This document shows, in pieces, positions 1 to 64,000 of a stretch of 64,000 bases of DNA (position 1 is its first letter; every line of letters begins with the position of its first letter). Where the stretch lies: positions 558,001 through 622,000 of the forward strand of contig QPGO01000026.1 of the NCBI GenBank assembly GCA_008632985.1, given 5' to 3'. The DNA comes from Psammoneis japonica. Its lineage: Eukaryota. The notes below the pieces were generated by a model. The model had not been told where the DNA came from. It saw only the letters and a list, made by a program, of their open reading frames with translations, and ran no database searches. The translations under genes were made by a program, and so were the position numbers.

Positions 1-545
1 TAATCTGAGTCTTTCAAAGCCGTGACCCAGGGATGCTCTTGAGAGATTTTTTTGTGAGTCACTTTGCACTTGTATGCTGGAGGCATGTTGGCATCGTCTT
101 CGGACTCGCCCCAACCCTCATATATCGGCCACTGCAAGTTCACGATGCATGGCACCCATCCGTCATCCGTATGACATACGACTCTCTCCCCCACCTCGAA
201 TCGAAGCGTCCAATTAAGCTGGTCTGGAATTACTTTGTCTTGAATGGGTATTGTCCAGCAGTCTCTTTCTGAATGAGCGAGGGGGGTAATATCAAGCTTG
301 CCGTCTGATCGGACCTCTTTGATGATACCACGATAGGAGTCTGGGTTTTTCCGATTACTACGATTGTCGAAGAACCATACCCTATCTCCTTCGAACAATT
401 CTCGTTCCCGATCACTGCCATCAAACTCAGAAGACCATGTCGGCTCTTGTTGCTCTTCAATGATGCGCTCTCGACGCTCCTGTTGACGTTCCTTATGAGC
501 TTTCTTGCTCGTATCCCTTCCCTTACGTCTGCTCTGTTTTCCCAT
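1..545 (-). CDS. Hypothetical protein, 5' part only (runs off the window), with an LRFxVGxRVxC...W...PxY SH3/Tudor-like algal repeat
   Basis: Manual translation from ATG 545 is open to the window edge: MGKQSRRKGRDTSKK...TLRFEVGERVVCHTDDGWVPCIVNLQWPIYEG...PPAYKCK...VTALKDSD. It is missing from the ORF track because no stop lies in the window. Confidence 0.6.
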   Translation of the reverse strand, partial: MGKQSRRKGRDTSKKAHKERQQERRERIIEEQQEPTWSSEFDGSDRERELFEGDRVWFFDNRSNRKNPDSYRGIIKEVRSDGKLDITPLAHSERDCWTIPIQDKVIPDQLNWTLRFEVGERVVCHTDDGWVPCIVNLQWPIYEGWGESEDDANMPPAYKCKVTHKKISQEHPWVTALKDSD

Positions 546-1177
546 GGTGCGTCTGATGGTTCACAACAGCGCTATGAATAGCACTTTTACCGATAGAAAG
601 TTAGTTTGCCGATTGCGATTGCGTTGCACCCGTTCGTCATGTTCAGTGTCGTGCTGTTTATTTTGGTCATGCATGCCATGGTCATGGCCGCATCGTTTAG
701 CGCGCGCCACTCCCGGCTTGGGAGGTCGCGCGCGCGCCCGAATCCGATCGTGGTTGTGTCACTGTTGAGGGGATGAGAACCCGAAAACACGCACCTTTTT
801 TCTGACACGATTGTTCTTCGCAGATACCATAGGTAGAGTTGCGTCCCAGCGCGTGCAATATTTAATGAGGTTTCTTTTCGTTAATTGATCTGATTAACTT
901 CTTTCTGAATAAATGTTGCATTATTTAGAAACATGTAACCTAAAGACTGAATACAACATATAGATCTACCTTTCCGCCACCACAGCATTAAATAGATCTC
1001 CTAAGTCTTTTTCGTAATTAAGGAAGTACATTGATTCGTTGTCATGTTCGAATTGCCCGCTTCCGACACTGGAATTCAGCAATCGACGTCCGTCGGACAT
1101 CAAGATTATCCGACGTCGCACACGCACAGGCTCTCACGTGTCTCGTGCTCATAAAACGTAGAAAAAGTCGTCTGACG

Positions 1178-4100
1178 ATGAGGTCAATGATTTATCCGGA
1201 AGGGCTTCTCCGACTTTCTGCTGTGATCTGCGTGGCAGCAGGTGAGAAATAGCTGGGAATGATGATTTGACGACGTTGTGGAGATTTCATTTGTCGACTT
1301 ACAGCTCTTGTTCGTTGTTGTTCGGTCGGCGTGGGAAGCGAGTGACGGGTCTGAGGGGTTCGCATCCAAGGGTGTAAGTACAAGCGAACTGTCTCTCCAC
1401 CAATACCGCGACATATTCAAATTTATAAAACATATAATTTTCTGCTGAACTTTTTCTTGCAGCTTGCAGACCTGGGAGTTGCTAACTATACTACTGCGCG
1501 GGCTTCATCGTTCGAAAGGTTTGCGAGTAATGTCGTGGTGAGTTATTCCGTCATAATGCATGCATTACATAACCGGCATAACCGGAATATTGAATGACGC
1601 TAACTATTCATCATTGGTCATATTGACCTTTGTCTGCAGGGCTCTCGTGGAGCTTGTTGCTTCCCTGATGAGGCACGTTGTGTTCAGCTAAAGCCGCGAA
1701 CCTGTGGAGCCAAGGGCGGCCATTTCAAAGGAGAAGGCATCGCGTGTACGTACGATGCATGTCCCGCCTCTTTTGGGGCCTGCTGTTCAAAAGACGGACA
1801 CTGCTCTTTTGTAAAGAAAAAGAATTGTGATGGTGTGTTCCGAGGTTCTTTCACCAAGTGTACCCCAAGGCAAGTGTCCAGGGTCGTCTCCACCCGGCAC
1901 CGCCAAACCTCCCGCTTCGCATGGTACTAAGGGAGCCTGTTGTCTTCAGGAGAACGGAAGATGCTCTATCATCCAGAAGACTTTCTGTGATAGTAGAGGA
2001 GGTGTTTGGCAAGGTGGTGGCTCCGTTTGTGACGTCGAAACTTGCCCGCTGCTGGGTGCTTGCTGTGGTCTTGCAACGTTGGAAAAGAAGTGCGTCACTA
2101 TCAAGAAACGGTGGTGTATCCAGAATGGGGGGAACATTTAGGGGCTTTGGATCCACGTGTAGTACAGACATTTGCTCCTCTCCAGACAGAAGCAATGTGA
2201 CAAGAAAGACAAGTATGAGCTTCTTGACCCTCGCAGTCAGAAACTGTTCAACATCCACGCTCCAAATGCGCTCGATCCAGGTTTCTTCTTCCAACCAAGT
2301 TCTGACGGTATTTACCGTGTGGACGCTTGTAAAAAAACTTTCATGACGCCGGTCTACTGGATAAGTTTGGCAACACCCTCTACACACCAATCTATGGCTA
2401 CGGCGACCAAATACTTGCACGTGGCCTGGAAAAACATTTGTAGTTGAAAGTTTCACAAGCACTAAGGTCAAGTGGCAGAACAAGTTGCCCTTTGAGGAGT
2501 ATCTTCTCACAAGCTTGAAAGGAGATTCTGTTCTGGACACTAGTCTGCACTGGGCCTATTCTCTTCCGGGATACGACCGCTTCTCTATCAAGAGCAACGG
2601 GGTCCCGGTGGTGGCTCACGTTCACGGTGGTAAGGTGATCAGACGGAATAATCTTTATCGTGTCAACCACTTGCAACCAGAACTCACGGCATCTATAACG
2701 TTCTACACTACACAGGCCATACAGACTTTGAGTGGGACGGAGGCCCAGAATTCTTCTTTTCTCCGCAGTATGAAATTCAAGGGCCTGAATGGGAAGGAGA
2801 GGTCTACCACTACGACAACAGCCAACCTGCAACTACCTCCTGGTACCATGATCATGCTCTCGGCATGACTCGTCTCAATGTTTACGCTGGTATGGCCGGA
2901 TTTTTCATCTTGAGAGACTCTATTGACACAGGTCAGTTCTCTTGCTTTTCAATGCTAGCGCTGTGACTCCATTGTCATAGCTTGTATTTACGCCCACCAT
3001 TCTCATCCATATTGGTTTCACCACAGGCAAACACGATAACCCTGTCGGCCTTCCAGCCTATCCATATGAAGCTGCTTTCGCTATTCAAGATCGTTATTTC
3101 AAAAATAATGGCGAGCTGTTCTACCCGGCTTTTCCGGCGATCCGGCATACGATGATTTTATCGATGATGACGTTAACCTTCCTCCCGACAAGTTTCCGTG
3201 TGGTGGAGTACGCATACTTGTTTCCATACTGTTTATTTCCGTGGTCCATTTCTAACACAGGTTTTTGCACGTCCTTTTCCATAGCCAACGCAGCTTGCAG
3301 AATTCTTTGGGAATTTGTTCACAGTAACGGAAAAATCTGGCCTAAGTTTGATGTTGAACCTCGCAACTACCGCTTACGGTTGTTGAACGGATGTGATAGT
3401 CGCTTTGTTCTTATTCATTCTTCGCAGTGGATCTACACGAGACCGAACTACCTGCTAAGCACTACCATTTGAGGTCGAGCCCATCAGTTTTTATGTTACT
3501 GGCGATGACCATGCACTCGCTTTTGAAGCCGAGCAGACAACGACGCTTATGCTGGAGCCAGGCTCCCGATATGATATTGTGTTCAACTTCAGACACTATC
3601 ATAACAAGCGCATTATCATGAAGAATATTGCGGGCGATGAGCCCTTTGGAGGCGAAGTGGAGCCTGAGGGGCCCGATAGAAGAGGTACCGGCTTCGACTA
3701 CATGGATCGTGTCATGGCTTTTGACGTTGTCAAAGACCTTGACAAACAAATCGAAGACAATTTGACCCACGTAAGATCACTTTCCCGTGGATTTCCCCGA
3801 GTCGATAAGACTCGTAGGCTTGGCCTTTTTGAGGGGCGAGACCATACGGTCGTTTGCAGCCCTTGTTGGGAACCATTGACAAGTCGGTCGACGAAGAGGG
3901 ACGCCCCATCTTCTGGCCATACAAACGCCATGGATGAAAGTAGGCCTCGCCGGAAAGCAAATGGAGGGTACCATGGCATGGCATGAGCCAACAACTGAGA
4001 TTATCAAGTTTGGCCATACGGAATACTGGGAGGTACGCGCTCTAGAGAGATGATTCCAGTTTAGCCATACCCACTCCGTGTACTCATTTCCATCCCGTTC

Positions 4101-4632
4101 TTTTTAGATTTGGAACTTGTCAGCAGATGCTCATCCCATGCACCTTCACCTTGTCTTCTTCGAAGTGGTCGCTAGATACGAAGTGAAATGGGACGAGGCT
4201 ACCTACAGTGTCGATGATGATAACCATGCAGCGACGAAGAAGGAGGAGACAGGGTTCTGGTCCGGAGACATTCCAAGGGGCGATGGCACATACCTCGTTT
4301 CCAACCCATTGTTCAGCACAATGGAAATATTGGTGAAGGATTCAGGTTGTCAATCCAACCAAGGGTAAACGCGTCGAAACGCCACCGTGGTACTTTGAAA
4401 ATGGACCGGACACGGTTATGGCACTCCCAGACGAGGTCACCATCATTAAGGCAACCTTTGATAAGATTGGACAATGTAAGTTTCAACATTCTTTTCCAGA
4501 ACTCTAGCAGAGCTGGGTGTCTATGTTGTACTCACAGTGCGGATCATTGACCCCGCAGATGTGTGGCATTGCCACATCCTTTCCCACGAAGACCACGAAA
4601 TGATGCGAAGGTTTGAAGTTGTGGGCCAGTAA
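1178..4632 (+). CDS. Multicopper oxidase (CotA/bilirubin oxidase-like) with N-terminal Cys-rich GACC repeats; multi-exon, several apparent frameshifts
   Basis: Four Cu-binding motifs: VVAHVHGG (~2607), WYHDHALGMTRLNVYAGMAG (~2841), HPMHLHL (~4132) and VWHCHILSHEDHEMMR (~4561); stop TAA at 4630-4632. GT-AG introns are present, e.g. ~4477-4558. The start codon is uncertain. Confidence 0.9.
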
Positions 4633-4859
4633 GCATGAATGCATCTTTCAATTCTCTGTCAGTGATTTTGCAGCAGTGTTTATGCACATATCTATATATT
4701 ATTTAACAATGACGTTTTTTCTCAGCCTCTTCAAAGGAGTCGGCACCACAATTGTATTTCCGTCTTCAGATAGAACAGCATCTCTGGGTGTAAAGGACTT
4801 TTCCAACTCGGCCACCTCCGACCTCATGTAACCTCTACTCTAGTCCTATCGTGTCTCAC

Positions 4860-6410
4860 GGGCTGCGTTGTTGGCTCAGCAGTGGAGCCAGTTCACCATC
4901 ACTTCATTCACATCATTGGAGAGTGCAACGTCAATTGAGGATGTCTCGATGAAGTCACCGTCTTCTCTTTCCCTCTTCTGCACCACTTACAGACCTCCCA
5001 GTTGGGAGTGATGGATTGATGCACCGCTTGAGGTTGACCATGTCCTGGCCATTGAAACGGCAATTGCACCTGATTTTCTTGCCCGTTTCCAGCTCAAAGT
5101 GGAGATCGACCTTGCTTTGGTCTTTCTCGCCGACGGAGCCACTCAGGATCTTGGGTGCAAAGACTCCACCAAACGACATGGTGGCCATGCAGGTCATGTC
5201 AAAGCTTTCCAAGATTGTAAAGGGCTGTGCAAAGAAGGTCCTCACGATCGTCTTGACTCCAATCAACACCTTGACCTGCTGCACTGCGTTCTTGGCCTCG
5301 GTGAAGCGACCCTCAGTGAAGGGTGGGAAGGGAAAGCCAAATGTGCGCACAAAAGTGTTGCTCAATGAACCGAGGTCAGAGAAAGAATTGCCAACAGTGA
5401 CAACACGGTCTGCTTCCTGGTTGCCAATGGCATCTGCCACATGGCCTGGTGTGCTGCTGCCGGTGCCCAAGAGGAACTGTTTTTTCAGCATTGCTGGCAC
5501 TCCCAGTTCTCTTGTGTGCTTTTTTTCAAACACGGCCAGCAGTGTGTCAGAGTGTGCAAATTCCACTCCATCCATGTGTGTCTGCCCAAGCCATTCACAA
5601 CATTTTTGGGAAGAAAACAGCCAAGCTTCTGGCACATGGCAACAAAAAGTTGAGCATTGTTTTGTTTGTGTGTTGGCGCAATTGGCGTTGCTGTCATCAC
5701 ACCCCAACTTGTGTGAAAAAAAGCAAATCAAAGTGTTCTCTGTTGCAGCGTGTGTCCTTGCACTCACTGTTTCATTTTTCTCAACATCTTGTTGAATTTG
5801 CTGTGACTCTCAATGGGTGCATGTAAAAGTGATGCCAGTGTGATCCATTCAATGGCATTTGTTTTCTCAATCTGTTGTTTTGCTTTGATCTTTTGTCCAT
5901 TCTCCGGCAAAAAATTGAGGTGCTTTGTGATGCAAAGAGGTGGATGGAATTGGCACAGGTGTCAAGGTTGGTGAATGCAGAGTGGTGAGCACAAGCAATG
6001 AGTGGGATGCCACACAACACTGTGTCATGCATCATGTGCAGGGCAGCTTTAGCAGGTGCAGTGCCAATGTCATGCTGGGCAGCTCAATGGGAAGTGGTGT
6101 TCTTTGTTGCACTCTGCAATCTGCCAATTTTGGAAAAGTCCCAAAATGAGGGAGCAGATGAGGACACTCATGTCTCTGAACAACTTGAGTGTCTGCTGAG
6201 GATGTCACACCTGCAGCTGTGGCTCCTTGGCAGTTCCACCCTCTGCATGATTGCATCCTGGGGGCAGGCTGTGATTGAGCACCTCCAGTGCAGGGGTGCC
6301 TGACTGTCTTCTTTGACGGGGCAGTTGGAGTGCTGATGACCCCCCAAGTCTCATCACTTGTTTGTTTGCACGTGTTTGTTTGTTCTGCTGTGATGATTGA
6401 TGCTGTTGAG

Positions 6411-6442
<32 letters not shown>

Positions 6443-7760
6443 AACTGTGGCTGCTGCGATGATTCTGTTGGCAGAGTCACCTTCAGAAAGCTGGGGCATG
6501 CTGTTGGGCTGCCAGCGGCAGCACCATTGGGGGTGGGCGGCTCCACTGGTGTGGTGTCACTGGCGTTTGCACTGCTGTTGGTGGTGCAAATGGTCATGTG
6601 GTGTTTTTGGGGGTGGTGCCATGGCGCCACTGGTGGTGGACTGTCAGGGGGCAAGGTTGCTGGCAGTGGCGCCATCGGCGGTGGGCGGTTCCAGTGGTGA
6701 TGCACCTTGCACTGCTGCCCCCGTTGTGGGTGCTGTTTTTTTTTGCTGCTGCTGCAAACATTGTGGTCACCATTGGCTGTGCCACAAACATCATTCATTC
6801 AAGGTTGTCAACATCATCACTGTCACTGCTGGCTTTGCACCCACATCTGCTTTCTTCTTCACAGTTTGAAGCTTCTCCCAGATGGAGCAAATGGCTCCCT
6901 GCAGTGGGCATCCCTGCCGCAGCCGCCGTTGATGCCACTTTCCTGCATCTGCAGGCTGTCCGCAGCGACGCTGATCCCGCAGAAGCGCGCATTGGGAAAC
7001 GCGACTCTCAGTGCGAGACCCACGAAGGGCTGCGGGAGCTCCGTGCGACTGAGACCGACACGACTGGCCATCGCGCACGTGACTCACCTTGCATGAAGGG
7101 ACTGCGTAGGATGCACGCAGCACCGAGCATGATTGGTTCCGTGCAGGGACTGAAGACGCGGTGTGTCTTGCTGTCGCGCGTGCACATGCTCCAGGTAAAA
7201 CAATCTCACAATTTTCGCAACACACGAGCCATCAACCTCTTTGTGACTGAGTGCTCACACCCCATTTTTGCACAGGGCATCCCACTCTGTTGTCTGCCTT
7301 TGCATTTCCTTGGATCACCCATCAATTGTCTTTTGTGCCACCTGCAAAGCTTTGAATGGCGTTTTGTTTCTTTGGCTTGACAAGTTTGTCATGCTGTGGC
7401 ACCATCTCATTGGTGTGATCTTTCACCAAATGGAAAATGCACTTGAGCACCACAGACTTCAAAACATCACATGCGTGTTCCAACCATGTGGGTTTTTGCC
7501 ACTCTTGTCATTTGGGTGGTCAGCTCCATCCAGATTTGCACACTCTTCCTGATTGTGCACCAACATGTGCAAACGCTTGGGATTGCAGATGTTGTTCAGC
7601 ACCACATTCACAACCTTCCCTTTGAGCTGGCAATTGATGGCAGCACACCAAAGGGGTCATGCCCAGATGTCAAATGCCATGCAACCCTGTTCTCAGTTGT
7701 CATTCTGAGCAAAATGTGCAGGGACATTTCTCAAAGATGCTTGCTGCTTGAGACTGCCTG
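4860..7760. mobile_element. Degenerate TpA-depleted repeat/TE-derived domain A (family not identifiable)
   Basis: TA is nearly absent and TG/CA very abundant, with overlapping Cys/His/Gln-rich ORFs in all frames and an abrupt compositional boundary near 4860. Confidence 0.6.
6411..6440. repeat. (CTG)n microsatellite; encodes polyQ in the minus-strand relic ORF 6205-6798
   Basis: ctgctgctgctgctgctgctgctgctgct read directly. Confidence 0.9.
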
Positions 7761-8160
7761 CAGACGCGTTCCAGCCCTAGGTGGGAGCTCGTAGTACTGA
7801 CGTGTGACAACAATAATTTTTATCATCCGTCGTATGTTTCGTACGTAGATTTCTACGTGTGATATTTAAAAAAAATTGTCCAGACTCGCTGTTTTGCGAA
7901 GCCCCAGACGTTTTATATAACAAATTTATAGAAACAATAATGCGCCAGTTACATTCTTCAATGTCTGAAGAATGTAACTGGCTAAGTAAAAAATGATGTA
8001 CTTCCATCATGTGCGAGTTTGTGCGTTCGCAAAATTGCCTCATTTTCTGTTGGCGATCATTGACATTTTAATTACCGTATAATTTTACTACGGAGCTCGC
8101 ACGTAGAAGTCTACGGGCCCAATGTCACACGGATTCCCACCTACGTCTGGCACGCGTCTG
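7761..8160. mobile_element. 400-bp MITE-like element with terminal inverted repeats starting CAG (Tc1/mariner-like)
   Basis: 7759-7786 and 8135-8162 are inverted repeats matching 25/28. CGTGTGACA (7801) and TGTCACACG (8123) extend the symmetry. The interior is AT-rich with no credible ORF. Confidence 0.65.
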
Positions 8161-8162
8161 CA

Positions 8163-10700
8163 CTGGTTGGGATCTCTGAGTGTGCATCAACAGCTTGTTT
8201 GCATTCATGGTGGCTGCTTGAACCTCAGTCCACATGTCCCTGTCATCTGCGGAGTCATCCGAATTCATTTGCTGTCTTTTCTTGTGGGCAACGATGATGG
8301 TGATGACAACCGGGCAATGTTGAGAGACACGATGCAGTCTGTCAATGTCCGATGGTGGTTTGAGACTCTCCACCTTGTTGAGTTTGTCTCTCTGCATCTC
8401 CTTGACATCCTGGAGTCCCTCTGCAGAGGTGTGCGTGCTCTTTTAGAAGTTGCCAGCATTGTTTGCAATGAAGTCATCCTTGATCACTCAATGAGCTTGT
8501 TGCTGTCCTGGCACCCATGTGTCTTGACAACTTCCTTGTGGTGCATGAGCAACGTTGCAAGCATTGCTGGATGAACAGCAACAAAACCAGACCAGCACAA
8601 TGAGACTTCAAAAGGGAAGCACTCAATGCTTCAATGGAGCCTTCTTCCTGGGATCAGGTCTGGCAGCAAAGGCAAAATGGGCAGTCTGGAAGAGCTTCAA
8701 CATGAGAAGGAATGGGGCATGAATTGACCACCAAAAATCACACTGAACTGGGCTCAAATTTGCACTTCTGGGAGCAGCAACAATGGAGGATTGTTTGCAG
8801 CATGAAGCAGAGAACTCAAGCAGACAATGGGAAGAAAGGAAGTCATTGACACTGGAGAGGCATGGACCAAGAGCAGTTGGCAGTTCAGCAAGTTGATGTC
8901 GTCATCCAAAATGACCTTTGAGACACATGGAAAATGTGCCAAAACTTGTGCAAACTTGTTGGCACATGGAAGAATGGCCAATGTGCACTGAGTTGGTCTC
9001 ATCTTCAAACTTCAACAGCAACGATGAAAGATTGTTCACCACACAATGCAGGAAACTGAAATGGACAGCAGGGAGAAGGGGAGTGATTGACAGTTGAGAT
9101 GTGTGGAGAGAGAGCAAAATTGGCAGTTTGGCCAGTCTTTGTCTGTCTAAAATGGCTTGCAGAACACATGGAATTTGCACTGAAACTTGTGTGGAAACTT
9201 TGCATGTGAGAATGAAAATGCCAAGAAGAGTGCTGAGCAATTGAACCAAAAGGGCTCAACGCCAATTGTTTTCCACTGCACAAGATTGCCAATGGTCACA
9301 GAATGGAGGCATGTTGACAAAAGAACAGGTCTGAACAGGCAGGCATGAGATCCACCATTGCACCATCAGAGAAAGGTGACATCTGCACCAGAGCTTGCAT
9401 GGAAAAACACGCAGAGGGTGCGGCCATGAAACTGGGGCAGAATGTGGCCATTGCTGCAAACAGTTTCATTGTCCAGCAGCCAAAAGCAGCCAAGTCCCCC
9501 TTGAAATCCCAGTTGCCTTGAGTGACAGAGGCCACTGTGTTAAAAAAAATGATGGAAAATCATGTCATTGGCAGAGCACACCCAGAAACCAATGTGACTT
9601 TTGTGTGCCCCTTCATCGGTCCACTGACCTTGTCCAGCACACTTTCAAGAATGCATGGAACCTTTGTGGCAGCACCACTGCTGGCCAAATCTTTGAACTC
9701 AGGGAGCACAAAGTTGGCCATGCAATCATCATCTGCTGGGGTGGTTTCCAGCTTTCTGCCAACTGTGACAAAGTGAGCTGCAAGAGCATGGTGCAGGCAA
9801 GCCAAGAAATTGTTTGCATCGATGTGCCACAACGTCATGATTCCATTCTTGGATGTCTTTTTTTTTGCCAGTCACTTTCAAGTTGTTCTTGCTGTGGGTT
9901 CCATTTTGTCACCTCCCACACCCACGTGCCTGCCTCAGCTGTTTGTCCAACGGCATGACAAAGCATGGTGGCAATGGCATGATCGCAGCAGCGGCCATTC
10001 TTCATGAGGATGTGATTCACAGCTTCCAAAAGGTCTTGATGCAGGCCCATGGCAGAATCCTCTGGACAGTCCCCACACTTGATTGCAGCTGTTCTGGCCC
10101 ACATTTTCAATGATTTGTTGAGAGCTTGTCATGTTTGCCTTTTTTGTGCAGTGCTCCTGCAGAGGGACCTTGCATTGTCTGAGAACCGTGCAAATGCCAA
10201 AGTGGTGCTGAGCCTGCCATCTGGGCTTCCAGCGGGTGGGTGCCTTTCTGCTTGTCATCCTTTTCCATCTTGTGCTCCATGAGAAAAGTGCAAAAATTGC
10301 TGCATCATTTTGCTGCAGCTCGGTGCCATTGTCACAGCTCCTCGCAAGTGCTTTTGCTGCAACTCGTGGAGGAGCATGCATCCCAACTTTCTTGCAAACA
10401 CATTCTTCAGTGCAATCAGCCTTGAGCTTCATCTCACTGTGCACTTCCCGCATGATGGCTCAGTCTCCCCGCGCTTCCATCAGGTCCTCCTCGCTGATGT
10501 CATCTTCCCACAGCAGCAGCTCTGCTTTGATGCTTTCTTTCAGCTTGGCAGCCTCTCAAGCGCTCCCTCTCCTTTCAGCATGGATTCTCAACAAATGGGG
10601 CTGCAGTCGAACAATGGCAGAGACCGCATTGTTGAGGCTGAATACAGTGGATTCGTGGGATGGAGAACAGCAGGTTGAAGCTGATGGCTGATGGGGTGAC
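8163..10700 (-). mobile_element. Degenerate TpA-depleted domain B, with a relic minus-strand ORF that may encode a tyrosine-recombinase-like (Crypton-like) protein
   Basis: TA-depleted. Protein-like minus-strand fragments at 9480-10110 include ...LHHALAAHF...FVLPEF...KGHTKVTLVSG...GNWDFKGDLAAFGCW. The family assignment is weak. Confidence 0.45.
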
Positions 10701-11085
10701 ATGATGCCCGCACAGTGCTGTTGTTCGGTGTAGTGGATGGAGATAGGAGGTCCGTCACAGAATTGAGCGAAAGATCCAATGCGTAGAACTAAGTACAAAA
10801 ACTGTCTTTTCTACGTAGACGGAGAGTTCCCGCGCAAAGATAGATCCGCTTTCCAGCTTTCAGCAACTTTCAGCTTTTTCTTTGCATCAACGCGACAGCA
10901 ACGACAACATCTCTCTTCTTAAGCATTATTATTCTTCTTTGTCACTGTTGAATATACTGCGTTGCGACTGCCCTCGGCCTGTTTGTCTGCGCGTATTATA
11001 CAGTGCCAATGCACAGGCTGTTTTCTGTTGCCATTGCTTTATACCTGTTTAGTTGGTTCTACGGATTGAAACAATTCATGTCACC

Positions 11086-12132
11086 ATGAGTTCAGAAGAA
11101 GATGACAATAAAGAGGAGGTCGTCTCAACAGGCGAGATGGTTGCCAACTTTTTATCCTCTTGTTGTGCTCCTCGTTTCTTGCCTATCAAATGGGTTGGCC
11201 CAGTGCTGGTATTCTTGCTTACTTGATGCACTTGTTCAAGATTTTGTTTGGTGGATACGTGAGTGGACATGTCGCTCTCATGGTGTTTGGCATGGCATTT
11301 GCAGCCTTTGTCAAGCACGTGTGGAGACTGCCCGTTTCTTCCAACAGTGACCGGTTCTCCGATGAGGCCTATGCTATTTTATTCCAACAAAGCAGTGAAG
11401 CCCAGGCGGTAGCTCGTCGACGATCGTGTGAGGTGGATCATTTAGTATACGCCTGCTCGGATCTAGACAGGGGCGTGGATGAGATTTACGAGCTAACCAG
11501 GGTAAAACCAGTCTACGGTGGTTCTCATGCTGCGTTTGGTACACACAATGCCCACTTGTCTCTCGACAATGGAGCCTATCTCGAAATTATTGCACCCGAT
11601 CCAAAGTGCAAAACAAAGCGAAGCCACGTGTTTTTGGTCTAGATAATCAGAGTTCCAACAAGAATAATGCGCTCGTGGCGTTTGCCGTTCATCCCAACCC
11701 ATCCACAAAAGGTGCAACGTTTGAACTCATTGCGCAAAGCATGATTTTGGCACGGGAGGTTGGATAGACTCCATATCATCGGGTGAGCGTCAAACTCCCA
11801 ATGGCAACATGTTGAGATGGAGATTTACAAATCCATTGTGCGCACATGGCATCAAGGCTTTTGTCATTGATTGGGGCAACGCAAAAGAGAGTCCGGCGCA
11901 TACCGCACCAACGGGTTGCAAGTTATGCAAGCTCATATTCTATTGTCCTAATGAAGAACAAGTCGAGGCGGCTTCAACGATGCACCGGCGGATCGGCCTC
12001 GGGGGGAGAATTCCTGTTGTCATTGAGCGGAGTAATGATGGGACCACTGGCATGGTTGCCGAACTAATGACGCCTCAGGGACGCAAGGTGTTTCTGGGTG
12101 AACAAAAGTCCACTAAAACAAAACAGAGCTAG
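11086..12132 (+). CDS. Glyoxalase-like (VOC family, Glyoxalase_3-type) protein with N-terminal hydrophobic segments; frameshifted
   Basis: VDHLVYACSDLDRG...GGSHAAFGTHNAHLSLDNGAYLEIIAPDP, then LRWRF...FVIDWG...SPAHTAPTGCKL, spread over several frames. Confidence 0.8.
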
Positions 12133-12526
12133 GTACTATTCCTTTGTTTCTGTCAAACCTCTGGCTGTTTTACGTATCGGAGATTGCATCCGATAAACAC
12201 CATGCCCGTGGAGTGATGCTTCGGATAATGTCCAGAGTACCCCTCGGTACCATTGAAAAATACAAGAGCAATGGAACGGGCCATCAAGGAAAAAAGAGAG
12301 ACTATACCTTAGTAACACCAACCCAAGTGGCACGGCCCTTATAATGTAATTACGATAGATAGACTCTTTCCATTAGTCAGCAGCACCCCTACTGCCGCGA
12401 TTTCTATATAAAAGAGAGAGAGGCTACCTTAATAACCCCGACCCAAGTGACATGGCCCCCCATGGCCGTCTTGGATCAATAGACAAAGTTAGCCCAATCA
12501 TAAGATGATTAGACCATATGGTCTTG

Positions 12527-14837
12527 TCACGCGAGTGCTGCAAGAGTGAACCATGAGCAGTACACGGCATGATACACAAGTAAAGCCAGATCAAAACCAA
12601 TCGTGGACTGCTGCAGCTCGGCGTCTTCCATGTTCTGGTGGTGAAGCGGCGTCATTGATGAGACACGTTCAAGATTGTGGGTACAATCAGCCCAGACCAA
12701 TAGCAACTTGTCCCAAGCGACCTTTGCGTAGTCTTGAATGTTGCTGCTGTTGATATCCTGCTCCTTCAGCGACATTAATAACATGCCGAGGTGGTAGTAT
12801 GCCAAGATGCCAAGGCATATGCGGGACTGCAAATCAGGACGCCTCCTTTTGGACGACACCAGGAGGCTCAATCCCAACATGGCAGCAGAAACAGCTACCC
12901 AATGAAAAAGAAAAGGGTAGTGTTCTCTGCAGCTGGCTGGCGAGCCGGTGTGTAGTAGTAGTACCCCACTACGGTAGCAAGCAACTCAATGAGTGAATGA
13001 GACCAAATCGCGAATCTGTAAACGCTCGATGTACGCCTTCGCTTCTTGGGCACCCGCTTCAAAAGACCCACTTGCAATTTCACCCTTCTCCATGAAAGGA
13101 CTGCGACGTCAATTGTCAGTCCACTTAAATCTTGAATCAAAATGACCGGGAAGAAAAGAATCATCGACAGAGACTTCTTGACTGTAGTTTGCTCCCTTGT
13201 CAAGGTTTGGCTTTGTGGTAGCAGCTTCTTCTTGTTCCGCAGCTTTTGTCTTTTCCATTTTCGTATGAGCTTCAGGATGAACTTGTCTGGGAGAATAATT
13301 ACAAACAAAAGAAACGATAGAACCCTTGTCAGAAACTTCACCATTCTCTCTCTCGAAATCCTCGGCAGGATTACCGGCACAACTTGTACTTGCTGCTTCC
13401 CCCGGTTCTGTTGCTTTTTGTTGTTCTTCTTCTTCTTTTTCTTTTTTGTGTTCCTTTTCTTGTTGCAACAATTGTCTCTGTTGTTTCTGCTGCTGCCGAA
13501 GCTTCTTGCGCCGCGATACTGAGGTTTGTTTCGCAGACTCGATACGCGATTTCTCGCCCTTCTCCATTACTTTTTTCTGCCGCGACACTGGGGCTTGTTG
13601 TTTAGCAGACTCGATGCCCGATTTCTCGCCCTTCTCCTTGTCCATCATCCTTTTTGTCTGCCACGATACTGGGGCTTGTTGTTTAGCAGACTCGTTACGC
13701 GATTCCTTGCCCTTCTCCTTGTCCACCGCCACGGCTTGTTTGGCAGCAGACTCGATACTGGGCATGCTGGGCTTTCTTCTGGCCGTGTCACCCTATTATT
13801 ATTGCGGCTGAAATTGTTGCTGGTCAGAGTGCTACTGGCCTGAGCAGTAGTAGTAGCACTTGGAGTACTTCTACTACAAGTCGTTGACAAAACTAGTGTC
13901 GCATCACGAGCACCAGCATCCGTAGTAACAAAATACTTTGCAATGCCATTGCCCATGGACTTCTCAAAATCCATCCACACACTCTTGTACAAGTCCAACG
14001 CCGCCCTTGCGTCTTCCAAGCAGCAATGAAACGTGTCCTCTTGTTGAATTTCTCTCTTGAGGTGTAGTTTCACCAAAACCGATAGCTTCTCGCACTTGCC
14101 ATTGTGCTTTCGACGAAAAGGCGGATACGTGGCTGTGTCTCGTACCTCAAATGGTGTGGATGTTGGTTCAACGACAGTGCCTTTAAATCACAATCCACAG
14201 AGTGTCCCACGACAATCTTGCCCGCAAGGAGCGCCGCGGCTCGTGTTTGAATCTCGTCATACTCCATTCCCTGTGACAGTTCATCGCCGCATCGATTGAT
14301 TCTCGGTAAACGGGCCGATACCGCCTGGGCCACGTTTGTTTGGTATTTATGGTTGTGCACAACCTTGACGGTTTCGTGGAGCAGTGGTGAACCCGTTCCA
14401 TCCACAATACATACTCGGCGTAATCGAGGTTCCTCACCAGGACTGCAACGAGCAAGGCCGCAATCAATGGCTGCAAGTTTGGAAATCAACAAAGGCGGTG
14501 GCGGTGGTGGAGAAGAGCAAGGAACACCAACAAGTCTGCTGTTTTTGTCGTTGGGAGCGATTGTACTTTCTTCTTTTTCTTTTGGTTGTTCTTGTTGCTG
14601 TGGGCTTTTCTCCTCAACGACGACTCCATCACTTTTCGAGGAAGGAGTCGTCGTCGCTTTCGTGCTAACGGAAGAATCCACACGGTGCAACTCCTCTTCT
14701 TGAGGCTTATGGACAATGATGAAAGGATCTCTCTGCCGTGTTGTAAGGAATTTTGAGAGTCGTAGCGGAACGCATCCGCAGCTGCACTCAGAATCTGTTC
14801 CTCCAACAGGCGGATGCCTTGACGGTGATTGGCCCAT
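12527..14837 (-). CDS. DEDDh 3'-5' exonuclease (REX4-like) domain gene followed by a repeat/coiled-coil region and hydrophobic segments; broken into about 5 ORFs
   Basis: AAIDCG...RVCIVD...KIVVGHSVDCDLKAL...RDTATYPPF...HCCLEDARAALDLYK. Downstream ORFs 13109-13765, 12895-13380 and 12527-12880 overlap or abut on the same strand; whether all belong to one gene is inferred. Confidence 0.65.
13510..13765 (-). repeat. Imperfect coding tandem repeat with 3-4 units of EKGEKSxIESAKQQAPVS
   Basis: Repeated gatactggggcttgttgtttagcagactcg-like units at about 13516, 13585, 13666 and 13733. Confidence 0.85.
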
Positions 14838-15454
14838 CCCAAAATGATAATGACACTCTATAAACCTCCCTGAGGACTTGTTTTATTGTATCTCCGTGTT
14901 TTACAATGCCGAGCAGCACACCAACAATCGGAAAGTTCAAACAGCGTGGTGGTATTGTGGTCCGGTAGCGGTGTACCATGGTCCTGTTCACGCGGGAACA
15001 GCGGGAACACGGAATAAGTGCGCGATTGACTGACCGACGGACGTGTTGATGGGCTGACAGACAGACAGATGGCCGATTTTGAGATCGATCCCGACGAGAT
15101 AGAGTGCGCCACTTTTTACTGGCGGGAGCAACAAAAAGAGAGAACCGCACTGCGTTGTCACCGTCACAACAAGAATAGGATATTCTCAGTTGGAAGGACA
15201 ATTGGCAGGCATGAGCTAACTATTTGTTTGCTGGAGCAGCATGACGGGATACACAATGTTTTGTGACATTCCTCTGAAAGTTTACAAGTCTTCTCTGGCG
15301 CGCATCTTTCAAGAGTACAACACTATCTGGACTTGGAATTGCATACCGAACCACAACATACACAACGTTGGCGCCCAAAACCGATACCAACCTTGGTTCT
15401 ACTACTCGTCAATCATGGGCACATACACTTACAATAGCATATCCTCTGACTATA

Positions 15455-16594
15455 TTAATCGTACTTGTCCGCGGGTATTTCTCTTTGCGTCAAAAATCTC
15501 CATTTGCCAAAGGCTCCAACCCAAACAATGTCGGAATTGGTGGAAGGAACTCGTACCGTTGCTACAATGCATGCTCCAATAATGTTCTACCATTTTCACA
15601 CAATCATGAGAAGCAAAGAAAGGTGTTGGTAAAACAACAACAATGCAATCCACAGCATATAAATAATATAGACAAATTCAAAAATGTACGTACCCACATT
15701 GTCACTTCATACCCCGTACTCATGGCCAATTCCGTCGTGACGGAAGCATTCACCTTGGCAATTGCTTTGTTGATAAATCCCTGTGTAACAAAACAAATCA
15801 ATCACCATTAGAAACCAGCGAGAAAAAAAGCAGCATGGAATGATTGCTAAAGCAGACCTTTGGTTTATCAGGATGGTCATCGGGAAGGTCGTGTCTGCAT
15901 TGAATAAAAAGGCGATAGGATAGCGACGTTTGGTCAGTCCTTTTTGCATATCCATCCGTTAAAAAATAAACTGATTGATTCCGAAAGCACTATTCCACAC
16001 CGCACCAATTCTATGCAGAACAAAGACTTATACTACTCACCCACGAAGGACACGCTTTAGTTGTTGCTTTGCATCAAATGATTCCATGGTGGGACACGAC
16101 GACATGGCATAAAAGTAAACAGCTGGGAACAACATGAGGTACACGGCATACGCCGCCGAGATAAACACCTTTAGTACCATCATGGCCAGTACGGAATAAA
16201 TACCATACATGAGTATTTGAATACTTTCTTCATCGCTCAGTGCCGTCGTGTTGCTTGTCGTCGTGGTTGTTGACTCGGTCCTGTTGTTGCTATTTTTGTT
16301 GGTTGGAGCTGTTGTTGTTTGAATCATGAGATTGCGAGGCCACCGACACGGGATTCCATTGGGCTCGACAAGCACAAGTGCTCTCGACAATTCCGGAGAA
16401 ATTCTAGCTACAATCCCCACCACACAATTCTGTTGACTAAGGGCCAAGTCTTGAAACCAGCTGTCCGACACGGGAATGGAACGCCTCAACAACCGAACAC
16501 CTCGCGTGGCATGATTCTCCACCGCCCATCCATCGTGGGGTTTCACAGACTTTAAATACGCCAAAGCTTTTGTCGTAGAGGCAGTAATCGCCAT
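15455..16594 (-). CDS. Hypothetical membrane protein, multi-exon
   Basis: Exons read MAITAS...FDAKQQLKRVLRG | HDLPDDHPDKPK | GFINKAIAKVNASVTTELAMSTGYE | IGACIVATVRVP...WVGAFGKWRFLTQREIPADKYD*, with GT-AG junctions. The start codon is uncertain. Confidence 0.7.
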
Positions 16595-16889
16595 GATGTG
16601 TGCTTGAGTGTGCCTTGATCTCTCTTCAAAACACAATGAAAGTTGGGGGATGACGATATGCTCCAACACTTCGATAACATATAAACAGTACCATAAACTG
16701 GAAACAGTGCACGCTTTTTCTGTGTCGCTCGCGCCTCGCGGCATGTTATCGCGGTGTCGGAAGTGTAGGACGGATGCACGGACGGACGCTCCGAACATGC
16801 GAGATAATTGTGTGTCCATAGTGCAGTGCGGTGTGCGTGTCGGAGTGAATGGAATTTTTGAAGTGCATGGAAGATGATCTGACAATGAT

Positions 16890-19490
16890 GATTCACGTCA
16901 CAGAAGTTGAAGTTCACTGCTTTTGTGTGTGTGTTGTAGCCATGATTGGGCATGTGCAACTGTGACCAAGACGGAAAGCATTTTGCAAACAACGCGGCTG
17001 GTGTGCTCTTGTCCCCCCATTTGGTCCAGAGTTGCTTCTGCTCCTGACAAAGACAACTCTTTGATGATGCCAAGCACAGCAGATGTGAGAGCCATTTGCT
17101 CTTGCTTTTGAAGCACACAGTGGTTTGTCTCTGTGTCCTGAGCTTCATCAGGACATCTTGTTTGTGGCTGGCCTTGAGAAAAGTGTTGCGCTGGTGCTCA
17201 GAAGAGCTGGTTGAAAGACGCTGAGGAGTTCTCTCCTGCTTTTGCTCTCAATTTCTCCACTCTCCAATTCATCGTCATTTGAAATGTCAAAAATGTCATC
17301 ATGAGCAGGGCAGTCAGAGAACACAAGGGCAAGGGCTCCTGCTTGGGGTTTTGCTGCAATTTGCTCTTGCACATGATGGGACCTCCTCATGGCCACATGA
17401 TCAAGTTCTTGGGGGCATGTTCCTTTGGGGCCAGTGTGTTGTCAGGAGCCAGCATCCACAGTTCTGAGCAAGAACTCCAGTGCCAGACTGTTGGCCACTC
17501 CATCCTCTGAGCCCAGCAATCCCATCTGCAGCTCCAAGTCTGAGAGCTGCAGTGCACTGCATCTTTGATGATTTCATCCTCGGAGCCAAGCACGCCAAGC
17601 CATGAGGAGCAACTCCATCAGCCACACCAAGCAATGTCCCTTCCTTGGCACCTTCAATGGAGCCCACTGCCATGCCATCTAAAGTGCCAAGTGTGGACCA
17701 CAGCAACCACCCATCAAAGCCTCTGTCATGTGAGCCAAGTGATGGCCCATCTCACACACCTCTTCATGCTTTTGCCATTTGTTGATTTGGTTGGCTCGTG
17801 TGGCCTCCCCCATGGTGAAAAAAATTTTCCCTGAAAAAAAAAAATGACAACTTTCAGTTGACAAAAAGGTGCAGAAAGTTGATTGGTGACAAAGGCTGCA
17901 ATGGTGGCTGGAGGCTGCAAAGCTGCGCATCATTGAGCACGCTCATTTGCTGAGAACAGCACATTGCGGGGGGGGGGGGGGGGGTGATGGGCAACAGACC
18001 AGCAAATTTTTTCCTGTCCAATGAGTGGACAGTGTTGCAGCCAATGCAGACACTGCAAATTTTTGTTGTTTTGTTCAAGAATGGAGAACCTCAATTTGAG
18101 CCACAGTTTCAACAACTTTGAGGCAACTCCCAGAAGCAACTTGTTGCTGTTTTGTGCCAGCACAGCACCAGTGCTGTTGAATGATGTGAATTGTCACACA
18201 AGTGTTCTCACGCAAAATGCATTTTTTGGGACTTGCTCATGGGAAAATTTGTGGCTGTTTCAGAATGCCTCCACATGCCATGGAATGTCTCCAATGTGAG
18301 CTGCAGCTGCTCACATTTAAAGCCAAAGTTTTTGTTGGATGCCAACATGGTGGGCTGACAGGACAGCAGCCAGAGGCCACTTGTGTTCAACAAAAAGTTG
18401 AAAAATGGGTTGCTTGGGGGCTGGAAGTTGTTCATTGGGTGCTCCCAAAGCCATTGTGTCACAGCTGATGTTGGCACTGTTCATTTTCCCTCTGCAGAGT
18501 CAGAGCTGTGATGGATGGTAAATCAATTTTTAAGAAACAAGAACAATCTTCCAGAAATGCACTTGGGAAATTTGCACATCAGGCAGTGATGAACACGAGA
18601 ACCCAAGCGCTCAAGTGATCACAGATGCAGCCCCCCAAAGTGTTGAGTGTTGGACATCCATGTCACAGGAAATGCTCACAACAGGGTGGCTTGGGAGCTG
18701 TGCACCGCAGCCAGAAGATGGGAGAATGAAGTCCAAGTCAAGTGTTGTTGCACACAGAGAGGTGCTGGGCTTGCAGAGCATGAGTGGTGCAATGATGCCT
18801 TCAACCATCACCTGAACAAAAGGATGCCACAATTGCATTGAGTGCATGTTGGGCAATGTTGGTCAGAAGATGGGGTTGTTTTTGGTGGCCCTTGCTCTCT
18901 CCATTGCACAGGTGTCCCATGATGATTCAACCAATTCTTTGCCTGCACAATTTTCTGAAAGACTTTGGCACTGATGATGGATGACGATGAATTGCGCACC
19001 CCTTCAGTTGACACTGGTGGACCAAGTCAGCACCAACAGGGGGTGAGCCACTCCTTTCTGCAGATTGGCCTGCATGGGATGCAACCACAACTTGCATCCT
19101 CAGGACCAGTGCTGGCTTGAAGAAAGGTCTGCCCCATGGGTTCATCATGGGCAGTGTCCGGCTTGATCTCACCCACCTTGCAGCAGTGGCAGAAATGTGG
19201 CTTTGGCAGCACTGAGCTGCAACCAGAGAACCAATCTGCCTTGGGCGTTTTGCTCTGCAGACAATGTTGTTGCCATTCATTGTCCCAAAATTCCAAGCAC
19301 AACTGGAGTGATGCCCAGCTGAAGCAAAACCCGCTGGGGTGTGGTGTTGTTGGGGTGTCTGAATGCCATTTTGGATCTGCTGGGGACATGGAAATAAACG
19401 TGGCACCATTGCAAAGCTGTCGTTCTGCAGATGATGCCATTGCCATTGATTGCCGTCAGTTCCAAGTTCTTCTAAAGCAATGCAGGATGA
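16890..19490. mobile_element. Degenerate TpA- and CpG-depleted domain C (TE relic, family unknown)
   Basis: Very few TA or CG over about 2.6 kb; a poly-G run near 17968-17984; many short Cys/His-rich ORFs. Confidence 0.6.
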
Positions 19491-20802
19491 TGTTCTCGTT
19501 TTCGTACGCGATCGGCGATCGGGTGTGAACAACACGAATAATTTTTGTATTCAAAAATAGACACTAATAAATAACCTTATTCAAATGCCACGGTAATTTC
19601 AGTAGAAACGCGGGGATGACCTAAACTTGTATTTTTTATTTATCAGTGACTCGTTTCGGTCGTGCGTCGTGCGTCGATTGATTCTTCCCGTGCAGTGACT
19701 GGATCTCTCTCAGATCAAGCACATCGCTTTGCAGCACTTACTTGGGTCGAGAATGAAAGGAAGAGTAATTTTTAATTGTTGGGTTCGGTTTGCGAATGCG
19801 ATTCCACGAACAACACTTATCGGGGTTCGGATTGATTTCTCGTATTGTTGTCAACATTTATCTGGATTCGAACCGTAGTTCGTATCAAGATTCTTGTTTC
19901 GCGGTCGTCGCGATTCTTGTTTCTGAAACATTTAATGTGCTCTCCCTGATTTTCATTTTGACAGCTCATAAAAAGCCGCAGGTCCAAAGTGAAGAAGAGG
20001 AAGCATCCGCATTGAAATCACCAACGTTTCGCAATGGAAATGAATTGTTACAGCATGCGGCAGCAGCCGTGTTGCAAAAAGCTCCGTCTCTGGCAGTTTC
20101 TCCGTCGTTATGGCGGAGTTCGGGATTTGGGTGTCAGGTTGATTGGCAGCGATCTCTTTATTTTCATGTGCAGCAGTCTCGTTGCGGCATGTCTACAGCC
20201 CATAATTGTTTCAACTTTTCCCCACACCCTTCTCATAATTTTTTCAACACGAAAAAAGCAAATCGTTCTTGTTGTAAACAAACGCACACACGCTCTGAAA
20301 GGTAAGCTTTCCCCTCGTTTTGCCCCTCTTTGCTCGTTTTACCATGGTGCATGCACGTGAGCGAGAGAGCGCTGCCGAGAAAGCGCTCGGCGTTGTAGTT
20401 CTCAGGTCAGTCACAGAAAACGGTGGATTATCCCCTTGCTCTTCGACCCCCTGATCAATAATGGCTGATACTCTGGCCATGCCGTTTGCGAGTCCAGTGT
20501 GGTGGTTGGACGCATTGCTGATCTGCCACCAGTCAAATACAAACGCCTCCGTAATGTGCAGCTTTGTGATTTTGTTGAAAACGGACATGTTGCGCGGTCG
20601 ATCGTTCTCGCGTCCTAGCTGGCACCACACATGTTCTGTCACGAAATGGAGGTAACGATGAGACTGATGACCCGCACACCTGTCGTCGATACTATGTTCA
20701 TTCGTCACGAACCATGTTGCTCTCCATCAGATGCAAATATGTTGCTAACGTTTGCGTTGCTTTTGCTGTTAAGATCAAGTTGAGAACCTTTGACGGCAAA
20801 CC

Positions 20803-21963
20803 ATGAAACTCTCTTTTGCCATTTCTCTCCTCATCCTTGCGGAGATCAAGCCGGCCGTGGCTCACGAACACTTTCTCCGTCATCATCGCCATGAGCTCGA
20901 AGGCCACCGTGACCTGCAGACCTACATCCCAGCTTCAAAGATTTGGAGCGGCCCTCCCTTCACATTCACCAAGCCCGACAACGTCGATGGATCTGATTCC
21001 CAATACCAAGACTGCCTCAATGCTGACGTCTGCATTGCACGCGGTGATCACCATCCAATCTACAATGGTTTGACTTACGACTTTGATGGTGGCATGGAGT
21101 GGGCCTGGGGAACAACGGCTGATCCTGATCTGCAATTCAAGTACTTGACCGGGCTTTCTGGTTTTCCATATTTGACTATTTGGTCATATTTTGATCTTCC
21201 GGGATCGGACACCGTCCTTCACTTGATTGATGCAGATGTCTACATTGACCTTCACTGGAACTCGTGGTCATGTTGTGGAGCTGGAGGTTTCTCGTATACC
21301 CGCTCCACCGAGGTTAGTGATCAGCCACCGACGGCACTTTGCGCGAGCTACACTCTCGTTTTGGGCGCGGATGGCCATGGATCCATCACGACGGCCAATG
21401 TCGACGGTGGCTCTTCTGACAATGAGGGACCAGTCAACCTCTCTCTCTCCCGAACTGAATTTGATTGCAGTGACATGGGGGCATCACCTGTCACTGTCGC
21501 GCTTACGGTTGAAGACACTGCTGGACAGACGGCCACTTGCCCCGCCGATGTGACTATTGCAGATCAAGCAGCCCCAACAATTAGCTGTGAGACCGATCCG
21601 CCTGACATGGTTGTTGGACCGGATTGCACATCGGCGCTCGTCCCTGATGACTATGGCAACTACGTTTCTTGGACGGACAACTGCGGCGCTGTGGTTAGCA
21701 CCAATCCCGCCGACACGAGTGCCTTGGGAGCTGACGATCATCCCATTACCTTCACCGCGATGGATGCCTCCGGGAATCTTGCGCAAACCACTTGTGTGGT
21801 GAAAGTCCTTCATAACACGTGTGGCAAGAATAATGATAAGGTTGAGATATGCCACGTTCCCGCTGGTGATCCAGAAAAGGCCCAGACACAATGTGTCAGC
21901 CTAGAGGGTGCTTTGGACCACCTCGCCGACCACCCAGAAGACTACTGCGGACCTTGCGAGTAG
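20803..21963 (+). CDS. Secreted intronless protein with HYR/Ig-like repeats and a C-terminal KVEICH...HL...DYCGPC motif
   Basis: 386-aa ORF with a signal peptide, an RDLQ processing site, HYR-like segments (TVEDTAGQTATC; TFTAMDASGNLAQTTC) and a Cys/His-rich tail. Confidence 0.8.
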   Translation: MKLSFAISLLILAEIKPAVAHEHFLRHHRHELEGHRDLQTYIPASKIWSGPPFTFTKPDNVDGSDSQYQDCLNADVCIARGDHHPIYNGLTYDFDGGMEWAWGTTADPDLQFKYLTGLSGFPYLTIWSYFDLPGSDTVLHLIDADVYIDLHWNSWSCCGAGGFSYTRSTEVSDQPPTALCASYTLVLGADGHGSITTANVDGGSSDNEGPVNLSLSRTEFDCSDMGASPVTVALTVEDTAGQTATCPADVTIADQAAPTISCETDPPDMVVGPDCTSALVPDDYGNYVSWTDNCGAVVSTNPADTSALGADDHPITFTAMDASGNLAQTTCVVKVLHNTCGKNNDKVEICHVPAGDPEKAQTQCVSLEGALDHLADHPEDYCGPCE

Positions 21964-22245
21964 AATCCAGGAAGCGCAGTCTCGCTGAATACTCTGCATT
22001 TACCATACATGTTTCGAGAGAAAAAACAAAACAAAAACAAACAAAAAGATGAGCCTCTTGGCCGACAAAACAAAATAAAAACATGAGATGAGCCGAACTT
22101 GCTCGCTGACCTGCAGGAAGACAGCTGCGGACCTTGCTTGCAAAATCCAACAAGAAGTGTCGCTGCATACTTTGCATTTACTGCACACGTTACGATCAAA
22201 GGCGAGCCTCTTGGCCAACAAAATGAAACAAAAAATGCATGTGAC
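21925..22245 (+). repeat. Diverged tandem duplication (~170 bp unit) of the 3' end and 3' UTR of the preceding gene
   Basis: ctgcggaccttgc...aatcca...tcgctg.atact.tgcatttac...gagcctcttggcc.acaaaa occurs at about 21945-22070 and again at about 22125-22223. Confidence 0.7.
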
Positions 22246-22479
22246 GGTTCCATTTCGGAGACACCGTTAGACGGGCATTTACTCTAACATTGCCGTTCTA
22301 TCAACTGTGGAGGAGAACAACACAACTGCAGAAAATGAATGGGACAGAACTGCAATTGAGTAGTGGGCGAGTAAATGTTAAATACATTTGTGCATGAGTT
22401 GCATCGTTAACAGCTTGCCCTTTGTTTGCGTCGCCACTCCGCCAATTCCCGTGGACATGGAAGCAATGCAGGGTTTGTA

Positions 22480-25400
22480 ATTCCACACACCCAAACATGG
22501 CTGGTCTTGATTCTCTTGGATGTAATCAAACGAATGCAATCAATTGAATCGCGCCTTGCACCGACAACAGCTCTTTTTGTGTTTCCTGCTCCTCACTTGG
22601 GACACGCCAAAATCTTAGCTTCGTGTTAACATGGAAGTGTGGTGCCACAGGGACTGCAACCCCAATGCCCTCACACTGAGCAAGACTCTTGCCAATGACC
22701 AAAGTCCCTTCCTTAGAGAGGACAACAATTCTCTCCAAAGTTGAATCCAAAAGGGAACTGTGTCTGCAACAAAGGCCTGCAGCATGTGCATCGGGATCCT
22801 CTCACTTGCCCTCTGCAAGCAAAATCCAGTTCATCTCCAGTGGCTTGAGAGGCTGAAATGAGTTGTTTCACACACACTGACTAAATGGGATTTTGACATG
22901 CATGCAGTTGCAACCCCATCATTTGCGGCAATGTCAATGGCCAGGATCATCCTCTTTGGAAATGTGTTCTGGGTGAATGCCAGAAGTGCCCATCCCATCC
23001 AACTCCATTGTTGGGACAGAGTGAAAGTCCCAATTGTGCCCCAAGTTTTGTTTCAATGGCACACTTGGCTGCAAAACATTGTTCCAATCACAACACATGT
23101 TCATGGAAGCATGTCCTGTTTGTGAGGCAGATCCAAATGGGAACAAAGGTGCAAAGGTCAAACTGAAGACCTTGTTGACAAGGTTCCACAAACCAACAAG
23201 GGTCTTTGTGAAAGAATGCTGCACCCCAAGTTCAAACAAGCTGCATCACCACCTTCCCCAGGTGACCATTGTTGGGGAAAATCATTGCATGGAAATGCAT
23301 CACAAAAGGCATTTGAGTTTTGCAAGACATTTGGGTCAATGCCCAACAGCATTTTCACATTTGCGAACTGCTCCAAGCATCTTCCATCTGATTGAAATGA
23401 CCAAATTTATGAGAGTCATTGTGGCAACAACCAAACAATGTCTGCACAGTGCTCACATGTTGCGCCAGCATTTGTGGTTGCCAAAAAATTGTCCCGTTTT
23501 GTCTGTGCAACCCCCAGAAGATGACAATGCAATCAGAGGCATTGTTTGGTGTTGTTGTTGGATGGTGGCACAACCATTTGTTGTGGGCTCCAATGACTGA
23601 CAGGGTCAGTCAGATTCTTTCTGGCTTTCAGTGCAAGCAGGAGCAGTTGTGCAAGTCTTGTTGTTAGAGTGGTGCTCCAAGTTGGCAGAGGCCATCACCA
23701 ACAACAAAGAAATGTTGCAACTGCACTTCTCAGAAGGCCCAAAGAAGAAAGACTTTTTCAAGGAGCCACTGGCTCACATTGCCAATTCATGCAAGGTTGC
23801 TCCCAAACTGCAGTGGTGCCAGTTTTGCAGAAGGGTGCATTGTCATCATTGCACAACTGAAGCCAAGATGCAAGACACTTGGACAAAATGTGTGAAGCAG
23901 ACAAGGGCACCAAAAGGTTGCAACAACTGGGAGACAAAAACAAAGAGGAGGAGCAGGGGGGGGAGGCACATGGATGAATCAACTGAGGAAGACAAGGGTG
24001 ATCAAGAGGAAGAGGAGGAGCCCATGGATCAAAGGCAGAGAAGAAGGAGAGCATGTGAGAGGCACATCACACACAGCAGGTGGAGATGTTGAAAGCCATT
24101 GCTGGAGTGGGCAATGACAAGAATCTCATTGGCCTTCACAGTTCAAGGCCAAAGCCAAGAGCACCAAGTGCACTTTTGTTTTGTTGTTTGAGCAAAGAGG
24201 AGTGCACCACCAAAAAGAAAGGGAGATGACTGAGAGAATGCATGACAATGCTCAATTGATGTTGCAGGTCAAAAAATTTGTTTGGGTTGATCGAGGTTCA
24301 CAGGATGGGAAGAAACCATGGCCTGGCAATTCCAAAGGAGCTGTTCCTCACTTGTTTGGTTGCTTTGCTGAGCCAAACCCTGGCAGCATGTGTTGCACAA
24401 ACAACAGCTTGCCAAGCCAGCAGGCACATTTGATGGCTGTCCCATGCCAACGTGTGTGGGCCTCATGTCATGTGCTGAACACAAACCTGACAGAGTTCAC
24501 AAATTGAGTGGAAAGTGGATGTGATTTGCAATTCAACACAGATTGCAACACACAGAAGATGGAGTCAGGAGGAGATTGGTGCTCTTCCACATCTCACGTG
24601 GGGTGCTGATTTTGTTGGCTGCACCCTGCATGGCAACCATGTGATGCATGTGACCCTGGATCAGGCTGAGCACAATTTGAAGACACAGTTTTTAGATGTT
24701 TGGGAGGGGGTTGAACGACTGGAAGCCAGACGATGGTTTTTGCCAACAAGCGGCCCATGCCTTTGAAACACTTGTGTGTTTTCATCCCTTGTCATTGCTC
24801 TTTGTTGCATTGGCAGTCTGGAAATGAGAGATTGTGTTGCAATCGAAACATCTGCCAACCAGACCAAAGCTGACAACAGCTGCACATCATTTGCAAGGAA
24901 CATGCTGAACAGCTGTTTGAAGGGGAAAAGTTCCCACCAAAAAACTCAAAGATGAAGTTTTGCAGCAGCTTGGATTGAACCATTTCCTTGGAAGTGGGTG
25001 GTGAATTTTTGTGACGACCTGTGCAACGATGACTGTGTGACTTTGTGCCCCCCATCTGGCGAACAACCACTGCATTGCCTTGCATCATGGGTGGATCTTT
25101 GATTCTGGTCACTGTTTTGCATTGCCAGCAAGTGACATCAAGTGCTCAAATTGGCTGGTGTCTTGGAAATGAGGAGCCCAAGGTGAAACATGTGTGGCAA
25201 ACAAGCTCCTCCGGGGAAACAAGTGACCACATGGTGTGCTTGCTGCTGGTTTGAACTTCCAAAGGCAGCAAAGCAGCCGGGGGATGGCAAAAGGAAAGCT
25301 TGTGAGCTGTGACTCAAAAAATGTGGGATTGTGCTGGGTGTTCCATCCAGTTGCACAATGCAAGGTGACAACCATGGTGCTTGTTTTCATTTTCCCATTG

Positions 25401-25620
25401 CCACCTTGTTCCTCAGACTCTTTGCTTTTCTTGCTGTCCACTCCCGTGCTGTCCTCCTCCTCCTCCTCATTTTCATTGTCATTCTCTTCCTCTTACTCAT
25501 CAGTTTTGCTGTCATCATTGTCATCATCACACTCCTCAAAACAATCCAGTGACTCATGCTGGCAGATCGCATCAAGAATGGCTTCATGCTCGCTCATCCT
25601 CAGTCAAATGCCGGCCGGCC
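22480..25620. mobile_element. Degenerate TpA- and CpG-depleted domain D (TE relic, family unknown)
   Basis: About 3 kb with almost no TA, ending just upstream of the SNRNP40 start. Confidence 0.6.
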
Positions 25621-25733
25621 GCCCAGCGCGAGCGCGCGGGAGTGCACCATCATGGTCTGTCATTCACCCCCCTCATCCCTCAACACTCAAAGGTCAAAGG
25701 AAGACGCACACAACACACAACATTGACGATGCG

Positions 25734-26780
25734 ATGGCGGCGGTTGATAGCAACAGCAGCAACATGGACTTGCCTCCCTCCAAACGGGCTCGAACCAACG
25801 ATATGATGGCTATAACTGAGTATCAAGACCCTGTTGATATCAGAACGTCATCACTCGCGGAACCAACCATGAAACTTACGGGCCACTTGGGCTCGGTCTA
25901 TGCGTTGCAGTATGATCCTGCCGGAGAAGCCTTGTGCAGTGGTTCGTTTGATATGATGTGCTTGTTATGGAATGCATCCGGTAATTGCGAGAATTATAAT
26001 ATCCTCAAGGGCCACAAGAATGCCATTTTGGACTTGTCGTGGAGTTTGGATAGTCAGCACGTGGCGACCGCATCGGCCGATACGAATTTGGGCTGGTTCC
26101 ATGCCAACACGGGGGAACGTGTCAAACGATTCATGGGACACACGGGAATTGTCAATTCGGTCGATACGGCGCACACCATGTCGCCCAATTTGTTGGTGAG
26201 CGGGAGTGATGACTGTACGGCGAAATTATGGGATGCACGCATCAAGGGCGCAACCGGAGACTTGGAACACGAGTTTCAAGTCACAGCTGTAGCGTACGCG
26301 GATGAAGCTCATACGGTGTATACGGGAGGGATTGATAATACAATTTATGCGTGGGATGTCAGAATCATGAAGAAGACCATGGGCATGAAGGGTCATACAG
26401 ATACAATTACGAGCCTGGCGCTACACCCCAAGGGCACTCACTTGCTTTCCAACAGCATGGATGGCACTCTCAAGACGTGGGATATTCGTCCGTTTGTGGC
26501 AGACGATAAGAACCGCCGACATGACAAGACCTTTGTTGGGGGCACTCATGGTGCTGAAAAGGGATTGCTAAAGTGCGCTTGGAATCCAGACGGGACCATG
26601 GTGACGGGTGGAAGTGCCGATCGGATTGTACACGTGTGGGACGAAATGACGGCTGAAGAACTCTACAGTCTTCCCGGGCATACCGGCTCTGTCAACACTG
26701 TAGTGTTTCATCCAAAAGAAAACGTTCTGGCATCGGGATCATCAGACAAGACTATTTACGTCGGAGAGTTGAGCCAATAG
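25734..26780 (+). CDS. SNRNP40: U5 snRNP 40 kDa WD40-repeat protein
   Basis: RTSSLAEPTMKLTGH, seven WD40 repeats, WDIRPF, EKGLLKCAW and LPGHTGSVN...FHPKE...SGSSDKTIYVGEL. The true start is taken as ATG 25734; the ORF-track upstream extension lies in stop-depleted DNA. Confidence 0.9.
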   Translation: MAAVDSNSSNMDLPPSKRARTNDMMAITEYQDPVDIRTSSLAEPTMKLTGHLGSVYALQYDPAGEALCSGSFDMMCLLWNASGNCENYNILKGHKNAILDLSWSLDSQHVATASADTNLGWFHANTGERVKRFMGHTGIVNSVDTAHTMSPNLLVSGSDDCTAKLWDARIKGATGDLEHEFQVTAVAYADEAHTVYTGGIDNTIYAWDVRIMKKTMGMKGHTDTITSLALHPKGTHLLSNSMDGTLKTWDIRPFVADDKNRRHDKTFVGGTHGAEKGLLKCAWNPDGTMVTGGSADRIVHVWDEMTAEELYSLPGHTGSVNTVVFHPKENVLASGSSDKTIYVGELSQ

Positions 26781-26821
26781 TTCAGCAGCAAATAAAAAAA
26801 GAGCTAAACGAGTAAGAACGA

Positions 26822-27699
26822 TTACGACTGTTCAGAAACTGCAGCTTGAGATTTCTTTCGTCGTCTCCGTTTCCGAGGTGCCTTGGCTTCTTTTACATCT
26901 TGCTTCCTCTTACAACTCAATGGATTGGGGCCCTTGGCCTTGTGCTTCATTCTCGTATGCTGCAGAGTCGATTTGTTGTTGCTTTCCGTTGCTAGATTTC
27001 GGTCTTCCTTCCGAACATTCCTAACGAGTGCCTGTTCTTTAGCGGTACCCGTTTTCCACTTGTGTCGCTCTTGGCTGGCAGCTTGGTTCTGGCTCGACTT
27101 TGACGGGTTTTCCAACAATACTACACTACGTGCGAGTCGAATAAGCGGAACGCTTCCTCTACCACGCAACAAGTCGAGGAGTGTTTCGTCCTGTGTCGCA
27201 ACAATGTAGTGCCTATTGTTTTTTGTCGATACAGCCAGTCTGCAAACATCCATACCAACCGTTCCAAGTTCGTATTGTTCCAGCGAATCACTTTCATGTT
27301 CATCAAGTGTGGGTACATCTCGCTCCTCCAGTATTTCACATTCATCAAGCCCGTACTGACGTGCCTGAGCAAACTGTTCTTTTTTCGTCTGTTTGAAGAG
27401 TGTGTCGAGTTCATCGAGAGATGATCGCGTCACGAATAATTGAAAGGGAGAATGCTGTAACAGACGTTCCAACCGATCCATCAGGGGGACCTTTTGAGTC
27501 ATCATGGCTACCAGAAAACATCCTGTACATCATCAATCAATATTGAGAGTTGAGAAAGCATGTCTAAAAACAACATTGAATGCCGCATGAGATGAACAAA
27601 CATACCATCACACAGAACATGATACGGAGGATGGATACCGACGTTCAATCGAAAGAACTGTAACGTACGACGAGCGGCTTTGGCACGTCCGTGTCTCAT
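26822..27699 (-). CDS. UTP23: rRNA-processing protein Utp23 (Fcf1/PIN family), one intron
   Basis: MRHGRAKAARRTLQFF...PPYHVLCDG | intron ~27520-27605 | ...HYIVATQD...VPLI...LENPS...KAKGPNPLSCKRK. Confidence 0.9.
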
Positions 27700-28387
27700 G
27701 GTGCTTATTGATTTTTCTGCGTTTCTCGCTCGCTCGCTCGTCGCGTCGTCGCCTCAAGCGCTCCTGATAGCACATGAACCTATCTGTGAATCCAAATTGA
27801 TTGGTGGGCAGAAGAAACGCGTAGAAATTGTACCGTGCGTACGTAGCTACAATATCTGATCTGGGTGGGCGTACTAAAAAGTGCGCCTGATCGAATGCAT
27901 GCCAAAGCAGCATATGAAACACAATAGCTCTTAGTAGGGCCCTAGGGCCCTAGCTAGTAGTTGCTGCTCTATAGTAGGCCATCTACTCTACTAAGAGTAA
28001 CAATAGCAGTACCCCTAGTAGCATTAGAGAGAGCAATGGCGTTTGCGGCCGGGTTTTGCGTTTTGCCTCCTGTTTCTATTGGTCGTACTCTCTACTCACC
28101 GTCTGTTAGTTTCATCATTAAGTCCATGACTTTTTTGTTACGGCCTGCTAATTCCACCGTCTAAATTCATCCATGAAGCCCCCTGGAGATCCGTAACAAA
28201 ACTAGTCAATGATTTTTTTCTGCAGACCCCTGTTGAAGTTGCCTGTTGCTGTCGCCGGGTGTTTTTGGTCATTCGACCACGTTGCTCGACTATAGGTAGT
28301 CCCTTCTTGCCTCTAGCATTGTTATATGGTACTTCCAAGATACTGAAGACTTATAAAAAATAATAGATGCATCCAACAGCAAAATGA

Positions 28388-30880
28388 CTAAGGTACAGAT
28401 ATCGTAACCGCATGGCCTCCAACAACCACTCCATTCGCAGAAAACTGGACTTCACACTCAAACACAGTGCCAGAAGCTGTCGTCTCTGGTACAAAATATG
28501 TCTCCATAAAGCTAGCACTCCCACCGGGCTCGACAACTACAGAGCTTGGCTCAAAAGACACAACCAAGTCTCCGCACCCAACAGCAACAGCAAATATTGA
28601 ACAAGGCAGATCCCCAATTGCCGTCAAGATTGCGTCTGCAATATTACTCCCGTCCGAGCTTAGTGGTACGATCGTTCCTCCTGTAGCATCAGCTAAGTCA
28701 TCAAGCTCGTTACCAGCACCTGCGTCCAATCCAATGATGCGAATGTTATTAGCGTTGTTCAAAGCTGCGACCGTGGACTCAAAATCATTCTGATAAGGTC
28801 GTCCAGGAGATGGTACATGAAATGATGCGTCCGTAGTGACTAACAGTAATCGAGCAACCGTGAGATCATCTGACCACCCGCAGTCAGGTTCGAATGTCTC
28901 GGGGTTGATCTGCAATCCCTGAGCGGCTCCTACGATCCCATCATACTGCGACTCTGGTCCATCACCACCACCAGCCGCACGCAACCCATTGATTGCATTT
29001 GTCCAATCATCAAGTTCTGGACTAAGCGGACTGAAAAGCTCGTATGGAAAAGGATAGTCAATGAACCCAGCCACCCCAAATCTTGCCCCTGCAGCAGCTG
29101 CTGATACTTGGGTGAAAATCTCATCTGCGGCACTCCTGAGAGAAACAAGATCGTCAACAAAAGAGCCACTCAAGTCAGATAGTAGACAAACATCGACTCC
29201 ACCCAAGGTGCCACCAGCACCGCACGAAGCATCAGCTGTCGCGCTTCCAATGTTCACAAACGTTTCGCCTTGAGCAACATCTTCATTGACGTCTTCCTCA
29301 GTCCCGGATTCCAAAGTGTCATCCGAGACACTCTCGACTGATTCTATGTTTTCAAGTACGCCATCACCGATGAGTACTTGAATGTTCTCGTTAAAAGCAA
29401 TCTCGAATTCTGCCTCTGACGGCGCACGATCTTCGGCATCAGCTGGACAGAAGCAAGTATCAAGAGACTCTTGGAGGAACCGTTCTTCAAATGGAAACGA
29501 TACAACTGTTTTTCGCCTCCGGTCATTGAAGGATCTAGATCGTCTACCACAACCTCGACATCGCCCTGTGGTTCGGTATAGGTAGGTGAAGCGACGTCCA
29601 CGTTGCAGCCGTCTATTCCTCACGCCGTCAAATTCAATCTCCACAGTATCAATCACACGAAACAACGGGTCACACAACTCGGCATTCAATGCGTTCAAGC
29701 GATTGTAGGTATCTTTGTATTCTTGAACCAAGGCTTCAATCTCTGGAGGTGTGATTGCATCAGGATCACCTGTGTGCTCAATGCTGACCTCCGATTCAAA
29801 AGTAGTGATTTCATCGCCGCAATCGACCTCTTCCAGCTCAATGACGGCATCAACTGCATCAACATTGACAAGAACGCCGTTTTCGGAGAGTTCTTGAACG
29901 GCGGTATTGTATGCGTCGGTGAACTCACTCAATAACGGAGCTGGACAATTACAAATTGTTTCGTCGGGGCCTTCATCCACAGTTATGGCTTTTTTGTAAC
30001 CTTTCTTATGTTCCTGTTTGTACTTGCCAACAGCATGGTGCTTCGTTTTACCAAGCTTTCTCCGTCTCCTGTCATTGAATGCTCTCCGACGTCTCCCACA
30101 GCCACGACACCGTCCTGTGATACGGTAAATAAGCCGTCGTGAACTACGAAGCTCCCTTCGACCTATGGAAGCACTCAACCCCGGATTGATATCTAAATCA
30201 ATATCCACCGTATCGAGTACCAATGATTCCAAACCACAAGCCGACGCCGTTATGCCATTGTATGTATCAAGAAACGCTTGTTCAAGCGTTCTTAGTTCTC
30301 TTCCATTTATGTCGTCTGGAGACTCTCCAGAAACGTCTACAAACAGCGTGCTTTCAAAGAAGTCAAAGGGTTCGTCGCACCCCGTCTCTTCCTCTTCTTT
30401 TGGTTTCTTCGTTTCCGCTTTATGCTTTGCGGTATTCATTTTATGCTTCTTAAATTCCACTATATGCTTCTCTGTATTTGGTTTATGATTTTCGGCTTTC
30501 GATTTATGATTTGCGGCTTTCGGTTTATGTTTTTCCGCTTTCGTTTTATGCTGCTTCGTCCCGGCATGGTCATACTTGACAGGCTTTTCATGAATTGGCT
30601 TGAAATGATGGGTAAACTTGACACCACCACCACCAACCTTTTTTTCGACAGGTTTCTTATGAATTGGCTTGAAATGATGGATAAACTTGACGCCGCCACC
30701 GCCACCCTTTACACCTCCTCCTTTCTTTCCGCCACCTTTCTTTCCACCACCGCCTCCTTTTTTGCCATAATGCCCATAAAATTTATACTCGTGGGGCCAG
30801 CAATACGCACATTGCATGATGCAGGTTATGACAAGCAAGAGGGCCCATGTCATGGAGTGATCATTGTGGAGAACCATCAT
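28388..30880 (-). CDS. Secreted von Willebrand A domain protein with a Lys/His/Gly-rich N-terminus and two internal repeats
   Basis: 830-aa ORF with a signal peptide. VWA/MIDAS features: DVCLLSDLSGS, RFGVAGFID, GGGDGPE, LLVTTDASFH. The repeats contain YRxTGRCRGCGRRxRxFNDRRR. Confidence 0.85.
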   Translation of the reverse strand: MMVLHNDHSMTWALLLVITCIMQCAYCWPHEYKFYGHYGKKGGGGGKKGGGKKGGGVKGGGGGVKFIHHFKPIHKKPVEKKVGGGGVKFTHHFKPIHEKPVKYDHAGTKQHKTKAEKHKPKAANHKSKAENHKPNTEKHIVEFKKHKMNTAKHKAETKKPKEEEETGCDEPFDFFESTLFVDVSGESPDDINGRELRTLEQAFLDTYNGITASACGLESLVLDTVDIDLDINPGLSASIGRRELRSSRRLIYRITGRCRGCGRRRRAFNDRRRRKLGKTKHHAVGKYKQEHKKGYKKAITVDEGPDETICNCPAPLLSEFTDAYNTAVQELSENGVLVNVDAVDAVIELEEVDCGDEITTFESEVSIEHTGDPDAITPPEIEALVQEYKDTYNRLNALNAELCDPLFRVIDTVEIEFDGVRNRRLQRGRRFTYLYRTTGRCRGCGRRSRSFNDRRRKTVVSFPFEERFLQESLDTCFCPADAEDRAPSEAEFEIAFNENIQVLIGDGVLENIESVESVSDDTLESGTEEDVNEDVAQGETFVNIGSATADASCGAGGTLGGVDVCLLSDLSGSFVDDLVSLRSAADEIFTQVSAAAAGARFGVAGFIDYPFPYELFSPLSPELDDWTNAINGLRAAGGGDGPESQYDGIVGAAQGLQINPETFEPDCGWSDDLTVARLLLVTTDASFHVPSPGRPYQNDFESTVAALNNANNIRIIGLDAGAGNELDDLADATGGTIVPLSSDGSNIADAILTAIGDLPCSIFAVAVGCGDLVVSFEPSSVVVEPGGSASFMETYFVPETTASGTVFECEVQFSANGVVVGGHAVTISVP

Positions 30881-31134
30881 GTGTGCGTGCCATTGCCGTG
30901 TGCCTTTGAGAGTGGGAGGTGCTCATCGCAACCCAAAATGTGAGCATCGATGTTGTGGAGCCAACGCACGCTCACGCTCTCTGTACTACGGTAATTATTG
31001 CCTCAACGCATACTTTTACTGTGTACTGTACTTGTTCGAATCCAACATTCAGGTCAATAAAAGTAACTGTCTATATATCTAGAGAGTGTACAGTAGGATT
31101 ATTTCCGACATCAACATGCACGTAGATGTGATGT

Positions 31135-31930
31135 TTTGCAGCATGTTGCAAATCTCGTAACGCGCCAAAGCACAACCATCAACACAACAACCGCAAGCAA
31201 CAAGCAACACGGCAAATGCTTCACAGAAACTCTGTCAATTGTCATTGTTTTTGCTCTGAGCAGATCTCCACAGCTGAGCAGCAGCACATGCCGGCTTCAC
31301 CAGGTGTGCCTCTCTGGCCAAAGCAAGAGGGTCGCCGCTGCCACCACCACAGCATGTCAGTTGGGTGCAGAGCATTCACTGACATGCTGCATTGTTAAAA
31401 CTTGCACACAAAGAGTCAAGATGCATGGTGGCACTGAGCCATGAAGGTGCCATGTGTGGCAAACTCTGTGGGGAAGCCAGCCGCAAGAGGAGCAGAGCTG
31501 CTGCTGCTTGGTGGGAGCCCATTGCAGCGCTTGCTCAGACATTCCATCACGTGGCTTTCAAAACAGCAACCCACATTTCTGACACAAGACTCTTTAGGGT
31601 TGCAAAGTTGCTCTGTTCCATGGCTGCAGTCTCCCTTTTGTTGCTTGTGGATTCTGGGGGGCATTCTGTCTCTTTGGAAAATTGTGAGTCTTTCTTTTGT
31701 GAGCCAGTGCAGCTCCGACGGTTTGTTGCTCTCTCTCTCAGGACCACTTTTGAATCGCAGCACTTGCCAGGCTTCACCCCGGTTTCGACTGGCCCCTGCC
31801 ACTTCTCGAGGAGGAGTCATCACACTCCATGTTGTACCGGCATGTTGAGGCTCAGTTGAGGCACGTGGCTCAGTGCCTGATGAACCCTCAACCCGAAGGT
31901 GCGCACGCCGATCCCAGATCCTGCACGCCG
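31135..31930. mobile_element. Short TpA-depleted domain E between two divergent genes
   Basis: Only a handful of TA in about 800 bp; TG/CA-rich. Confidence 0.5.
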
Positions 31931-31987
31931 ATGTCAAAAAATCGGCAGAACACAGAACATTGCTATCTCCACCATGACAATCTCACA

Positions 31988-33970
31988 ATGATTGGGCCGC
32001 GGTTACTGTCCATGCAGTTGCATCTACTCTGGGTTCTCACTTCTGTACAAACAATCCAGAGCTTTTCAGTAAAAGTACCCGTTCGTGGTGGTGGCGGTCG
32101 TGCCCCGGGAGTTCCCGACAAGGTTGACACCCCGAGCAGCGAAACAACATCAGCATGGGAAGCATCATCATCACCGAGCGAGCCATCGGAATGTCGTCTG
32201 ATTGTATGTCAAATAACCGATGTCTACACATTGGAGTATCTTGCCTCTTTCAAGACCCTGTTGGAAGAAACTAGAGCAAAATCCAAGGGTTGTCGCGTGA
32301 TTTCCATGCTGACGGGAGACTTTCTGTCGCCCTATTTGCTGAGCAGTGTCGATCGTGGTGCCGGAATGATGCATGCACTATCGCGTATTCCTGTTGACTA
32401 CTTGACGTGGGGCAATCATGAAGCGGATATTGATCATCGGACCGTGTGTCGGCATGTACGAGCCTTTCCGGGCAAGTGGATCAACAGTAACATGCTCGAC
32501 CACGAAGCCATGGACTCGCAAATAGAATATGATGTGGTTGAAATCACGTCGCCAGATGGAAGCAATCAACGTAATGTCGGTCTGGTTGCAGTCTTGTCAG
32601 ATGATCCAGCTCTATATCAGCACTTCAAGGCTCCTGGAGCGTTTGGAGGTGCAACCATTACGGATCCTTGGAAGGCTCTTGCAAAATACAAGAAGCTCTT
32701 GGAAGGACCCGAGCATGGCTGTGATTTAGTTTTGCCACTGCAGCATACCTATGTACCCGATGACCACAAGACTTGTCGAGAGTTTGATTTTCCAGTCATA
32801 CTTTCGGGTCACGATCATCATCGCGTGGATGAAGTTGTCGAGGGTACGCGGTTGCTCAAACCTGGAATGAATGGCGTCTATGCCACCATTTTGGAAATTT
32901 CCTGGGCCGACGCTGCTGCTACAAAACCCAAGATTCGAGCTCAGTTTGTTCCATGTGACAATTGGAAACCCGATCCCGTCCTTGAAGAAGAGAATGAACG
33001 AGCATACGACGCCTTGATTCCGCTTCGCAATACTGAACTTGCTCGCGTACCACCCACGTTCGAGCCTCTCTCGTCCAACGACAGTCGAGGCAGTGTCTGT
33101 TCCATGGGAAAATACATTTGCACATTACTGCGATCCTCCATGAATGTCTCTCGTCGACAGCGCAAGCACCAAGTCGATGCCGTTGCCCTCATGGGGGGGA
33201 ATATCCGAGGCAATGCCGACTATCCACCCGGGTCGTTCTTTTCTTTGGAAGCTCTCGAAGCCGAGGTTAAATCGGATGAAGTTGTTGCTGTTGTCAAGAT
33301 GCCAGGATGGCTGCTGGCGGATGGAATCCAAGCAACTCATGCTGGAGATCCGATTCCGGGTTGGATGCAATACGACGAGGGTGTACGGGAAGATTGCAGT
33401 CAAAGCCCACCCGTCGTGACTCATGTAGGTGGCAAGCCACTCGACCGGGATCGTGTCTATCGTGTAGCTACCAAAATTGGCGATCTGACCAATGGTCAAA
33501 GTCCGCCGTGGACTGAATATTACCTGGCTCATCCGGAAATGTTGCCACCCAAAGGAGCGTACGTCAACATTCAATCCGAATTGATGAGCTACTTTGCTCG
33601 AAATTTGTGGCGCAAGATTTGGGACTCTGTGTCGGAAAAACTTGCCGACACCTGTGACATTGAGAATGAATGCAACCCAGAGGGAAGATTGGAGACATTA
33701 GACACGGATGGTGATGGCCAAGTAGGGGTTGACGAGATTCAAGTCGCACTGCGTGATATCCTTGGATACTCGGTTGACGACCGTGAACAGTCGCTAGCAA
33801 AGTTTGTGCATTCGTTTGCCGATACTACCGGGAACGGAACAGTGAGTTTGGCAGACTTCGAGACGTTCTGCGATGAAATGTCGGAGGTACAGGAGCGGGA
33901 TGGGTGGCGACTTAACTATCCTCGCTCTCCCTCCAAGCCAGTGAAACAACAAGCGGTAGAAAATAGCTAA
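31988..33970 (+). CDS. 5'-nucleotidase/metallophosphoesterase with two C-terminal EF-hands
   Basis: Motifs TDVY, GDFLSP, WGNHEAD, ILSGHDH and GGNIRG; EF-hands DTDGDGQVGVDE and DTTGNGTVSLAD; N-terminal signal-like peptide. Confidence 0.9.
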   Translation: MIGPRLLSMQLHLLWVLTSVQTIQSFSVKVPVRGGGGRAPGVPDKVDTPSSETTSAWEASSSPSEPSECRLIVCQITDVYTLEYLASFKTLLEETRAKSKGCRVISMLTGDFLSPYLLSSVDRGAGMMHALSRIPVDYLTWGNHEADIDHRTVCRHVRAFPGKWINSNMLDHEAMDSQIEYDVVEITSPDGSNQRNVGLVAVLSDDPALYQHFKAPGAFGGATITDPWKALAKYKKLLEGPEHGCDLVLPLQHTYVPDDHKTCREFDFPVILSGHDHHRVDEVVEGTRLLKPGMNGVYATILEISWADAAATKPKIRAQFVPCDNWKPDPVLEEENERAYDALIPLRNTELARVPPTFEPLSSNDSRGSVCSMGKYICTLLRSSMNVSRRQRKHQVDAVALMGGNIRGNADYPPGSFFSLEALEAEVKSDEVVAVVKMPGWLLADGIQATHAGDPIPGWMQYDEGVREDCSQSPPVVTHVGGKPLDRDRVYRVATKIGDLTNGQSPPWTEYYLAHPEMLPPKGAYVNIQSELMSYFARNLWRKIWDSVSEKLADTCDIENECNPEGRLETLDTDGDGQVGVDEIQVALRDILGYSVDDREQSLAKFVHSFADTTGNGTVSLADFETFCDEMSEVQERDGWRLNYPRSPSKPVKQQAVENS

Positions 33971-34803
33971 ATTTGTAGAGTTACATACCTGAATGCCTGC
34001 GAAATGGAACGAATGGAAAGAAGACCTCTACTCTCTTTTGTGCGCGATTTCATACAGTAAAGCTCATCCAGTAGGCCCCATTTTTTCGTGAGGAAGTAAT
34101 TCCGCGATTGCGGTCTGCTGTGCTCTCTCTTTCTACGCTAGCGAGGTATCCCTCAAACCGCGTAGTGGTCCCACGCTTCGCGAGTCGCTGCCACGTTGAT
34201 ACTTCATGAATAAATGCTTACGATGAAGCTATTATGCTAAAAAGGCCTTGCCGACATTTCGTGATCAGACCTCTCCACCTTTTCCACTACAGTTCACACG
34301 ACAAATAAGCTCATCCATCACAGTATGCCTAACTCTCTTTGTCGAAATAGCTTCTCGATTATGGTTGTCTCTTACGCGTTGTCGCCTTTTGCCATGGGAT
34401 AGTCACAAAGCATTCTACGTGCAACAAGAGTGTAAGTTTGGTCCCTCTCGTTTGCTGCAGTGCCACTTCAGTCATGAACTAGCTCAACCAGCGTCAAACT
34501 TCAAACTTGGAATCCTCGTTGAGACATCTTCCGCAAATGCGGATTCGACATTTGCCGCAAAATGGGGGAGATACAGGGAAACAGTAGAGCTCTAAAACAC
34601 TTCACTTCGCCCCAATGCATTATTTAGTAAAAGGCAATAGTCTCTAGTCGCAGCTTGGACATCACAGGAGAGCGACATCTTGGAGTGGTTGGATAGAAAC
34701 GGTTTCTCAGCTTTGAAATAGCTATTTAAAACAAACCCTACTGCCGATCGTCGCTGTTTAAACACAAATTCATATTATCATTTCCCTTTTAGTTCTCACA
34801 GCA

Positions 34804-35985
34804 TTAGTCGCCACCGTCATCTACATCAGCGTAAGAGAATTTTACACTGGCAAGCTCTTTCTTAGCCACGTCACAATCTTTTCTTAGTGCTCGTTCCATA
34901 CCTTTTCCCATCCATTCCAAAAAGGGCGTCGTTTCGTGAACGTTATCACTCGTTGTTTCTCCTTGACGAAGGCGTCTAGCAAAGTCAAAATCATCTGGCC
35001 GACAATGACTGCATTCTACGAGGGCACGAAACCTTGCCCGAAATCGGCGCCGGAGGAAGAGATGGCGATCGTGGCCACTGCTTGCACCTTGATTAATCCA
35101 GTTGGCATTCGACTCTTGAAGAGAACGGCCACCATGAGGCTTACCTCCTTTCTGGTCGTTTTGACCATTCATCTCTTTTCCTATCAATTTGTATTCATTT
35201 AGTAACTCATTTGCACTTTTCCCCTCTACAAGTGGCTGTTCATGCCACCTCGAATCCTCTTCTTCCCTAGCAATATCTAGCTGCTCTAGCAGTTCTTGAT
35301 TCGTGATTTCTTTCTTTTGTATATTTTGGGACAGCATTTCAATCTTCTTTTCCTTCACCTTTAGATGATTCAACCGTTTTTGTCTCTTTGCTTCTACATC
35401 TGCTTGCTTCTGTTCTGCCTTCAACTCCACTTTTGCCATCCGTTGTTTTAGCTGTTCCAATCGCACTTCGTTCTTCTCATCCGCCATCTGTTTGATTATC
35501 TTATTTTTTTCCCTCTCGAACTGATCTGCATATGCCTTCTTTTTCTCAGCGCTCCTCGTCTCTATGCCATTATATGTTTTGTCCACCTCCACCTTCAGCT
35601 TATCGTAATGAGCTCTCAGCCTGGCTATGTCCCGCTTAATCTTTTCGATCTTCCTTTGCAGACTCAAGATCCGCGGGCCATCATACTTGATATTTTCAAC
35701 ATTCCAGAATACGGAATATGGACCCTTAACATTTCTCTTGACATAGTCTATTGCAATGGGCGCAATATTGACCCCTATGGTTTGGGACATGCATTCCAAG
35801 CCTTGATCGTTCGGATCTTCAGATTCTTCTTTGAACACAACTTCAAATTGGTAGTAGTCTTTCTTTGTTTCCGACAGATCTCTCTCGAAGGATCCCCCTT
35901 GTCCAACAAGGTCGGAATCTGCCAGCACGGACGCGCTCCCACACACCAACACAGCAGTCAAGCAAGTGGAGAGCCGAGACCTCAT
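34804..35985 (-). CDS. Secreted coiled-coil protein with RXL motifs and a CxxCxPDD motif
   Basis: Signal peptide MRSRLSTCLTAVLVCGSASVLA; RDL, RSLQ, RHL and RRL sites; a long charged coiled coil; CSHCRPDDFD. Confidence 0.75.
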   Translation of the reverse strand: MRSRLSTCLTAVLVCGSASVLADSDLVGQGGSFERDLSETKKDYYQFEVVFKEESEDPNDQGLECMSQTIGVNIAPIAIDYVKRNVKGPYSVFWNVENIKYDGPRILSLQRKIEKIKRDIARLRAHYDKLKVEVDKTYNGIETRSAEKKKAYADQFEREKNKIIKQMADEKNEVRLEQLKQRMAKVELKAEQKQADVEAKRQKRLNHLKVKEKKIEMLSQNIQKKEITNQELLEQLDIAREEEDSRWHEQPLVEGKSANELLNEYKLIGKEMNGQNDQKGGKPHGGRSLQESNANWINQGASSGHDRHLFLRRRFRARFRALVECSHCRPDDFDFARRLRQGETTSDNVHETTPFLEWMGKGMERALRKDCDVAKKELASVKFSYADVDDGGD

Positions 35986-37721
35986 GACAGACTGTGCCTC
36001 CCGTCTTTTGTTTCCCCTCTGGAGAATGGCAAATGATGCTTGCAGCGTTTGGATTAGGAAAATCTCACCAGTTGAAAAAGTGAAATGAGGGAAAGGAGAT
36101 ACTTGTACAAATGAAAAATCATAAGCCTCCTTGTCGTCTTTTCGGTTGATCCCGAATTTTTCCAAATTTGTGACGAAGAGACATAGTCAAAAATGTCTTC
36201 CCTAATGATATTTGTCGTCAAGTCATGTCCCCAGGCACGTGACTTTCACAAGTCATATTCAGACGCACTGTAACTCATCAAGCTCGTCCGCAATCACGAG
36301 TACCATAAGTCTCAAGTCAGTCGTCGATCGCGTCGACGAGGAGCGACGATTAGGAGGAGTCAGTCGTCGCAATGAAGTCGAGCGCAAGATGCAAGAAGCA
36401 TGAAGTAGTTTGAAGTTGCATCGCCACCACCAGACCTTGAGCTGATTTGACTATGGTTCAATTTGAACTCCGGCACCTCTCCAGTGGCTGGCTTGCAGTA
36501 GGCGAGACGCAACGCGAAAATCGACCATTCGTTTTCAACTCCCGTTGTCTCCAACTTTTGAAAATCAAGTCAAATTTCCAGCAACTGATTCTTATCGTCG
36601 TCACAGCGTTATCTTTTTGGCGAGCTTGACCAAATATTGCTCTTTTCCAATGAGAAGCGCGGTTATGATTTTCCGAGTTGGGAGCCCAGTTTGTCGAGCA
36701 AAAACAGCGGATCACTTTGATTCGTCCTCAGAAGATAGTGTGGTATCTCGACATGCCGTGTTCCGCGACACCCACCACCCATCAAGCTCGTTAGCCGCCG
36801 AGGTGGGTGCCTGAAACGGGGCACGGATCTTGCACCACCGAGCACCGGCGCGTGGTAGAGCTGTTACGTATAATCTCCCCGTAACAGAGCTGATGAAAAG
36901 GATCGGCTATGCGACCAAGTCGATCAATACATCCACTTGCATCCATCACAGCAATAGTGACTATAACTCCGACTACTGAAAACAGTACAATCGAAAGCAA
37001 AGCTACCGACGAACGACCGGGTGTGTCGTTTTAGCATGATAGCCACTACTTGATCTCGGATCTTGCCCGGGCAGTATATCGGTCCTGGTGAAAACGTTGA
37101 AAAGCGCCTGGGCGCAAAGTGCTAAAAACCTTTTCATGACGCCAGAGGGGATGCGCACAAGCCAACTGCTCCTGAGCAGTTTCTGGCATGTCACGAGTTT
37201 CGCCAACCCTTTCCAAACAAAAATTTCTACTGAGTCTACGAGTCTTAGCATCATCCATTCTCTTCTTGTGCCCAGGAAAGATTCATCTCTTTTCAATCAT
37301 TCCTTCCCAAGAGTTTTGGAGTCAATCGCAGTTCGTATGCACCACTCTGCCGCAAACCGCCTCTCTACCAATCAAATGCTTATCTTGGACGAGCACCAAC
37401 AAACTCCGCCCGAGCGCTTTCGGGCATTATACTGATTGGCACCTTTCCCAAGCACCACATAAGATTCGCCCGAAGACGCTTTATGGAAATCCTTCTCCAG
37501 AAAGCCACGTCTTCACAGTACCCATTCGCCACATAGGCCCAAGAAAGATTCATGTCTCCACATTCAAACCTATTCCTGCTCAAGAGCTTGTGCAAAAAGC
37601 GTTGCAATCTTCACAACGAAACCTAATCCTGCGCAAGAGCTTGTGGAGAAACTGTCTCAATATGCACCCTCAGTCTTCTCACAACTTTTACTTCTCACAA
37701 TTTCAATACCTCTTTACCAAC

Positions 37722-38405
37722 ATGTTCAAGTTTGTTCTCCTTGCTCTTCTTCTTGCTACTACCAAGGCCGGAGAAAACACAGTCCGTGGTCTCTCTAGTA
37801 GTAGTCGTAGTGGACGAACCGTGACTCTCAAGATTACCAACCTCTCTTTCCAGCAGCCCTTTGCGCCTTTCTTTGTCATGGTCCATGATTCGAGCGTTGC
37901 TCCTCTCTTTGTTCTGGGCCAACCCGCCCTCGATGAACTGGGAGACTTGGCTGAGAATGGAAGTCCCATGAGTCTCGTCAAGTACTACGAGGGCATGAGC
38001 GGTGTTGACTCTGTCAGCATCCACAATACCGACGCCCCTTACTTTGGAGGTGACACGACGGAGATTCAAGTCCGTATTCCTCGCAATCGCTTGGTGACGA
38101 TTGCCAGTATGGCCATTCATACCAATGACTGCTTTGTCGCCTTGAACGGCGTCGAGGCCAGAGAGGCGGGCAGCGTGTATTACAGCCCTGGATACGACTC
38201 GGGCACAGAAGAGAACAATGAACTGTGCAGCAGTATTCCTGGACCGGCTTGCGGTAATTCGACGGGAAACAGCGCTGACGCCAATGGTGAAGGATTCGTC
38301 CACGTGCACCGTGGCTTCTTTGGTCTCAACCAGGACGAGGCTGGAGAATTGTCTCAAGCTGGCTACGACTGGAGGAACCCAATGATGCGCGTTGAAGTAG
38401 TCTAA
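37722..38405 (+). CDS. Secreted Spondin_N domain protein
   Basis: Signal peptide; ITNLSFQQPFAPFFVMVH, LAENG, ASMAIHTNDCFVALNG, YDSGTEENNE and GEGFVHVHRG. Confidence 0.85.
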   Translation: MFKFVLLALLLATTKAGENTVRGLSSSSRSGRTVTLKITNLSFQQPFAPFFVMVHDSSVAPLFVLGQPALDELGDLAENGSPMSLVKYYEGMSGVDSVSIHNTDAPYFGGDTTEIQVRIPRNRLVTIASMAIHTNDCFVALNGVEAREAGSVYYSPGYDSGTEENNELCSSIPGPACGNSTGNSADANGEGFVHVHRGFFGLNQDEAGELSQAGYDWRNPMMRVEVV

Positions 38406-38589
38406 TGAACTTATCATAACTAGCTAAGCTGTAAAAGAGACTTATGCCCTATCACGAACCATTCATTGTTCATACACAACTCTTGTATTTCGCTACAATT
38501 TTTGTTTTTACATGAATTCACATCTATTCTGCTCAAACTACACCACCAGCACCACCACACAACTCTCTCTCTCACACGCATCATACAAA

Positions 38590-40610
38590 TTACACAATAC
38601 ATCGCTCCGTCATCCACTTTTTCACTTCTTCATCGGTAATTTGCGCACGACGCTTTTGATGTTCACCCACCAATTCGGTCAAGACTTGAATCAAACGTTC
38701 CTTGACCTTGCTTGTACTCCAGTATTCTCCCGAACCCGATCCATAATCCTGCTTGATCTTTTCCAATTCTTCATCGTCCTCCAAGAAAAAGGTTAACCAC
38801 TGATACGCCACATCCACCTCTAAATCCGCGCCCAGTTCCTTTTGTTTTTCCTTACTATCTTGTCCACCACTGTACGCGTGTGTTTTGATTTTGCGTTCAA
38901 TCTCTTGTGGTGTATCCGTTAGAAAAATGGCCGAATTGGCATCACTTGAACTCATTTTACCGTGTGTTCCCTGTAGGGGAGGAAAGAATTTGGAATGAAT
39001 CAAGGCCGGTTTACCCCCCAACGGATGTTTCTTGGCCACAACGAGTTTGTGTGCTACATCCCGTGTCATGCGAAAGTACGGATCTTGATCAATGGCACAG
39101 GGAATCAAACACGAAACGTCCGTTTCTCTTGTCGTGGTATTCAAAACGGTCGGAAAGGACGAGGCAAAGGACGGTGCGGCTTGAATGGCGGGAAATGCCA
39201 CCTTACCAATGTTACTCGTTCCGTCAAAACCAAAAATACCATTGACGGTATTGGTGGTGACGGCCTTCCAAATACGACATACATTGGGATACATGCGTCC
39301 GATGTATTCCAAATCGGAAAAGACAAAAGTCTTGTCAAAATCAAATCCACACGCAATGATATCACGTGCGTTTTCCATGGTTAATTTGGCAAATTCCATC
39401 AAATCATCTCCGGCTTCTTCCGTGTAGGTTCCCTTGAAGAGGAATTTTTCATCGTCAGTCATTTGAATCACCAACGGACAACCAAAGGCTTCTTGTAACC
39501 ATTTCGTAAAAAGAAATGGAATCAAATGTCCCAAATGCATGGCAGCCGACGACGGACCACGACCGGTATACAAGTACATGGGTTTCTTGTCGTGTTCGAT
39601 TGCTTTCAACAGTAAATCCAAATCACGATGCGAAAAGAAAATACCACGACGTAAAAAACGATGCAACTTGTCGACACGACCCGACGTGACGCGACCGAGT
39701 CGTTCCACGAGTTGTGGCGTTAACAATTTGGAACCAAAGTCCTTGACCAACAAATCGTAATCAACCTTGCCCGAAACTTCTTCCATGGTGACCACCATCT
39801 TTCATTGTCCTCTTTTGTGTAGTAGTAGTTTCATTCTCCAAGTCGAGTTTTTGCATCTTGGCTGTAGGCACAATTTCTTTATCTTGTTGTTGCTTTTCCA
39901 ACAAGATCTTGCCTTCGGGCATGCGAACTTGTTTGAGCTTTAAATCATCAAACGATCCCTCGATAGTAGTAGTATGTTCCATGGCAACGGGTGGTACGTC
40001 TTGTTGCTTTGGAACAATGTGAAATTTAATGACAATTTGAGCCTTTTTTGCCTTTTTCCCACACTGAATGGCACTGGCTAAATTATCCATTTCCAACACA
40101 ATCTCGTCAATGTCGGCAAGACAGCACGGTGTAGCCGGTGGAATGGCCAAGACGACATTCTTGACAAAAGCAACACTAACCGTGTCATTGGGTTTTGCCT
40201 TTTTCAATCCGTCATGGAGAATGCCCTTGCCGTACTTGTCGACTGCGTCCGAGAGTGGCATTTCCTGCAACACTTGAATTTCTTCGTTTTCTTGTAGAGA
40301 AACAATTCGATTCACAGCTTGTTGAATCGCTTGTAATAGTTCGATTTGTTGTTCGGCTTGTTCTGGCAATTCCAATTCTTGACAAGTTCCCAACTTTTTT
40401 CCCAATCCAATTGTAAATTTGGCCGAGGGACGGTTTTCTTTGAGATAGGTGGGTTGCATCATGCCCACGGTCACTTCATCCATGTTGGCACCGACCACAC
40501 CCAAGACGGCACCAAGACAAACTAAATAGCCAGTGGCAACCATGGGGGGGCATGGTTCCATTACAATGATGCGTTTTTTCTTTTTTGGTAGTTTCTTCTG
40601 TCGACGCCAT
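38590..40610 (-). CDS. WARS: Cytosolic tryptophanyl-tRNA synthetase; catalytic part 38590-39798 plus a probable ~270-aa N-terminal extension (frameshifted junctions)
   Basis: [32 protein letters not shown] and KMSSS. The upstream ORF 39761-40561 overlaps on the same strand with no room for a promoter. Confidence 0.9.
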
Positions 40611-40871
40611 GGTTGTTGTTGTTGTTGTTATATTGTTGTGAGACGATGTGCCGAGTAAGTGCTGATACTCCCAGACGCGCACGCTTTGGTTTCTCAGTCG
40701 CGCAGACCGCTAACGAGAGCCGCACACGTGGAAGCAAATAATATTGAGAAATTAGGCTATGAGCGCAAATGACCGTTTTGCTCAAGTCCGTCCGTGCGTC
40801 GAGCGAGCTATCTCGCCAGCAAAAAAAAAAAAAAGCATGCGGCTGATACAAGCGATAGCATCGACACCACC

Positions 40872-41609
40872 ATGGCGTCGTCGTTCTCGTTGTCCTTGTT
40901 GAAAAAGACAATCATACCATCCACAACAAGTAGATGTTTTGCTACGGGTGCTCGTGGTACACGTGGTCATGGTTGGTATCACAAGTACAAACAAGGATTG
41001 GGTGGTCGACATTTACAGGGACGTTTTTCCGAAATTGATATAACCAAAAATTGGAACAATCAAGTGTTTGATTCTCTCCACACGGAATTTGCTTTTTTGG
41101 ATATTCAAGTAGACAATCAAGAGATTCATCAAGTGGTGTTGGAATTGGCTACAGAAGCCTTGCCCAAGACGTGTCGTAATTTTCAATTATTAATGAAAGA
41201 TAATTACAAGAATACGAAAATTCATCATTTGGAAAAACAGGTTGGTTTGTGTTTGGGAGATGTTTTGCTCCAAGATGGAAAGGGCGGCAAATGTCACGAT
41301 GACATGGGACTGTATGGAACCATGCCGGAAGAACACAAGCTACTGTGGCATTTGGAGGGTATCGTCACCATGTTGGTACCCAGTGTGGATAAAGTCGATT
41401 CGCGCTTCATGATTTTGACGCACGACGCACCTCATCTCAATGGCAAGCATTTGCCCTTTGGACGTGTCACGTCGGAATCGTTGGGTTTGTTGAGGGGATG
41501 GCAAGAAGGCATTTTTACGCAACGGGGGAAACCGTCCGTGGATATGGTGATTGTCGACTGTGGCATGATGGAAACAAAGAAAAATGATGGTAATGTGGAA
41601 GCGGCGTGA
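40872..41609 (+). CDS. Cyclophilin-like protein, probably mitochondrial
   Basis: Presequence-like N-terminus; LELATEALPKTCRNF, GDV...GKGG, DSRFMI...APHLNGKHLPFGRV and IVDCG. Confidence 0.8.
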   Translation: MASSFSLSLLKKTIIPSTTSRCFATGARGTRGHGWYHKYKQGLGGRHLQGRFSEIDITKNWNNQVFDSLHTEFAFLDIQVDNQEIHQVVLELATEALPKTCRNFQLLMKDNYKNTKIHHLEKQVGLCLGDVLLQDGKGGKCHDDMGLYGTMPEEHKLLWHLEGIVTMLVPSVDKVDSRFMILTHDAPHLNGKHLPFGRVTSESLGLLRGWQEGIFTQRGKPSVDMVIVDCGMMETKKNDGNVEAA

Positions 41610-41676
41610 AATGAATGATGCTTAAAGTGTCTTTACAGTAGTCATGCGCGATGCAATGTAATAAAATAATATACTA

Positions 41677-42875
41677 TTAGTCTTTTCCAATTTCCAGTTT
41701 TGTGGGTTGAGATGTGTGTTGTTGTTGCTTTTGTTTATACTTGTTGCCCCTTCCTCCTCCTCGACCCCCACCACGTCCACCACCTCGACCCCCACTCTTG
41801 CTTAAACGTACCGTTCCATTGGGTAACAATTCACCCATTGTACTGCCTTGATGATCCTGTGCAACAGGCTGTGTCGTGGATTTCTTGTTGCCACGTCCAC
41901 TACTACTACTGCGTTGTTGTTGTTGCTGCTGTTTTCCGCCGATGCTACCTTTACGTTCTTGTGGTCGTTGTAAAATCTGAGTTGGTGGCAGTGCTTCTTC
42001 TTGTTGTTTTTGCTTGGATGGTAGTTCCGCAACCGGTTTGGTACGGGGAGCCAATTGTAATTTTGGACGAGCACCGGCCGAGCTTGTGCTACCGACACTG
42101 GAGGATCGATTCAACATGCGTTGCAAGGATGATTCTCGTTGGGGCGGTGATGCGGCACGTTGCAAAGAGGATTGAGGCTTTTTGTCATCCGTCGTCGTGT
42201 CCATGTTTTGCATGGCGGCCTAATTATAAACAAAGAGAAGAAAAAGGCATGAGAATAGAAACTCTACTTTTCTCGTGACCAAAACAACAACCACTAACAA
42301 TCACCTTCAATGCATCCATTTGTGATTTTCGTTGCTTTGTTTTTCTTCCTTTAATTTTTCTTGTCGTTCTTGATTGGCTTTGGCTTGTTCTTGTTGCTGT
42401 TGTTGCATTTTAGCACGTCGTTGTGCCATCCAAGCCGAACCATCCAAGTCTTGCTTTTTCTGAGACGAAGAATCTGAAATAGTATATATTTACGTAGAGA
42501 TCAGTACAAATTCTACGTCAATTATTTCGGAGAAAACTACCCCCAGCATAGCAACTCACCTCCAAACCGGCTCGACGATTTTGCCATTTGTTTCCAATCA
42601 CCACCTCCTCCCCTTCCACCACCGCGTCCACGTCCACTACCACGGTGTTGTTGTTGAGATCCACGATGTTGCTGTTGCTGCTGTTGTTTTCCGCTACGCC
42701 GAGGAGGTGCAGTATTTTTATTATTATTTCGTCTCTGCTGTTGCTGGTATTCTTCTTGCTCGTCGTCAGATGATTCTGCATCTTGCTGCTGGTTTTGAAA
42801 TCTCTGAAGGCTTGTACTTGCCTTGATTTCATCCTCATCGGAACTATCACTATCTCCCCAACGCATTGTTGACAT
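41677..42875 (-). CDS. Low-complexity RGG/Gln-rich RNA-binding protein (eIF4B/eIF4H-like motif), two introns
   Basis: RGG boxes and RPKLQLAPRTKP; the middle exon (~42305-42475) reads ...DLDGSAWMAQRRAKMQQQQ. Confidence 0.6.
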
Positions 42876-43149
42876 GATATAATGTTTCTTTGTACTGTAG
42901 GTTCGTTGTTGCTGTTGTTGTTTTTTGTGCGTGACTCTGCAATCCGCAATGCATTTTTCTCGCGCGAGCTCGGTTTTAGCGCTGTGCAAGGAAACGCGGC
43001 GAAAATGCCTGTGCGATGTTAGCTTCTGCCAAAGTCCTCTCTACTACAGCTAAAGTAACTCTCTGCTCTAGAGGATCCTATAGCCTCTAGAGAGCAGCTG
43101 TCGTCTAGATCTTACGTTCTCGTGTAACTTTTTATAACGTGCCAAATGA

Positions 43150-44182
43150 GCACTGTGTCAATTTACCTGGTTGTTTTCTGGAACTTGAAGAGCTCCAGGA
43201 AGGGCGAATGATGTCCAATCCGCAATCCAGAGCATGAGGTGCTTTTGCTAATGGTGCTGGAAAAAGGAACTTTCAACGACGCCAAGGCGATATTGACGGA
43301 AATCATTAGATGCGTTTATCGCTTTCGATTTGATCCTGACAAGGTCGGTGCACCCATCGCCGAGTCGACAACACGTGGTCACTTTTTGTTTTTTGAGCAT
43401 TCAAGATGCGCCCTCGAGACAAAGATTGGCTCCCACTAACGTAAAAGTTGTTGGCATTGTGGAACGAGACATGTTGCATAGATGGAATGCCTGGCGAATG
43501 CTTTTTCATCCGACTGGGACGCATGGGCCCGGTTTCTGGCAAACACCTCATTGACGAGTTGGCCTTGCGAGACCAAGCAACAAACAGCGTTCGAGCCAAG
43601 TCGACATTCAACAAGGGGTGTGGTGTCTTGCATCAATACAACTTTTGCTTGAGTGCAAAGAACATTTGTCCGGTAGAAACAATCGAATCCTACGGAGCGT
43701 TCTAGCTGGAAACGCAAAAAAGCACGGGCCCCTTGGCTCCACTGAGTTTCAAGATTTTCAGAAACACATCCATAACAGCATTCCTCCCGATGAGACACCC
43801 CAAATGAGGGCACTGGTCGATCGCTTGCGAGAATATGATCCCGATTTCGGTCTTTCTCCTGACACCGTTGAGAACCATGAATCCTGCACTCTGGTTATCT
43901 GTTGCTTCAACCTTGACTTGAATGACAACACGAATGGCATTGGCAAGGGAGATGCGTAAGAAACTCCGTGCATCGAGGATGAAAGCTCGACAGGTTCGAA
44001 GGATGGTTGCGATCTTTCTGAAACCCCTTTACAATACTCTACGCGGACAAGAAACCAAAGCTTGTTTTGATAGGATCAACGCTGATCCACCCGTAAAAGT
44101 CGTTGAGAGTCCTTACCGAGGATTCGTTGAGAGCCTATACTTCGTCCGTGCAAACCATGATGAAACGAATCTTTCGGCTTGA
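43150..44182 (+). CDS. Possible hypothetical gene, fragmented over several ORFs
   Basis: Consecutive plus-strand ORFs with protein-like composition (43239-43439, 43448-43705, 43618-43959, 43922-44182); no recognisable domain. Confidence 0.3.
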
Positions 44183-44384
44183 TGAACGAACTTGGAGCGG
44201 CGCGGACCCGTCATGTCTCTAAGCCACTAGAGTAGCAGATTCGCAGCAACACTCTCAAGTGCTGATTTCGATAGCGATTCGGTCGTCGCATGATTGTTCA
44301 GTGTTGCGTTCATCGGCCTATAAAGCAGAAGCAGCAGCAATCGAGAACAAGCTCGAATCTGGTAAACATATTGGATCATCCGCA

Positions 44385-45880
44385 TCAAGTCCACACATCA
44401 AAATGCCTTGGGATCGCATCTGCTGCATCACGCAGTATCGCTTCTTCCACCTGCCTCCATGCCCATTTGACGCGTACATTGCCAGACCTCGACAACTTGT
44501 TTCGGATACGACGAAGCAATGGTTGCCTTTCTGTAGTCGCTTCTCCATCGTCCTGGTTTCTTGTCTGCTCGTTGGAATGTCCCGACGGAGCCAATGGAGC
44601 AATCAACGGAATGAGCACTGCGGTAGTAGCAATGGCAAGGACGACTTGCATCAAGACAAACAGCCAAGAATGTCGGCAGTGTTTGATGTTGCAAATTCCC
44701 AAACTCCCCGCAATGGCATTGGTTGTCAGTGTCAGCATACTGCTGGCATCAATGGATGCTGCCAATCCCGCCACCATGGCAATGAGCTGAAACCAATGCT
44801 CCTTGACATGCAAGGTCTCGGTCGTTCCCGCCAGTACCCACAAGAGCGGAAGCCAAGGACAGCAGCACCAAACACACGGCAAAAGGAACAATACAACCCC
44901 ACAAGGACCAAGATCAAACGGCTTTTGGTCATTTTGATAATGTTCAATAGTGCTGTCAAAGTCAACACGGAGTACCATGGCCGACATGGAAGCGGAAAGA
45001 AAAAGTAAAATCCCCAAGGATTCCAACGCACCAATCCATCCCGGATGCAACAGTGCATTGAGAAAGGTTACCAAGGTGAATGCACAAACCACATAAAAGG
45101 CAAAGCATAACAGTGCCAATTGACGATCCCATATCGTCATTTCATCATCCGAAGAATCGTCGCCATTGTCCTTGACCATGGCTGCGAGACGAAAGCTCAC
45201 AAGAGTCACGCAGCCAGGTAGCCGCCTAGGGCAACGATATGAATAATATCCCAATCCGAGCGCTCGTTGGCGCAAACTGACCCAACAAGACATTCCACGC
45301 AATACCCAATCCAAATCCTAGAGTATTTTGTACAATCTCTCCAAATCGTGCCAACCCAAGTCGTTGTAAAAAGGCCATTATTCTGTGAAACAAGCAAGGG
45401 CATGACGTGGGCCAGAGACGCCGCAAACCACGTGGCCGCGAGATTGATGACGGCTCTCTTGACTGTGCCGAGACGAGAAAATTGAGTCAGATAGGCCATG
45501 AGCTTTCCAGCAAAGACGGGTGAAGGAAAGAATTCCACCGCGGTAATGGCTGCCTGCGACCAATTCTTATTGTTCTTTTGTAACCAGTCGGAAAGCACAG
45601 CGGCACCGCCGCATACAACAAGATATTGTAAAAGCAAGACCAATATATGTTTAGGCGCACGTTGATTTCCAAAGCCCAGTTGATCCCGAAGAGGGTTTTC
45701 ACCCGCCCATGCATGAGAAGCACCGTAAAAGACGAGATCCCACGCCCATGCACAACAAAAAGCCCCCGTAATGTACACAGTCGACCTTAAATGAGGTATA
45801 ATTTCGTCTATTGTAACAGACGTACTGCTTGTTGCGGTAGCGCTACTAGAGCTCTGTCTTTTTCGGAACAAGCCGACCAT
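44385..45880 (-). CDS. Multi-pass membrane protein of unknown function; one apparent frameshift near 45290-45340
   Basis: Overlapping hydrophobic ORFs 45206-45880 and 44385-45314, plus an alternate-frame fragment (QNTLGFGLGIAWNVLL) in between. Confidence 0.65.
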
Positions 45881-46416
45881 TGTCTTGATTTGTTTGCACA
45901 GATAGGTAGAAAGCCAGCATCCAGCATCTTCTTCCGATTTGCCGATCAGAAGTCAGAAGATCGCAGATTGAAGATATCGCCTCCGGAATTCGTTGAATTT
46001 TTGAAGTAGGTGCATGTGCTTTGGCGAGAAGAGCGAAACACTACAGTACATGTTCAAAAGCGAGTGCCCGCATTATCTTGCCAAGTTTCTGCTTGACGCT
46101 TGCAAGTCATGGGCGTTGTTCGCAGCCCACCTACTGCACCTCCTCCGCATGGAAATCCTGTCGTGCTCCTTCTTGTGTAGACCAATGTCTGGTTGTAACT
46201 CGGCAAAATTGGCAGAAAGTGGCTGGTTCTTGCACCCATTCAAACTGAGCAATCACCTCCCATCTTCAATCTCGATGCAAGCGTTCTCCGCCCAATTTCA
46301 AGATTTGAAGTTGAGAATGACATCAAGATTCTGACAAAAAAATTGAACTATTTAGAGAGACCATTGTGGACTCATCCATGTTGTAGCACACATGTCATGT
46401 GCTTGTTTTGCTCGCC

Positions 46417-47330
46417 TCAAACTAATGGTGGATCAACAAAATCGACTGCAAGTGAGTTTTGGAACATGTTTCCATTGGGCAAGCCTCGAAGCCTGAAGAT
46501 ATATTCCTCTAGATTTTCTCCGAAAAATGCGTTCTTTAAATTTTCATCCAGTTGAACTTGACTCGGCAGATTTGAAGCGTCTTCTGGGGCATACCTTGCT
46601 TCAGATTCAAATTCAACAATCACAACCCCTCCCATAGGGTACGAGTTGGCCGTCACGTACTTTGTGGTGAAGTCATCAAGAGTTCTCAGTGTTGTACTTG
46701 CATCTTCAGCAAACATAAACTGTTCTAAATAGAGGCGTGTCACATCCGTAAGGGGAACCAGGTCACTTCTTTGAGGCGGTACTGGCGTTCGAACTTGGTA
46801 TGACAAGGCATAGGGTGTAAGCATGACTGAAACGGAATCTGGGGAGGTCGACGGTGGCGTATAAATGCCGGTAGTTGTAATAATTGGTCCTACAGGTGTA
46901 TCATCGGCGGATGAAAGCAACACTCAAAGAAATATGAGAAAGAGTTCCTCACACGCCAAATAATGAAGCACGCCAAATTCAGGAACCTACCGCTTGGACT
47001 TTGCGTTGGGTAATGAACATAGTAGCCCTTTCCTTTGCTTTTATTCTTGTCTCTTGATTTCTTTTTTCCGCCTTTTTTTCCGTCTGTGCTGTCTTTGCTA
47101 TCTTTCTTCCCTTTCTTCCATCCACCCATTCCTTTTCCATTGTCTTTACCAAGTCCTTTCCCATACCCTTTGATGTACTCATCACTTGCAAAATCTGAAC
47201 TTTTGCTGTACTTTTTACTTTTTCCATCCTTGGTTTTTGAAACTGACTTTCCATCAACAGTCACAACATTCGACGTCAAGTAGACCATCAAAAATAGCGA
47301 TAGCAACCTGAAAAAAGATACAATTCTCAT
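46417..47330 (-). CDS. Secreted Lys/Gly/Ser-rich protein (silaffin/cingulin-like KxxK region), two exons
   Basis: Signal peptide; KDGKSKKYSKSS...KGKKDSKDS...KSKGKGYY; intron ~46891-46990 (GTAGG...CTGTAG); globular second exon. Confidence 0.7.
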
Positions 47331-47639
47331 CTTCTGTGGCCAAGAACGTAATAAATGATTCTATGTTGTCAACAATCTATTGTATCAATAAATGATATGG
47401 CTAGGCCGGACAAGGTGAAGCATTGCAGCTTTTGTAAGAGTAATGGCCGTTGCGAAGAGGAAATTTTTGATTTCGACGCGACACGCAACGGCGGCGCCAT
47501 CATTCGCCCAACGCATGGGATTCAAACGCGATTCAAACGCGACCCCCCGTCAACCATCAAACACGACCAATAAATCTGGTTTGCACATTTCTTCTTGAAA
47601 GACACAACGAGTGGTGACAGCAGTGGCGAGGGACGACAC

Positions 47640-48231
47640 AAGACACTGCTGGCGCCGCCATGAAAACTGACTCTGGAGTTGTCATGCCATGTGCTTGACA
47701 TGAAATCTTGTTGGAATCTGTCAAGTCTCACCCTGGCAGAGGCTTTTTTTGCCAGCTTTGCATGTCTCTGACAATGCCAGATTTGCCAGCTTTGAATGGG
47801 ATCAGCAAAAAATTAAAAAATCTCAACAAGCATTTGGAGCAAGAGAGAGGCAGACACACAAGTGTTCTTTTGAAATCATCAGCGGCGCTTGAGCCCCCAA
47901 GCACGTGTGCAAAGCAGCTCCATCCAGACAAAAGGCAGTGCCACAAAATCTGTGACTTGGGCCAGAACACCAGCACTTGCTGGCCCTGGCAGCAATGCTC
48001 AGCTCTGAGTGTGAGTGCATTTTCTTGTTTGCTCTGGCTGGGTGCAGCCCATGTTCACGCAACAGAAGTGCGCTGACAATTCCATCTCTCACACAAGTGT
48101 TGTTGTGAAACAACCAACACCACCAGCACAGCAACATGACTTTTGCCAGAGGAGAGCACAGTGTGAGAGGGACTTGCAAAGACAAGCAAGATGTGCTTGG
48201 TTTGACTGACAGATGCAATGGTGCCCCACTG
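47640..48231. mobile_element. TpA-depleted relic DNA flanking the Copia insertion (left)
   Basis: TA and CG are both rare; continuous with 55353-56560 once the Copia element is removed. Confidence 0.5.
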
Positions 48232-48236
48232 CATTG

Positions 48237-48515
48237 TGACAGAAATTGAAGGCAAATGGCAAGAATTCAAACAATGACTCCTTGCTGCTGTCTAAACAGC
48301 AGATGAGTCTCTGCTCAGAGACTGTTGCAGGAGCCGAAAGACGTGCAAGTCGGCACGATCGGGCCACTGTTGTTGTCATTCTTGTGAGCCTTGTGGCTCG
48401 AAAGCAAACTGCATCGCGCACAAACGCACGGAACCAAAGCACACAAAACTGTGCGCGGTGAACTAAACAGCGCGCGACATTTCGCGCGCACCTGAATCCT
48501 GTTCAAATCCTGTCA
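48237..48515 (-). repeat. 3' LTR (279 bp)
   Basis: Direct repeat of 55072-55347, preceded on the minus strand by a purine-rich PPT-like AAACTGGGGAG (48516-48526). Confidence 0.95.
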
Positions 48516-51500
48516 CTCCCCAGTTTGCTTGAGGAGTCACAGAAACAGATTCGACTTCGGGTGGAATGAAGTTCCAGAACATGAGGGGGCGGAGAAGGTC
48601 CCAGATTTGGGAGTGACCCCAATGCTTGCTGAGAATGTCAGCAGGGTTGCGGGAGCCTTCGATGAAGTGGAGCTTGAGGTGGCCAGAGGCGATTGCCTCA
48701 CGCACACGGTGGAATGACAGTGCGGTGTGTCGCTTGTGTAACTTGGAGTGCGGGATGGTGGCACTGTCTACAACTGACTTGTTGTCACCGAACATGCAAC
48801 TGACACCACGGATCGGGACGCCAAGGCAGCGCAGGGTGATGCACAGGTCGACAATCTGCTCGACACAAGTCCTTGTGGCAACAAATTCAGACCCGCAGGT
48901 CGCAGTCTCCATGGTGGCTTGCTTCTCAGAGAACCAATCAGCCGGGAATTTGTTGAGGAAGTGGAGCATTCCCATGACAGAGCGTCCGGTGAGCATGCAA
49001 TGGCACAAGTTTGCATCGACGCAGTGGGTGGCAGTGACGAACTTGCCAAGGGGCGGTGGAGCGTCCTTCGGGATCATCTCTTTTGCTTCGCCATGCATGG
49101 AATGCATCCATTCATGGGCCGGAGCAGGGAGATCCGAACAGTTGGGCTCTTCCGTGCAAACGTGGAGAGCGCCATGTCGCATCTTGGAGAGGCACCCACA
49201 GACGCGTTTGGCACGATCCAAGTGGCCTTGACGGGGCGCAGCTCGGAAGCTAGAGAGTGACATGATGGCCGTGGTGATGTCAATTCAACCAAGAGACACT
49301 GCCCATTGGAGTGAGCCAACAAGGGACTGGAACTTGTGAATGCCATCGGGCTCCAGCAGTTCGGAAGTGTCCAGTTCGGGGTGGTCACCCTTCTCCAGAG
49401 GTGACAGGGCGTTGGTGGCAGGTTTCTCCCCAAACAGTCGGGTGCAGCTGTCGACCATGCACTCGATGTACTTGCGCGGAGACAGGCTCAAGGTGCCATC
49501 GGGATCCCGGGAAAAGTCGCAACCCAGATGGAACTCAATGGGTCCCGTGCCCTTGAGCTTAAACTTGTGCTTTTCCGTGAGAGTGTCGACGAAAGATTGA
49601 GGGTCCTTCATGGCAATGGCGAGGTCATCCACATAAACGGCAATGTGCTCACAGTGGTTGCCGTTCCTGCGCACCCAAATGTTGGGTTCGGCGCGGCAGG
49701 GGAAGAAGCCTTCAGCTCGCAGGCAGTCGGCGAAGCGCTTGTGCCAGCGGAGACCGGAGCTGCGCAGTCCATGCAGGGCCTTGTGGATGACAAGGATGTG
49801 TCCTTCGAGTTTGCCAAATTCGGGTCCGGCTACAATGTAGAGCTTCTCCTCAGTGGTGGCTTCAAGATGGGCATTGCCAATGTCGGTGGCCCATGTCTCC
49901 AACTCGTTGAGTTCGGCCAGGAAAATCATCAGCCGAAGGCCACGGAGGGAGACTGCTCCGGAGCAGACACTGTCGACAGGTGTGTCCGTGAGGTGCCCAT
50001 CGGCCACGAGTCGTGCCTTGTGGCGACTGTCGTGTTTCACGTCGTACACCAGGTGCACTCGGATCTTCTTGTGTCCCGCAGGAGGAGTGGAAGACTCGAA
50101 GGGCCCGCAGTCATGGAAGACTTCGTATTCCTCGAGTTGGTCCATCTCGAGATTAGTTGCGTCTCCCCATTTGCGGTTGCTGTTGCGCTCGTCTAGTGAC
50201 ATGGCGTGTTTGCAGTTCCGGGGAACTTCGCATCCGCACTTGCAGCGAGGTGCAGTGCGGAAGGAGCGAAGCTTGGCTTGGTTGGCCATGCAAAATGGCT
50301 TCTTTTGGCGCCTCGCGATGGTGCGGAACCACTTCCAGCCATCCGTGTCGAGAAGTCCGTTCTCTCGTGCATAGATGGCGCAGGTGACGGGGTCGTCCTT
50401 GGCGATGATGGCGAGAGGCTCGGACGTGATCTCCCCACTTTCCCGTTCAAGCATGATGTTGTAGCTTGAGCCTTTCCAGGTTGGGTCATGAGGCTTCAGA
50501 GGTCCTTCGTGTGACACGATGCGTCGGAATTTCCAAACAGTGGTGTCTTCGTCTTCTTGCTCAATGTGATTCATGATGTCGTTGCAGGCAAGGACTTCCT
50601 CGCATTCATCGTTGTTGACAGAGCAGACGAACTTGGCAAGCTCGGGATTGCCGTTCACTTTCCATTCGTGGTCTTCGATGGCCTTGACGATGCGAGCTCT
50701 GTGGCGTTGTCCATCCTCTTGTGGCTGCATGAGGAAGGCACGTCCGATGATGTCTTGCGGATCGAAAACTGGCATCTTGGGTGTCCTGATCTCCCCATCA
50801 GGAGAATCGATGGGGTTGTCGTCATGGCAAGATTTGATGATGGGTTCAGGTGGCTCCCCATCAGGAGGAGCAAGACGCAGGTTTTGAACGGCAGGATCGG
50901 TGGCAGCGGAGCGCATGTTGGACCGGCAGAGGATCTTCTGAGTCTCGTCAGAGAGAATCTTGAAGGTCATCTTGTGGCCGACGTGCTCAGCAATGCCAAC
51001 GAAGCGTCCACGCAACTCACGGGATTCGGACGGCCAATCGGAGTCATCGAGGTGGAAGCACACGGGTTCCCACCAGTGAAAGCGAAGCAATGGGCTGATG
51101 TCCGGGGTGGAGCCAGTGAGAGTCTCGAGGGGCGTGCGCCAGTGGAGACGTGGGGACACTGTGTGGTTGAGCATGAAGCACACACACATGAGCGCCAGCA
51201 GCCATGTGTGGGCGGGCGAACCAAAACGATCCATGACAGTGTTCGCCATGCGCTTCACGGTCTGGCATCGACGCTCGGCAAAGTTTTGGTGTTGCTGGTG
51301 AGGCTCACTTTGCCAGCTGGAGATGAAGAGGGCACGTGGGATCCCAAGCACTTTGTTGCTGATCTCAACTTGAGCACGGTCACCAATGAGTTTGGATGGG
51401 GCACCACGCTCACGGATCTGATCCTCGAGTGTGTTGACAAACTCTTTGTCCGTCTTGGTGCCGCAGACGTCAGTGACGGTAGACTCGGTGCCAACAAACA

Positions 51501-54132
51501 GTTGGGCGCTGGTGCAACCAGAGTCGATGGCCGGGGTGTCGGCACAAACGGTGTCAGTGGCGACAGGCTCATTGCGGCGGTGCACATTAAGGGCGGGGTT
51601 GGGTGATTTGTGGGCCTTCCTAAGGTGTGTACCGGCGGGCATGCGGGCGTGCTGCGTGGTGCAGTCAAAAGCATGACGGACCGCATCGGCAGGCAGGAAG
51701 CCAAAGTGAGGCCGAAGAGACTCGAAGGGGGGGTCCTTGGGCTGTACAGTGCGCTCCGGGGGCGGAACGTCGTCGCCCTTGGGGTCAATCGCGTGTGGAT
51801 GACACTCATGGAACACGTCGTCGTTCGGAATGAGGTGATCATCGAGGGCGGACGCGTGATCGGCAGACAAGGAAGCGGACATGATGGTCTCGTTGACAAC
51901 GACACGATGACGGCAGTTGCCGCATTCATCAAACAGGTTGGCAGTGGGATCGTCCTGCAGGTCAGAGATCGCGTCGTGCCACTGGTCGTCTTCAGTGACA
52001 GAGTGATCGAGGATGGAAGGATCCCATGTGTCATCACCGGTGAGGATGACATGGGGCAGGGTGTCCCATTCGGCGTCAGTGCAAGGTCGCATGGCAACAC
52101 AAGGCAGGCCGGCCTTGATGTCAATGGGGATGACATGGCCATCAGGAGTGGCAATACGTTGCAAGCCGTTGGGCACCTTGACAGAGCGATCGTTGACATC
52201 CTGTTTGTGCCATTTGAGCTGGCCGCAGGAATGGATGGTCTTGCCCTTGCCCGTGCGTGCGCATTGATGGAGGATGGCGATGACGGGACCACGCTGGGTC
52301 TCAATGACGGCACCAGCGGTGACAACAGGGATGTCCACCAATTGATGGTCGTCAATGCCCTGGACGTCGACTTGGCGAGAGGTGCGTGCAATGACGTGAA
52401 CGTCGTCACCAGCAATGCCGCCGTTGGCCCCACGATCGACTGGAGCACCAGTGCATGTGGAGCGATGAGCAGAGGCAGAGCAAATGACCTTGTGGTTGTC
52501 AACGCGACGGTGAGTGCGGCCGTCAAGTTCTGTGTCATCAGCAGAAGCTGGCGGGGTAGAGGGAGCGGCGGATGGCCCCGGTCGACTGGCATTGGGGGCT
52601 TGGTTAGGAGACAACAGACGTTGCAGATCACCGGGTGGCAGTGGCTTGCGCTTGGTGAGGTGCGCCAGGATGGGATCATCCGAAGTGGCACCCACATTTG
52701 GAGCGGAGTCACCAGAGTCAGCAGGAGTTGTGTTGGACAAGTTGACATCACCGTCTCTCCCAAGGCGTTGGTCGTGAAGGTTGGCCGTAACAGACTCATG
52801 GCAGTTGCTGGCTCGCGGGTTGCGGGGAGGCGGACGAGAATGCTCAAGGATGATCGCCTTGGAGGAATGGGGCAACGAATCCCAGATCCGTTGGTGGTCG
52901 GGAGGGAGACGTTTCCATTGGTCACCGGTGAGGCTGGGACCGTGGGTGTGGGCAGCATTGGCCTGAAGGACGTCAATGTCGCTGTCAATGTCGTAGAACA
53001 CATCGTCGGACAGTTCCTCGGAGCAGACGTTGTGTGCGCACATGGCGCGTCGGGGAGCTCGAGGTGTCGTCTTGGGTTGAAACGCACTGTCGCATTGAGC
53101 TGCCGCGGAGAGGAGCAAGCCACAGCATTGATCGCATGTGAGGCTCTTGCCACTCTGCGTGCGATGCTGATCAGCTTGGTTCTTGACAGCACGGAGTTCC
53201 TCGACAGGGTGTGCGGCATTCTCGAGCATGACGCGCTTCTGTCCTTCAGAGAAGTGGTCACTGGCCGGGATGAGTGCCTCGCACTTGCGCAACTGATCTT
53301 GCCAATGAAGGATGAACCCGTGGGTCGGACCTTTCCAAGTGCCATCACCAAGACGTGCGGTGGTGAGGCACGTCAGCAAGGTGGAGGACTCGACAGATGC
53401 GCGGGTGGAGGCGAGCGCGTGCTCAGACAAGGCGCGGTGGACAGTCTGGGCGTCAGAAGACCCCACATTTTCGCGGATGAGAGCCTTGCCCTTGTCGGTG
53501 AGAAGGATGCGTTCGAAGATGGCGAACATGTGCTTTTGCTGTTCAGCAAAGAGCAGTTTGTCTTCGGGGCTGGTCGGTTTGTACGACGAGTCTAGAATGC
53601 ACTCGACGTCTTGGGCACGGGCTTGTGCCACCAGTGAGGTGTGCCAAGTGTGCCACTGCTTGTCGGATTTGAGAGCCGTGAAAGCGGTGGGATCACGCTT
53701 GATGCCTTGCTTGAAGTCCCGCACCAGGTCGCGTGCCTTGGTCGGGTTGGTGACATGCGGAGGTGCGAGGGGTGAGCTGCCGATGGACACAGAAGACATG
53801 CAGTCGGGGCTGAGGCGGCAGGCAAGGAACTCGTCATGCGTGAACAACGAGGAGTCATTGGCAACGTCAAGACCTTTGTGTGCTTTGACAATGTGCAGAC
53901 CAACTAGAGCTGCTAACATGTTCTTGTGACCACGGGGCAAAGGGATCACATTGGTGCCGTTGTCGCACTCAAGCGAGTCGATTTGGGACAGCATGAACGT
54001 GAACAGTTCTTGATGCGAGTCCGTGCCGTCTTGGGCCAAAGCCAAACGAAGAGGGCTCCCAGCACCTTGGGCAAGCACGGTTCCAACAACGTGCTCGAAA
54101 CCATCGGTTTGTTGCTGACGAGTGAGAACCAT
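48463..54132 (-). pseudogene. Copia gag-pol polyprotein, inactivated by one in-frame TGA and massive Tyr->Cys/His substitution
   Basis: PR VDRGANG; IN D(TVCAD)...D(RAQVE)...QNFAERR; RT KARLVADGH and VYVDD; RNaseH GDNKSV and NPADILSK. TGA at 49285-49287 sits where Arg is expected (WAVSLG*IDI). Confidence 0.95.
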
Positions 54133-55054
54133 GGTAGACAAAAGTGGTGTCAGGACAAGCAATTCTTGTTGGGAAGCGAAGGCAGACTTGAAGCTTGGGT
54201 GAGAATGGACTTGACTTGAAACAGACTTGACTTGAAATCTTGAACTGCCTTAAAATCAGAAGTCGCCGGGCTTTGCTGTCCCGTTCGTTGTTGAGTGCTA
54301 AACTTCCCATCCGGTCCGTAGAGTTGTGCCGGCACGTCCGAACCCGCAGCCAGTGGCGCTTTGGGTTGCTTGCGAGCAGAGCAGCGGGTTGCAAACCCCT
54401 GCAGGTGAGCTGACCAGAGGTGGACAAGACCCCCGAACCATTCTTGTTTTATGTCGGTTGGATTTCCCGATCAGGCTGGCCAGTTGACGCAGGCGTTGGG
54501 CGCTGTGGACGAACGAACAAACGCGGGAAAGCACCCTCGCCCCAACGCAGGCTGTGATCACGGCTGCTTGCTCTCACAGTCATCCTCGTGGACCCAGTGG
54601 AACTGCAGAGCACCAGCAGTCTGGGGCAGATCAGGTGCAATGGACTCGGTGTGCTTGTAGAGTGGCAGCAAAACCGCAGTCCGAAGAGTGGGCACAGGTT
54701 CTTGGCCGTGAAGATGTGTGCATGTGTGCATGTCTTCAGCGACGAAGATCCTTGGACATGTGGGGTTCTAGCCCGTTGACTGATGAACAGGTGTGCCAAG
54801 GGATGAGGATCAAGGACAGACTTGGACATGACCATTGAATGCATGTCTTCAGCGATCAAAGGCAGCACAATCAATCCAGACATCCAGCGGCAAGGAGACT
54901 TGACGGTGACATTAACTTCCTGCCGATGCCCTGGCATTGAATGCGCGTAGACTTGCCGATGTATGTAGAACATGTACGGAGGTCCACGTAGAATTGAAAT
55001 GGCGTCGTTGGTAAATCAACGACGACGATGGCGGTTGCTCAATGGGTTGACAAT

Positions 55055-55071
55055 GAGCAAGACTGTCAATC
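55055..55071 (-). other. Putative primer-binding site complementary to a tRNA anticodon arm (half-tRNA type)
   Basis: GATTGACAGTCTTGC lies directly after the 5' LTR, with no TGG; its complement reads G-CAAGA-CT-GTC-AA-TC. Confidence 0.45.
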
Positions 55072-55347
55072 TGACAGAAATTGAAGGCAAATGGCAAGAA
55101 TTCAAACAACAACTCCTCGCTGCTGTCTAAATGGCAGATGAGTCTCCGCTCAGAGACCGTCACAGGAGCCGAAAGACGTGCAAGTCGGCACAATCGGGCT
55201 ACTGTTGTTATTCTTGTGAGCCTTGTGGCTCGAAAGCAAACTACATCGCGCGCGAACGCGCGGAACTAAAGCACACAAAACTGTGCGCGGTAAACTAAAC
55301 AACGCGCGACATTTCGCGCGCACCTGAATCCTGTTCAAATCCTGTCA
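55072..55347 (-). repeat. 5' LTR (276 bp)
   Basis: Direct repeat of 48237-48515. Confidence 0.95.
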
Positions 55348-55369
55348 CATTGTTTGCCTGACGGATGAT

Positions 55370-55371
<2 letters not shown>

Positions 55372-55404
<33 letters not shown>
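55372..55404. repeat. (AC)n microsatellite
   Basis: Read directly. Confidence 0.95.
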
Positions 55405-55405
<1 letters not shown>

Positions 55406-56560
55406 GGGCAACGTGTCAACAGCTGTGAGCAACTTGTCTCTCTCTTCTCAGAGATGCCACACACCTCTTTTCTTGCTTCTTGCCACATGAAACCTCTCTG
55501 TTGTCAACTCTCTTGAGCAGCAGCTTGCATTGTCACATGTGTTGTTGAAAAGTGCTGCTGTGCTGTTTGTGCAAAACTGCCCAGAATCCAGGTGTTCTTT
55601 CCACCAAGTGGCGAGAATGATCATGAAAAAGAAAGTGGAACAGTCAAGCACCACAGCAGCCACATGAGCAAAAAAAAATTTCAGCTTGCCAAAAGCCAGC
55701 TTCTTCTTGTGACAAACTTGGAGCTGCAGGTTGACTCATTTTAGCACACTCAAGCATCACAAGCAATGCACAGTGTGCTGGCTGGCACCAAGAGAGTGTG
55801 CAAGCAGTTGTCTGGGGGGTGGAGCACTGCACTTGCACGTTGAGCACCCCCATTCTCTCCCCCTCCTTTTTCTCTAACTTGGAGGGTCGCCTGCATGGCT
55901 TGGACATGTGCCTTTCTCATTGAGAAGTGCGCAGCTCATTTGCAACTCCACAGATCATTTTTTGACACTGCTGTGCTCTCCACCCCTTGTTCTGTTCTCA
56001 CACCTCATCCAGAAGATGGGCCAGTGCACTGGCGGTGCTCTCCAGATGATGCACTCTGCACCCAACCTGCAGCAGACCTTGTGTTGATGCACCGTGGATG
56101 GAAAAGGCTCTTCTGGTGCAGATGCTGGCAGGGCGTCTTGCATCACCACCACCAAGCAAAGGCACCAGTGAAGAGCAAACAGAGGGGCCACCAAAGCAGC
56201 GCGCTGCTCTTTTTGGGGGTGGGCCAGGTGGGGGTGGCGGGAGGGCTCAAGGGCTGGTGGCATTGTGGGTCTTCCAGAGAGGCAATGGGTGCACTTGGGA
56301 TTGCTCCCCTGAAGGATGGTTGAGCGAGAAGTGCTGTCCTCGGATCGAAGCATTTGCCCCCCCCCCCCAGCAANACACCACTGGCTCAAGAGGCACACAT
56401 CACAGATGACAACAGCTGCTTCTAAAGAGTGGCTGGAAATGTCATTAAAATTAAAGACCATCTTCCGCCTTCTCCTGTTCCCAGTAGATCCGTGAATTCG
56501 TTGCATTTTATGTGCATGATGCACAATGTGCTGTGTGATGGTGAGGCTGGGGTCAACGCC
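55405..56560. mobile_element. TpA-depleted relic DNA flanking the Copia insertion (right)
   Basis: TA and CG rare, TG/CA-rich; one N at 56374. Confidence 0.5.
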
Positions 56561-56932
56561 CCCGCACGCACGTCGCGTGCGACGGGCGATCTCACGAAAC
56601 ATTTTGGCGGGGAAGATGAAAAAAGAGAACTCCAAACGCGAATAGACCTAGTGAATGCATGTTCAAGAAACGTAGAATTTTTACAGTATTTTGATTTTTG
56701 CATTCGTGAGGTGCGCAAACGAAACCGATCTTCCCATCAATTCCTCCGATTCTTTCACAAAATCGAGTATGACAACGCTCAGAACAAGGCCAAGTTAGGG
56801 TCAAACCTTCCTCTTGCACCTAACACTCTTGAATCTGGAAGAGCACCTTTTACTTTATACTAGTTGACTTGCCTCAGATCAACTAAACTGTACACAGGCG
56901 AGCAGTCTAGACGTGACGAAGGAACAGTGAAA

Positions 56933-57784
56933 ATGCAGGGAAGAGAACCAACAAAAGGGCACATCACGAGGTCTATGCGAGCCTTGATTACTTTGATACC
57001 TGCTGGATTGTTTGTGCTCGTTACTATGCAACCCATTAAACAGCTAAAGAGCGGTACTTTTGATGCCCTGAAAACGTCTACCATCGAAGAAAAGATTAAC
57101 TCCTGCGGGTCAAGTTCTTCGGTCTTTGATTCAATCGTTGAAGAAGCCTACAACAGCGCCACTCAAAGTCCACAAGGGACTATACGCAAGAAATTTGATG
57201 TGGATTATTGGGAGAATGAATCCAATTTGACCACCACCGGGGGGCTCGGGAGAATGGATCGAATAATGCTTGGAGAATTGTACGGAGAAGCTGACTCTGT
57301 CTTTGAGTATGGACTGGGAGAATCCACATACATCGCCAACCACGTTGGTGTTCCTCGATACGCTGGTATTGACTCTGATCCGTTATGGGTAGCTGATGTG
57401 CGTGACAAAGTTGCAAGCCATTTTCGTTTCTACTACGGTGACGTTGGTGCAACGGGAAATTGGGGCTATCCTAGCAACAGCAACCTGCCAAAGAACAAGC
57501 TCAACTATCAACTGGCACCTCTTGTTTTGGAACAAAAGCCATTTGATGTATACATGGTGGATGGACGTTGGCGCGTCGCCTCTGCCTTGGCTAGCTTTTT
57601 GCATGCAAGCTCGAGAGGAGCAGATCCGCTCAAAACCAAGGTGCTGATTCATGATTGCGAACGCAAGTATTATCACAATGCGGACCACTTGCTCAACCTG
57701 ACGAGGCACTCAGGCGGCAAACTCTGTCTTTACCAGCGTTTCCCGCATGCAACCGATGAAGCATTGCAGAAACTTGTGGAATGA
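56933..57784 (+). CDS. Class I SAM-dependent methyltransferase-like protein with an N-terminal membrane anchor
   Basis: VFEYGLGEST, GIDSDPLW, FDVYMVDGRWRVA and VLIHD; hydrophobic LITLIPAGLFVLVTM. Confidence 0.7.
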   Translation: MQGREPTKGHITRSMRALITLIPAGLFVLVTMQPIKQLKSGTFDALKTSTIEEKINSCGSSSSVFDSIVEEAYNSATQSPQGTIRKKFDVDYWENESNLTTTGGLGRMDRIMLGELYGEADSVFEYGLGESTYIANHVGVPRYAGIDSDPLWVADVRDKVASHFRFYYGDVGATGNWGYPSNSNLPKNKLNYQLAPLVLEQKPFDVYMVDGRWRVASALASFLHASSRGADPLKTKVLIHDCERKYYHNADHLLNLTRHSGGKLCLYQRFPHATDEALQKLVE

Positions 57785-58040
57785 ACAGTCAAAGGATGTT
57801 AAAAGATGAACACATCAAGCCTCATCCTAATAACCATGCTTACGCATAGAACTCATCAACTTTTGCTAAAATCATTCAAACATTGAAATCTTCTCCAGCC
57901 TATGTCTATTATGTATGTAACCAGCATGCAGTTGCGCATGTACATTTGAAAGCCAACAACAAAAATATGCGAGATCTTCAAAAGCGGCAGGCCGGCGGCG
58001 CATAAAATAGTCAGAAGAAAACATGACAACGGCATAGACA

Positions 58041-58150
58041 GCACATTTCGTCGAGAAGCAGCACATTCATATTTTTTCGGAATTTTTTTTTTGCATGGCA
58101 CCTCCTGTGAACACCAGCTTGACCTTGTCAACACTTTGGAGGCTCTGGAC
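58041..58150 (-). pseudogene. Short relic copy of the amidohydrolase 3' end and UTR
   Basis: cgtcgagaagcagcacat...cctcctgtgaacaccagcttgaccttgtcaacactttggaggctct aligns to about 62617-62710. Confidence 0.75.
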
Positions 58151-60260
58151 AATCTCACAAAATGTTTGAGTGCTGCCATCGCTTTTCTTGATGGAGAAGG
58201 CTCTGCTGGCACAGTTGCTGCCATCTCCCAAACCCAAGCTGGATGGTGGTGCCTTGCAGGCCCCTTTGTGGCCTGTTCTGGTTTTCTGTGTGGTGATTTG
58301 GCTGTGCTGGCTGGCAGCAGAAATTGGTTGTTGACTCCCAACTCTCTCTGGAAGTTTGTGCCAGGGTCTTGCCATGCTCTGTGGTGACTCACTGGTGGGC
58401 CTGTGCATGGAGTGCCACCTGAACAAAGCCAAGCTGTTCATCTGAGCACCTGACAACTTGACTGCAGAACAGCAGCAACACATGCTTGCAAGCACTTGCT
58501 TGGGCATCAGAGTGGCTGGGAGCAACAACTGAGCACATTTGGAAGGGACCAACATGGCTGACAAACAATGGTGATGACGGCATTGTGCCAACTGGAAACA
58601 AAGTGAGGCAGAGACAGATCTCAAAAAATCTGCTTGATTGTCCAGGTCTGGCCATGAGACCAGCCAAGACCAGGTGTGCCAGCAGACTCCTTGCCCCAAC
58701 AGACATTGTGTTTGCTGCACTGCTGGGTGCATGGGAGCAGGAGTCAGATCTTTGAGCACATTGTGAAATGGTGGTGGCACCATTTTGTTGTCACATTGCA
58801 GGGCATGAATGTTCCCACCAGAGCTTGCAGATGTGCTGCTCTGATGGGAGTGAACACAAAATGATGGTGATGTTCCAACTGTGACAGGGTTGTTCACCTG
58901 TCAACATGCAATCCTTTCTCCTGTCCCAGCATCCAACGATGGGTGATGTGATGACAGAGTTTTGTCTCTCTGGCCATCATCTTGTTGCTTGTTGGCAGTG
59001 GCAAAATCATGTTCTCCTGAGACCTGGGGCATGTTGCTGTGGGTGTGTCCTCATTGAATGGCAGCAGCAAAATTCGCCATGGCCGTGCCACCACACATTG
59101 CCGGTGGCTGGCTTTGTGCGCATCTGCCAGCTGCTGGCACTCCCTGAGCCTGGCATTTCATGCAAGTGGCTGGTGTGGAGTTCTGATGAAGCTGTCTTTT
59201 TCAGCTCCACAGCACATGATGAGTGTGGTGCTCTCTTTGCCAAAATGACACATTGCTCGAATGGCTGCTCAGTTTTCAGCTCTTGTCAATTTTGGGAGGA
59301 AAAATGACTCCCAAAGGCAAGAGGCAGCATCAGAGGCCAAATTTGTCACATCTCAACCATGCACTTAACTTGCATGGCAGCTCTAAGAAATGTGCTGGGG
59401 GGGCTCTTTTTTCCTGCAGACTTTTGTGCAAGGCCTGAGGGCACACACACTTGAGTGTGCAGCAGGGCTTTTGGATCCCCACAACCGCAAGGCATCTGCA
59501 CATTGTCATGGAATGAATCTGAGTGTCTCATGCAGATGAAGCATCTCCCATTGTTCTTTGAAGAAACTGTGGTGACACACAGATTTGTGGCAGCTGCAAG
59601 ACTTGTGCTGTTCTGAGCATTCAACAATGACAGATTTTTGGGTTGTTGTGTTCTAAAGGTGACCACTGCAAGAACATTTTCTCTGTTCACAAAGGCAGTG
59701 CAGAGTGTTGCATGTTCACAAAATGAATGTTGCCATTGCAACAGTGCTTTGTTTGAATTGGAGCTGAGCAGAACTCTCACAAGTGAGGGGAAAAACACTT
59801 CAGCTGCTGCTGGGCTGAGAAAAAGATGCTGCAGCTTGTGCACGGCACATGCAGGTGATGTGCAGCTTTGACTTCTGCAAATTTGTTTGTTTTGAAGTTG
59901 TTTTCATTAAAGTCACATGGGTAAAATCTGGGGAGGGGGCACTCTTTGTTTCTTTTGCTGTGATCATTTTTTAAAATGATTGTGTCGGTGTCTCCCGGAG
60001 CTGGTGCGTTCTTGTCCCTTTTGGCTGATGTCATGTGCAATCTGCAGAATGCCAAATTTGTCAACAACACTGCTGTTGCATTTTAGAGTTTTTAACCCAA
60101 TGGCTTTTTGGGTTGGCAAGTGCATCATGATGGATTAGATGATTGCACGCTGCACAGTCCGATGACCTTTGATGCCAATGCAGTGCCGTGTAGATGGGCT
60201 GTTGCAACTCCATTGGCACAGCAACTCATCATGTTGACAACTCACAGGCATGTGTGAAAC
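58150..60260. mobile_element. Degenerate TpA- and CpG-depleted domain G (TE relic)
   Basis: Almost no TA over about 2 kb. Confidence 0.55.
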
Positions 60261-60339
60261 AAGTGCAGAGTGTTTGCCTGCCCCACAGCCACTGGCGCTG
60301 CAGTTGTTGACTTGCCAATTGACTCAAGAGAGAGCATGC

Positions 60340-60850
60340 GCGTGCGAGAAGAACCAACAAACAATGTGCACATCACAAAGTCTGTGAGAACCCTGATTGC
60401 ACACTGCATTTTCAGTTTTTGTCACTGTGCAACTGTTTGCACCATCAAAGATTGGTGCTTTTATGACCATGGAAACTTCACACAACAACAAAAGGAAAAA
60501 TGTGGAAATGACATTTTCCATGTTTGATGCAATCTTTGAACAAGCCCACAATGGAGCCATTCAAAGTCCGCCAGGAGGTGTCCGAAGACATTTTGATGTG
60601 GATCATTGGAACAATGAATCCAATTTGTCCATGATCAAATGATGCTTGGAGAATTGCACAGAGAAGCCAACTCTGTCTTTCAGCATGAACTGGGAGAATT
60701 TTCGCACATTGCCAACCATGTTGGTGCTCCTCGATGTGATGGCATTGATTCTGACCCATCTTGGATTGCTCAGGTGTGTGGCAAAGTTGTGGATCACTTT
60801 CATTTTCATTTTGGTGATGTTGGTGAAATGAGAGATTGGGGCTGTCCTGG
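60340..60850 (+). pseudogene. Hypermutated, truncated paralog of the 56933-57784 methyltransferase-like gene
   Basis: MLGELHREANSVFQHELGEFSHIANHVGAPRCDGIDSDPSW aligns with MLGELYGEADSVFEYGLGESTYIANHVGVPRYAGIDSDPLW. Confidence 0.9.
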
Positions 60851-61171
60851 GTCCTGGCCATGAACCCCAAGCTGTCAAAAAATTGTTTGTTGCGAGCACG
60901 CAGCCACCAGCACTCAGTTGGGACCACCATGGGTTTGAGCCAACAGCCAAAATGTGAGACAACTTCAAAAGCGGCTGGCATGCAGCCAGAAGTCCAAAGA
61001 GATCATGACAATGGCAAACCACATGGCTTGCACTTCGGCACGAACCATGCCAAACCAGTGGGCCAGCGGGCCAAACCGATTTTCGGAGGGAGACCGACGT
61101 TAAAGAAGAGCCAGGACGAGTTCCTCTCGAAATGCATCCAGAAATCCTCAACATTTTGTCAGCGTGCATCA

Positions 61172-61514
61172 CAGTTTTACAGAATGTTTTTACGCAGGAC
61201 GCCTCCTTTGAACACCAGCTTGACCTTGTCAACACTTTGGAGGCTCTTGACACCTCGAGAGGCGTGTTGACAAGTCAAGACAAATCACATCCGCGTCATA
61301 CTGTATAACCGCTTTTCAACTGCCCCGTGAGAGGAGCTGCGAGGAGCCCTGTTTTCCAAGAGACAAGGCTCCATGGATGGTCGTTGCCTCTCTATTGCTT
61401 TTTCTGGCGTCATGCCCAGATCCACCTGGTATTCCAACTTTTTGGCGGACGTGCCGTAACCTTTCGCATAAAAAATATCGCATCCAGTAGCAATCTTGAC
61501 TCCTCCTGCCGCAA
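61172..61514 (-). pseudogene. Partial duplicate of the amidohydrolase 3' region, with micro-insertions
   Basis: High-identity match to about 62634-62949, with several short inserted duplications. Confidence 0.9.
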
Positions 61515-61568
61515 CATTAGCACGAAAGCAAGTCGTACCTACCTATCACACCAAGTTGTCTGTCCAAC

Positions 61569-62594
61569 ATGGTCTTACCTACAAGAACAACAAGGCAGGT
61601 GGTGCCTCTGACTAGATGGAGTTCCGTGTCACTTATAGGCTTTTGTATCTGCTTTATTGTCCTCATGATGCAGCAGTTTGAGTTGAACGATTGCAAGGAC
61701 GATGCGGCGCCAGCATACCAACCTCGTCCTCTCCGAACCAACATTTTCCGGGGCCTCGACCTGCTTGCTGACCCAGAACTAGGGTCCAAACCATTACGAG
61801 AAGTAATTATCAGGGAGCAGATGGGTATTGAGCCATTTCCAGCAGAAACGTGGTTCGACAAAGCCATCCTCCCTCGCCTGAAAGAAAGCAAACTATTTGT
61901 TGACGTAGGTGCGAACCTTGGGCAGTTTGCGATACCCATGGCAAAACGAGGGCATCAAGCCATAAGTTTTGAGCCTATGAAGGACACTTGTGCACAACTT
62001 CAATCCAAAACATCAGTCGGTGGTTTGGAACAAAATGTCGAAGTGCATTGCGCTGCAGCAAGCAGTGAGAAGAAGAACGTGATCTTTCACCTGCCAGATG
62101 GTATCACGGCCTCTGCAAAAGAAGTTTCCCAAGAGCAGGCTCAAAAGCTTGAACAAGCAGGGAAAAAGGATGAGCTACAGTATCTCGAAACAAAGACAGT
62201 TGATTCTGTTGTTGGGCCGCCTCGTGAGGTGTTTATGCTCAAGACCGACACACAGGGATATGAAATGAGTGTTCTCAATGGAGCAAAGGAACTTTTGCAA
62301 TCCGGAAGGGTCAAGTTTTTGCTTGTGGAGTTTAGCTACTGGCTTTTGAATGCTGCAGGAACGAAGCCATTGGAGTTGCTGGACTTAATCGCGGAGAGCG
62401 GATACATTTGCACGTATCTGGCCTATCATGGTGTGAAGAAGTTAAGTGAGGAACGAAACAGCTATGGACAGCTTGATGCCCCAAATTTCGATACGCGAAG
62501 AATCAGTGTTGGTTTTGAAGAATTTGTAAACTCTCTCAGAGATGTCAACTTGGGAAAACCAGGATGGACGGACCTATTTTGTTGGAAAGCGTGA
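61569..62594 (+). CDS. FkbM-family SAM-dependent methyltransferase with an N-terminal membrane anchor
   Basis: FVDVGANLGQF, SFEP and MLKTDTQGYEMSVLNGA...LLVEF. Confidence 0.9.
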   Translation: MVLPTRTTRQVVPLTRWSSVSLIGFCICFIVLMMQQFELNDCKDDAAPAYQPRPLRTNIFRGLDLLADPELGSKPLREVIIREQMGIEPFPAETWFDKAILPRLKESKLFVDVGANLGQFAIPMAKRGHQAISFEPMKDTCAQLQSKTSVGGLEQNVEVHCAAASSEKKNVIFHLPDGITASAKEVSQEQAQKLEQAGKKDELQYLETKTVDSVVGPPREVFMLKTDTQGYEMSVLNGAKELLQSGRVKFLLVEFSYWLLNAAGTKPLELLDLIAESGYICTYLAYHGVKKLSEERNSYGQLDAPNFDTRRISVGFEEFVNSLRDVNLGKPGWTDLFCWKA

Positions 62595-62638
62595 ATTTCC
62601 GGTAAACCACATTTCTCGTCGAGAAGTAGCACATAGTT

Positions 62639-63977
62639 TTACAGAATGTTTTTATGCAGGATGCCTCCTTTGAACACCAGTTTGATCTTTTCAACACTTT
62701 GGAGGCTCTTGATATCCTCGAGAGGGTTGAAGTCAAGACAAATCACATCCGCGTCATAACCGCTTCTCAACTGCCCCGTGAGAGGAGCCTGTTTTCCAAG
62801 AGACAAGGCTCCATGGACGGTCGTTGCCTCTATTGCTTTTTCTGGCGTCATGCCCAGATCCACCAGGTATTCCAACTCTTTGGCGGACGTACCGTAACCT
62901 TCCGCATAAAAAATATCGCATCCCGTAGCAATCTTGACTCCTGCCGCAATAGCCTTGGCGTGAGCCTCTCTACTAGCCTTGTAGACGAGCTTCATCTTGT
63001 CCCAGGATACCTCGGACATGCTAGGTGGCCGTGGCCCATCGATTCCTTCGGACCCAACCAAACATTCCAGGACCCATCGAGTCGGAACCACCAATGCATC
63101 CTTTTCCAACGCCAATTGAATCGCTTCATCGTCTGCCAACGTAAAGTGCTCAATACACTCAACACCATTGTTGAGCGCATTCACAATTCCCTGCTTGGCA
63201 TGACAATGAGCGCACACGAGTCGATCATGGCGGGCCGCTTCGTCTGTCATGGCTTGAATTTCTCAGGACTAAACTGGGGTTGGGTCGGTAATCCGAGAGT
63301 CTGTGACATGACTCCACCCGAGCAACACAGTTTAATGACGGATGCTCCGGCACGAATATGACCACGGACTTTTCGGACGCAATTGTCTTGTCCGTCGGTA
63401 CCAGGACCAAACAATCCACCTTCATCACAATCTTGAATACTGCAGAGACTACCAAAGCACTGCAGGGGTACTTCCGCAGGCATATCGCAATGTCCACCAG
63501 TAATGTGGATTGGGAAATTGGCGTGATAAATTCTAGGACCCACAATTGATCCCTCCTCCACTAGAACTTTGAGATGCTTGCCGAGTCCTCCCACCTCTCT
63601 AACCGACGTAAAGCCACTCTCGAGTATCTTTTGCAAACGAGGAACGTCCCGACCAACCTTGACGGCTCTATCCTCAAAACGATTTTCCACCACATTTCAT
63701 AATGCGGCGACTCAATCCCATGAGCACCCAAAAAATGAGAATGGACATCCCACATTCCCGGCATGCAACATTTCACCGAATATTCCTTGGCAACAGCACC
63801 ACCACCAACCAGCAATTCCTTGCAGGCTGGATCCTCACGAGAACCAGCATGTAAAATCTTGCCTTTTTCCATAATCACGACGCCATTGGTAGTGGGCGGC
63901 TGAGATGCAGGTCCGTGTAGGAGAATCTCGGCGTATATTACGGTCGAGGGGATGACGCAAAGGCACTGTTGGGACAT
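62639..63977 (-). CDS. Metal-dependent amidohydrolase (prolidase-like, Amidohydro_1); two apparent frameshifts
   Basis: MPGMWDVHSH, GFTSVREVG, IKLCCSGGV, AHCH...IEH, IATGCD and GQLRSGYDADVI, across ORFs 63561-63977, 63247-63693 and 62639-63250. Confidence 0.9.
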
Positions 63978-64000
63978 GGAGCCTCGAGTACTCCCAAGTC

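What the first reader, a model, noticed from the sequence alone, without database searches (positions are those of the whole stretch)
4860..61260. Candidate new genome-defence system: domain-restricted TpA->TpG/CpA hypermutation of repeats ('reverse RIP')
Seen: about seven sharply bounded domains are nearly free of TpA and loaded with TG/CA, while interleaved genes have normal TA. They lie at ~4860-7760, 8163-10700, 16890-19490, 22480-25620, 31135-31930, 47640-56560 and 58090-61260. The LTR pair, the Copia Tyr codons and a gene paralog pair show that TA was converted to TG or CA, i.e. A->G in TpA on either strand. Established: fungal RIP mutates C->T and creates TpA, and 5mC decay removes CpG only, so neither removes TpA. 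Inference: a mutator acts on silenced repeat domains. Candidates are a DNA adenine deaminase (TadA-derived editors favour TA), deamination of a modified adenine, or Pol eta-type error-prone repair (WA->WG signature) recruited to methylated DNA. I know of no described pathway like this in diatoms but cannot search the literature.
Basis: partly seen in the sequence, partly recalled or inferred. Interest (0 to 1): 0.95.

Follow-up and report, generated by a model that had tools for sequence, protein, structure and literature searches.

The report
TpA-erasing hypermutation of diatom repeats
In this diatom genome, silenced transposon and duplicate-gene stretches have had almost every TA dinucleotide turned into TG or CA. 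The same rare mutation signature was first reported in 2026 in a distantly related alga, and its enzyme is still unknown.

Summary
Eight sharply bounded stretches (16.2 kb pooled, excluding the Copia element) hold 33 TA where about 576 are expected. CpG is also depleted (236 against about 926). The TA+CG deficit (1233) equals the TG+CA excess (1206).

It is mutation, not native composition:
- A nested Copia element has Tyr at only 6 of 38 conserved Tyr columns (Cys 22, His 6, Phe 4).
- A pseudogene copy has lost all 27 aligned TAs of its intact neighbour, 18 of them to TG or CA. Sixty outgroup proteins polarise the change.
- The two LTRs differ at 15 sites, 14 of them CG/TA/TG/CA steps, so the changes came after integration.

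K-mer contigs of a DNA run reproduce the domains exactly, which argues against a base-calling artefact.

The host is a diatom. The same TpA-to-TpG/CpA hypermutation was shown in mutation-accumulation lines of Bigelowiella natans (bioRxiv 10.64898/2026.01.13.699255). My five searches found no diatom report.

Verdict: a new member of a very recently described kind. The enzyme is unknown; adenine deamination is the leading guess. Pol eta, ADAR-type and RIP readings fail tests here.

The parts
4990..7778 (.). Domain D1: TA- and CpG-depleted relic. It forms one domain with D2, split by the MITE-like insert.
   Evidence: 5 TA and 71 CG in 2789 bp, with 362 TG and 278 CA. No Pfam hit in its ORFs. Other genomic copies carry CA where the window keeps TA at 7107 (14 contigs).
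7780..8141 (.). Unmutated MITE-like insert with terminal inverted repeats (TAGGTGGGA... / ...TCCCACCTA), flanked by TA on each side.
   Evidence: 31 TA between 7778 and 8142, against none for 582 bp before and 302 bp after. Inverted ends are seen. The k-mer depth bin 7836-8502 is about 73,740 against about 33-55 for single-copy sequence.
8143..10643 (.). Domain D2.
   Evidence: 3 TA and 35 CG in 2501 bp. CA-versus-TG double differences to other genomic copies at 8940/8941 and 9760/9761.
16938..19395 (.). Domain D3.
   Evidence: 4 TA and 21 CG in 2458 bp. Contigs of run X1 match 16592-17526 and 18095-19102 with 0 differences.
22715..25748 (.). Domain D4. It ends next to the WD40 gene.
   Evidence: 5 TA and 33 CG in 3034 bp. 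An X1 contig matches 23106-24361 with 0 differences.
31159..31835 (.). Domain D5, a short stretch between two divergent genes.
   Evidence: 2 TA and 16 CG in 677 bp.
47572..48236 (.). Domain D6a: left part of the older repeat into which the Copia element inserted.
   Evidence: TA O/E 0.03-0.07 and CpG 0.17-0.63 in the 500-bp windows starting at 47751 and 48001. It ends at the target-site duplication CATTG.
48237..55347 (-). Ty1/Copia LTR retrotransposon. LTRs lie at 48237-48515 and 55072-55347. The 5-bp target-site duplication is CATTG. The ORF spans 49285-54249 (-).
   Evidence: RVT_2 hit at 5.3e-26. LTRs and target-site duplication. TA O/E 0.15, CpG 0.86. Tyr is kept at 6 of 38 conserved Tyr columns; Cys 22, His 6, Phe 4.
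55348..56423 (.). Domain D6b: right part of the older repeat. It holds the single N at 56374.
   Evidence: 2 TA and 15 CG in 1077 bp (measured on 55347-56423). N position.
58071..61101 (.). Domain D7. It holds a hypermutated pseudogene copy (about 60290-60987, +) of the neighbouring gene.
   Evidence: 11 TA and 35 CG in 3031 bp. Pseudogene comparison.
56864..57784 (+). Intact paralog, a conserved diatom gene of unknown function. It serves as the unmutated reference for D7.
   Evidence: 306-aa ORF with Tyr 4.9%. 278 homologs at E<=1e-5, including proteins named from Amphora, Epithemia, Fistulifera and Fragilaria. It matches 63 of 69 conserved columns.

Best explanation
These domains are transposon relics, a nested Copia retrotransposon and a duplicated gene fragment in a diatom nuclear genome. 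Two mutational processes have rewritten them in place as chromosomal DNA.

1. A very fast process is strictly confined to the palindromic step 5'-TpA-3'. It turns A:T into G:C on either strand, so TA becomes TG or CA.
2. A slower process is ordinary CpG-to-TpG/CpA decay, of the kind expected from 5-methylcytosine.

The TpA process is the same kind of process measured de novo in integrated viral DNA of the chlorarachniophyte Bigelowiella natans.

I think it most likely works as follows. An enzyme is recruited to silent, methylated chromatin and deaminates adenine to hypoxanthine at TpA steps, one site at a time, on whichever strand. Replication then fixes G:C.

Its effect is irreversible inactivation. 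It removes Tyr codons and the TAA and TAG stops. By inference it also removes TA-based signals such as TATA and AATAAA.

Shown here: the signature, its direction, its timing after integration, its TpA restriction, its use of both strands, its sharp borders and its flanking-base bias. Inferred: targeting by chromatin state, the defence role and the chemistry. I give about 0.4 to adenine deamination specifically.
For: Direction of change:
- At 38 alignment columns where at least 70% of 45 Copia relatives have Tyr, this copy has Tyr 6, Cys 22, His 6 and Phe 4. Every other residue type is kept at 78-98%.
- Tyr is 0.5% here, against a median of 3.9% (range 3.0-5.0) in 120 relatives. His (5.1% against 3.5%) and Cys (3.0% against 1.0%) take up the loss.
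- Control copies from metagenomes (L001, L003, L036) keep Tyr at 43 of 46, 42 of 46 and 20 of 23 columns.
- Paralog pair: the intact gene has 27 aligned TAs. The D7 copy has 0 TA there, with 9 TG, 9 CA and 9 other. The reverse change, TG or CA to TA, occurs once.
- With 60 outgroup homologs, the intact gene matches 63 of 69 conserved columns and the D7 copy 34. All 7 conserved Tyr columns are Tyr in the gene, and His 4, Cys 2, Trp 1 in D7.

Timing after integration:
- The LTRs have a perfect 5-bp target-site duplication and differ at 15 sites. These are 7 CG against TG/CA, 4 TA against TG/CA, 3 TG against CA, and 1 other.

Not native composition:
- 80 metagenomic relatives of the element have TA O/E 0.35-1.02, against 0.15 here.

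Specificity:
- Only TA, CG, TG and CA depart from expectation. AA is 1.24 (1.16 in the rest) and AG is 1.00 (0.90 in the rest).
- The TA+CG deficit is 1233 and the TG+CA excess is 1206. For the Copia element the figures are 174 and 185.

Strands:
- TG is about equal to CA in every domain (TG fraction 0.44-0.57).
- TG and CA are not arranged in strand-coordinated runs (runs z between -1.2 and +1.75).

Rate:
- In the Copia element TA O/E is 0.15 while CpG is still 0.86.

Flanking bias:
- 28 of the 40 TAs left in or at the edges of the saturated domains sit in TAAA/TTTA, against 237 of 1587 elsewhere (Fisher p 2e-14).
- A 3' T or C is rare among survivors (3% and 12%, against 28% and 30% elsewhere).

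Real bases:
- Contigs of DNA run X1 (depth about 31-37 for these records) match 4981-5573, 16592-17526, 18095-19102 and 23106-24361 with 0 differences, and 19075-23027 with 1.

Precedent:
- In B. natans, 230 of 231 de novo mutations in two viral inserts were A>G or T>C. The text says these GC-biased mutations all fall on TpA. The rate was about 1000 times background. The genome also holds 124 TpA-poor, CpA+TpG-rich clusters.
Against: - No enzyme is identified. The whole genome is not held, so no deaminase, TET/JBP or methyltransferase search was possible.
- The only ADAT2 shown to deaminate DNA prefers 5'-GAA-3' for adenine, not TpA (passages of PMC10354150).
- Direct polarisation exists only for the Copia element and D7. 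For D1-D5 it rests on composition, mass balance and a few differences to other genomic copies.
- Run X1 may be the sample the assembly came from and its platform is not on record, so it is not fully independent.
- Tyr went to Cys 22 times and to His 6 times in the Copia element (binomial p 0.004). Neither a strictly strand-neutral process nor the flanking bases explain this.
- Part of the low TA of the Copia element could predate insertion. A related metagenomic element (L049) has low TA but keeps 21 of 26 conserved Tyr columns.
- CpG methylation is inferred from CpG loss only.
Confidence: 0.8

Rival explanations
1. Same phenomenon, different chemistry. The thymine of TpA is modified, for example oxidised by a TET/JBP-type dioxygenase to 5-hydroxymethyl- or 5-formyl-uracil. 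It then mispairs with G or is misrepaired, giving T>C at TpA.
For: TA>CA on one strand cannot be told from TA>TG on the other, so every count here fits equally well. From recall, not from any call: base J and dinoflagellate 5hmU are reported at T followed by A, and 5-formyluracil mispairs with G. The known DNA-active ADAT2 prefers GAA, not TA.
Against: No evidence here for such an enzyme or base in diatoms. The chemistry is not testable with these tools. The B. natans authors favour adenine deamination.
Confidence: 0.15
2. Native composition. These TE families or foreign DNAs were always TA-poor, through selection against TA or an unusual donor genome, and nothing was mutated in place.
For: A related metagenomic Copia (L049) has TA O/E 0.08-0.5 in 400-bp windows across its element while keeping 21 of 26 conserved Tyr columns. 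Some lineages may therefore be TA-poor while still functional. The codon-position comparison with relatives was confounded by GC content.
Against: Conserved Tyr is replaced by Cys or His at 28 of 38 columns. The LTRs, identical at insertion, now differ at TA/TG/CA steps. The D7 copy lost all 27 TAs that its intact paralog and 60 outgroups support. The 80 relatives have TA O/E 0.35-1.02.
Confidence: 0.05
3. Sequencing or assembly artefact. Modified bases in heterochromatin (5mC, 6mA, 5hmU) are miscalled, so TA and CG are read as TG or CA.
For: Both palindromic steps vanish together in the same domains, as strand-specific miscalls would produce. Run X1 may be the assembly's own data.
Against: X1 contigs up to 3953 bp at depth about 31-37 match the domains with 0-1 differences. 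Noisy long reads would not give that. Protein-level consequences are coherent: Tyr to Cys/His at conserved sites, with the rest of the protein kept. An unmutated MITE sits inside a domain, with base-sharp edges. Other genomic copies carry different choices (CA against TG) at the same site.
Confidence: 0.03
4. Error-prone repair synthesis (Pol eta type, WA>WG) recruited to methylated DNA.
For: A>G at TA is part of the WA>WG motif.
Against: AA is not depleted and AG is barely raised in the domains (AA 1.24 against 1.16, AG 1.00 against 0.90). Loss is confined to TA to near completion (O/E 0.03).
Confidence: 0.03
5. RNA-level A-to-I hyperediting (ADAR-like) of retroelement transcripts, fixed by reverse transcription.
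For: Tyr>Cys (sense-strand A>G) outnumbers Tyr>His 22 to 6 in the Copia element. ADAR favours a 5' U (stated in the preprint's Discussion).
Against: The LTRs diverged at TA steps after integration. Both strands are hit about equally overall. The D7 gene copy and the old non-coding relics are affected too. AA is untouched.
Confidence: 0.03

Closest known systems
TpA hypermutation of integrated NCLDV and virophage DNA in Bigelowiella natans (Mettrop et al., bioRxiv 10.64898/2026.01.13.699255)
   Same: Near-exclusive A:T>G:C change, restricted to TpA and giving TpG or CpA depending on strand. It is confined to bounded regions of foreign or selfish DNA. It leaves a long-term footprint of TpA-poor, CpA+TpG-rich clusters enriched in RT and DDE domains.
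   Different: The host is a diatom (Stramenopila), not a chlorarachniophyte (Rhizaria). The loss here is saturated (TA O/E 0.03, against Rho 0.45 for the NCLDV insert). It is shown on an LTR retrotransposon after integration and on a duplicated host-type gene. It coincides with CpG decay. It shows a flanking bias, with TAAA/TTTA refractory. The words 'CpG', 'trinucleotide', 'flanking' and 'diatom' do not occur in the preprint's main text. No de novo rate is measured here. The preprint's supplements were not available to me.
Repeat-induced point mutation (RIP) of fungi
   Same: Irreversible mutational inactivation of selfish or duplicated DNA within sharp borders, with a dinucleotide-specific signature.
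   Different: The direction is opposite. RIP makes TpA from CpA/TpG; here TpA is destroyed. Only one member of the duplicated pair is mutated.
5-methylcytosine decay of CpG in methylated transposons
   Same: It accounts for the CpG>TpG/CpA half of the signature. Metagenomic Copia relatives L003 and L036 show that half alone (CpG O/E about 0.2, TA about 0.5).
   Different: It cannot remove TpA. In the Copia element here, TA loss runs far ahead of CpG loss.
APOBEC3 and ADAR editing of retroelements in animals
   Same: Deaminase-type hypermutation used against retroelements, with a neighbour-base preference.
   Different: APOBEC gives C>T/G>A. ADAR acts on RNA and also edits AA. Here the change is on chromosomal DNA after integration, on both strands, and at TpA only.
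ADAT2/TadA-family deaminases with DNA activity (amphioxus BjADAT2, PMC10354150)
   Same: A eukaryotic enzyme able to deaminate adenine in DNA. The B. natans authors propose an ADAT2 homologue as candidate.
   Different: BjADAT2 prefers 5'-GAA-3' for A and 5'-TCG-3' for C, and hairpin or single-stranded substrates (passages only). That is not TpA in what looks like duplex DNA.

Membership tests
B. natans-type TpA hypermutation | Changes are almost only A:T>G:C transitions at TpA, giving TpG or CpA. | tested here: met
   18 of 27 TAs went to TG/CA and 0 stayed TA. 28 of 38 conserved Tyr columns are Cys or His. Only TA, CG, TG and CA depart from expectation. The mass balance is 1233 against 1206.
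B. natans-type TpA hypermutation | Both strands are hit. | tested here: met
   TG fraction is 0.44-0.57 in all domains. The paralog pair gives 9 TG and 9 CA. There are no strand-coordinated runs.
B. natans-type TpA hypermutation | Confined to bounded regions of foreign or selfish DNA; flanking genes are normal. | tested here: met
   Borders are sharp to 50-150 bp. A Copia element lies inside a domain. Genes between the domains have TA O/E 0.56.
B. natans-type TpA hypermutation | A de novo rate about 1000 times background, seen in only some mutation-accumulation lines. | not testable with these tools
   There is only an indirect hint. 14 of 15 LTR differences are at YpR steps and 1 is elsewhere.
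Fungal RIP | C>T at CpA/TpG, raising TpA. | tested here: not met
   TA O/E is 0.03 and TG/CA about 1.8.
Fungal RIP | Both copies of a duplication are mutated. | tested here: not met
   The intact paralog keeps 63 of 69 conserved columns and all 7 Tyr columns. The D7 copy keeps 34 and none.
5mC-driven CpG decay | CpG>TpG/CpA with no effect on TpA. | tested here: not met
   CpG loss is present (O/E 0.24), but TA loss is stronger (0.03). TA loss occurs without CpG loss in the Copia interior.
ADAR-type hyperediting fixed by retrotransposition | Sense-strand A>G acquired before integration; AA is also edited. | tested here: not met
   The LTRs differ at TA steps. A non-retroelement, D7, is affected. 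AA is unchanged. There is a sense-strand bias at Tyr codons (22 against 6).
Pol eta WA>WG mutagenesis | A>G at both TA and AA. | tested here: not met
   AA O/E is 1.24 in the domains and 1.16 elsewhere.
TadA/ADAT2-type DNA adenine deaminase as effector | An HxE-PCxxC deaminase is encoded by the host and acts on TpA in DNA. | not testable with these tools
   No genome is held. No deaminase lies in the window. The amidohydrolase fragment at 63250-63998 is peptidase-like.

The most novel reading that the evidence does not exclude
Diatoms and chlorarachniophytes share an ancient, chromatin-targeted genome-defence pathway. Its effector converts adenine (or thymine) specifically at TpA steps of duplex DNA. 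It erases TA-based signals and Tyr codons of transposons, duplicates and integrated viruses faster than CpG methylation decay does. Some transposon lineages may answer by purging synonymous TA while keeping Tyr, as the metagenomic element L049 hints. The effector would be a natural TpA-specific DNA A:T>G:C editor of a kind not yet characterised.
Probability: 0.35. Interest if true: 0.9.

Novelty: new member of a known kind. Interest (0 to 1): 0.72.

Why it matters
Occurrence. Direct measurement of this process exists for only one organism, in one 2026 preprint, and its enzyme is unknown. Finding the saturated footprint in a diatom suggests the process occurs in two SAR lineages, Stramenopila and Rhizaria. 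That makes a comparative search for the effector gene possible.

Route to the mechanism. Some diatoms can be transformed and edited (general knowledge, not from a call). If a tractable species shows the signature, the mechanism becomes testable.

Genome evolution. The process shows a way to inactivate transposons permanently that is distinct from RIP. It raises local GC content. It also removes the TAA and TAG stops, which leaves long spurious ORFs in several frames. One search shows overlapping ORFs of up to 1654 aa in the Copia region. This matters for gene prediction and perhaps for de novo gene birth.

Biotechnology. An enzyme that makes A:T>G:C changes at TpA in what looks like duplex DNA would interest base-editing work. 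I recall no natural double-stranded-DNA adenine deaminase being in use.

Tried and rejected
- Whole-genome search for deaminase, TET/JBP or methyltransferase genes and for other TE copies: no genome is held.
- RNA evidence: no RNA holder was listed. Run X2 carries spliced joints (GT..AG) and has zero depth in the bins 4501-10503, 17174-19174 and 22510-24500. Those bins hold the laid parts of D1-D4 except the first 236 bp of D3, plus the MITE and about 490 bp of non-domain sequence. Absence of cover is not evidence.
- Rfam and tRNA scans found nothing in the window.
- Pfam on 76 ORFs of at least 90 aa inside the domains gave no hit, except a sub-threshold ChlI fragment in D5.
- Pfam on 43 further ORFs outside the domains found no nucleic-acid deaminase. 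The Amidohydro_1 fragment at the window's end resembles ochratoxinase and prolidase enzymes.
- Purine/pyrimidine-coded self-comparison, meant to reveal families hidden by transitions, found no new cross-domain similarity. Only the known pairs rose (LTRs 96.8%, paralogs 83.9%).
- Codon-position comparison of TA, TG and CA with 29 relatives was confounded by the higher GC of this lineage.
- Flanking bases do not explain the Tyr>Cys over Tyr>His bias.
- The 5' neighbour of surviving CpG shows only a modest shift (GCG 34% against 21%) and gives no clear mechanism.
- Earlier findings of this scan held nothing on this genome or this signature in eukaryotes.
- Literature look-ups for TadA sequence preference gave nothing usable. 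PMC5726555 is not held.
- GC-biased gene conversion was considered and rejected. It is not dinucleotide-specific and would not remove CpG.

Full report
**Observation**

The window has 1679 TA and 2825 CG. Sliding 500-bp windows show stretches where TA O/E falls to 0.00-0.10 and TG+CA O/E rises to 1.7-2.05. The sequence in between has TA O/E of about 0.4-0.9. TA-gap mapping gives TA-free runs of up to 1296 bp, and borders that are sharp to about 50-150 bp.

They are 4990-7778, 8143-10643, 16938-19395, 22715-25748, 31159-31835, 47572-56423 and 58071-61101.

- In the pooled domains without the Copia element (16,231 bp) there are 33 TA. The rest of the window's O/E predicts 579, or 576 in the per-domain sum. 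Log10 P is about -197.
- O/E values are TA 0.03, CG 0.24, TG 1.79 and CA 1.85. The other twelve dinucleotides lie between 0.86 and 1.26.
- The missing TA+CG (1233) equals the surplus TG+CA (1206). For the Copia element the figures are 174 and 185.

**Are the bases real?**

One DNA run (X1, coded, platform not on record) holds 96% of the sampled words of 16001-26000. Its k-mer contigs, at depth about 31-37, match 4981-5573, 16592-17526, 18095-19102 and 23106-24361 with 0 differences, and 19075-23027 with 1. Noisy long reads could not give such contigs. A base-calling artefact from modified bases is therefore unlikely, although X1 may be the assembly's own data.

Other genomic copies of the D1/D2 repeats differ from the window in telling ways. 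They carry CA where the window keeps TA at 7107 (14 contigs). They carry TG where the window has CA at 8940/8941 and 9760/9761. That is as expected if independent copies resolved an ancestral TA or CG differently.

**Host**

A tryptophanyl-tRNA synthetase ORF (38590-39801, minus strand) is 72-76% identical to its best-scoring hits. Those that carry a species name are all diatoms: Grammatophora, Amphora, Seminavis, Phaeodactylum, Nitzschia and Cylindrotheca. The gene at 56864-57784 has 278 homologs at E<=1e-5. Those among the 120 listed that carry a species name are from diatoms (Amphora, Epithemia, Fistulifera, Fragilaria). The window is therefore diatom nuclear DNA, not Bigelowiella.

**Anatomy**

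The sixth domain is composite.

- A Ty1/Copia element (RVT_2 at 5e-26) spans 48237-55347.
- Its LTRs are 279 and 276 bp long and end in TG...CA. It has a perfect 5-bp target-site duplication, CATTG.
- It sits inside an older repeat (47572-48236 and 55348-56423) that is even poorer in CpG.

D1 and D2 are one domain, interrupted at 7780-8141 by a MITE-like insert with inverted ends. The insert carries 31 TA in 365 bp and has a k-mer depth of about 74,000 against about 33-55 for single-copy sequence. It is not mutated.

D7 contains a pseudogene copy (about 60290-60987) of the intact gene at 56864-57784.

The remaining domains have no Pfam-recognisable coding capacity. None of 76 ORFs gave a hit, apart from one sub-threshold fragment. 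They also share no similarity with each other, even after purine/pyrimidine recoding.

**Direction of change**

1. *Copia protein.* Tyr is 0.5% of the 1654-aa ORF. The median in 120 relatives is 3.9%, and none is below 3.0%. His and Cys are raised by about the same total. At the 38 columns where at least 70% of 45 full-length relatives have Tyr, this copy has Tyr 6, Cys 22 (TGY), His 6 (CAY) and Phe 4. All other residue types are kept at 78-98%. Three control elements from metagenomes keep Tyr at 43 of 46, 42 of 46 and 20 of 23 columns.

2. *Paralog pair.* Of 27 TAs in the intact gene, none is TA in the D7 copy; 9 are TG and 9 are CA. Of 28 CGs, 3 remain, 10 are TG and 6 are CA. TG or CA in the gene became TA once. 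With 60 outgroup proteins, the intact gene matches 63 of 69 conserved columns and D7 matches 34. All 7 conserved Tyr columns are Tyr in the gene, and His 4, Cys 2, Trp 1 in D7.

3. *LTR pair.* LTRs are identical at integration. These now differ at 15 sites: 7 CG against TG/CA, 4 TA against TG/CA, 3 TG against CA (two single transitions from one ancestral TA or CG) and 1 other. The changes therefore happened on chromosomal DNA after insertion.

4. *Family background.* 80 metagenomic relatives of this Copia element have TA O/E 0.35-1.02, against 0.15 here.

**Properties of the process**

- *TpA-specific.* AA (1.24 against 1.16), AG, GA and the other dinucleotides are unchanged.
- *Both strands, about equally.* The TG fraction is 0.44-0.57. 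There are no strand-coordinated tracts, with runs z between -1.2 and +1.75.
- *Faster than CpG decay.* The Copia element has TA O/E 0.15 and CpG 0.86. In the LTRs only 1 of 15 differences lies outside YpR steps. By rough inference the rate is orders of magnitude above background.
- *Flanking-base bias.* 28 of the 40 surviving TAs sit in TAAA/TTTA, against 237 of 1587 elsewhere (p 2e-14). Survivors rarely have a 3' T or C.
- *Not symmetric on duplicates.* One paralog is spared.
- *Spares a high-copy MITE inside a domain.* Either the MITE is younger than the mutation, or targeting is specific to the element.

One feature is unexplained. In the Copia element Tyr>Cys outnumbers Tyr>His 22 to 6 (p 0.004). 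Neighbouring bases do not account for this.

**What is known**

Five full-text searches found no report of this in diatoms. They did find a 2026 preprint on Bigelowiella natans (10.64898/2026.01.13.699255). I read its abstract, all of the Results and the Discussion, and ran a term search. Its supplements were not available to me.

- In 15 mutation-accumulation lines, 231 of 302 nuclear mutations fell in an integrated NCLDV and a virophage region.
- 230 of those 231 were A>G or T>C. The text says all of these fall on TpA.
- The rate was about 6e-7 per site per generation, about 1000 times background, and appeared in only some lines.
- The genome holds 124 TpA-poor, CpA+TpG-rich clusters and a TpA-poor set of coding sequences enriched in RT and DDE domains.
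- The authors propose an adenine deaminase (an ADAT2 homologue) and a defence role.
- The words 'diatom', 'CpG', 'trinucleotide' and 'flanking' do not occur in the main text.

The present window therefore shows the same kind of process in a second lineage. It shows it in saturated form, on an LTR retrotransposon and on a gene duplicate. It adds the CpG co-decay and the flanking bias.

**Mechanism**

*Shown:* a TpA-restricted A:T>G:C change on integrated DNA, on either strand, site by site, in bounded domains that also lose CpG.

*Inferred:* the domains are methylated, silent chromatin. An enzyme recruited there deaminates adenine at TpA, giving hypoxanthine that pairs with C. I give this chemistry about 0.4.

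The thymine route (oxidised T mispairing with G) fits the data equally well and cannot be separated here.

The only DNA-active ADAT2 studied prefers GAA for adenine (passages of PMC10354150). The candidate named for B. natans is thus not supported by sequence context.

The Pol eta (WA), ADAR-type, RIP, gBGC and artefact readings each fail a test above.

No effector candidate lies in the window, and the genome is not held.

**Verdict**

The process is no longer unprecedented, so it is a new member of a very recently described and mechanistically open kind. Interest stays high because diatoms are ecologically dominant, and because a second lineage makes a comparative hunt for the enzyme possible.

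Noticed in passing
window 7780-8141: MITE-like element with inverted ends (TAGGTGGGA.../...TCCCACCTA) and TA on each flank. Its k-mer depth is about 74,000 in run X1, which suggests well over a thousand copies. It is unmutated although it lies inside a TA-free domain.
   Followed up: partly
L049 1-3974 (marine metagenome contig): A related Copia (about 68% DNA identity to the window's element) has TA O/E 0.08-0.5 but keeps 21 of 26 conserved Tyr columns. It is followed by a 565-bp TA-free, CpG-poor stretch (3108-3673) with a sharp border. This may be the same process in another organism, or a TE lineage that purged synonymous TA.
   Followed up: partly
L003 and L036 (metagenome contigs): These Copia relatives have CpG O/E of about 0.2 and TG/CA of about 1.5, but ordinary TA (about 0.5) and intact Tyr columns. 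They show CpG decay without TpA loss, so the two processes are separable.
   Followed up: partly
window 49285-54249 (-): At conserved Tyr codons the Copia copy shows Cys 22 against His 6 (p 0.004), a sense-strand A>G bias. Flanking bases do not explain it, and the D7 pseudogene does not show it (His 4, Cys 2).
   Followed up: partly
window 48237-48515 versus 55072-55347: The left LTR (the 3' LTR, given the minus-strand ORF) is the more mutated. All 4 TA-against-TG/CA differences keep TA in the right LTR, and 6 of 7 CG differences keep CG there.
   Followed up: no
window 48463-53929: With TAA and TAG gone, the Copia region carries long overlapping stop-to-stop ORFs in several frames on both strands (up to 705 aa besides the true 1654-aa frame). 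This is a trap for gene callers.
   Followed up: no
window 60988-61526 versus 62437-62964; 58042-58151: Diverged direct repeats (about 84-88% identical) flank the FkbM-type methyltransferase gene (61521-62594). A short related piece lies at the left edge of D7. This looks like local segmental duplication.
   Followed up: no
window 63250-63998 (-): Fragment of an amidohydrolase gene running off the window. It resembles ochratoxinase, prolidase and Arg-carboxypeptidase enzymes, not a nucleobase deaminase.
   Followed up: yes
window 15586-16041 and 20298-20771: Run X2 contigs skip 107, 77 and 146 bases with CT..AC ends, and 472 bases with GT..AG ends. These look like spliced introns of a minus-strand gene and a plus-strand gene.
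   Followed up: no
window 56374: The single N of the window lies inside domain D6b.
   Followed up: no

Follow-up and report, generated by a model that had tools for sequence, protein, structure and literature searches.

Within a 64,000-bp stretch of a diatom genome (the window), the reading frame of a Copia polyprotein is open over 5.7 kb and contains hardly any tyrosine codons. This raises the question of which process removed them, and whether the protein or the DNA was its target.

Structure of the element

The insertion represents a complete LTR retrotransposon of the Ty1/copia type, from a family of very high copy number in its pennate diatom host (Table 1). For TrpRS, the best matches came from pennate diatoms, with 72-76% identity. 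The element has an RVT_2 reverse transcriptase (RT), its direct LTRs end in TG..CA, and 5 bp of the target site are duplicated. On the minus strand, the frame starts with ATG at 54132 and terminates with TAG at 48465-48463. This stop falls inside the 3' LTR, and the purine tract GGGGAG lies directly upstream of that LTR. In a Pfam search of polyproteins RVT_2 was the sole match, for the query as well as for two intact homologs (P0002 and P0010). The query was aligned end to end with homologs of 1,800-1,950 aa. Upstream of the RT a putative acidic-residue core (DTV.AD ... DRAQ.E) was recognized by eye, with no Pfam integrase match.

Table 1 Features of the Copia element and of the TA/CG-poor patches in the window (o/e, observed/expected)
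Feature	Position	Strand	Remarks
Target-site duplication CAATG, upstream of 5' LTR	55348..55352	(-)	same 5 bases beside both LTRs
5' LTR, 276 bp, ends TGACAG...CTGTCA	55072..55347	(-)	less mutated LTR; 7 TA left
5' untranslated leader	54250..55071	(-)	with 5' LTR holds 20 of the element's 51 residual TA
Copia polyprotein reading frame	48463..54132	(-)	9 Tyr in 1,898 codons; TA o/e 0.11; GC 57.5%
Less mutated stretch	49470..50463	(-)	12 residual TA in 994 bp vs 17 in remaining 4.7 kb of ORF; 7 of 9 surviving Tyr
RVT_2 reverse transcriptase domain, ORF residues 1361-1571	49450..50082	(-)	PF07727, E = 5e-26, 92.2 bits vs cut-off 31.6
Sole in-frame stop, TGA	49285..49287	(-)	conserved Arg column; CGA -> TGA, CpG type
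3' LTR, 279 bp	48237..48515	(-)	more mutated LTR; 2 TA left
Target-site duplication CAATG, downstream of 3' LTR	48232..48236	(-)	copy of 55348..55352
Older TA/CG-poor patch, lower flank, insertion target	47815..48231		0 TA, 5 CG counted over 47815-48236 (with 5-bp duplication)
Older TA/CG-poor patch, upper flank	55353..56423		2 TA, 15 CG counted over 55348-56423
Near TA-free, CG-poor patch	5219..10643		5 TA in 4,972 bp over three sub-blocks
Patch	16938..19395		4 TA, 21 CG in 2,458 bp
Patch	22883..25748		4 TA, 32 CG in 2,866 bp
Patch, single-copy in reads	58071..61101		11 TA, 35 CG in 3,031 bp
Hypermutated pseudogene copy of gene 56864-57781	60523..60848	(+)	paralog comparison
Unmutated paralog, within ORF 56864-57781	57125..57472	(+)	~300-aa protein family conserved in diatoms

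Loss of tyrosine codons and class of mutation

The initial annotation had counted about 9 Tyr in roughly 1890 codons and had described Cys or His at positions usually occupied by Tyr. Both observations were borne out. The 1,898 codons encode 9 Tyr (0.47%), 61 Cys (3.21%) and 100 His (5.26%), compared with 3.03-4.97% Tyr (mean 3.90) and means of 1.01% Cys and 3.53% His in the homologs (120 of 120 listed). Using the lowest homolog rate, the Poisson probability of at most 9 Tyr is 2e-15. Tyr was regarded as conserved where it occurs in at least 80% of 45 full-length homologs aligned, which gave 39 columns. In 33 of these, RT and putative integrase motifs among them, Tyr is replaced: by Cys (TGY) in 23, by His (CAY) in seven and by Phe (TTC) in three, while six retain it. 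For the other residue types, 77-100% of the conserved columns are retained. Cys or His in relatives at the same sites, named initially as counter-evidence, was not observed; the homologs retain Tyr.

The loss of TA extends over every codon phase and the LTRs, and hence the cause acts on DNA and not on protein. For the ORF, 29 TA were counted in 5,697 bp, with 9, 8 and 12 in the three phases. Nine related loci, used as baseline, contain 45-62 TA/kb (o/e 0.60-0.89) at a GC content of 0.41-0.51, compared with 5.1/kb (o/e 0.11) and 0.575 for the query. Differences were found in 108 of 758 conserved columns. TA->TG/CA fits 41 of them (30 TA->TG, 11 TA->CA) and CG->TG/CA fits 19; the rest comprise six other A:T->G:C changes, no other G:C->A:T change, 24 transversions and 18 columns with at least two changes. 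The enrichment of substitutions in TA context, proposed initially as a check, was therefore detected (41 of TA type versus 6 other A:T->G:C).

CpG decays to TpG/CpA alongside the loss of TpA, at a slower pace; in Copia the o/e of CG is 0.86 versus 0.11 for TA. This CpG component, the window-wide extent and the published precedent were left out of the initial annotation.

The preference reaches beyond the dinucleotide: RTAY goes first and YTAR survives. Residual TA is enriched 2- to 4-fold in the contexts CTAA/TTAG, TTAA and CTAG, and ATAT accounts for 0 of 84 residual TA versus 110 of 1,594 in the background (chi-square p = 3e-14).

Apart from one CGA->TGA the frame is intact, as had been noted, and a quick, targeted kill had been concluded from it. 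The stop falls in a conserved Arg column. The targeting holds with regard to the TA-context transitions. The intact frame is no sign of speed, because TA->TG/CA cannot create stops: TAA becomes TGA or CAA, and TAG becomes TGG or CAG. The same change removes TAA and TAG in all six frames, which accounts for off-frame ORFs of 705 and 662 aa.

Time of mutation

A speed above background is supported by the LTR pair, in which 17 of the 18 substituted bases, a small number to judge from, oppose TA or CG to TG or CA. At three sites CA in one LTR faces TG in the other, which indicates independent hits on one ancestral site. The remaining differences are one other substitution and one 3-bp indel. Since the LTRs differ almost solely by this class, the changes occurred after integration.

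Read data were available as contigs from one sample of one study. Summed over contigs, the depth amounts to 65,000-165,000 in the element versus about 56-65 in most host-gene bins. The copies in the reads differ from the element at 485 places by transitions and at 114 by transversions. For 13 of the 18 best-supported differences the window has TG/CA and other copies have TA or CG, and at three sites both alternative outcomes occur among the copies. Copy variation and LTR differences are indirect signs of rate.

Survival of tyrosine codons

Seven of the nine surviving Tyr had been assigned to a cluster at about 49460-50465, read as patchy or processive action. The cluster was found again at 49470-50463, in the RT domain and just upstream of it. 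An unbiased permutation test over the 39 conserved Tyr columns gave p = 0.016, a weak signal in favor of patchiness, and selection or a mosaic origin also fits the pattern of survivors. Tyr codons make up 7 of 12 residual TA in this stretch versus 2 of 17 in the rest of the ORF (p = 0.014). This survival in the RT region suggests that part of the load was gained before insertion, in a lineage still under selection.

Patches outside the element

TA/CG-poor patches with 0-3.6 TA/kb cover 21,936 of the 64,000 bp, about one third of the window. TA density is 6.4/kb in the Copia interior versus 37.8/kb in the 42,064 bp of background. TpA is depleted to an o/e of 0.01-0.13, CpA/TpG is in excess with 1.3-2.0, and the host genes of the window show a CpG o/e near 1. 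The patch at 5219..10643 is broken by short stretches of normal composition (7108-7196 and 7779-8142), and in the upper flank of the element a (CA)n run is located around 55373-55404. Both flanks belong to a TA/CG-poor patch; thus, the element was inserted into already degraded DNA. In a Pfam search regarding the origin of the older patches, 0 of 40 ORFs gave a match.

Furthermore, the process is shown to act on single-copy, non-retroelement DNA in the window. The two paralogs were compared: 11 of the 15 TA of the normal copy are TG/CA in the patch copy, where 0 TA remain. Of its 15 CG, 11 are TG/CA and 2 are CG, and TG is unchanged at 27 of 31 positions.

Proposed process and alternative explanations

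These results are probably explained by a region-targeted chromosomal process converting TpA to TpG/CpA, accompanied by slower CpG decay, in the diatom Copia element and the patches of the window. In the targeted chromosomal regions TpA is rewritten to TpG or CpA, and about 90% of it has been lost. In coding sequence Tyr (TAY) becomes Cys (TGY) or His (CAY), and the removal of TAA and TAG leaves a dead element with a long open frame. Chemically, adenine in TpA may be deaminated on either strand of the DNA and the product read as G, as was proposed for Bigelowiella natans, where this signature was described. Ordinary deamination of 5-methylcytosine in methylated repeats could account for the CpG part. 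Silent or methylated chromatin, not sequence homology, would presumably guide the process, and its role may be genome defence.

One machinery for both palindromic dinucleotides, either a deaminase of A and C or an oxidation of T and 5mC to mispairing forms, appears unlikely. It would agree with the LTRs, where both classes are concentrated in the same LTR (TA 4 to 0, CG 6 to 1; combined 10 to 1, p = 0.012), and with the paralog pair, where each class has gone equally far (11 of 15). TA and CG are both missing from the older patches, every 1-kb bin of the window with strong CG depletion is strongly depleted in TA as well, and the preprint on B. natans (Mettrop et al. 2026) refers to ADAT2-type enzymes for which deamination of both A and C in DNA has been reported. 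However, this co-location could stem from shared heterochromatin, the rates in Copia are far apart (TA o/e 0.11, CG o/e 0.86), and a related locus of another sample (L008) has a CpG o/e of 0.12 with normal TA. In addition, methylation of diatom transposable elements, by DNMT5, is reported as well documented (PMC9998398) and would alone predict CpG decay.

It is quite improbable that most of the load was written by A-to-I editing at the RNA or cDNA stage, on genomic or sense/antisense duplex RNA, then made permanent by reverse transcription and passed on to daughter copies. Duplex RNA is plausible for a very high-copy family, and the preferential retention of Tyr codons in the RT region is expected of a lineage copying while mutated. 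On the sense strand A->G predominates over T->C at Tyr codons, with 23 TG versus 7 CA outcomes (p = 0.005), and Arg codons of conserved columns give 5 versus 2. An RNA-level or transcription-linked contribution, instead of symmetric action on duplex DNA, could be behind this; the preceding base as cause was not significant (a purine precedes 4 of the 7 codons changed to His and 9 of the 23 changed to Cys). Nevertheless, the LTRs differ nearly solely by the TA/CG class, including the CA-versus-TG sites, and single-copy non-retroelement DNA and the pseudogene paralog bear the same signature. ADAR-type hyperediting before integration was rejected for these reasons. ADARs prefer a 3' G and, to our knowledge, occur in animals only. 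The context surviving here, TA followed by G or A, is opposite to this preference, and 6 other A:T->G:C changes versus 41 at TA represent a stricter specificity than the ADAR neighbor preference.

An artefact of sequencing or assembly, in which modified bases of silenced DNA are miscalled at TA and CG (A as G, C as T), is highly improbable. All four runs derive from one sample, the platform is without record, and in some long-read data transition-type errors of the consensus arise at modified motifs. Against this, contigs assembled solely from the run data match the window with 0 differences, their word depths being 26-38: one spans 58117-61238 (depth 37.7), a Logan contig spans 47665-48262 at the lower flank and another 55415-56746 at the upper flank. 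The depth of about 56-65 in host regions and a longest contig of 315 kb indicate accurate reads. Residual TA and CG are present, the LTRs differ from each other, and other copies in the same reads have TA or CG at these sites.

Hardly credible is a selected avoidance of TA by a still functional family, as escape from a TA-reading nuclease or TA-targeting insertions: the 5.7 kb frame with a single stop would fit but follows from the type of mutation, 33 of the 39 Tyr columns conserved among the 45 homologs have another residue, non-coding LTRs and flanks lose TA equally, and other copies of the same genome retain TA at these sites.

Comparison with known systems

The proposed TpA-directed process resembles fungal RIP of ascomycetes in that dinucleotide-specific transitions riddle repeated or foreign chromosomal DNA, kill transposons and show leakage or patchiness along the elements. 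In contrast to RIP, which converts CpA to TpA and leads to AT-rich DNA with many stops, TpA is destroyed here, GC rises and stops vanish. RIP itself was rejected, as it requires an excess of TpA, whereas TpA o/e is 0.01-0.13 and CpA/TpG o/e 1.3-2.0. Homology pairing is not indicated either, since mutation is limited to one of the two paralogs and single-copy DNA is affected as well.

The decay of methylated transposons likewise changes CpG to TpG/CpA in repeats and leaves host genes with a CpG o/e near 1. It accounts for the minor component in Copia, but cannot yield loss of TA or replacement of Tyr by Cys and His. Footprints of APOBEC3 and ADAR in animal retroelements are also clustered, context-biased, inactivating transitions in copies. 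APOBEC3 acts on cDNA with G->A in GG/GA context and ADAR on duplex RNA, both before integration. The changes described here go on after that step, and DNA other than retroelements is affected, too.

The closest precedent is the TpA-directed hypermutation of integrated viral DNA in B. natans (Mettrop et al. 2026, bioRxiv 10.64898/2026.01.13.699255). According to this preprint, 230 of 231 hypermutations in mutation-accumulation lines were A->G or T->C, those toward GC were all located at TpA, and TpA-depleted coding sequences were enriched in RT and DDE domains. As described there, the changes in the window are nearly only A->G/T->C at TpA, giving both TpG and CpA, with depletion of TpA and gain of CpA and TpG. 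RT-bearing sequences are affected, and delimited foreign or silent regions lie beside normal host genes. The hosts differ, B. natans being a chlorarachniophyte (rhizarian) and ours a diatom (stramenopile), and the targets here are an LTR retrotransposon of very high copy number, patches of single-copy DNA and the pseudogene of a host gene. The depletion is near saturation (o/e 0.01-0.12), compared with a Rho of 0.45 reported for the viral region. The de novo rate of B. natans was measured in lines, whereas here the signs of an elevated rate are indirect. CpG is depleted here and receives 0 mentions in the main text of the preprint; given this absence, the two cases may be different processes.

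An ancient defence common to diatoms and chlorarachniophytes, a RIP-like mirror image in which one chromatin-guided machinery with a natural TpA-specific dsDNA adenine editor as its core turns TpA and methylated CpG into TpG/CpA, is conceivable but rather doubtful. If true, transposons, integrated viruses and stray gene duplicates would be silenced without a stop codon ever being made. A literature search found no report of the TpA->TpG/CpA signature in diatoms. Thus, a TpA-erasing signature previously reported solely in one unrelated alga is now described for a diatom.

Loss of tyrosine and of TA dinucleotides

The flagged frame is the polyprotein of a complete Ty1/copia LTR retrotransposon. 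At E <= 0.001, 1,532 proteins of a large collection match it, and the best 120 of these, many of them about 1,850-1,900 aa long, are 45-68% identical. The host is a pennate diatom: the tryptophanyl-tRNA synthetase gene of the window has its best named matches, of 72-76% identity, in Grammatophora, Amphora, Seminavis, Phaeodactylum, Nitzschia and Cylindrotheca.

Features of the Copia element and further blocks poor in TA and CG (window positions)
Feature	Position	Strand	Remark
Polyprotein ORF	ATG 54132; terminal TAG 48465-48463	minus	
Single in-frame TGA	49287-49285	minus	conserved Arg column
LTRs	55347-55072 (276 bp); 48515-48237 (279 bp)	minus	TGACAG...CTGTCA ends
Purine tract	immediately before 3' LTR	minus	
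Target-site duplication CAATG	flanks both ends of element		5 bp, perfect
RVT_2 reverse transcriptase	ORF residues 1361-1571		Pfam
Further TA/CG-poor blocks	5219-10643; 16938-19395; 22883-25748; 58071-61101		

Tyrosine accounts for 9 of 1,898 codons (0.47%), cysteine for 3.21% and histidine for 5.26%. Each of the best 120 of the 1,532 homologs contains 3.03-4.97% tyrosine (mean 3.90), with means of 1.01% for cysteine and 3.53% for histidine. The polyprotein was aligned with 45 full-length homologs, the first 45 by id among the listed ones of 1,800-1,950 aa. Columns with one residue in at least 80% of the 45 homologs were regarded as conserved (758 columns). At the 39 conserved tyrosine columns the element encodes Cys (TGY) 23 times, His (CAY) seven times, Phe three times and Tyr six times. 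Every other residue type was kept in 77-100% of its own conserved columns. Thus, the loss of tyrosine to Cys or His at conserved sites, described in the initial annotation, was borne out for 30 of 39 columns. The relatives do not carry Cys or His at these sites; Tyr is found there in at least 80% of the 45 homologs.

The loss is a dinucleotide-specific process at the DNA level. Only 29 TA were counted in the 5,697 bp of the ORF (o/e 0.11), distributed over all three codon phases. Nine related loci contain 45-62 TA per kb (o/e 0.60-0.89) at a GC content of 0.41-0.51, compared with 5.1 per kb and 0.575 for the element. A metagenome scan with the protein gave one related locus out of 20 pattern matches, and a scan of genome_contigs gave eight eukaryote-like contigs within bacterial MAG records, which served solely as composition baseline; in viral_contigs no relative was found among 185 pattern matches. 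The MAG loci (L002-L009) encode a eukaryotic Copia polyprotein under names such as Sphingobacteriaceae, Parvularcula, Bacteroidaceae, Halieaceae and Cetobacterium, and are likely diatom contamination of bacterial bins. One of these fragments (L008:1-1293) has a CpG o/e of 0.12 at normal TA (o/e 0.60). Hence, CpG decay without TA loss can occur in this element group.

The element differs from its homologs in 108 conserved columns. Single transitions at TA comprise TA to TG (30) and TA to CA (11), those at CG comprise CG to CA (13) and CG to TG (6). Other A:T to G:C transitions were found six times and other G:C to A:T transitions never; 24 columns require a transversion and 18 two or more changes. 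Tabulated by dinucleotide context, 60 of 66 single transitions therefore lie at TA or CG, which supports the earlier core claim of targeted point mutation in TA context. The one in-frame stop, previously read as CGA to TGA, stands in a conserved Arg column and is consistent with this change.

The residual TA are skewed in context. CTAA/TTAG is over-represented 3.5-fold, TTAA 4-fold and CTAG 2-fold, and ATAN contexts are under-represented; ATAT makes up 0 of 84 residual TA versus 110 of 1,594 background TA (chi-square p = 3e-14). The process thus favours RTAY over YTAR. On the sense strand, Tyr codons gave TG more often than CA (23 vs 7, p = 0.005), and Arg codons 5 vs 2. The TG excess at Tyr codons may follow from a 3'-pyrimidine preference, because TAY always offers a pyrimidine on the sense strand. 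If a purine before the codon led to His rather than Cys, it should be more common with His outcomes; it precedes the codon in 4 of 7 His and 9 of 23 Cys outcomes, a trend in the predicted direction at numbers that are too small. The excess may instead stem from a strand- or transcription-linked bias.

The mutations are distributed unevenly along the element. The 5' LTR and leader retain 20 of its 51 residual TA, and within the ORF 12 TA are found in the 994 bp of 49470-50463 versus 17 in the other 4.7 kb (p = 0.006). This less mutated stretch overlaps the RT domain, and 7 of its 12 TA belong to Tyr codons, compared with 2 of 17 elsewhere (p = 0.014). It may have been protected regionally, it may reflect purifying selection on RT in a lineage that was then still copying, or it may be a mosaic piece that stems from a copy with fewer mutations. 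The six retained conserved tyrosines fit within 15 consecutive Tyr columns out of 39 (permutation p = 0.016). A patchy or processive action, as suggested earlier, may underlie this clustering, as one reading among several.

Since TA to TG/CA creates no stop (TAA becomes TGA or CAA, TAG becomes TGG or CAG), and a change of the CG class does so only by CGA to TGA, the six frames of the element are poor in TAA and TAG, with 0-10 of both together per frame, whereas TGA occurs up to 81 times. With this type of mutation, time cannot be read from an intact frame, and the open frame is not a valid argument for the quick inactivation proposed earlier. Long off-frame and opposite-strand ORFs inside Copia, among them 51255-53372 (minus) and 51607-53595 (plus), with examples of 705 and 662 aa, are a by-product of the TAA/TAG loss and would probably be picked up by gene callers.

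Differences between the LTRs and between copies

Better evidence for the speed of the process is given by the LTRs, which are identical at insertion. Apart from a single indel of 3 bp, they now differ by base substitutions at 18 positions, and 17 of the 18 belong to the class TA/CG versus TG/CA. Therefore the changes arose after integration, and with one background-type substitution since insertion the process is far faster than ordinary mutation. All four TA-type sites are mutated in the 3' LTR, as are six of the seven CG-type sites; both classes together prefer the 3' LTR (10 vs 1, p = 0.012). At three further sites, CA of one LTR is opposed by TG of its partner; here the same ancestral dinucleotide was hit independently in each LTR.

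Contigs of four DNA runs (one sample of one study, platform not on record) were compared with 42001-62000; 13,848 contigs from run X1 fall on this region. Most host-gene bins have a word depth of about 56-65, whereas the depths over the element sum to 65,000-165,000; this sum does not represent a copy number. Where contigs differ from the window, 485 transitions and 114 transversions were counted. The best-supported differences were inspected, 18 of them inside the element, with 568 further ones beyond these. At 13 of the 18 the window reads TG or CA and other copies TA or CG, and at 48827/8, 49094/5 and 49115/6 both alternative outcomes are present among the copies. The signature is shared by other copies of this Copia family, whose copy number is very high.

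TA- and CG-poor patches outside the element

The site into which Copia inserted was already poor in TA and CG (47815-48231 and 55353-56423). Like the four further blocks in the table, which are non-repetitive, these patches are complex sequence and not microsatellites. The blocks contain 0-3.6 TA and 8.5-25 CG per kb at a TG+CA o/e of 1.7-2.0; the background of 42,064 bp has 37.8 TA and 51.0 CG per kb. Copia, its flanks and the blocks cover 21,936 of 64,000 bp, or about 34%. The upper flank contains a (CA)n microsatellite at 55373-55404, separated from the 5' LTR by about 25 bp, and the single N of the window is position 56374.

In the reads the blocks are single-copy; one contig, for example, spans 58117-61238 with 0 differences at a depth of 37.7. 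Contigs at 47665-48262, 55415-56746 and 58117-61238 show a word depth of 26-38, below that of most host-gene bins, which could result from allelic divergence or hemizygosity. Pfam gave no match for 40 patch ORFs, for four further patch ORFs among 12 tested, or for eight ORFs comprising six from patches and two of normal composition (56864-57781 and 62630-63358). With tblastx of six patches against the window, paralogs were found for 58-61 kb only, besides internal repeats in 5-10 kb.

This paralog pair allows a direct comparison of a mutated and a normal copy. The patch copy (60523-60848, frame broken) is 77% identical to 57125-57472, which lies inside the intact ORF 56864-57781. The latter belongs to a family of about 300 aa that is conserved in diatoms (matches in Amphora, Epithemia, Fistulifera and Fragilaria) and of unknown function. 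The normal copy contains 15 TA, of which the patch copy has TG or CA in 11 and TA in none; of its 15 CG, 11 are TG or CA and two are CG. Of the 31 TG of the normal copy, 27 are unchanged. As the normal copy is untouched, the data do not point to plain homology sensing of the kind seen in fungal RIP.

A repeat of about 100-350 bp occurs in three copies of 80-88% identity (61170-61514, 62632-62949 and 58042-58151). They bracket the 58-61 kb patch and an FkbM-type methyltransferase gene (61521-62591), which suggests a tandemly duplicated gene cassette.

Discussion

The data are probably best explained by a chromosomal, region-targeted hypermutation that would rewrite TpA to TpG/CpA, accompanied by a slower CpG decay. 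In this pennate diatom it would act on a Copia family of very high copy number and on further silent DNA. Adenine deamination is the inferred chemistry; a targeting signal and a function in defence are presumed.

This signature was described for the chlorarachniophyte Bigelowiella natans in a preprint of 2026. It reports mutation-accumulation lines in which 231 of 302 new single-nucleotide mutations fell into two integrated viral regions; 230 of the 231 were A to G or T to C, and without exception those towards GC were on TpA (10.64898/2026.01.13.699255). RT and DDE domains were over-represented in coding sequences depleted of TpA, and an ADAT2-like adenine deaminase was proposed as agent; the main text mentions neither CpG nor LTR elements, Copia or tyrosine (10.64898/2026.01.13.699255). 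In our literature search this was the sole report of the signature, and none was found for diatoms. In the founding CoDi paper (Maumus 2009; PMC2806351) no mention was found of dinucleotides, RIP, deamination, hypermutation or tyrosine, and in a 2025 preprint on diatom TEs (10.1101/2025.10.24.684338) none of dinucleotides, deamination, hypermutation, RIP or CpG.

If a TpA-erasing process is real in a diatom, the hypermutation of a rhizarian alga is no curiosity but extends to another major group of marine phytoplankton. The enzyme would then become findable by comparison: candidates would be genes common to B. natans and this diatom and missing from diatoms with TpA-retaining transposons. A natural adenine editor acting strictly on TpA in chromosomal DNA would also be of interest for base editing. 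For annotation, long open frames persist in dead elements and spurious ORFs arise off-frame, so that gene callers will over-predict, and profile searches lose sensitivity by the rewriting of Tyr and Arg codons. Repeats are also distorted in their GC content and codon statistics. Dating by LTR divergence is inflated many-fold, because 17 of 18 substituted bases here come from the TA/CG process.

Among other explanations, a base-modification artefact and selection for TA avoidance were rejected. APOBEC and ADAR leave their footprints prior to integration, and the contexts are different. Editing of G to A by APOBEC was rejected for its wrong base and context. According to a study of DNA methyltransferases in diatoms, their DNMT4 enzymes, of unknown function, may be related to RID, the enzyme of fungal RIP (PMC9998398). 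RIP of the fungal type was rejected as well; it is a functional analogue, but works in the opposite direction and makes TpA and stops. The process in this diatom would be a further case, in a new lineage and close to saturation, of a kind otherwise described in one preprint only.

Follow-up and report, generated by a model that had tools for sequence, protein, structure and literature searches.

Transitions at TpA and CpG steps separate the two LTRs of a diatom copia retrotransposon and suggest regional mutation after integration

The two long terminal repeats (LTRs) of a retrotransposon at this locus differ from each other by transitions, and the question is whether these changes were made before the element entered the chromosome or afterwards, by what process, and on what other DNA that process has acted. 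The window, by which we mean the whole analyzed stretch of 64,000 nt from a pennate-diatom genome (its taxon placement drew on TrpRS homologues), holds a Ty1/copia (CoDi-like) LTR retrotransposon on the minus strand (Table 1); CoDi-like is here a label of resemblance. The orientation is given by the open reading frame at 49285-54249 on the minus strand, its RVT_2 match and the GGGGAG purine tract adjoining position 48516. A single HSP aligns the Gag-Pol frame over its whole length with homologues of ~1,850 aa, and the closest database protein is 63% identical to it. RVT_2 was the one Pfam family found in the polyprotein, and the precomputed Pfam annotation of these homologues likewise holds only PF07727. 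The sole in-frame TGA (49285-49287) aligns with Arg in the homologues. In its RVT_2 domain, polyprotein of ~1,900 aa, short LTRs, 5-bp target-site duplication (TSD) and diatom host, the element resembles the CoDi-type Ty1/copia elements of diatoms described in the available text of Maumus et al. (2009, PMC2806351). The original prediction had placed two LTR copies with an intact CATTG duplication, and these were recovered at the same positions, with TG..CA ends; its naming of the TA-bearing copy as the 5' LTR is right only through the minus-strand orientation of the element.

Table 1. Coordinates of the element, its parts and the stripped DNA in the window
Feature	Position	Strand	Remarks
Target-site duplication CATTG, 3' side of element	48232..48236	.	
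3' LTR	48237..48515	-	279 nt, TG..CA ends; 2 TA, 18 CG; heavily converted copy
Purine tract GGGGAG, polypurine-tract-like (putative function)	48516..48521	-	directly 5' of 3' LTR on sense strand
Gag-Pol polyprotein frame	48463..54249	-	1928 codons; no frameshift, one in-frame TGA
RVT_2 reverse-transcriptase domain (Pfam PF07727, E=5e-26)	49450..50082	-	residues 1390-1600
TA-stripped body of element	48516..54900	-	from composition
Spared segment (leader + 5' LTR)	54901..55347	-	from TA counts
5' LTR	55072..55347	-	276 nt, TG..CA ends; 7 TA, 23 CG; less converted copy
Target-site duplication CATTG, 5' side of element	55348..55352	.	
Stripped flanking host DNA, left part of insertion block	47451..48231	.	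TA/CG-poor before element
Stripped flanking host DNA, right part of same block	55353..56450	.	(CA)n run adjoining element
TA/CG-stripped block	4851..7750	.	6 TA in 2900 nt
TA/CG-stripped block	8151..10700	.	4 TA in 2550 nt
TA/CG-stripped block	16851..19500	.	7 TA, 26 CG in 2650 nt
TA/CG-stripped block	22651..25800	.	7 TA, 36 CG in 3150 nt
TA/CG-stripped block	58051..59900	.	4 TA, 12 CG in 1850 nt
dupB, pseudogene copy of gene dupA (56864-57784)	60348..60882	+	within stripped block 60101-61150

Pairwise comparison of the two LTRs gave 19 transitions, no transversions and one 3-bp indel. The alignment reproduced the list drawn up earlier by eye in nearly all respects: seven sites read CG in one copy and TG or CA in the other, three doublets read TG against CA (six nucleotides), and a single site reads AA against AG. 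Five sites had been claimed to read TA against TG or CA. Four of these are firm, while the fifth (gttatt/gtcatt) counts only when the 3-bp gap is taken to be the loss of one GTT unit; MAFFT and a pairwise aligner place it as the loss of GTC, giving 18 transitions and not 19. The CG and TA steps contain 18/19 of the differences, yet they cover 68/276 positions (binomial P=1.6e-10), and the lack of transversions among 19 changes has P = 4.6e-4 at a transition share of 0.667. As a control, seven diverged terminal-repeat pairs from related metagenomic elements were used, these being the usable ones of 19 terminal repeats after removal of ten that were 100% identical (assembly overlaps or duplications) and two that were internal repeats; their 60 differences included 20 transversions and 21 transitions outside CG/TA steps. 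Loss of TA and loss of CG both yield TG or CA, so the LTR differences take the common appearance of TA or CG against TG/CA. The TA events lie on both strands, three sense and two or three antisense, and five of the seven TAs are gone from the 3' LTR, a proportion similar to that in the body of the element (27/35 Tyr lost). The divergence of the LTRs is 6.9% overall, against 1/208 (0.5%) outside CG/TA steps. The LTR-based age of the element is thus inflated about 14-fold, as the warning against LTR dating in such genomes had anticipated. By ordinary measures the insertion is young: it has no frameshift, one stop, and the low divergence outside CG/TA steps.

The direction of change was established in the coding frame with protein outgroups, using 704 columns that are conserved at 80% or more among 53 homologues. 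The element departs from the consensus at 89 of them. Among 35 conserved Tyr, 21 have become Cys and six His, and five are kept, such that ~77% of Tyr TA has been lost. The single-step codon changes comprise T[A>G]N (26), N[T>C]A (10), CpG>CpA (11) and CpG>TpG (4); CpA>TpA and TpG>TpA number zero among the single-step changes at conserved codons. Altogether, 36 polarized changes are TA>TG/CA versus four A>G in other contexts, and by preceding base the polarized A>G changes fall as 26 after T, one after A, two after G and one after C. On this comparison the A>G changes are specific to TpA and not to WA. The motif of polymerase eta is A>G at both TA and AA, and the AA/AG site of the LTRs had been taken to fit such a WA>WG signature; the counts above, with rho(AA) at 1.09 in the body, speak against it, and the polymerase was rejected as the source. 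An excess of CpG>CpA over CpG>TpG (20:6) was also set aside, as a detection bias of non-synonymous sites, since Arg codons alone give 5:1 the opposite way. Runs tests found no strand-coordinated clustering of events (P=0.33 for TA, 0.78 for CG). Such clusters would be expected of a processive single-strand deaminase.

TA and CG loss is regional and is not limited to the element. Stripped blocks total 22,698/64,000 nt (~35% of the window) and are almost free of both dinucleotides. In the old stripped blocks rho is 0.04 for TA, 0.25 for CG and 1.81 for CA/TG, versus 0.56, 0.92 and 1.23 in the normal DNA of the window. The borders are sharp, with rho(TA) of 0.01-0.15 in the blocks against 0.45-0.85 in adjacent genic DNA. 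For the element, rho(TA) is 0.14 in the body, 0.12 in the 3' LTR and 0.43 in the 5' LTR; across the internal region (48516-55071), where rho(TA) is likewise 0.14, rho(CG) is 0.85 and GC is 57%. The pseudogene dupB offers an internal comparison, as it reads TG or CA opposite a TA of dupA at 12 places, and at none is the relation reversed; the corresponding counts for CG are 13 and 2. Homologue-conserved Tyr of dupB have become His or Cys, and Arg have become Cys, His or Gln, while dupA is unaffected. The targets are a selfish copia element, a pseudogene of a host gene and blocks without a Pfam family. Of 75 ORFs from the other stripped blocks, none passed the Pfam cut-off, and the one match to ChlI lay below threshold. 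In a purine/pyrimidine-coded search, which is insensitive to transitions, only dupB proved to be a copy of another stretch of the window. Surviving TAs are found in YTAR in 22/38 cases in the old blocks and 15/37 in the element, compared to 237/1589 in normal DNA (P=2e-9 and 2e-4). This enrichment points to T-A-Y as the preferred target. Two of the five LTR events break the preference, which is not strict.

The loss of TpA and the decay of CpG are separable processes, as some relatives of the element show CpG decay only. Among 78 related metagenomic elements, three (L066, L077 and L059) show the loss of Tyr to Cys or His, and the other 75 have at most one of each. Arg-codon CpG decay with intact Tyr is seen in L057 and L013, and CpG-only decay is found in these two and in L010 and L039. 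Windows of 1 kb with rho(TA) <0.2 are rare in the loci of the relatives (5/827). L066 and L077 are 95.8% identical and have almost all TA loss in common, so the pair is uninformative on independent events. The CG part of the signature (seven LTR sites, 15 codon events and the low rho(CG) of the old blocks) looks like ordinary methyl-CpG decay, which would fit the CG>TG/CA changes seen between the LTRs and in the blocks. It leaves TA loss, the faster of the two processes in this element, unexplained. Transposable elements are major targets of CG methylation in diatoms, in a DNMT5-dependent manner, according to the available text of two reports (PMC9998398; PMC2806351).

We consider it probable that a recent copia insertion into a stripped block was followed by TpA hypermutation and CpG decay in the chromosome. 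The element would have landed in a block that was already silent and TA/CG-stripped, and after landing would have been struck in place by two region-targeted processes. The faster would be a TpA-specific A:T>G:C hypermutation, giving TpG from an event on one strand and CpA from one on the other, acting on both strands with a preference for T-A-Y and, in this copy, with a sense-strand A>G bias. The slower would be the decay of CpG to TpG/CpA, most simply where 5-methylcytosine is deaminated in methylated transposon DNA. As an active, unmethylated promoter, the 5' LTR with the leader may have been protected and so escaped. The comparisons presented here show the direction of the change, its TpA specificity, its regional targeting and its separability from CpG decay. 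The LTR changes themselves would have arisen after integration, as suggested by LTRs that differ between intact TSDs and by the stripping of non-element DNA. The same conversion in both non-element flanks, in dupB and in five other blocks makes chromosomal, post-integration change on both strands the best reading, as had been proposed, and not RNA editing or reverse-transcriptase error. The accompanying idea, that one ancestral TA was resolved on opposite strands, is borne out by at least four Tyr-polarized sites at which family copies carry TG, CA and TA. As for chemistry, deamination of adenine to inosine in DNA is a tentative candidate that we hold at a little short of even confidence; the alternatives are a modified thymine (e.g. 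5hmU) that pairs wrongly with G and an error-prone repair specific to TpA.

With TA and CG taken as ancestral, the 3' LTR has received 11 single hits and the 5' LTR one (P=0.006). Sister LTRs at one locus are expected to age alike, and the split runs against that. It suggests either a protected promoter or gene conversion. In the second account, a TA-poor element, inherited as such or formed in place, had its 5' LTR and leader overwritten by gene conversion or recombination with a less mutated family member, and the LTR differences are family polymorphism. The sparing is indeed block-like: the element's first 500 nt hold 14 TA, and each later stretch of 500 nt holds 0-6. Donors are plentiful in this very high copy family, whose summed word depth is 60,000-290,000 versus ~58 in the flanks. 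Family alleles were read from the contigs of a public sequencing run, the sites being among 40 of 528 variable places listed; no listed contig piece spans the whole stretch. The 3-bp LTR deletion is polymorphic there, in about a third of the family depth (10,871 of 30,807, 12 contigs), and shared variants could thus stem from gene conversion. However, with TSD and LTR end both intact, a conversion tract would have had to end inside the element, among its final bases. The 5' LTR also bears changes of its own (one CG>CA and three doublets), and shared variants also arise without conversion when the few TA and CG sites are hit repeatedly. Among the listed sites are some at which this copy reads CA or TG and other members of the family retain TA, in 99.8% of the depth at 50005, 89% at 48927 and 86% at 48494. 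The TA>TG change at 48494 is common to both LTRs, and with the family being mostly TA there, some changes must predate this insertion. On balance, we regard overwriting of the 5' end as unlikely, though live; the TA>TG/CA process stands even if it occurred. The LTR differences exceed what chance would produce, and it is through the 11:1 split that the claim that the LTR pair records the mutation spectrum stays exposed to gene conversion of the 5' end.

Editing before integration, whether by an ADAR- or ADAT-like enzyme on element RNA or by a deaminase on cDNA, as with APOBEC3, would be fixed by the insertion itself. ADARs are not known outside animals, which counts against this account. It draws on the excess of Tyr>Cys over Tyr>His (21:6, P=0.006), on the change at 48494 that both LTRs carry, and on the preference of known A-to-I editors such as ADAR for U before A (Discussion of the preprint bioRxiv 10.64898/2026.01.13.699255, in its available text). 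As far as the available text of a further report goes (PMC4866542), APOBEC3 (C>U, cDNA) and ADAR (A>I, RNA) share with the present signature the context-specific, deaminase-type transitions that cripple retroelements. Yet they act before integration on one strand and leave identical LTRs. One template serves for both LTRs, so pre-integration editing cannot make them differ, and the 19 differences found here lie on both strands. The same signature occurs moreover in the non-element flanks, the pseudogene and the anonymous blocks, and the bias is the opposite in L066 (His:Cys 11:4) and L077 (6:0). We consider this origin very improbable, and the single-strand polarity that it predicts is absent.

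RIP of ascomycete fungi converts C to T, mostly at CpA, in every copy of a repeat, so that new TpA and stop codons arise and GC falls. If a RIP-like C>T process alone had taken CpG to TpG/CpA and then CpA/TpG to TpA in repeats, the TA of the 5' LTR would be derived, and the hits would be balanced between the LTRs, 9 versus 10. RIP is, in the available text of one account (PMC7296669), the classic repeat-targeted transition process, and the signature here resembles it as a defence-like, region-wide transition hypermutation that inactivates transposons in place after integration. The resemblance ends there, since here A:T>G:C destroys TpA, removes stops and raises GC (to 57%). At conserved codons no CpA>TpA or TpG>TpA stands against the 36 TA>TG/CA, and there is a single stop in 1928 codons. 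The stripped blocks are almost devoid of TA (rho 0.04) instead of enriched in it, and dupB was hit, with TA lost where dupA has Tyr that homologues support, while dupA was untouched. The C>T reading is already contradicted for the element body; for the locus we find it scarcely credible, and membership of RIP was rejected.

A uniform neutral bias, by which TA and CG are unstable genome-wide and the stripped blocks are merely the oldest unconstrained DNA, without targeting, finds some footing in the normal DNA, itself low in TA (rho 0.56) with CA/TG at 1.23. It is hardly tenable, as normal regions that include many intergenic spacers keep rho(CG) at 0.92, the borders of the blocks are sharp, an element that lacks frameshifts and whose LTRs differ by 0.5% at other sites has lost ~77% of its Tyr TA, and the 5' LTR and leader are spared inside a block. 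Systematic A>G and C>T miscalls at modified bases would befit two dinucleotides that are palindromic, like methylation motifs, but this is the least credible origin of all, given that the public-run contigs (records 1 and 6) match the stripped flanks with 0 differences (the run is possibly the assembly's own data), that TA, TG and CA alleles occur at high depth in family copies, and that separately assembled metagenome contigs show the same Tyr>Cys/His loss.

The closest precedent for chromosomal TpA hypermutation is a preprint on Bigelowiella natans (Mettrop et al., bioRxiv 10.64898/2026.01.13.699255), and TpA-targeted hypermutation is otherwise reported only there; our literature search for the process in diatoms found no report. 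According to its available text, integrated viral DNA (NCLDV and virophage) undergoes TpA-only A/T>G/C hypermutation in mutation-accumulation lines, and reverse-transcriptase and DDE domains are over-represented among coding sequences poor in TpA. Both systems convert A:T to G:C at TpA (TpA>TpG/CpA) on both strands and confine this to chromosomal regions, foreign or selfish ones in B. natans, with a deficit of TpA and an excess of CpA+TpG. The hosts differ, B. natans being a chlorarachniophyte (rhizarian) and the present one a diatom (stramenopile), and so do the targets, namely giant-virus insertions there and an LTR retrotransposon, a pseudogene and anonymous blocks here. The depletion is far deeper here (rho(TA) 0.02-0.14 versus 0.45 in the B. 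natans NCLDV region). The stripped blocks of the diatom have lost CG as well, whereas the available text reports no CpG component, and an extended T-A-Y preference is seen in the diatom. The evidence is direct in B. natans, from the mutation-accumulation lines, and comparative here. The portion of the preprint available mentions neither diatoms nor LTRs nor retrotransposons.

A TpA-hypermutation signature in a diatom would extend the process beyond one alga, to the most important group of eukaryotic phytoplankton, and here it lies on a retrotransposon, where the LTR pair would date it to the time after integration, as well as on a pseudogene and over a third of a 64-kb window. It is possible, although we hold it as doubtful, that diatoms or this lineage have a targeted genome-defence mutator, coupled to silent CpG-methylated chromatin, which edits adenine in DNA at T-A-Y and scrubs TpA from transposons, pseudogenes and silenced DNA, so that blocks free of TA and CG come to fill about a third of this window; together with B. 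natans this would make an old SAR-spanning defence, the mirror of fungal RIP. Such a mutator would remove stop codons rather than make them, and would falsify both LTR dating and gene calling in these genomes. The co-localized CpG loss, the T-A-Y preference and the spared 5' LTR are three handles on the mechanism. It is testable with diatom genetic tools, as CRISPR knock-outs of DNMT5 have been made in Phaeodactylum (PMC9998398, in its available text). For annotation, TA-free DNA lacks TAA and TAG stops and gives long false ORFs in all frames, and hypermutated copies show lower protein identity through the change of Tyr to Cys or His.

The repeats bounding the Ty1/copia element (48237-55347) are a genuine LTR pair, and realignment matched the counts of the original prediction for seven sites with CG in one LTR and TG or CA in the other, three TG-versus-CA doublets, one AA-versus-AG site, one 3-bp indel and zero transversions between the two LTRs. 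Four of its five TA-versus-TG/CA sites are firm; the fifth counts only if the 3-bp gap is placed as loss of a GTT unit. CG or TA steps, which make up 68 of 276 positions, took 18 of the 19 substitutions (binomial P=1.6e-10). As a control, seven terminal-repeat pairs of related metagenomic elements had 60 differences, of which 20 were transversions and 21 were transitions outside CG/TA steps; these were the usable diverged pairs of 19 repeats, the exclusions being 10 identical assembly overlaps or duplications and two internal repeats. The pattern of LTR differences is real and highly non-random. The anticipated inflation of LTR dating amounts to ~14-fold here (divergence of 0.069 versus 0.0048).

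The sole long frame of the element (minus strand, 49285-54249, 1654 aa) carries RVT_2 and continues past one TGA as far as 48463. Compared with a 1,845-aa homologue, it gave one tblastn HSP that covered residues 1-1834 without a frameshift; the polyprotein has 762 relatives, with a top identity of 63%. The orientation of this frame and the position of GGGGAG, directly 5' of the 48515 LTR copy on the sense strand, identify the other copy as the 5' LTR, as originally labeled. The element family is very abundant, with a summed word depth of 60,000-290,000 across the element versus ~58 in the flanks. A contig of depth 31 joins 47665-48185 to 55417-55595, with the element absent. It is ~10% off the window and has many small indels, which suggests an empty allele carried by a strongly diverged second haplotype, or a paralogue; its high divergence may be due to independent TA/CG conversion. 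A (CA)n microsatellite (55374-55404) lies ~25 nt outside the 5' LTR, and sequencing reads appear cut at that place. The host is identified as a pennate-type diatom by a neighboring TrpRS frame, whose identity to proteins of Grammatophora, Amphora, Seminavis, Phaeodactylum, Nitzschia and Cylindrotheca is 71-76%.

We polarized the changes in the element with protein outgroups, at 704 columns at least 80% conserved among 53 homologues. The element departs from the conserved residue at 89 of these. Conserved Tyr became Cys 21 times, His six times and Phe three times, and was retained only five times; conserved Arg became Cys (three), His (two), Trp (one) and stop (one). The single-nucleotide steps at conserved codons comprised 26 T[A>G]N, 10 N[T>C]A, 11 CpG>CpA and four CpG>TpG, with no CpA>TpA or TpG>TpA among them. 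For TA, the direction of change is therefore TpA>TpG/CpA. A RIP-like direction is rejected, as the process runs the opposite way. The WA>WG signature, to which the AA/AG change had been fitted, is refuted: at conserved columns A>G occurred after T 26 times and after A once (after G twice, after C once). Sense A>G prevails in the element (Tyr>Cys versus Tyr>His, 21:6, P=0.006). The body, its internal region, has a rho(TA) of 0.14 (42 TA in 6,556 nt) and a rho(CG) still at 0.85; rho(TA) is 0.12 in the 3' LTR and 0.43 in the 5' LTR.

The element is located inside one of several sharply bordered blocks, defined from a 1-kb composition profile, that are almost devoid of TA and contain little CG. 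These stripped blocks, leaving aside a weaker one at 31151-32000, sum to 22,698 of the 64,000 nt, and both flanks of the element are stripped. The blocks other than the element hold 4-7 TA per 2-3 kb, with TG/CA nearly doubled. In the old blocks (16,029 nt) rho is 0.04 for TA, 0.25 for CG and 1.81 for CA/TG; the remaining 41,302 nt have 0.56, 0.92 and 1.23, respectively. Thus rho(TA) reaches only 0.56 even outside the blocks, and TpA may be under a weaker pressure throughout the genome. The other stripped blocks could conceivably be old transposons. No Pfam family was found in them, nor any resemblance to the remaining window DNA, even by a transition-blind search.

Coordinates of the LTR pair, the stripped blocks and the duplicated gene family in the window
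Feature	Position	Strand	Remark
3' LTR	48237-48515	-	LTR repeat, TG..CA ends
5' LTR	55072-55347	-	LTR repeat, TG..CA ends
CATTG duplications	48232-48236 and 55348-55352		bracket the element on both sides
Stripped block	4851-7750		
Stripped block	8151-10700		
Stripped block	16851-19500		
Stripped block	22651-25800		
Stripped block	31151-32000		weaker
Stripped block	47451-54900		includes left flank and element body
Stripped block	55353-56450		right flank of element
Stripped block	58051-59900		
Stripped block	60101-61150		contains dupB
dupA	56864-57784		intact gene
dupB	60348-60882		stripped pseudogene, dead copy of dupA
dupB/dupC tails	61170-61514 and 62632-62949		

The pseudogene dupB records the same direction of change. 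Over 412 aligned bases, TA in dupA corresponds to TG/CA in dupB 12 times and never the reverse; CG in dupA corresponds to TG/CA in dupB 13 times, against two in reverse. A Tyr kept across dupA homologues is His or Cys in dupB. The dupA family is locally repeated; its database homologues number 1,414, and it matches no Pfam family. A downstream segment pair (93-94% identical) adjoins an FkbM-type methyltransferase frame (61521-62594). The surviving TA sites are enriched in the YTAR context, at 22 of 38 in the old blocks (odds ratio 7.8, P=2e-9) and 15 of 37 in the element (odds ratio 3.9, P=2e-4), compared to 237 of 1,589 in normal window DNA. As neither strand of YTAR presents T-A-Y, the survivors point to a preference, not absolute, for T-A-Y as the target.

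Related elements at 78 metagenomic loci have a median rho(TA) of 0.68, and rho(TA) falls below 0.2 in just five of their 827 1-kb windows. Loss of Tyr to Cys or His was seen only in L066, L077 and L059, the remaining 75 loci having at most one of each. L066 and L077 belong to one other copia family and share 95.8% identity. Conserved Tyr was retained at 1/22, 3/13 and 10/22 in L066, L077 and L059, where rho(TA) is 0.02 (L066:1-2766), 0.06 (L077:1-1168) and an intermediate 0.31. In L066 and L077, Tyr mostly became His or Phe, so that sense T>C prevails, the opposite strand bias to that of the window element. This variation among copies argues against sense-RNA editing as a general cause. Four other loci (L057, L013, L010 and L039) exhibit heavy CpG decay at Arg codons, with the Tyr codons left intact; L057 retains 10 of the 31 conserved Arg, the others including Cys (seven), His (eight) and stop (three). 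Their pattern reads as methyl-CpG decay without TpA loss, and the two losses are thus separable. Taken together, the sequence evidence shows a regional, TpA-specific A:T>G:C process on both strands, faster than CpG decay in the element and independent of it in the relatives.

Because a single template gives rise to both LTRs, the differences between them arise after reverse transcription. TA loss in the 3' LTR (5/7) is near that of Tyr TA in the body (77%). Where the window copy has CA/TG, TA accounts for 99.8% (50005), 89% (48927) and 86% (48494) of family depth. At four sites polarized as TA by homologues, family copies hold TG, CA and TA, which supports the proposal that each doublet goes back to a single ancestral TA, resolved on opposite strands. 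The hits are unequally shared: assuming TA and CG to be ancestral, the 3' LTR took 11 single hits and the 5' LTR one (P=0.006). The spared zone takes in ~220 nt of the leader, family copies are polymorphic for the 3-bp indel and one TA>TG change (48494) is common to both LTRs. These four observations weigh against a simple post-insertion reading of the LTR pair, which the original prediction had adopted; its core interpretation, mutation after integration and on both strands, holds with corrections as the most probable reading. An active, unmethylated 5' LTR was probably protected inside a silenced domain. Alternatively, a fresher copy could have overwritten the 5' end by gene conversion, which we regard as improbable.

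We infer that the TpA process acts on chromosomal DNA. Because both losses share blocks and show a common LTR asymmetry, it is probably coupled to a silent or methylated state. Adenine deamination to inosine is a plausible chemistry, at somewhat short of even chances; a modified thymine mispairing with G, or TpA-specific error-prone repair, would be alternatives to it. The mutation events of the element contain no strand-coordinated clusters, and a processive single-strand deaminase is therefore not favored. A minus-strand frame (63247-63696) that runs off the window end matches Amidohydro_1 weakly (E=6.5e-6, narrowly above the cut-off). Base deaminases are among the members of this superfamily; nothing in the window links the frame to hypermutation.

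The closest known system is Bigelowiella natans, for which the available text of a preprint (bioRxiv 10.64898/2026.01.13.699255) describes A/T>G/C hypermutation at TpA only. At ~6e-7 per site per generation, the rate is about 1000-fold the background; the targets are an integrated giant virus and virophage, in only some mutation-accumulation lines. RT and DDE domains are enriched among TpA-poor coding sequences, and the enzyme proposed there is an ADAT2-like deaminase. The same text makes no mention of diatoms, LTRs or retrotransposons, and the available text of the 2009 CoDi paper (PMC2806351) contains neither "TpA" nor "deamination". Our literature search found no prior report of TpA hypermutation in diatoms. 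The process here is likewise TpA-directed A:T>G:C, in a diatom and on a retrotransposon, a new case of a hypermutation type with a single earlier description, to which it adds co-localized CpG loss, the T-A-Y preference and the spared 5' LTR. Diatom transposable elements are described as major targets of DNMT5-dependent CG methylation in the accessible part of PMC9998398, and such methylation would fit the CG component of the stripping.

The TpA process seldom creates stop codons, which leaves the element frame open and produces long spurious ORFs in its other frames; in stripped DNA, long multi-frame ORFs follow from the loss of TAA and TAG. Gene callers would be misled by them. ORFs antisense to the element lie at 50515-51606 and 51607-53595 (+). 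Elsewhere, stripped DNA has ORFs on both strands at 4953-5795 (+) and 4955-5809 (-), and further long ORFs at 6463-7380 and 25227-25800. A WD40 gene frame (25227-26780) has ~190 codons of upstream extension into a stripped block. Imperfect tandem repeats lie inside long frames at 13499-13725 (72-81 nt) and 30578-30710 (69 nt), and their copies differ mainly by CG/TA-type transitions.

Follow-up and report, generated by a model that had tools for sequence, protein, structure and literature searches.

In a 64,000-nucleotide stretch of DNA from the diatom Psammoneis japonica, hereafter the window, a dead copy of a host gene has lost its TA and most of its CG dinucleotides. It was probably purged because it lies inside a sharply bounded domain that turns TA and CG into TG and CA by position, leaving the twin gene outside the domain untouched. 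Collectively, the findings point to a mutational genome defence that is based on position and not on similarity. The original prediction, which described the hypermutated copy and attributed it to a domain spreading from a transposable element (TE), is partly supported.

Loss of TA and CG in a pseudogene copy of gene A

The intact gene A (56933-57784, + strand) encodes a 283-aa protein of an uncharacterised family widespread in diatoms, with 280 homologs at E ≤ 0.001, the named ones being from Amphora, Epithemia and Fistulifera. A Pfam search of the protein gave no match; its sequence agrees with a 40-sequence alignment at all 45 invariant columns. The gene contains 33 TA and 39 CG. Its pseudogene copy (60336-60860, + strand), 3398 bases away, retains the ATG, carries 4 in-frame stops and at least 2 frameshifts, among them a 22-base deletion, and has lost approximately the last 100 codons. 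The pseudogene showed 58% amino acid identity with the gene A protein over 74 residues, and the tblastn match spans residues 4-182.

Alignment of 57125-57472 in gene A with 60523-60848 in the pseudogene gave 325 aligned columns and 71 mismatches. Every TA site of gene A in this alignment was lost from the pseudogene (15/15; 7 became CA, 4 TG, 2 TT, 1 TC and 1 CT), as were 13 of the 15 CG sites (7 became TG, 4 CA, 1 CT and 1 AG), with TG or CA as the outcome at 11 TA and 11 CG sites. Dinucleotides found in the pseudogene and absent from gene A amounted to 0 TA and 2 CG. The 40 mismatches outside TA and CG sites correspond to a background divergence of 15.3%, at which ordinary decay predicts the loss of 4.2 of 15 sites; the probability of losing 15/15 is 6e-9 and that of losing at least 13/15 is 4e-6. 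A divergence of 15.3% at sites other than TA and CG marks the pseudogene as old. There is no TA at all in the stretch surrounding it (60463-61100). These analyses confirmed the loss of TA and CG relative to gene A. The original prediction had reported a change at essentially every TA of the intact gene, together with CG to TG/CA changes, and its seven examples (e.g. gattattgg to gatcattgg, cgatac to cgatgt) are all visible in the alignment.

The changes were polarised using 60 diatom homolog proteins that are 45-63% identical, an approach covering non-synonymous differences only. At 74 non-synonymous codon differences, the outgroups sided with gene A at 48 and with the pseudogene at 16, with a tie at 10. 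Every strongly conserved tyrosine is encoded by TAY in gene A and by CAY or TGY in the pseudogene; conservation in the outgroups was 60/60 for Y117, 59/60 for Y143, 58/60 for Y167, 50/60 for Y133, 44/60 for Y126 and 41/60 for Y73. Three arginine codons (R110, R157 and R165) are CGN in gene A and CAA, TGT and CAT in the pseudogene. Judged by the conserved Tyr and Arg columns of the 60 outgroups, TA and CG are ancestral and the TG/CA states are derived, as had been assumed.

Purifying selection on the intact copy had been put forward as the alternative reading. Many dinucleotides that a transition could remove silently are still present in gene A (16 of 33 TA, 29 of 39 CG), and its non-coding flanks are normal, with a TA o/e of 0.51-0.66 and a CG o/e of 0.88-1.05. 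The synonymous TA sites of the intact copy are thus not equally depleted, since 16 remain, and purifying selection does not account for the asymmetry between the copies.

Purged domains and the layout of the duplication

Six domains of the window show TA/CG depletion: D1 (4989-7777), D2 (8143-10642), D3 (16938-19394), D4 (22883-25494), D5 (47572-56422) and D6 (58071-61030), the last of which holds the pseudogene. Together with a Copia element nested in D5 they occupy about 35% of the window. D6 (2960 bases) contains 11 TA and 28 CG versus 392 TG and 308 CA. In the domains TA o/e is 0.03, versus 0.55 outside, CG o/e is 0.22 and CpA o/e reaches 1.86. A mass balance over 15,039 bases of domains set a deficit of 1141 TA+CG against an excess of 1116 TG+CA, and the remaining dinucleotides shifted far less (at most 0.23 in o/e). 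Nearly every TpA and most CpG in the domains were converted in place, by transitions, to TpG and CpA. Totals of TG versus CA per domain are dominated by pre-existing TG and CA and are uninformative on strand. In the domains of this window, TA followed by AA (TAAA/TTTA) was largely spared: 22 of the 30 residual TA are in this context, versus 243 of 1597 outside (Fisher 4e-12).

Two metagenome contigs of another diatom, deposited separately, carry a similar purged block; the metagenome search returned 52 loci with an alignment query and no relative with a single-protein query. In the block of one of these contigs (L003), TAAA sparing was not significant (4/18 vs 96/821, p=0.26) and Pfam gave no match.

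Conversion affected any DNA lying within a domain, whether retrotransposon, host pseudogene, intergenic spacer or gene fragment, in line with the claim that the process reaches host DNA other than TEs. The retrotransposon is a Ty1/Copia LTR element (48228-55348, - strand; LTRs at 48228-48516 and 55062-55348; RVT_2, E=5e-26), younger than the D5 sequence on either side of it. Its TA o/e is 0.15 and its CG o/e is 0.86, whereas the older flanks (47572-48227 and 55349-56422) are missing both dinucleotides, indicating that TpA disappears much faster than CpG. The two LTRs (286 columns, 20 mismatches) differ at 4 TA sites, 7 CG sites and 3 others, the other 6 mismatches making up three TG-versus-CA double differences; by site class, differences were found at 4/6 TA sites, 7/24 CG sites and 3/220 other columns. 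Such differences between the LTRs at TA and CG show that changes took place after insertion. At 37 positions where at least 80% of 20 homologs have Tyr, the retrotransposon carries Cys at 21, His at 6, Phe at 4 and Tyr at 6, so that 27 of the 31 lost conserved tyrosines are Cys or His. Other conserved residues were mostly retained (Arg 45/51, Leu 58/62, Phe 25/26).

Gene A sits between D5 and D6 on a protected island of normal composition (56423-58070, 1648 bases). Conversion ends within less than 100 bases at the edges of this expressed-looking island, with TA and CG positions stopping and resuming over that distance at both ends.

The pseudogene arose through a tandem, DNA-level duplication of a unit made of gene A, its 3' spacer and the 3' end of a convergent amidohydrolase gene. 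The gene copy itself had been recognised; the extent of the duplication is larger than originally described. Spacer copy 1 (57951-58034, + strand), outside the domain, is normal and 75% identical to copy 2 (60938-61016, + strand), which is in the domain, purged, and lacks the 2 TA and 4 CG exclusive to copy 1. Copy 1 of the amidohydrolase 3'-end fragment (58042-58151, - strand) lies at the left edge of D6 and reaches into the domain; blastn and tblastn matched it to 61169-61252 and 62608-62712, and it has 0 TA versus 2-3 in these counterparts. Copy 2 of the fragment (61169-61514, - strand) is outside the domain and unpurged, with indels. The source of both fragments is the amidohydrolase gene at 62639-63977 (- strand; its C-terminal ORF matches PF01979, E=2.3e-18), the ORFs of which are spread over three frames. 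Gene B, encoding an FkbM-type methyltransferase (61569-62594, + strand; PF05050, E=1.3e-13), has a normal composition with 34 TA and 38 CG. A tblastx comparison of all domains with the window revealed no further decayed host-gene copy.

The edges of D6 cut through both duplication units. In all three cases (gene, spacer and amidohydrolase fragment) the copy within 58071-61030 is purged and the outside copy is normal, which indicates that targeting is by position and not by homology. For the gene A pair, the claim that the change is confined to the in-domain copy was borne out.

The original prediction had gone further and proposed that the domain spread from a TE at 58150-60260 instead of being triggered by homology pairing. 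The positional part of this proposal is supported; the TE could not be confirmed, and the segment in question, here segment X (58152-60300), is purged DNA. Pfam searches of 16 and then 108 domain ORFs returned only RVT_2 from the Copia element and a sub-threshold chance match to Connexin43 (E=0.0097); the 108 ORFs, all of at least 75 aa from purged DNA outside Copia and including the pseudogene frames, gave no credible family. A phmmer search with the 276-aa ORF at 58073-58900 (- strand) had 0 matches among 1.84 billion representatives. At the ends of segment X no noteworthy repeats were found, whether direct or inverted, and the segment's transition-tolerant alignment with the region upstream of gene A was not significant, scoring 47 versus a shuffle maximum of 52.5. 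Spreading from a TE is therefore no more than a possible reading. A remainder of the amidohydrolase gene was ruled out as the origin of 58150-60260, the tblastn match ending at 58156. Extra depth and loose ends at 59845-60052 hint weakly at a dispersed repeat.

Mechanisms of purging

By analogy with the chromatin that marks diatom TEs, the domains may be silent and, like the TEs of Phaeodactylum, methylated; CpG methylation of diatom TEs is described as DNMT5a-dependent (PMC9998398), and these TEs are described as carrying H3K9me2/3 and H3K27me3 (PMC4504042). CpG loss would then be ordinary 5-methylcytosine deamination, and TpA loss a separate, fast and probably enzymatic A-to-G change. The simplest chemistry for the latter would be deamination of adenine to inosine at 5'-TA, with the signature measured in Bigelowiella natans. 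The net effect would be irreversible inactivation, Tyr codons becoming Cys or His codons and promoters and motifs being scrambled. Transversions, unexpected under pure deamination, account for 4 of the 15 TA sites lost from the pseudogene and for 4 of the 31 tyrosines lost from Copia (all Tyr to Phe), and count against adenine deamination.

Such transversions are expected of polymerase errors, which brings in a different chemistry under the same domain targeting. This could be a mispairing thymine modification of the 5-hydroxymethyluracil (5hmU) or base-J type, or polymerase-eta-like WA errors in patch repair of the T:G mismatches left by 5mC deamination. 5hmU in dinoflagellates prefers TA, and polymerase eta has a WA hotspot. 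TA to CA and TA to TG changes fit A-strand and T-strand lesions alike, and TA loss and CG loss share their domains. We nevertheless consider these chemistries unlikely, because AA is undepleted (o/e 1.25 in the domains vs 1.16), unlike a WA signature, and because TA loss in Copia is far ahead of CG loss, so CG deamination was not the trigger for most of it. We also know of no 5hmU or base-J type base in diatoms.

A bias towards Tyr to Cys (A to G on the sense strand of the element) over Tyr to His in Copia, 21 to 6 and near-unbroken over residues 294-1222, appears strand-coordinated, as it might if the RNA or cDNA of retroelements were edited in the manner of ADAR or APOBEC and the copies inserted already purged. 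The pseudogene shows the opposite bias with respect to its own sense strand (2 Cys, 6 His), so that one chromosomal strand is favoured in both (Fisher p=0.011). The flanks beyond the LTRs are purged more strongly than Copia itself, and the differences between the LTRs arose after insertion. Furthermore, the pseudogene is not a retrocopy, nor are the spacer and the amidohydrolase fragment: the three are collinear duplicates at the DNA level, with intergenic sequence among them. Editing before integration is accordingly very improbable.

The position-based reading must also be set against a trigger like that of fungal RIP, in which pairing recognises duplicated DNA and both copies are mutated. 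The purged segment does duplicate a nearby gene, and a DNMT4 related to fungal RID is described in diatoms other than Phaeodactylum (PMC9998398). However, in all three duplicated segments only one member is purged, the choice depending on position; gene A retains its silent-site TA and CG and its normal flanks. Outside the domain, a duplicate pair (61169-61514 and 62632-62949) is unpurged, with 14 mismatches in 317 columns and shared TA at 9/12 and CG at 13/17 sites, and about 2.1 kb of D6 is single-copy within the window. Classical RIP is moreover the opposite chemistry, making TpA from CpA (PMC2621366). A RIP-like trigger is thus largely refuted, and we hold it to be highly improbable.

The letters themselves are present in accurate reads, as a 3122-base k-mer contig from a public run, possibly made from the assembly's own sample, matched 58117-61238 with 0 differences at a depth of 37.7; two other runs (X2 and X3) contained 0.11 and 0.00 of the words. 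Joints at 57292>61776 and 60533>57194, seen in one contig and suggestive of a paralog or allele, were read as alignment artefacts. Heavily modified DNA can give systematic consensus errors in long-read-only assemblies, and one N stands beside a homopolymer at 56374, but miscalling of modified TA and CG as TG and CA has a negligible probability, given an exact contig not expected from noisy reads, the 40 other substitutions, 22-base deletion and truncation of the pseudogene, and the similar block in separately deposited contigs of another diatom.

Comparison with known systems

Irreversible mutational genome defence is documented chiefly as fungal RIP. RIP resembles the process described here in being an irreversible transition mutagenesis that wrecks TEs, can kill host gene duplicates and leaves dinucleotide-skewed blocks. 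It is triggered by homology, strikes both copies and turns CpA into TpA, whereas in the window a single copy is affected, according to position, and TA disappears. Methylated CpG in the silenced transposons of vertebrates and plants likewise decays through CG to TG/CA changes limited to TE-rich silent DNA, as at 11 of 15 CG in the pseudogene, but this leaves unexplained the loss of TpA, which here outpaces that of CpG and goes further. The APOBEC3 and ADAR enzymes of animals offer a parallel: they turn enzymatic deamination on mobile elements and favour a particular dinucleotide context, with a 5' U preferred by ADAR (as cited in bioRxiv 10.64898/2026.01.13.699255). Their substrates are cDNA or RNA prior to integration, whereas here resident chromosomal DNA is changed, including DNA that is not mobile.

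The domains lack TAA and TAG stops and consequently contain long spurious ORFs, such as the dead Copia frame of 1654 codons. TEs in the domains elude homology-based annotation, so that the TE content and gene calls of diatoms may be biased. A literature search covering few subscription journals turned up no diatom study that describes TpA depletion or hypermutation.

The closest likeness is with B. natans, where new mutations in integrated viral DNA of mutation-accumulation lines were A to G or T to C in 210/211 and 20/20 cases, all at TpA (bioRxiv 10.64898/2026.01.13.699255). The main text of that preprint (Mettrop et al.) reads them as defence and proposes an adenine deaminase. Both systems show TpA to TpG/CpA transitions restricted to particular regions (11 of 15 TA losses in our pseudogene are CA or TG) and a long-term footprint in which TpA is low and CpA+TpG is elevated, in clustered blocks. 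Reverse transcriptase and transposase domains are enriched among TpA-poor genes of B. natans; here a Copia element was hit, and a host pseudogene as well. B. natans is a chlorarachniophyte and thus a rhizarian, whereas the present host is a diatom, a stramenopile. TpA o/e is near saturation here at 0.03, as against a Rho of 0.45 in the giant-virus (NCLDV) region of B. natans. CpG is co-depleted here, whereas the term 'CpG' has 0 occurrences in the main text of the preprint. The targets here also take in intergenic DNA and the pseudogene of a host gene, and their edges are resolved to less than 100 bases. The TAAA/TTTA context is spared here. New mutations were measured directly in B. natans, and ours are inferred from fixed differences.

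The first measurement of TpA-specific hypermutation of resident DNA came only with that 2026 preprint, in one chlorarachniophyte, and the same signature is now seen, saturated, in a diatom. It is possible, and we propose it tentatively, that diatoms carry out chromatin-domain-directed editing, in which an enzyme acting on resident DNA of silenced domains changes A to G at 5'-TA with TAAA spared, alongside 5mC deamination and far faster than it. Transposons and host DNA trapped in a domain would thereby be recoded irreversibly, and together with that of Bigelowiella such editing would represent an ancient, SAR-wide genome immunity guided by position and not by homology. The window provides a relative rate (TpA loss far exceeding CpG loss), a candidate enzyme footprint in the spared TAAA and mapped edges for boundary factors. 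It also supplies a natural control missing from the preprint: of each of three duplicated segments, one copy lies in a domain and the other beyond it, which allows positional targeting to be told apart from homology-based targeting, and mutational effects from those of selection.

Loss of TA and CG in a broken copy of gene A

Gene A (56933-57784, + strand) is an intact ORF of 283 aa for which no Pfam family was found. It has 280 homologs at E ≤ 0.001, and those with a name come from the raphid pennate diatoms Amphora coffeiformis, Epithemia and Fistulifera solaris (45-63% identity); the window was taken as diatom nuclear DNA. The pseudogene (60336-60860, + strand) is a broken copy of gene A. 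It keeps the ATG at 60336, followed by four in-frame stops, carries at least two frameshifts (one a 22-base deletion) and lacks the last ~100 codons.

Alignment of the pseudogene core (60523-60848) with gene A (57125-57472) gave 71 mismatches over 325 columns. All 15 TA of gene A were absent from the pseudogene, replaced by CA (7), TG (4), TT (2), TC (1) or CT (1), as were 13 of the 15 CG, 7 of them replaced by TG and 4 by CA; no TA was private to the pseudogene in the aligned core. The 40 mismatches away from TA and CG sites correspond to a background divergence of 15.3%, at which ~4.2 losses in 15 are expected (P = 6e-9 for 15/15 and 4e-6 for at least 13/15). These counts confirmed the original prediction that the copy differs at essentially every TA of the core and also shows CG to TG/CA changes (11 of 15 CG); its seven quoted examples were all present in the pairwise alignment.

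The changes were polarised using 60 aligned homologs and the 161 codons compared between gene A and the pseudogene. At the 74 non-synonymous differences, the outgroups sided with the intact state 48 times and with the pseudogene 16 times, with 10 ties. Every strongly conserved tyrosine is encoded by TAY in gene A and by CAY or TGY in the pseudogene (Y117, Tyr in 60/60 outgroups; Y143, 59/60; Y167, 58/60; Y133, 50/60; Y126, 44/60; Y73, 41/60), and the CGN codons of R110, R157 and R165 are CAA, TGT and CAT, respectively. The outgroup states at these Tyr and Arg columns therefore indicate that TA and CG are ancestral and TG/CA derived, and contradict the opposite polarity.

Purifying selection on the intact copy, the alternative named in the original prediction, does not account for the asymmetry between the two copies. 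Gene A contains 33 TA and 39 CG, of which 16 and 29, respectively, are open to loss through a silent transition and are still there, so that silent TA sites are not eroded. Its non-coding flanks resemble the remaining window in observed/expected dinucleotide ratio (o/e), with TA 0.51 and CG 1.05 at 56430-56932, and TA 0.66 and CG 0.88 at 57785-58070. The retention of silently removable sites, together with these normal flanks, indicates that gene A was simply never exposed to the process.

Purged domains, their edges and a duplication across them

Six domains nearly devoid of TA and poor in CG were delimited from the dinucleotide profiles of the window, at 4989-7777, 8143-10642, 16938-19394, 22883-25494, 47572-56422 and 58071-61030. 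Pooled over 15,039 bases, excluding a nested Copia element, domain and background o/e were 0.03 and 0.55 for TA, 0.22 and 0.92 for CG, 1.80 and 1.23 for TG, and 1.86 and 1.24 for CA. The remaining twelve dinucleotides shifted by 0.23 or less (the largest was GC, 1.03 to 1.26), and the TA+CG deficit of 1141 matched the TG+CA excess of 1116. The edges are sharp: TA and CG return at ~56350-56425, disappear from ~58070-58080 and return at ~61030, so that gene A occupies a 1648-base island of normal composition flanked by two purged domains. Long spurious ORFs are numerous in purged domains generally, with 47 of at least 120 aa in ~22 kb.

Elsewhere, 31159-31834 holds two TA-free runs of ~240 bases with intermediate CG; these may mark a purged patch that is small or only beginning to form, or a chance occurrence inside a gene. 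Short tandem direct repeats with units of ~70 and ~69 bases lie in DNA of normal composition at 13510-13756 and 30578-30710, and the single N of the window, at 56374, directly follows a run of ten C.

Self-comparison of the window revealed that the duplication exceeds what had been reported and comprises two collinear units. Unit 1 consists of gene A, a spacer (57951-58034) and the 3' end of an amidohydrolase gene (58042-58151); unit 2 consists of the pseudogene, a spacer (60938-61016) and an amidohydrolase 3' fragment (61169-61514). The complete amidohydrolase gene (62639-63977, - strand) is read in three overlapping frames (63561-63977, 63247-63693 and 62639-63250), reflecting either short introns or frameshifts. 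Away from TA and CG sites, the three pairs of segments have diverged to a similar extent (40/325, 9/79 and 6/79), which fits a single duplication event. In a public sequencing run, second contigs of similar depth cover 57125-57811, with gene A ~4% different (14/358), and 61173-61504, where the amidohydrolase fragment also differs from the window; they represent either an allele that has diverged or an additional paralog. In that run, the purged domain appears in one form, at depth 37.7.

The domain at 58071-61030 spans the junction of the two units. It includes the pseudogene, the second spacer and the first amidohydrolase fragment, and leaves outside gene A, the first spacer and the second amidohydrolase fragment, the order being reversed for the third segment. 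In all three pairs, TA and CG were lost from the inside copy and not from the outside copy, extending to each pair the earlier claim that only the copy within the domain is affected. The second amidohydrolase fragment and the real gene, both outside the domain, differ in 14 of 317 columns and have 9 of 12 TA sites in common. This pattern is predicted by a position-defined process and not by a homology-triggered one. RIP-like pairing, which mutates duplicated DNA, ranks lower since just one copy is affected and its chemistry runs the opposite way.

Targeting by position rather than homology is therefore supported, on firmer grounds than those originally offered, and the process does reach non-TE sequence, as the host-gene pseudogene was hit. 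The proposed source, spreading from a TE at 58150-60260, found no support, as this segment could not be confirmed as a TE. No Pfam match was found among the ORFs of 58071-61100 (a subset of the 108 domain ORFs scanned), the 276-aa ORF at 58073-58900 (- strand) had no match among 1.84 billion representatives, and no terminal repeats of the segment were found. Its sole hint of repetitiveness is extra depth with loose contig ends at 59845-60052. Sequence comparison rejected the segment as an amidohydrolase remainder and as the region upstream of gene A.

A Copia element within an older domain

A Ty1/Copia element (48228-55348, - strand; RVT_2, E = 5e-26) with LTRs at 48228-48516 and 55062-55348, identified by self-comparison, is nested in the domain at 47572-56422. 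Aligned over 286 columns, the LTRs show 20 differences, 4 of them at TA sites and 7 at CG sites. Another 6 form three TG-versus-CA double differences, the trace that independent hits at one ancestral TA or CG would be expected to leave, and 3 are of other kinds. Nearly all change since insertion thus falls at TA or CG. The left LTR has lost 4 TA and 6 CG still present in the right one, which has lost 1 CG; a perfect (AC)16 microsatellite lies immediately past the right LTR (55372-55404).

The element is dead, and its 1654-codon frame (49288-54249, - strand) is open only because TAA and TAG cannot arise in TA-free DNA; gene callers would call it intact. The frame contains 0.5% Tyr, 5.1% His and 3.0% Cys, and none of 120 Copia homologs has less than 3.0% Tyr. 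At the 37 columns with at least 80% Tyr in 20 homologs, the element has Cys (21), His (6), Phe (4) or Tyr (6), whereas other conserved residues are retained (Arg 45/51, Leu 58/62, Phe 25/26). Along residues 294-1222 (~53370-50580) Tyr>Cys is nearly uninterrupted (17 Cys, 2 His), a run that looks like strand-coordinated clustering; along residues 1263-1640 (~50460-49330) Cys, His and retained Tyr are intermingled. The 54900-55300 stretch, the element's own 5' LTR/promoter end, holds 14 of its 51 residual TA.

The element has a TA o/e of 0.15 and a CG o/e of 0.86, whereas the domain flanks beyond the LTRs have lost both dinucleotides. This indicates that it inserted into an already purged, older domain and that TA loss is much faster than CG loss.

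Proposed mechanism and related systems

Collectively, these data show that TA and CG were converted in place to TG/CA by a position-defined, homology-independent process, in which TA loss outpaces CG loss and the edges at the gene island are sharp. TA changes were mostly transitions (transversions 4/15 in the pseudogene, 4/31 in the Copia element). Tyr>Cys to Tyr>His ratios were 21:6 in the minus-strand-coded Copia element and 2:6 in the plus-strand-coded pseudogene, both indicating that A>G fell on the minus strand of the window (pooled 27 versus 8, p = 0.002; reversal, Fisher 0.011; the test was picked post hoc). The TA that persist in the domains are placed non-randomly: TAAA/TTTA accounts for 22 of 30, compared with 243 of 1597 outside the domains (Fisher 4e-12), and TAA/TTA for 28 of 30. 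TA formed anew from TG/CA would be expected in such a context only ~14% of the time.

TEs of the diatom Phaeodactylum are described as lying in silent, methylated chromatin (PMC9998398, PMC4504042), and by analogy the domains would be chromatin of this kind. CG loss would then reflect 5mC deamination, and TA loss a distinct A>G change made by an enzyme, with adenine deamination as the simplest candidate. Editing before integration ranks lower, as it leaves unexplained the purged flanks, the differences between the LTRs and the duplicates made at the DNA level. Modified thymine and error-prone repair also rank lower, with AA undepleted in the domains and TA loss ahead of CG loss. A sequencing or assembly artefact is disfavoured by other decay in the pseudogene and by exact reads: a public run, which may share its sample with the assembly, contains 90% of sampled words of the window and yields a k-mer contig (3122 bases, depth 37.7) matching 58117-61238 with 0 differences, which counts against a consensus or base-calling artefact.

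A full-text literature search found no diatom report of TpA depletion or hypermutation. We surveyed 52 metagenome loci encoding gene A relatives (211 kb, 767 windows of 500 bases). TA o/e fell below 0.15 in 5 windows, all in L003 and L004, contigs of one organism (99.98% identical). An intergenic block at ~11,340-12,900 of L003, shared with L004 and adjoining a GFO/IDH/MocA oxidoreductase gene, has TA o/e of 0.10-0.26, CG of 0.3-0.65 and TG/CA up to 1.98. At least one further diatom-like genome thus carries the signature, in milder form. L003 is likewise poor in TA and CG over its first 500 bases.

The closest known case is Bigelowiella natans, a kind of system described very recently in a 2026 preprint (bioRxiv 10.64898/2026.01.13.699255). 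According to that description, TpA-poor, CpA+TpG-rich clusters occur genome-wide, the new mutations of mutation-accumulation lines in two regions of integrated viral DNA were A>G/T>C at TpA in 210 of 211 and 20 of 20 cases, and an ADAT2-like deaminase is proposed. The window comes from a different lineage and, compared with the system as the preprint describes it, is distinguished by TpA loss near saturation, CpG depletion together with TpA, a host pseudogene among the victims, mapped domain edges and a spared sequence context.
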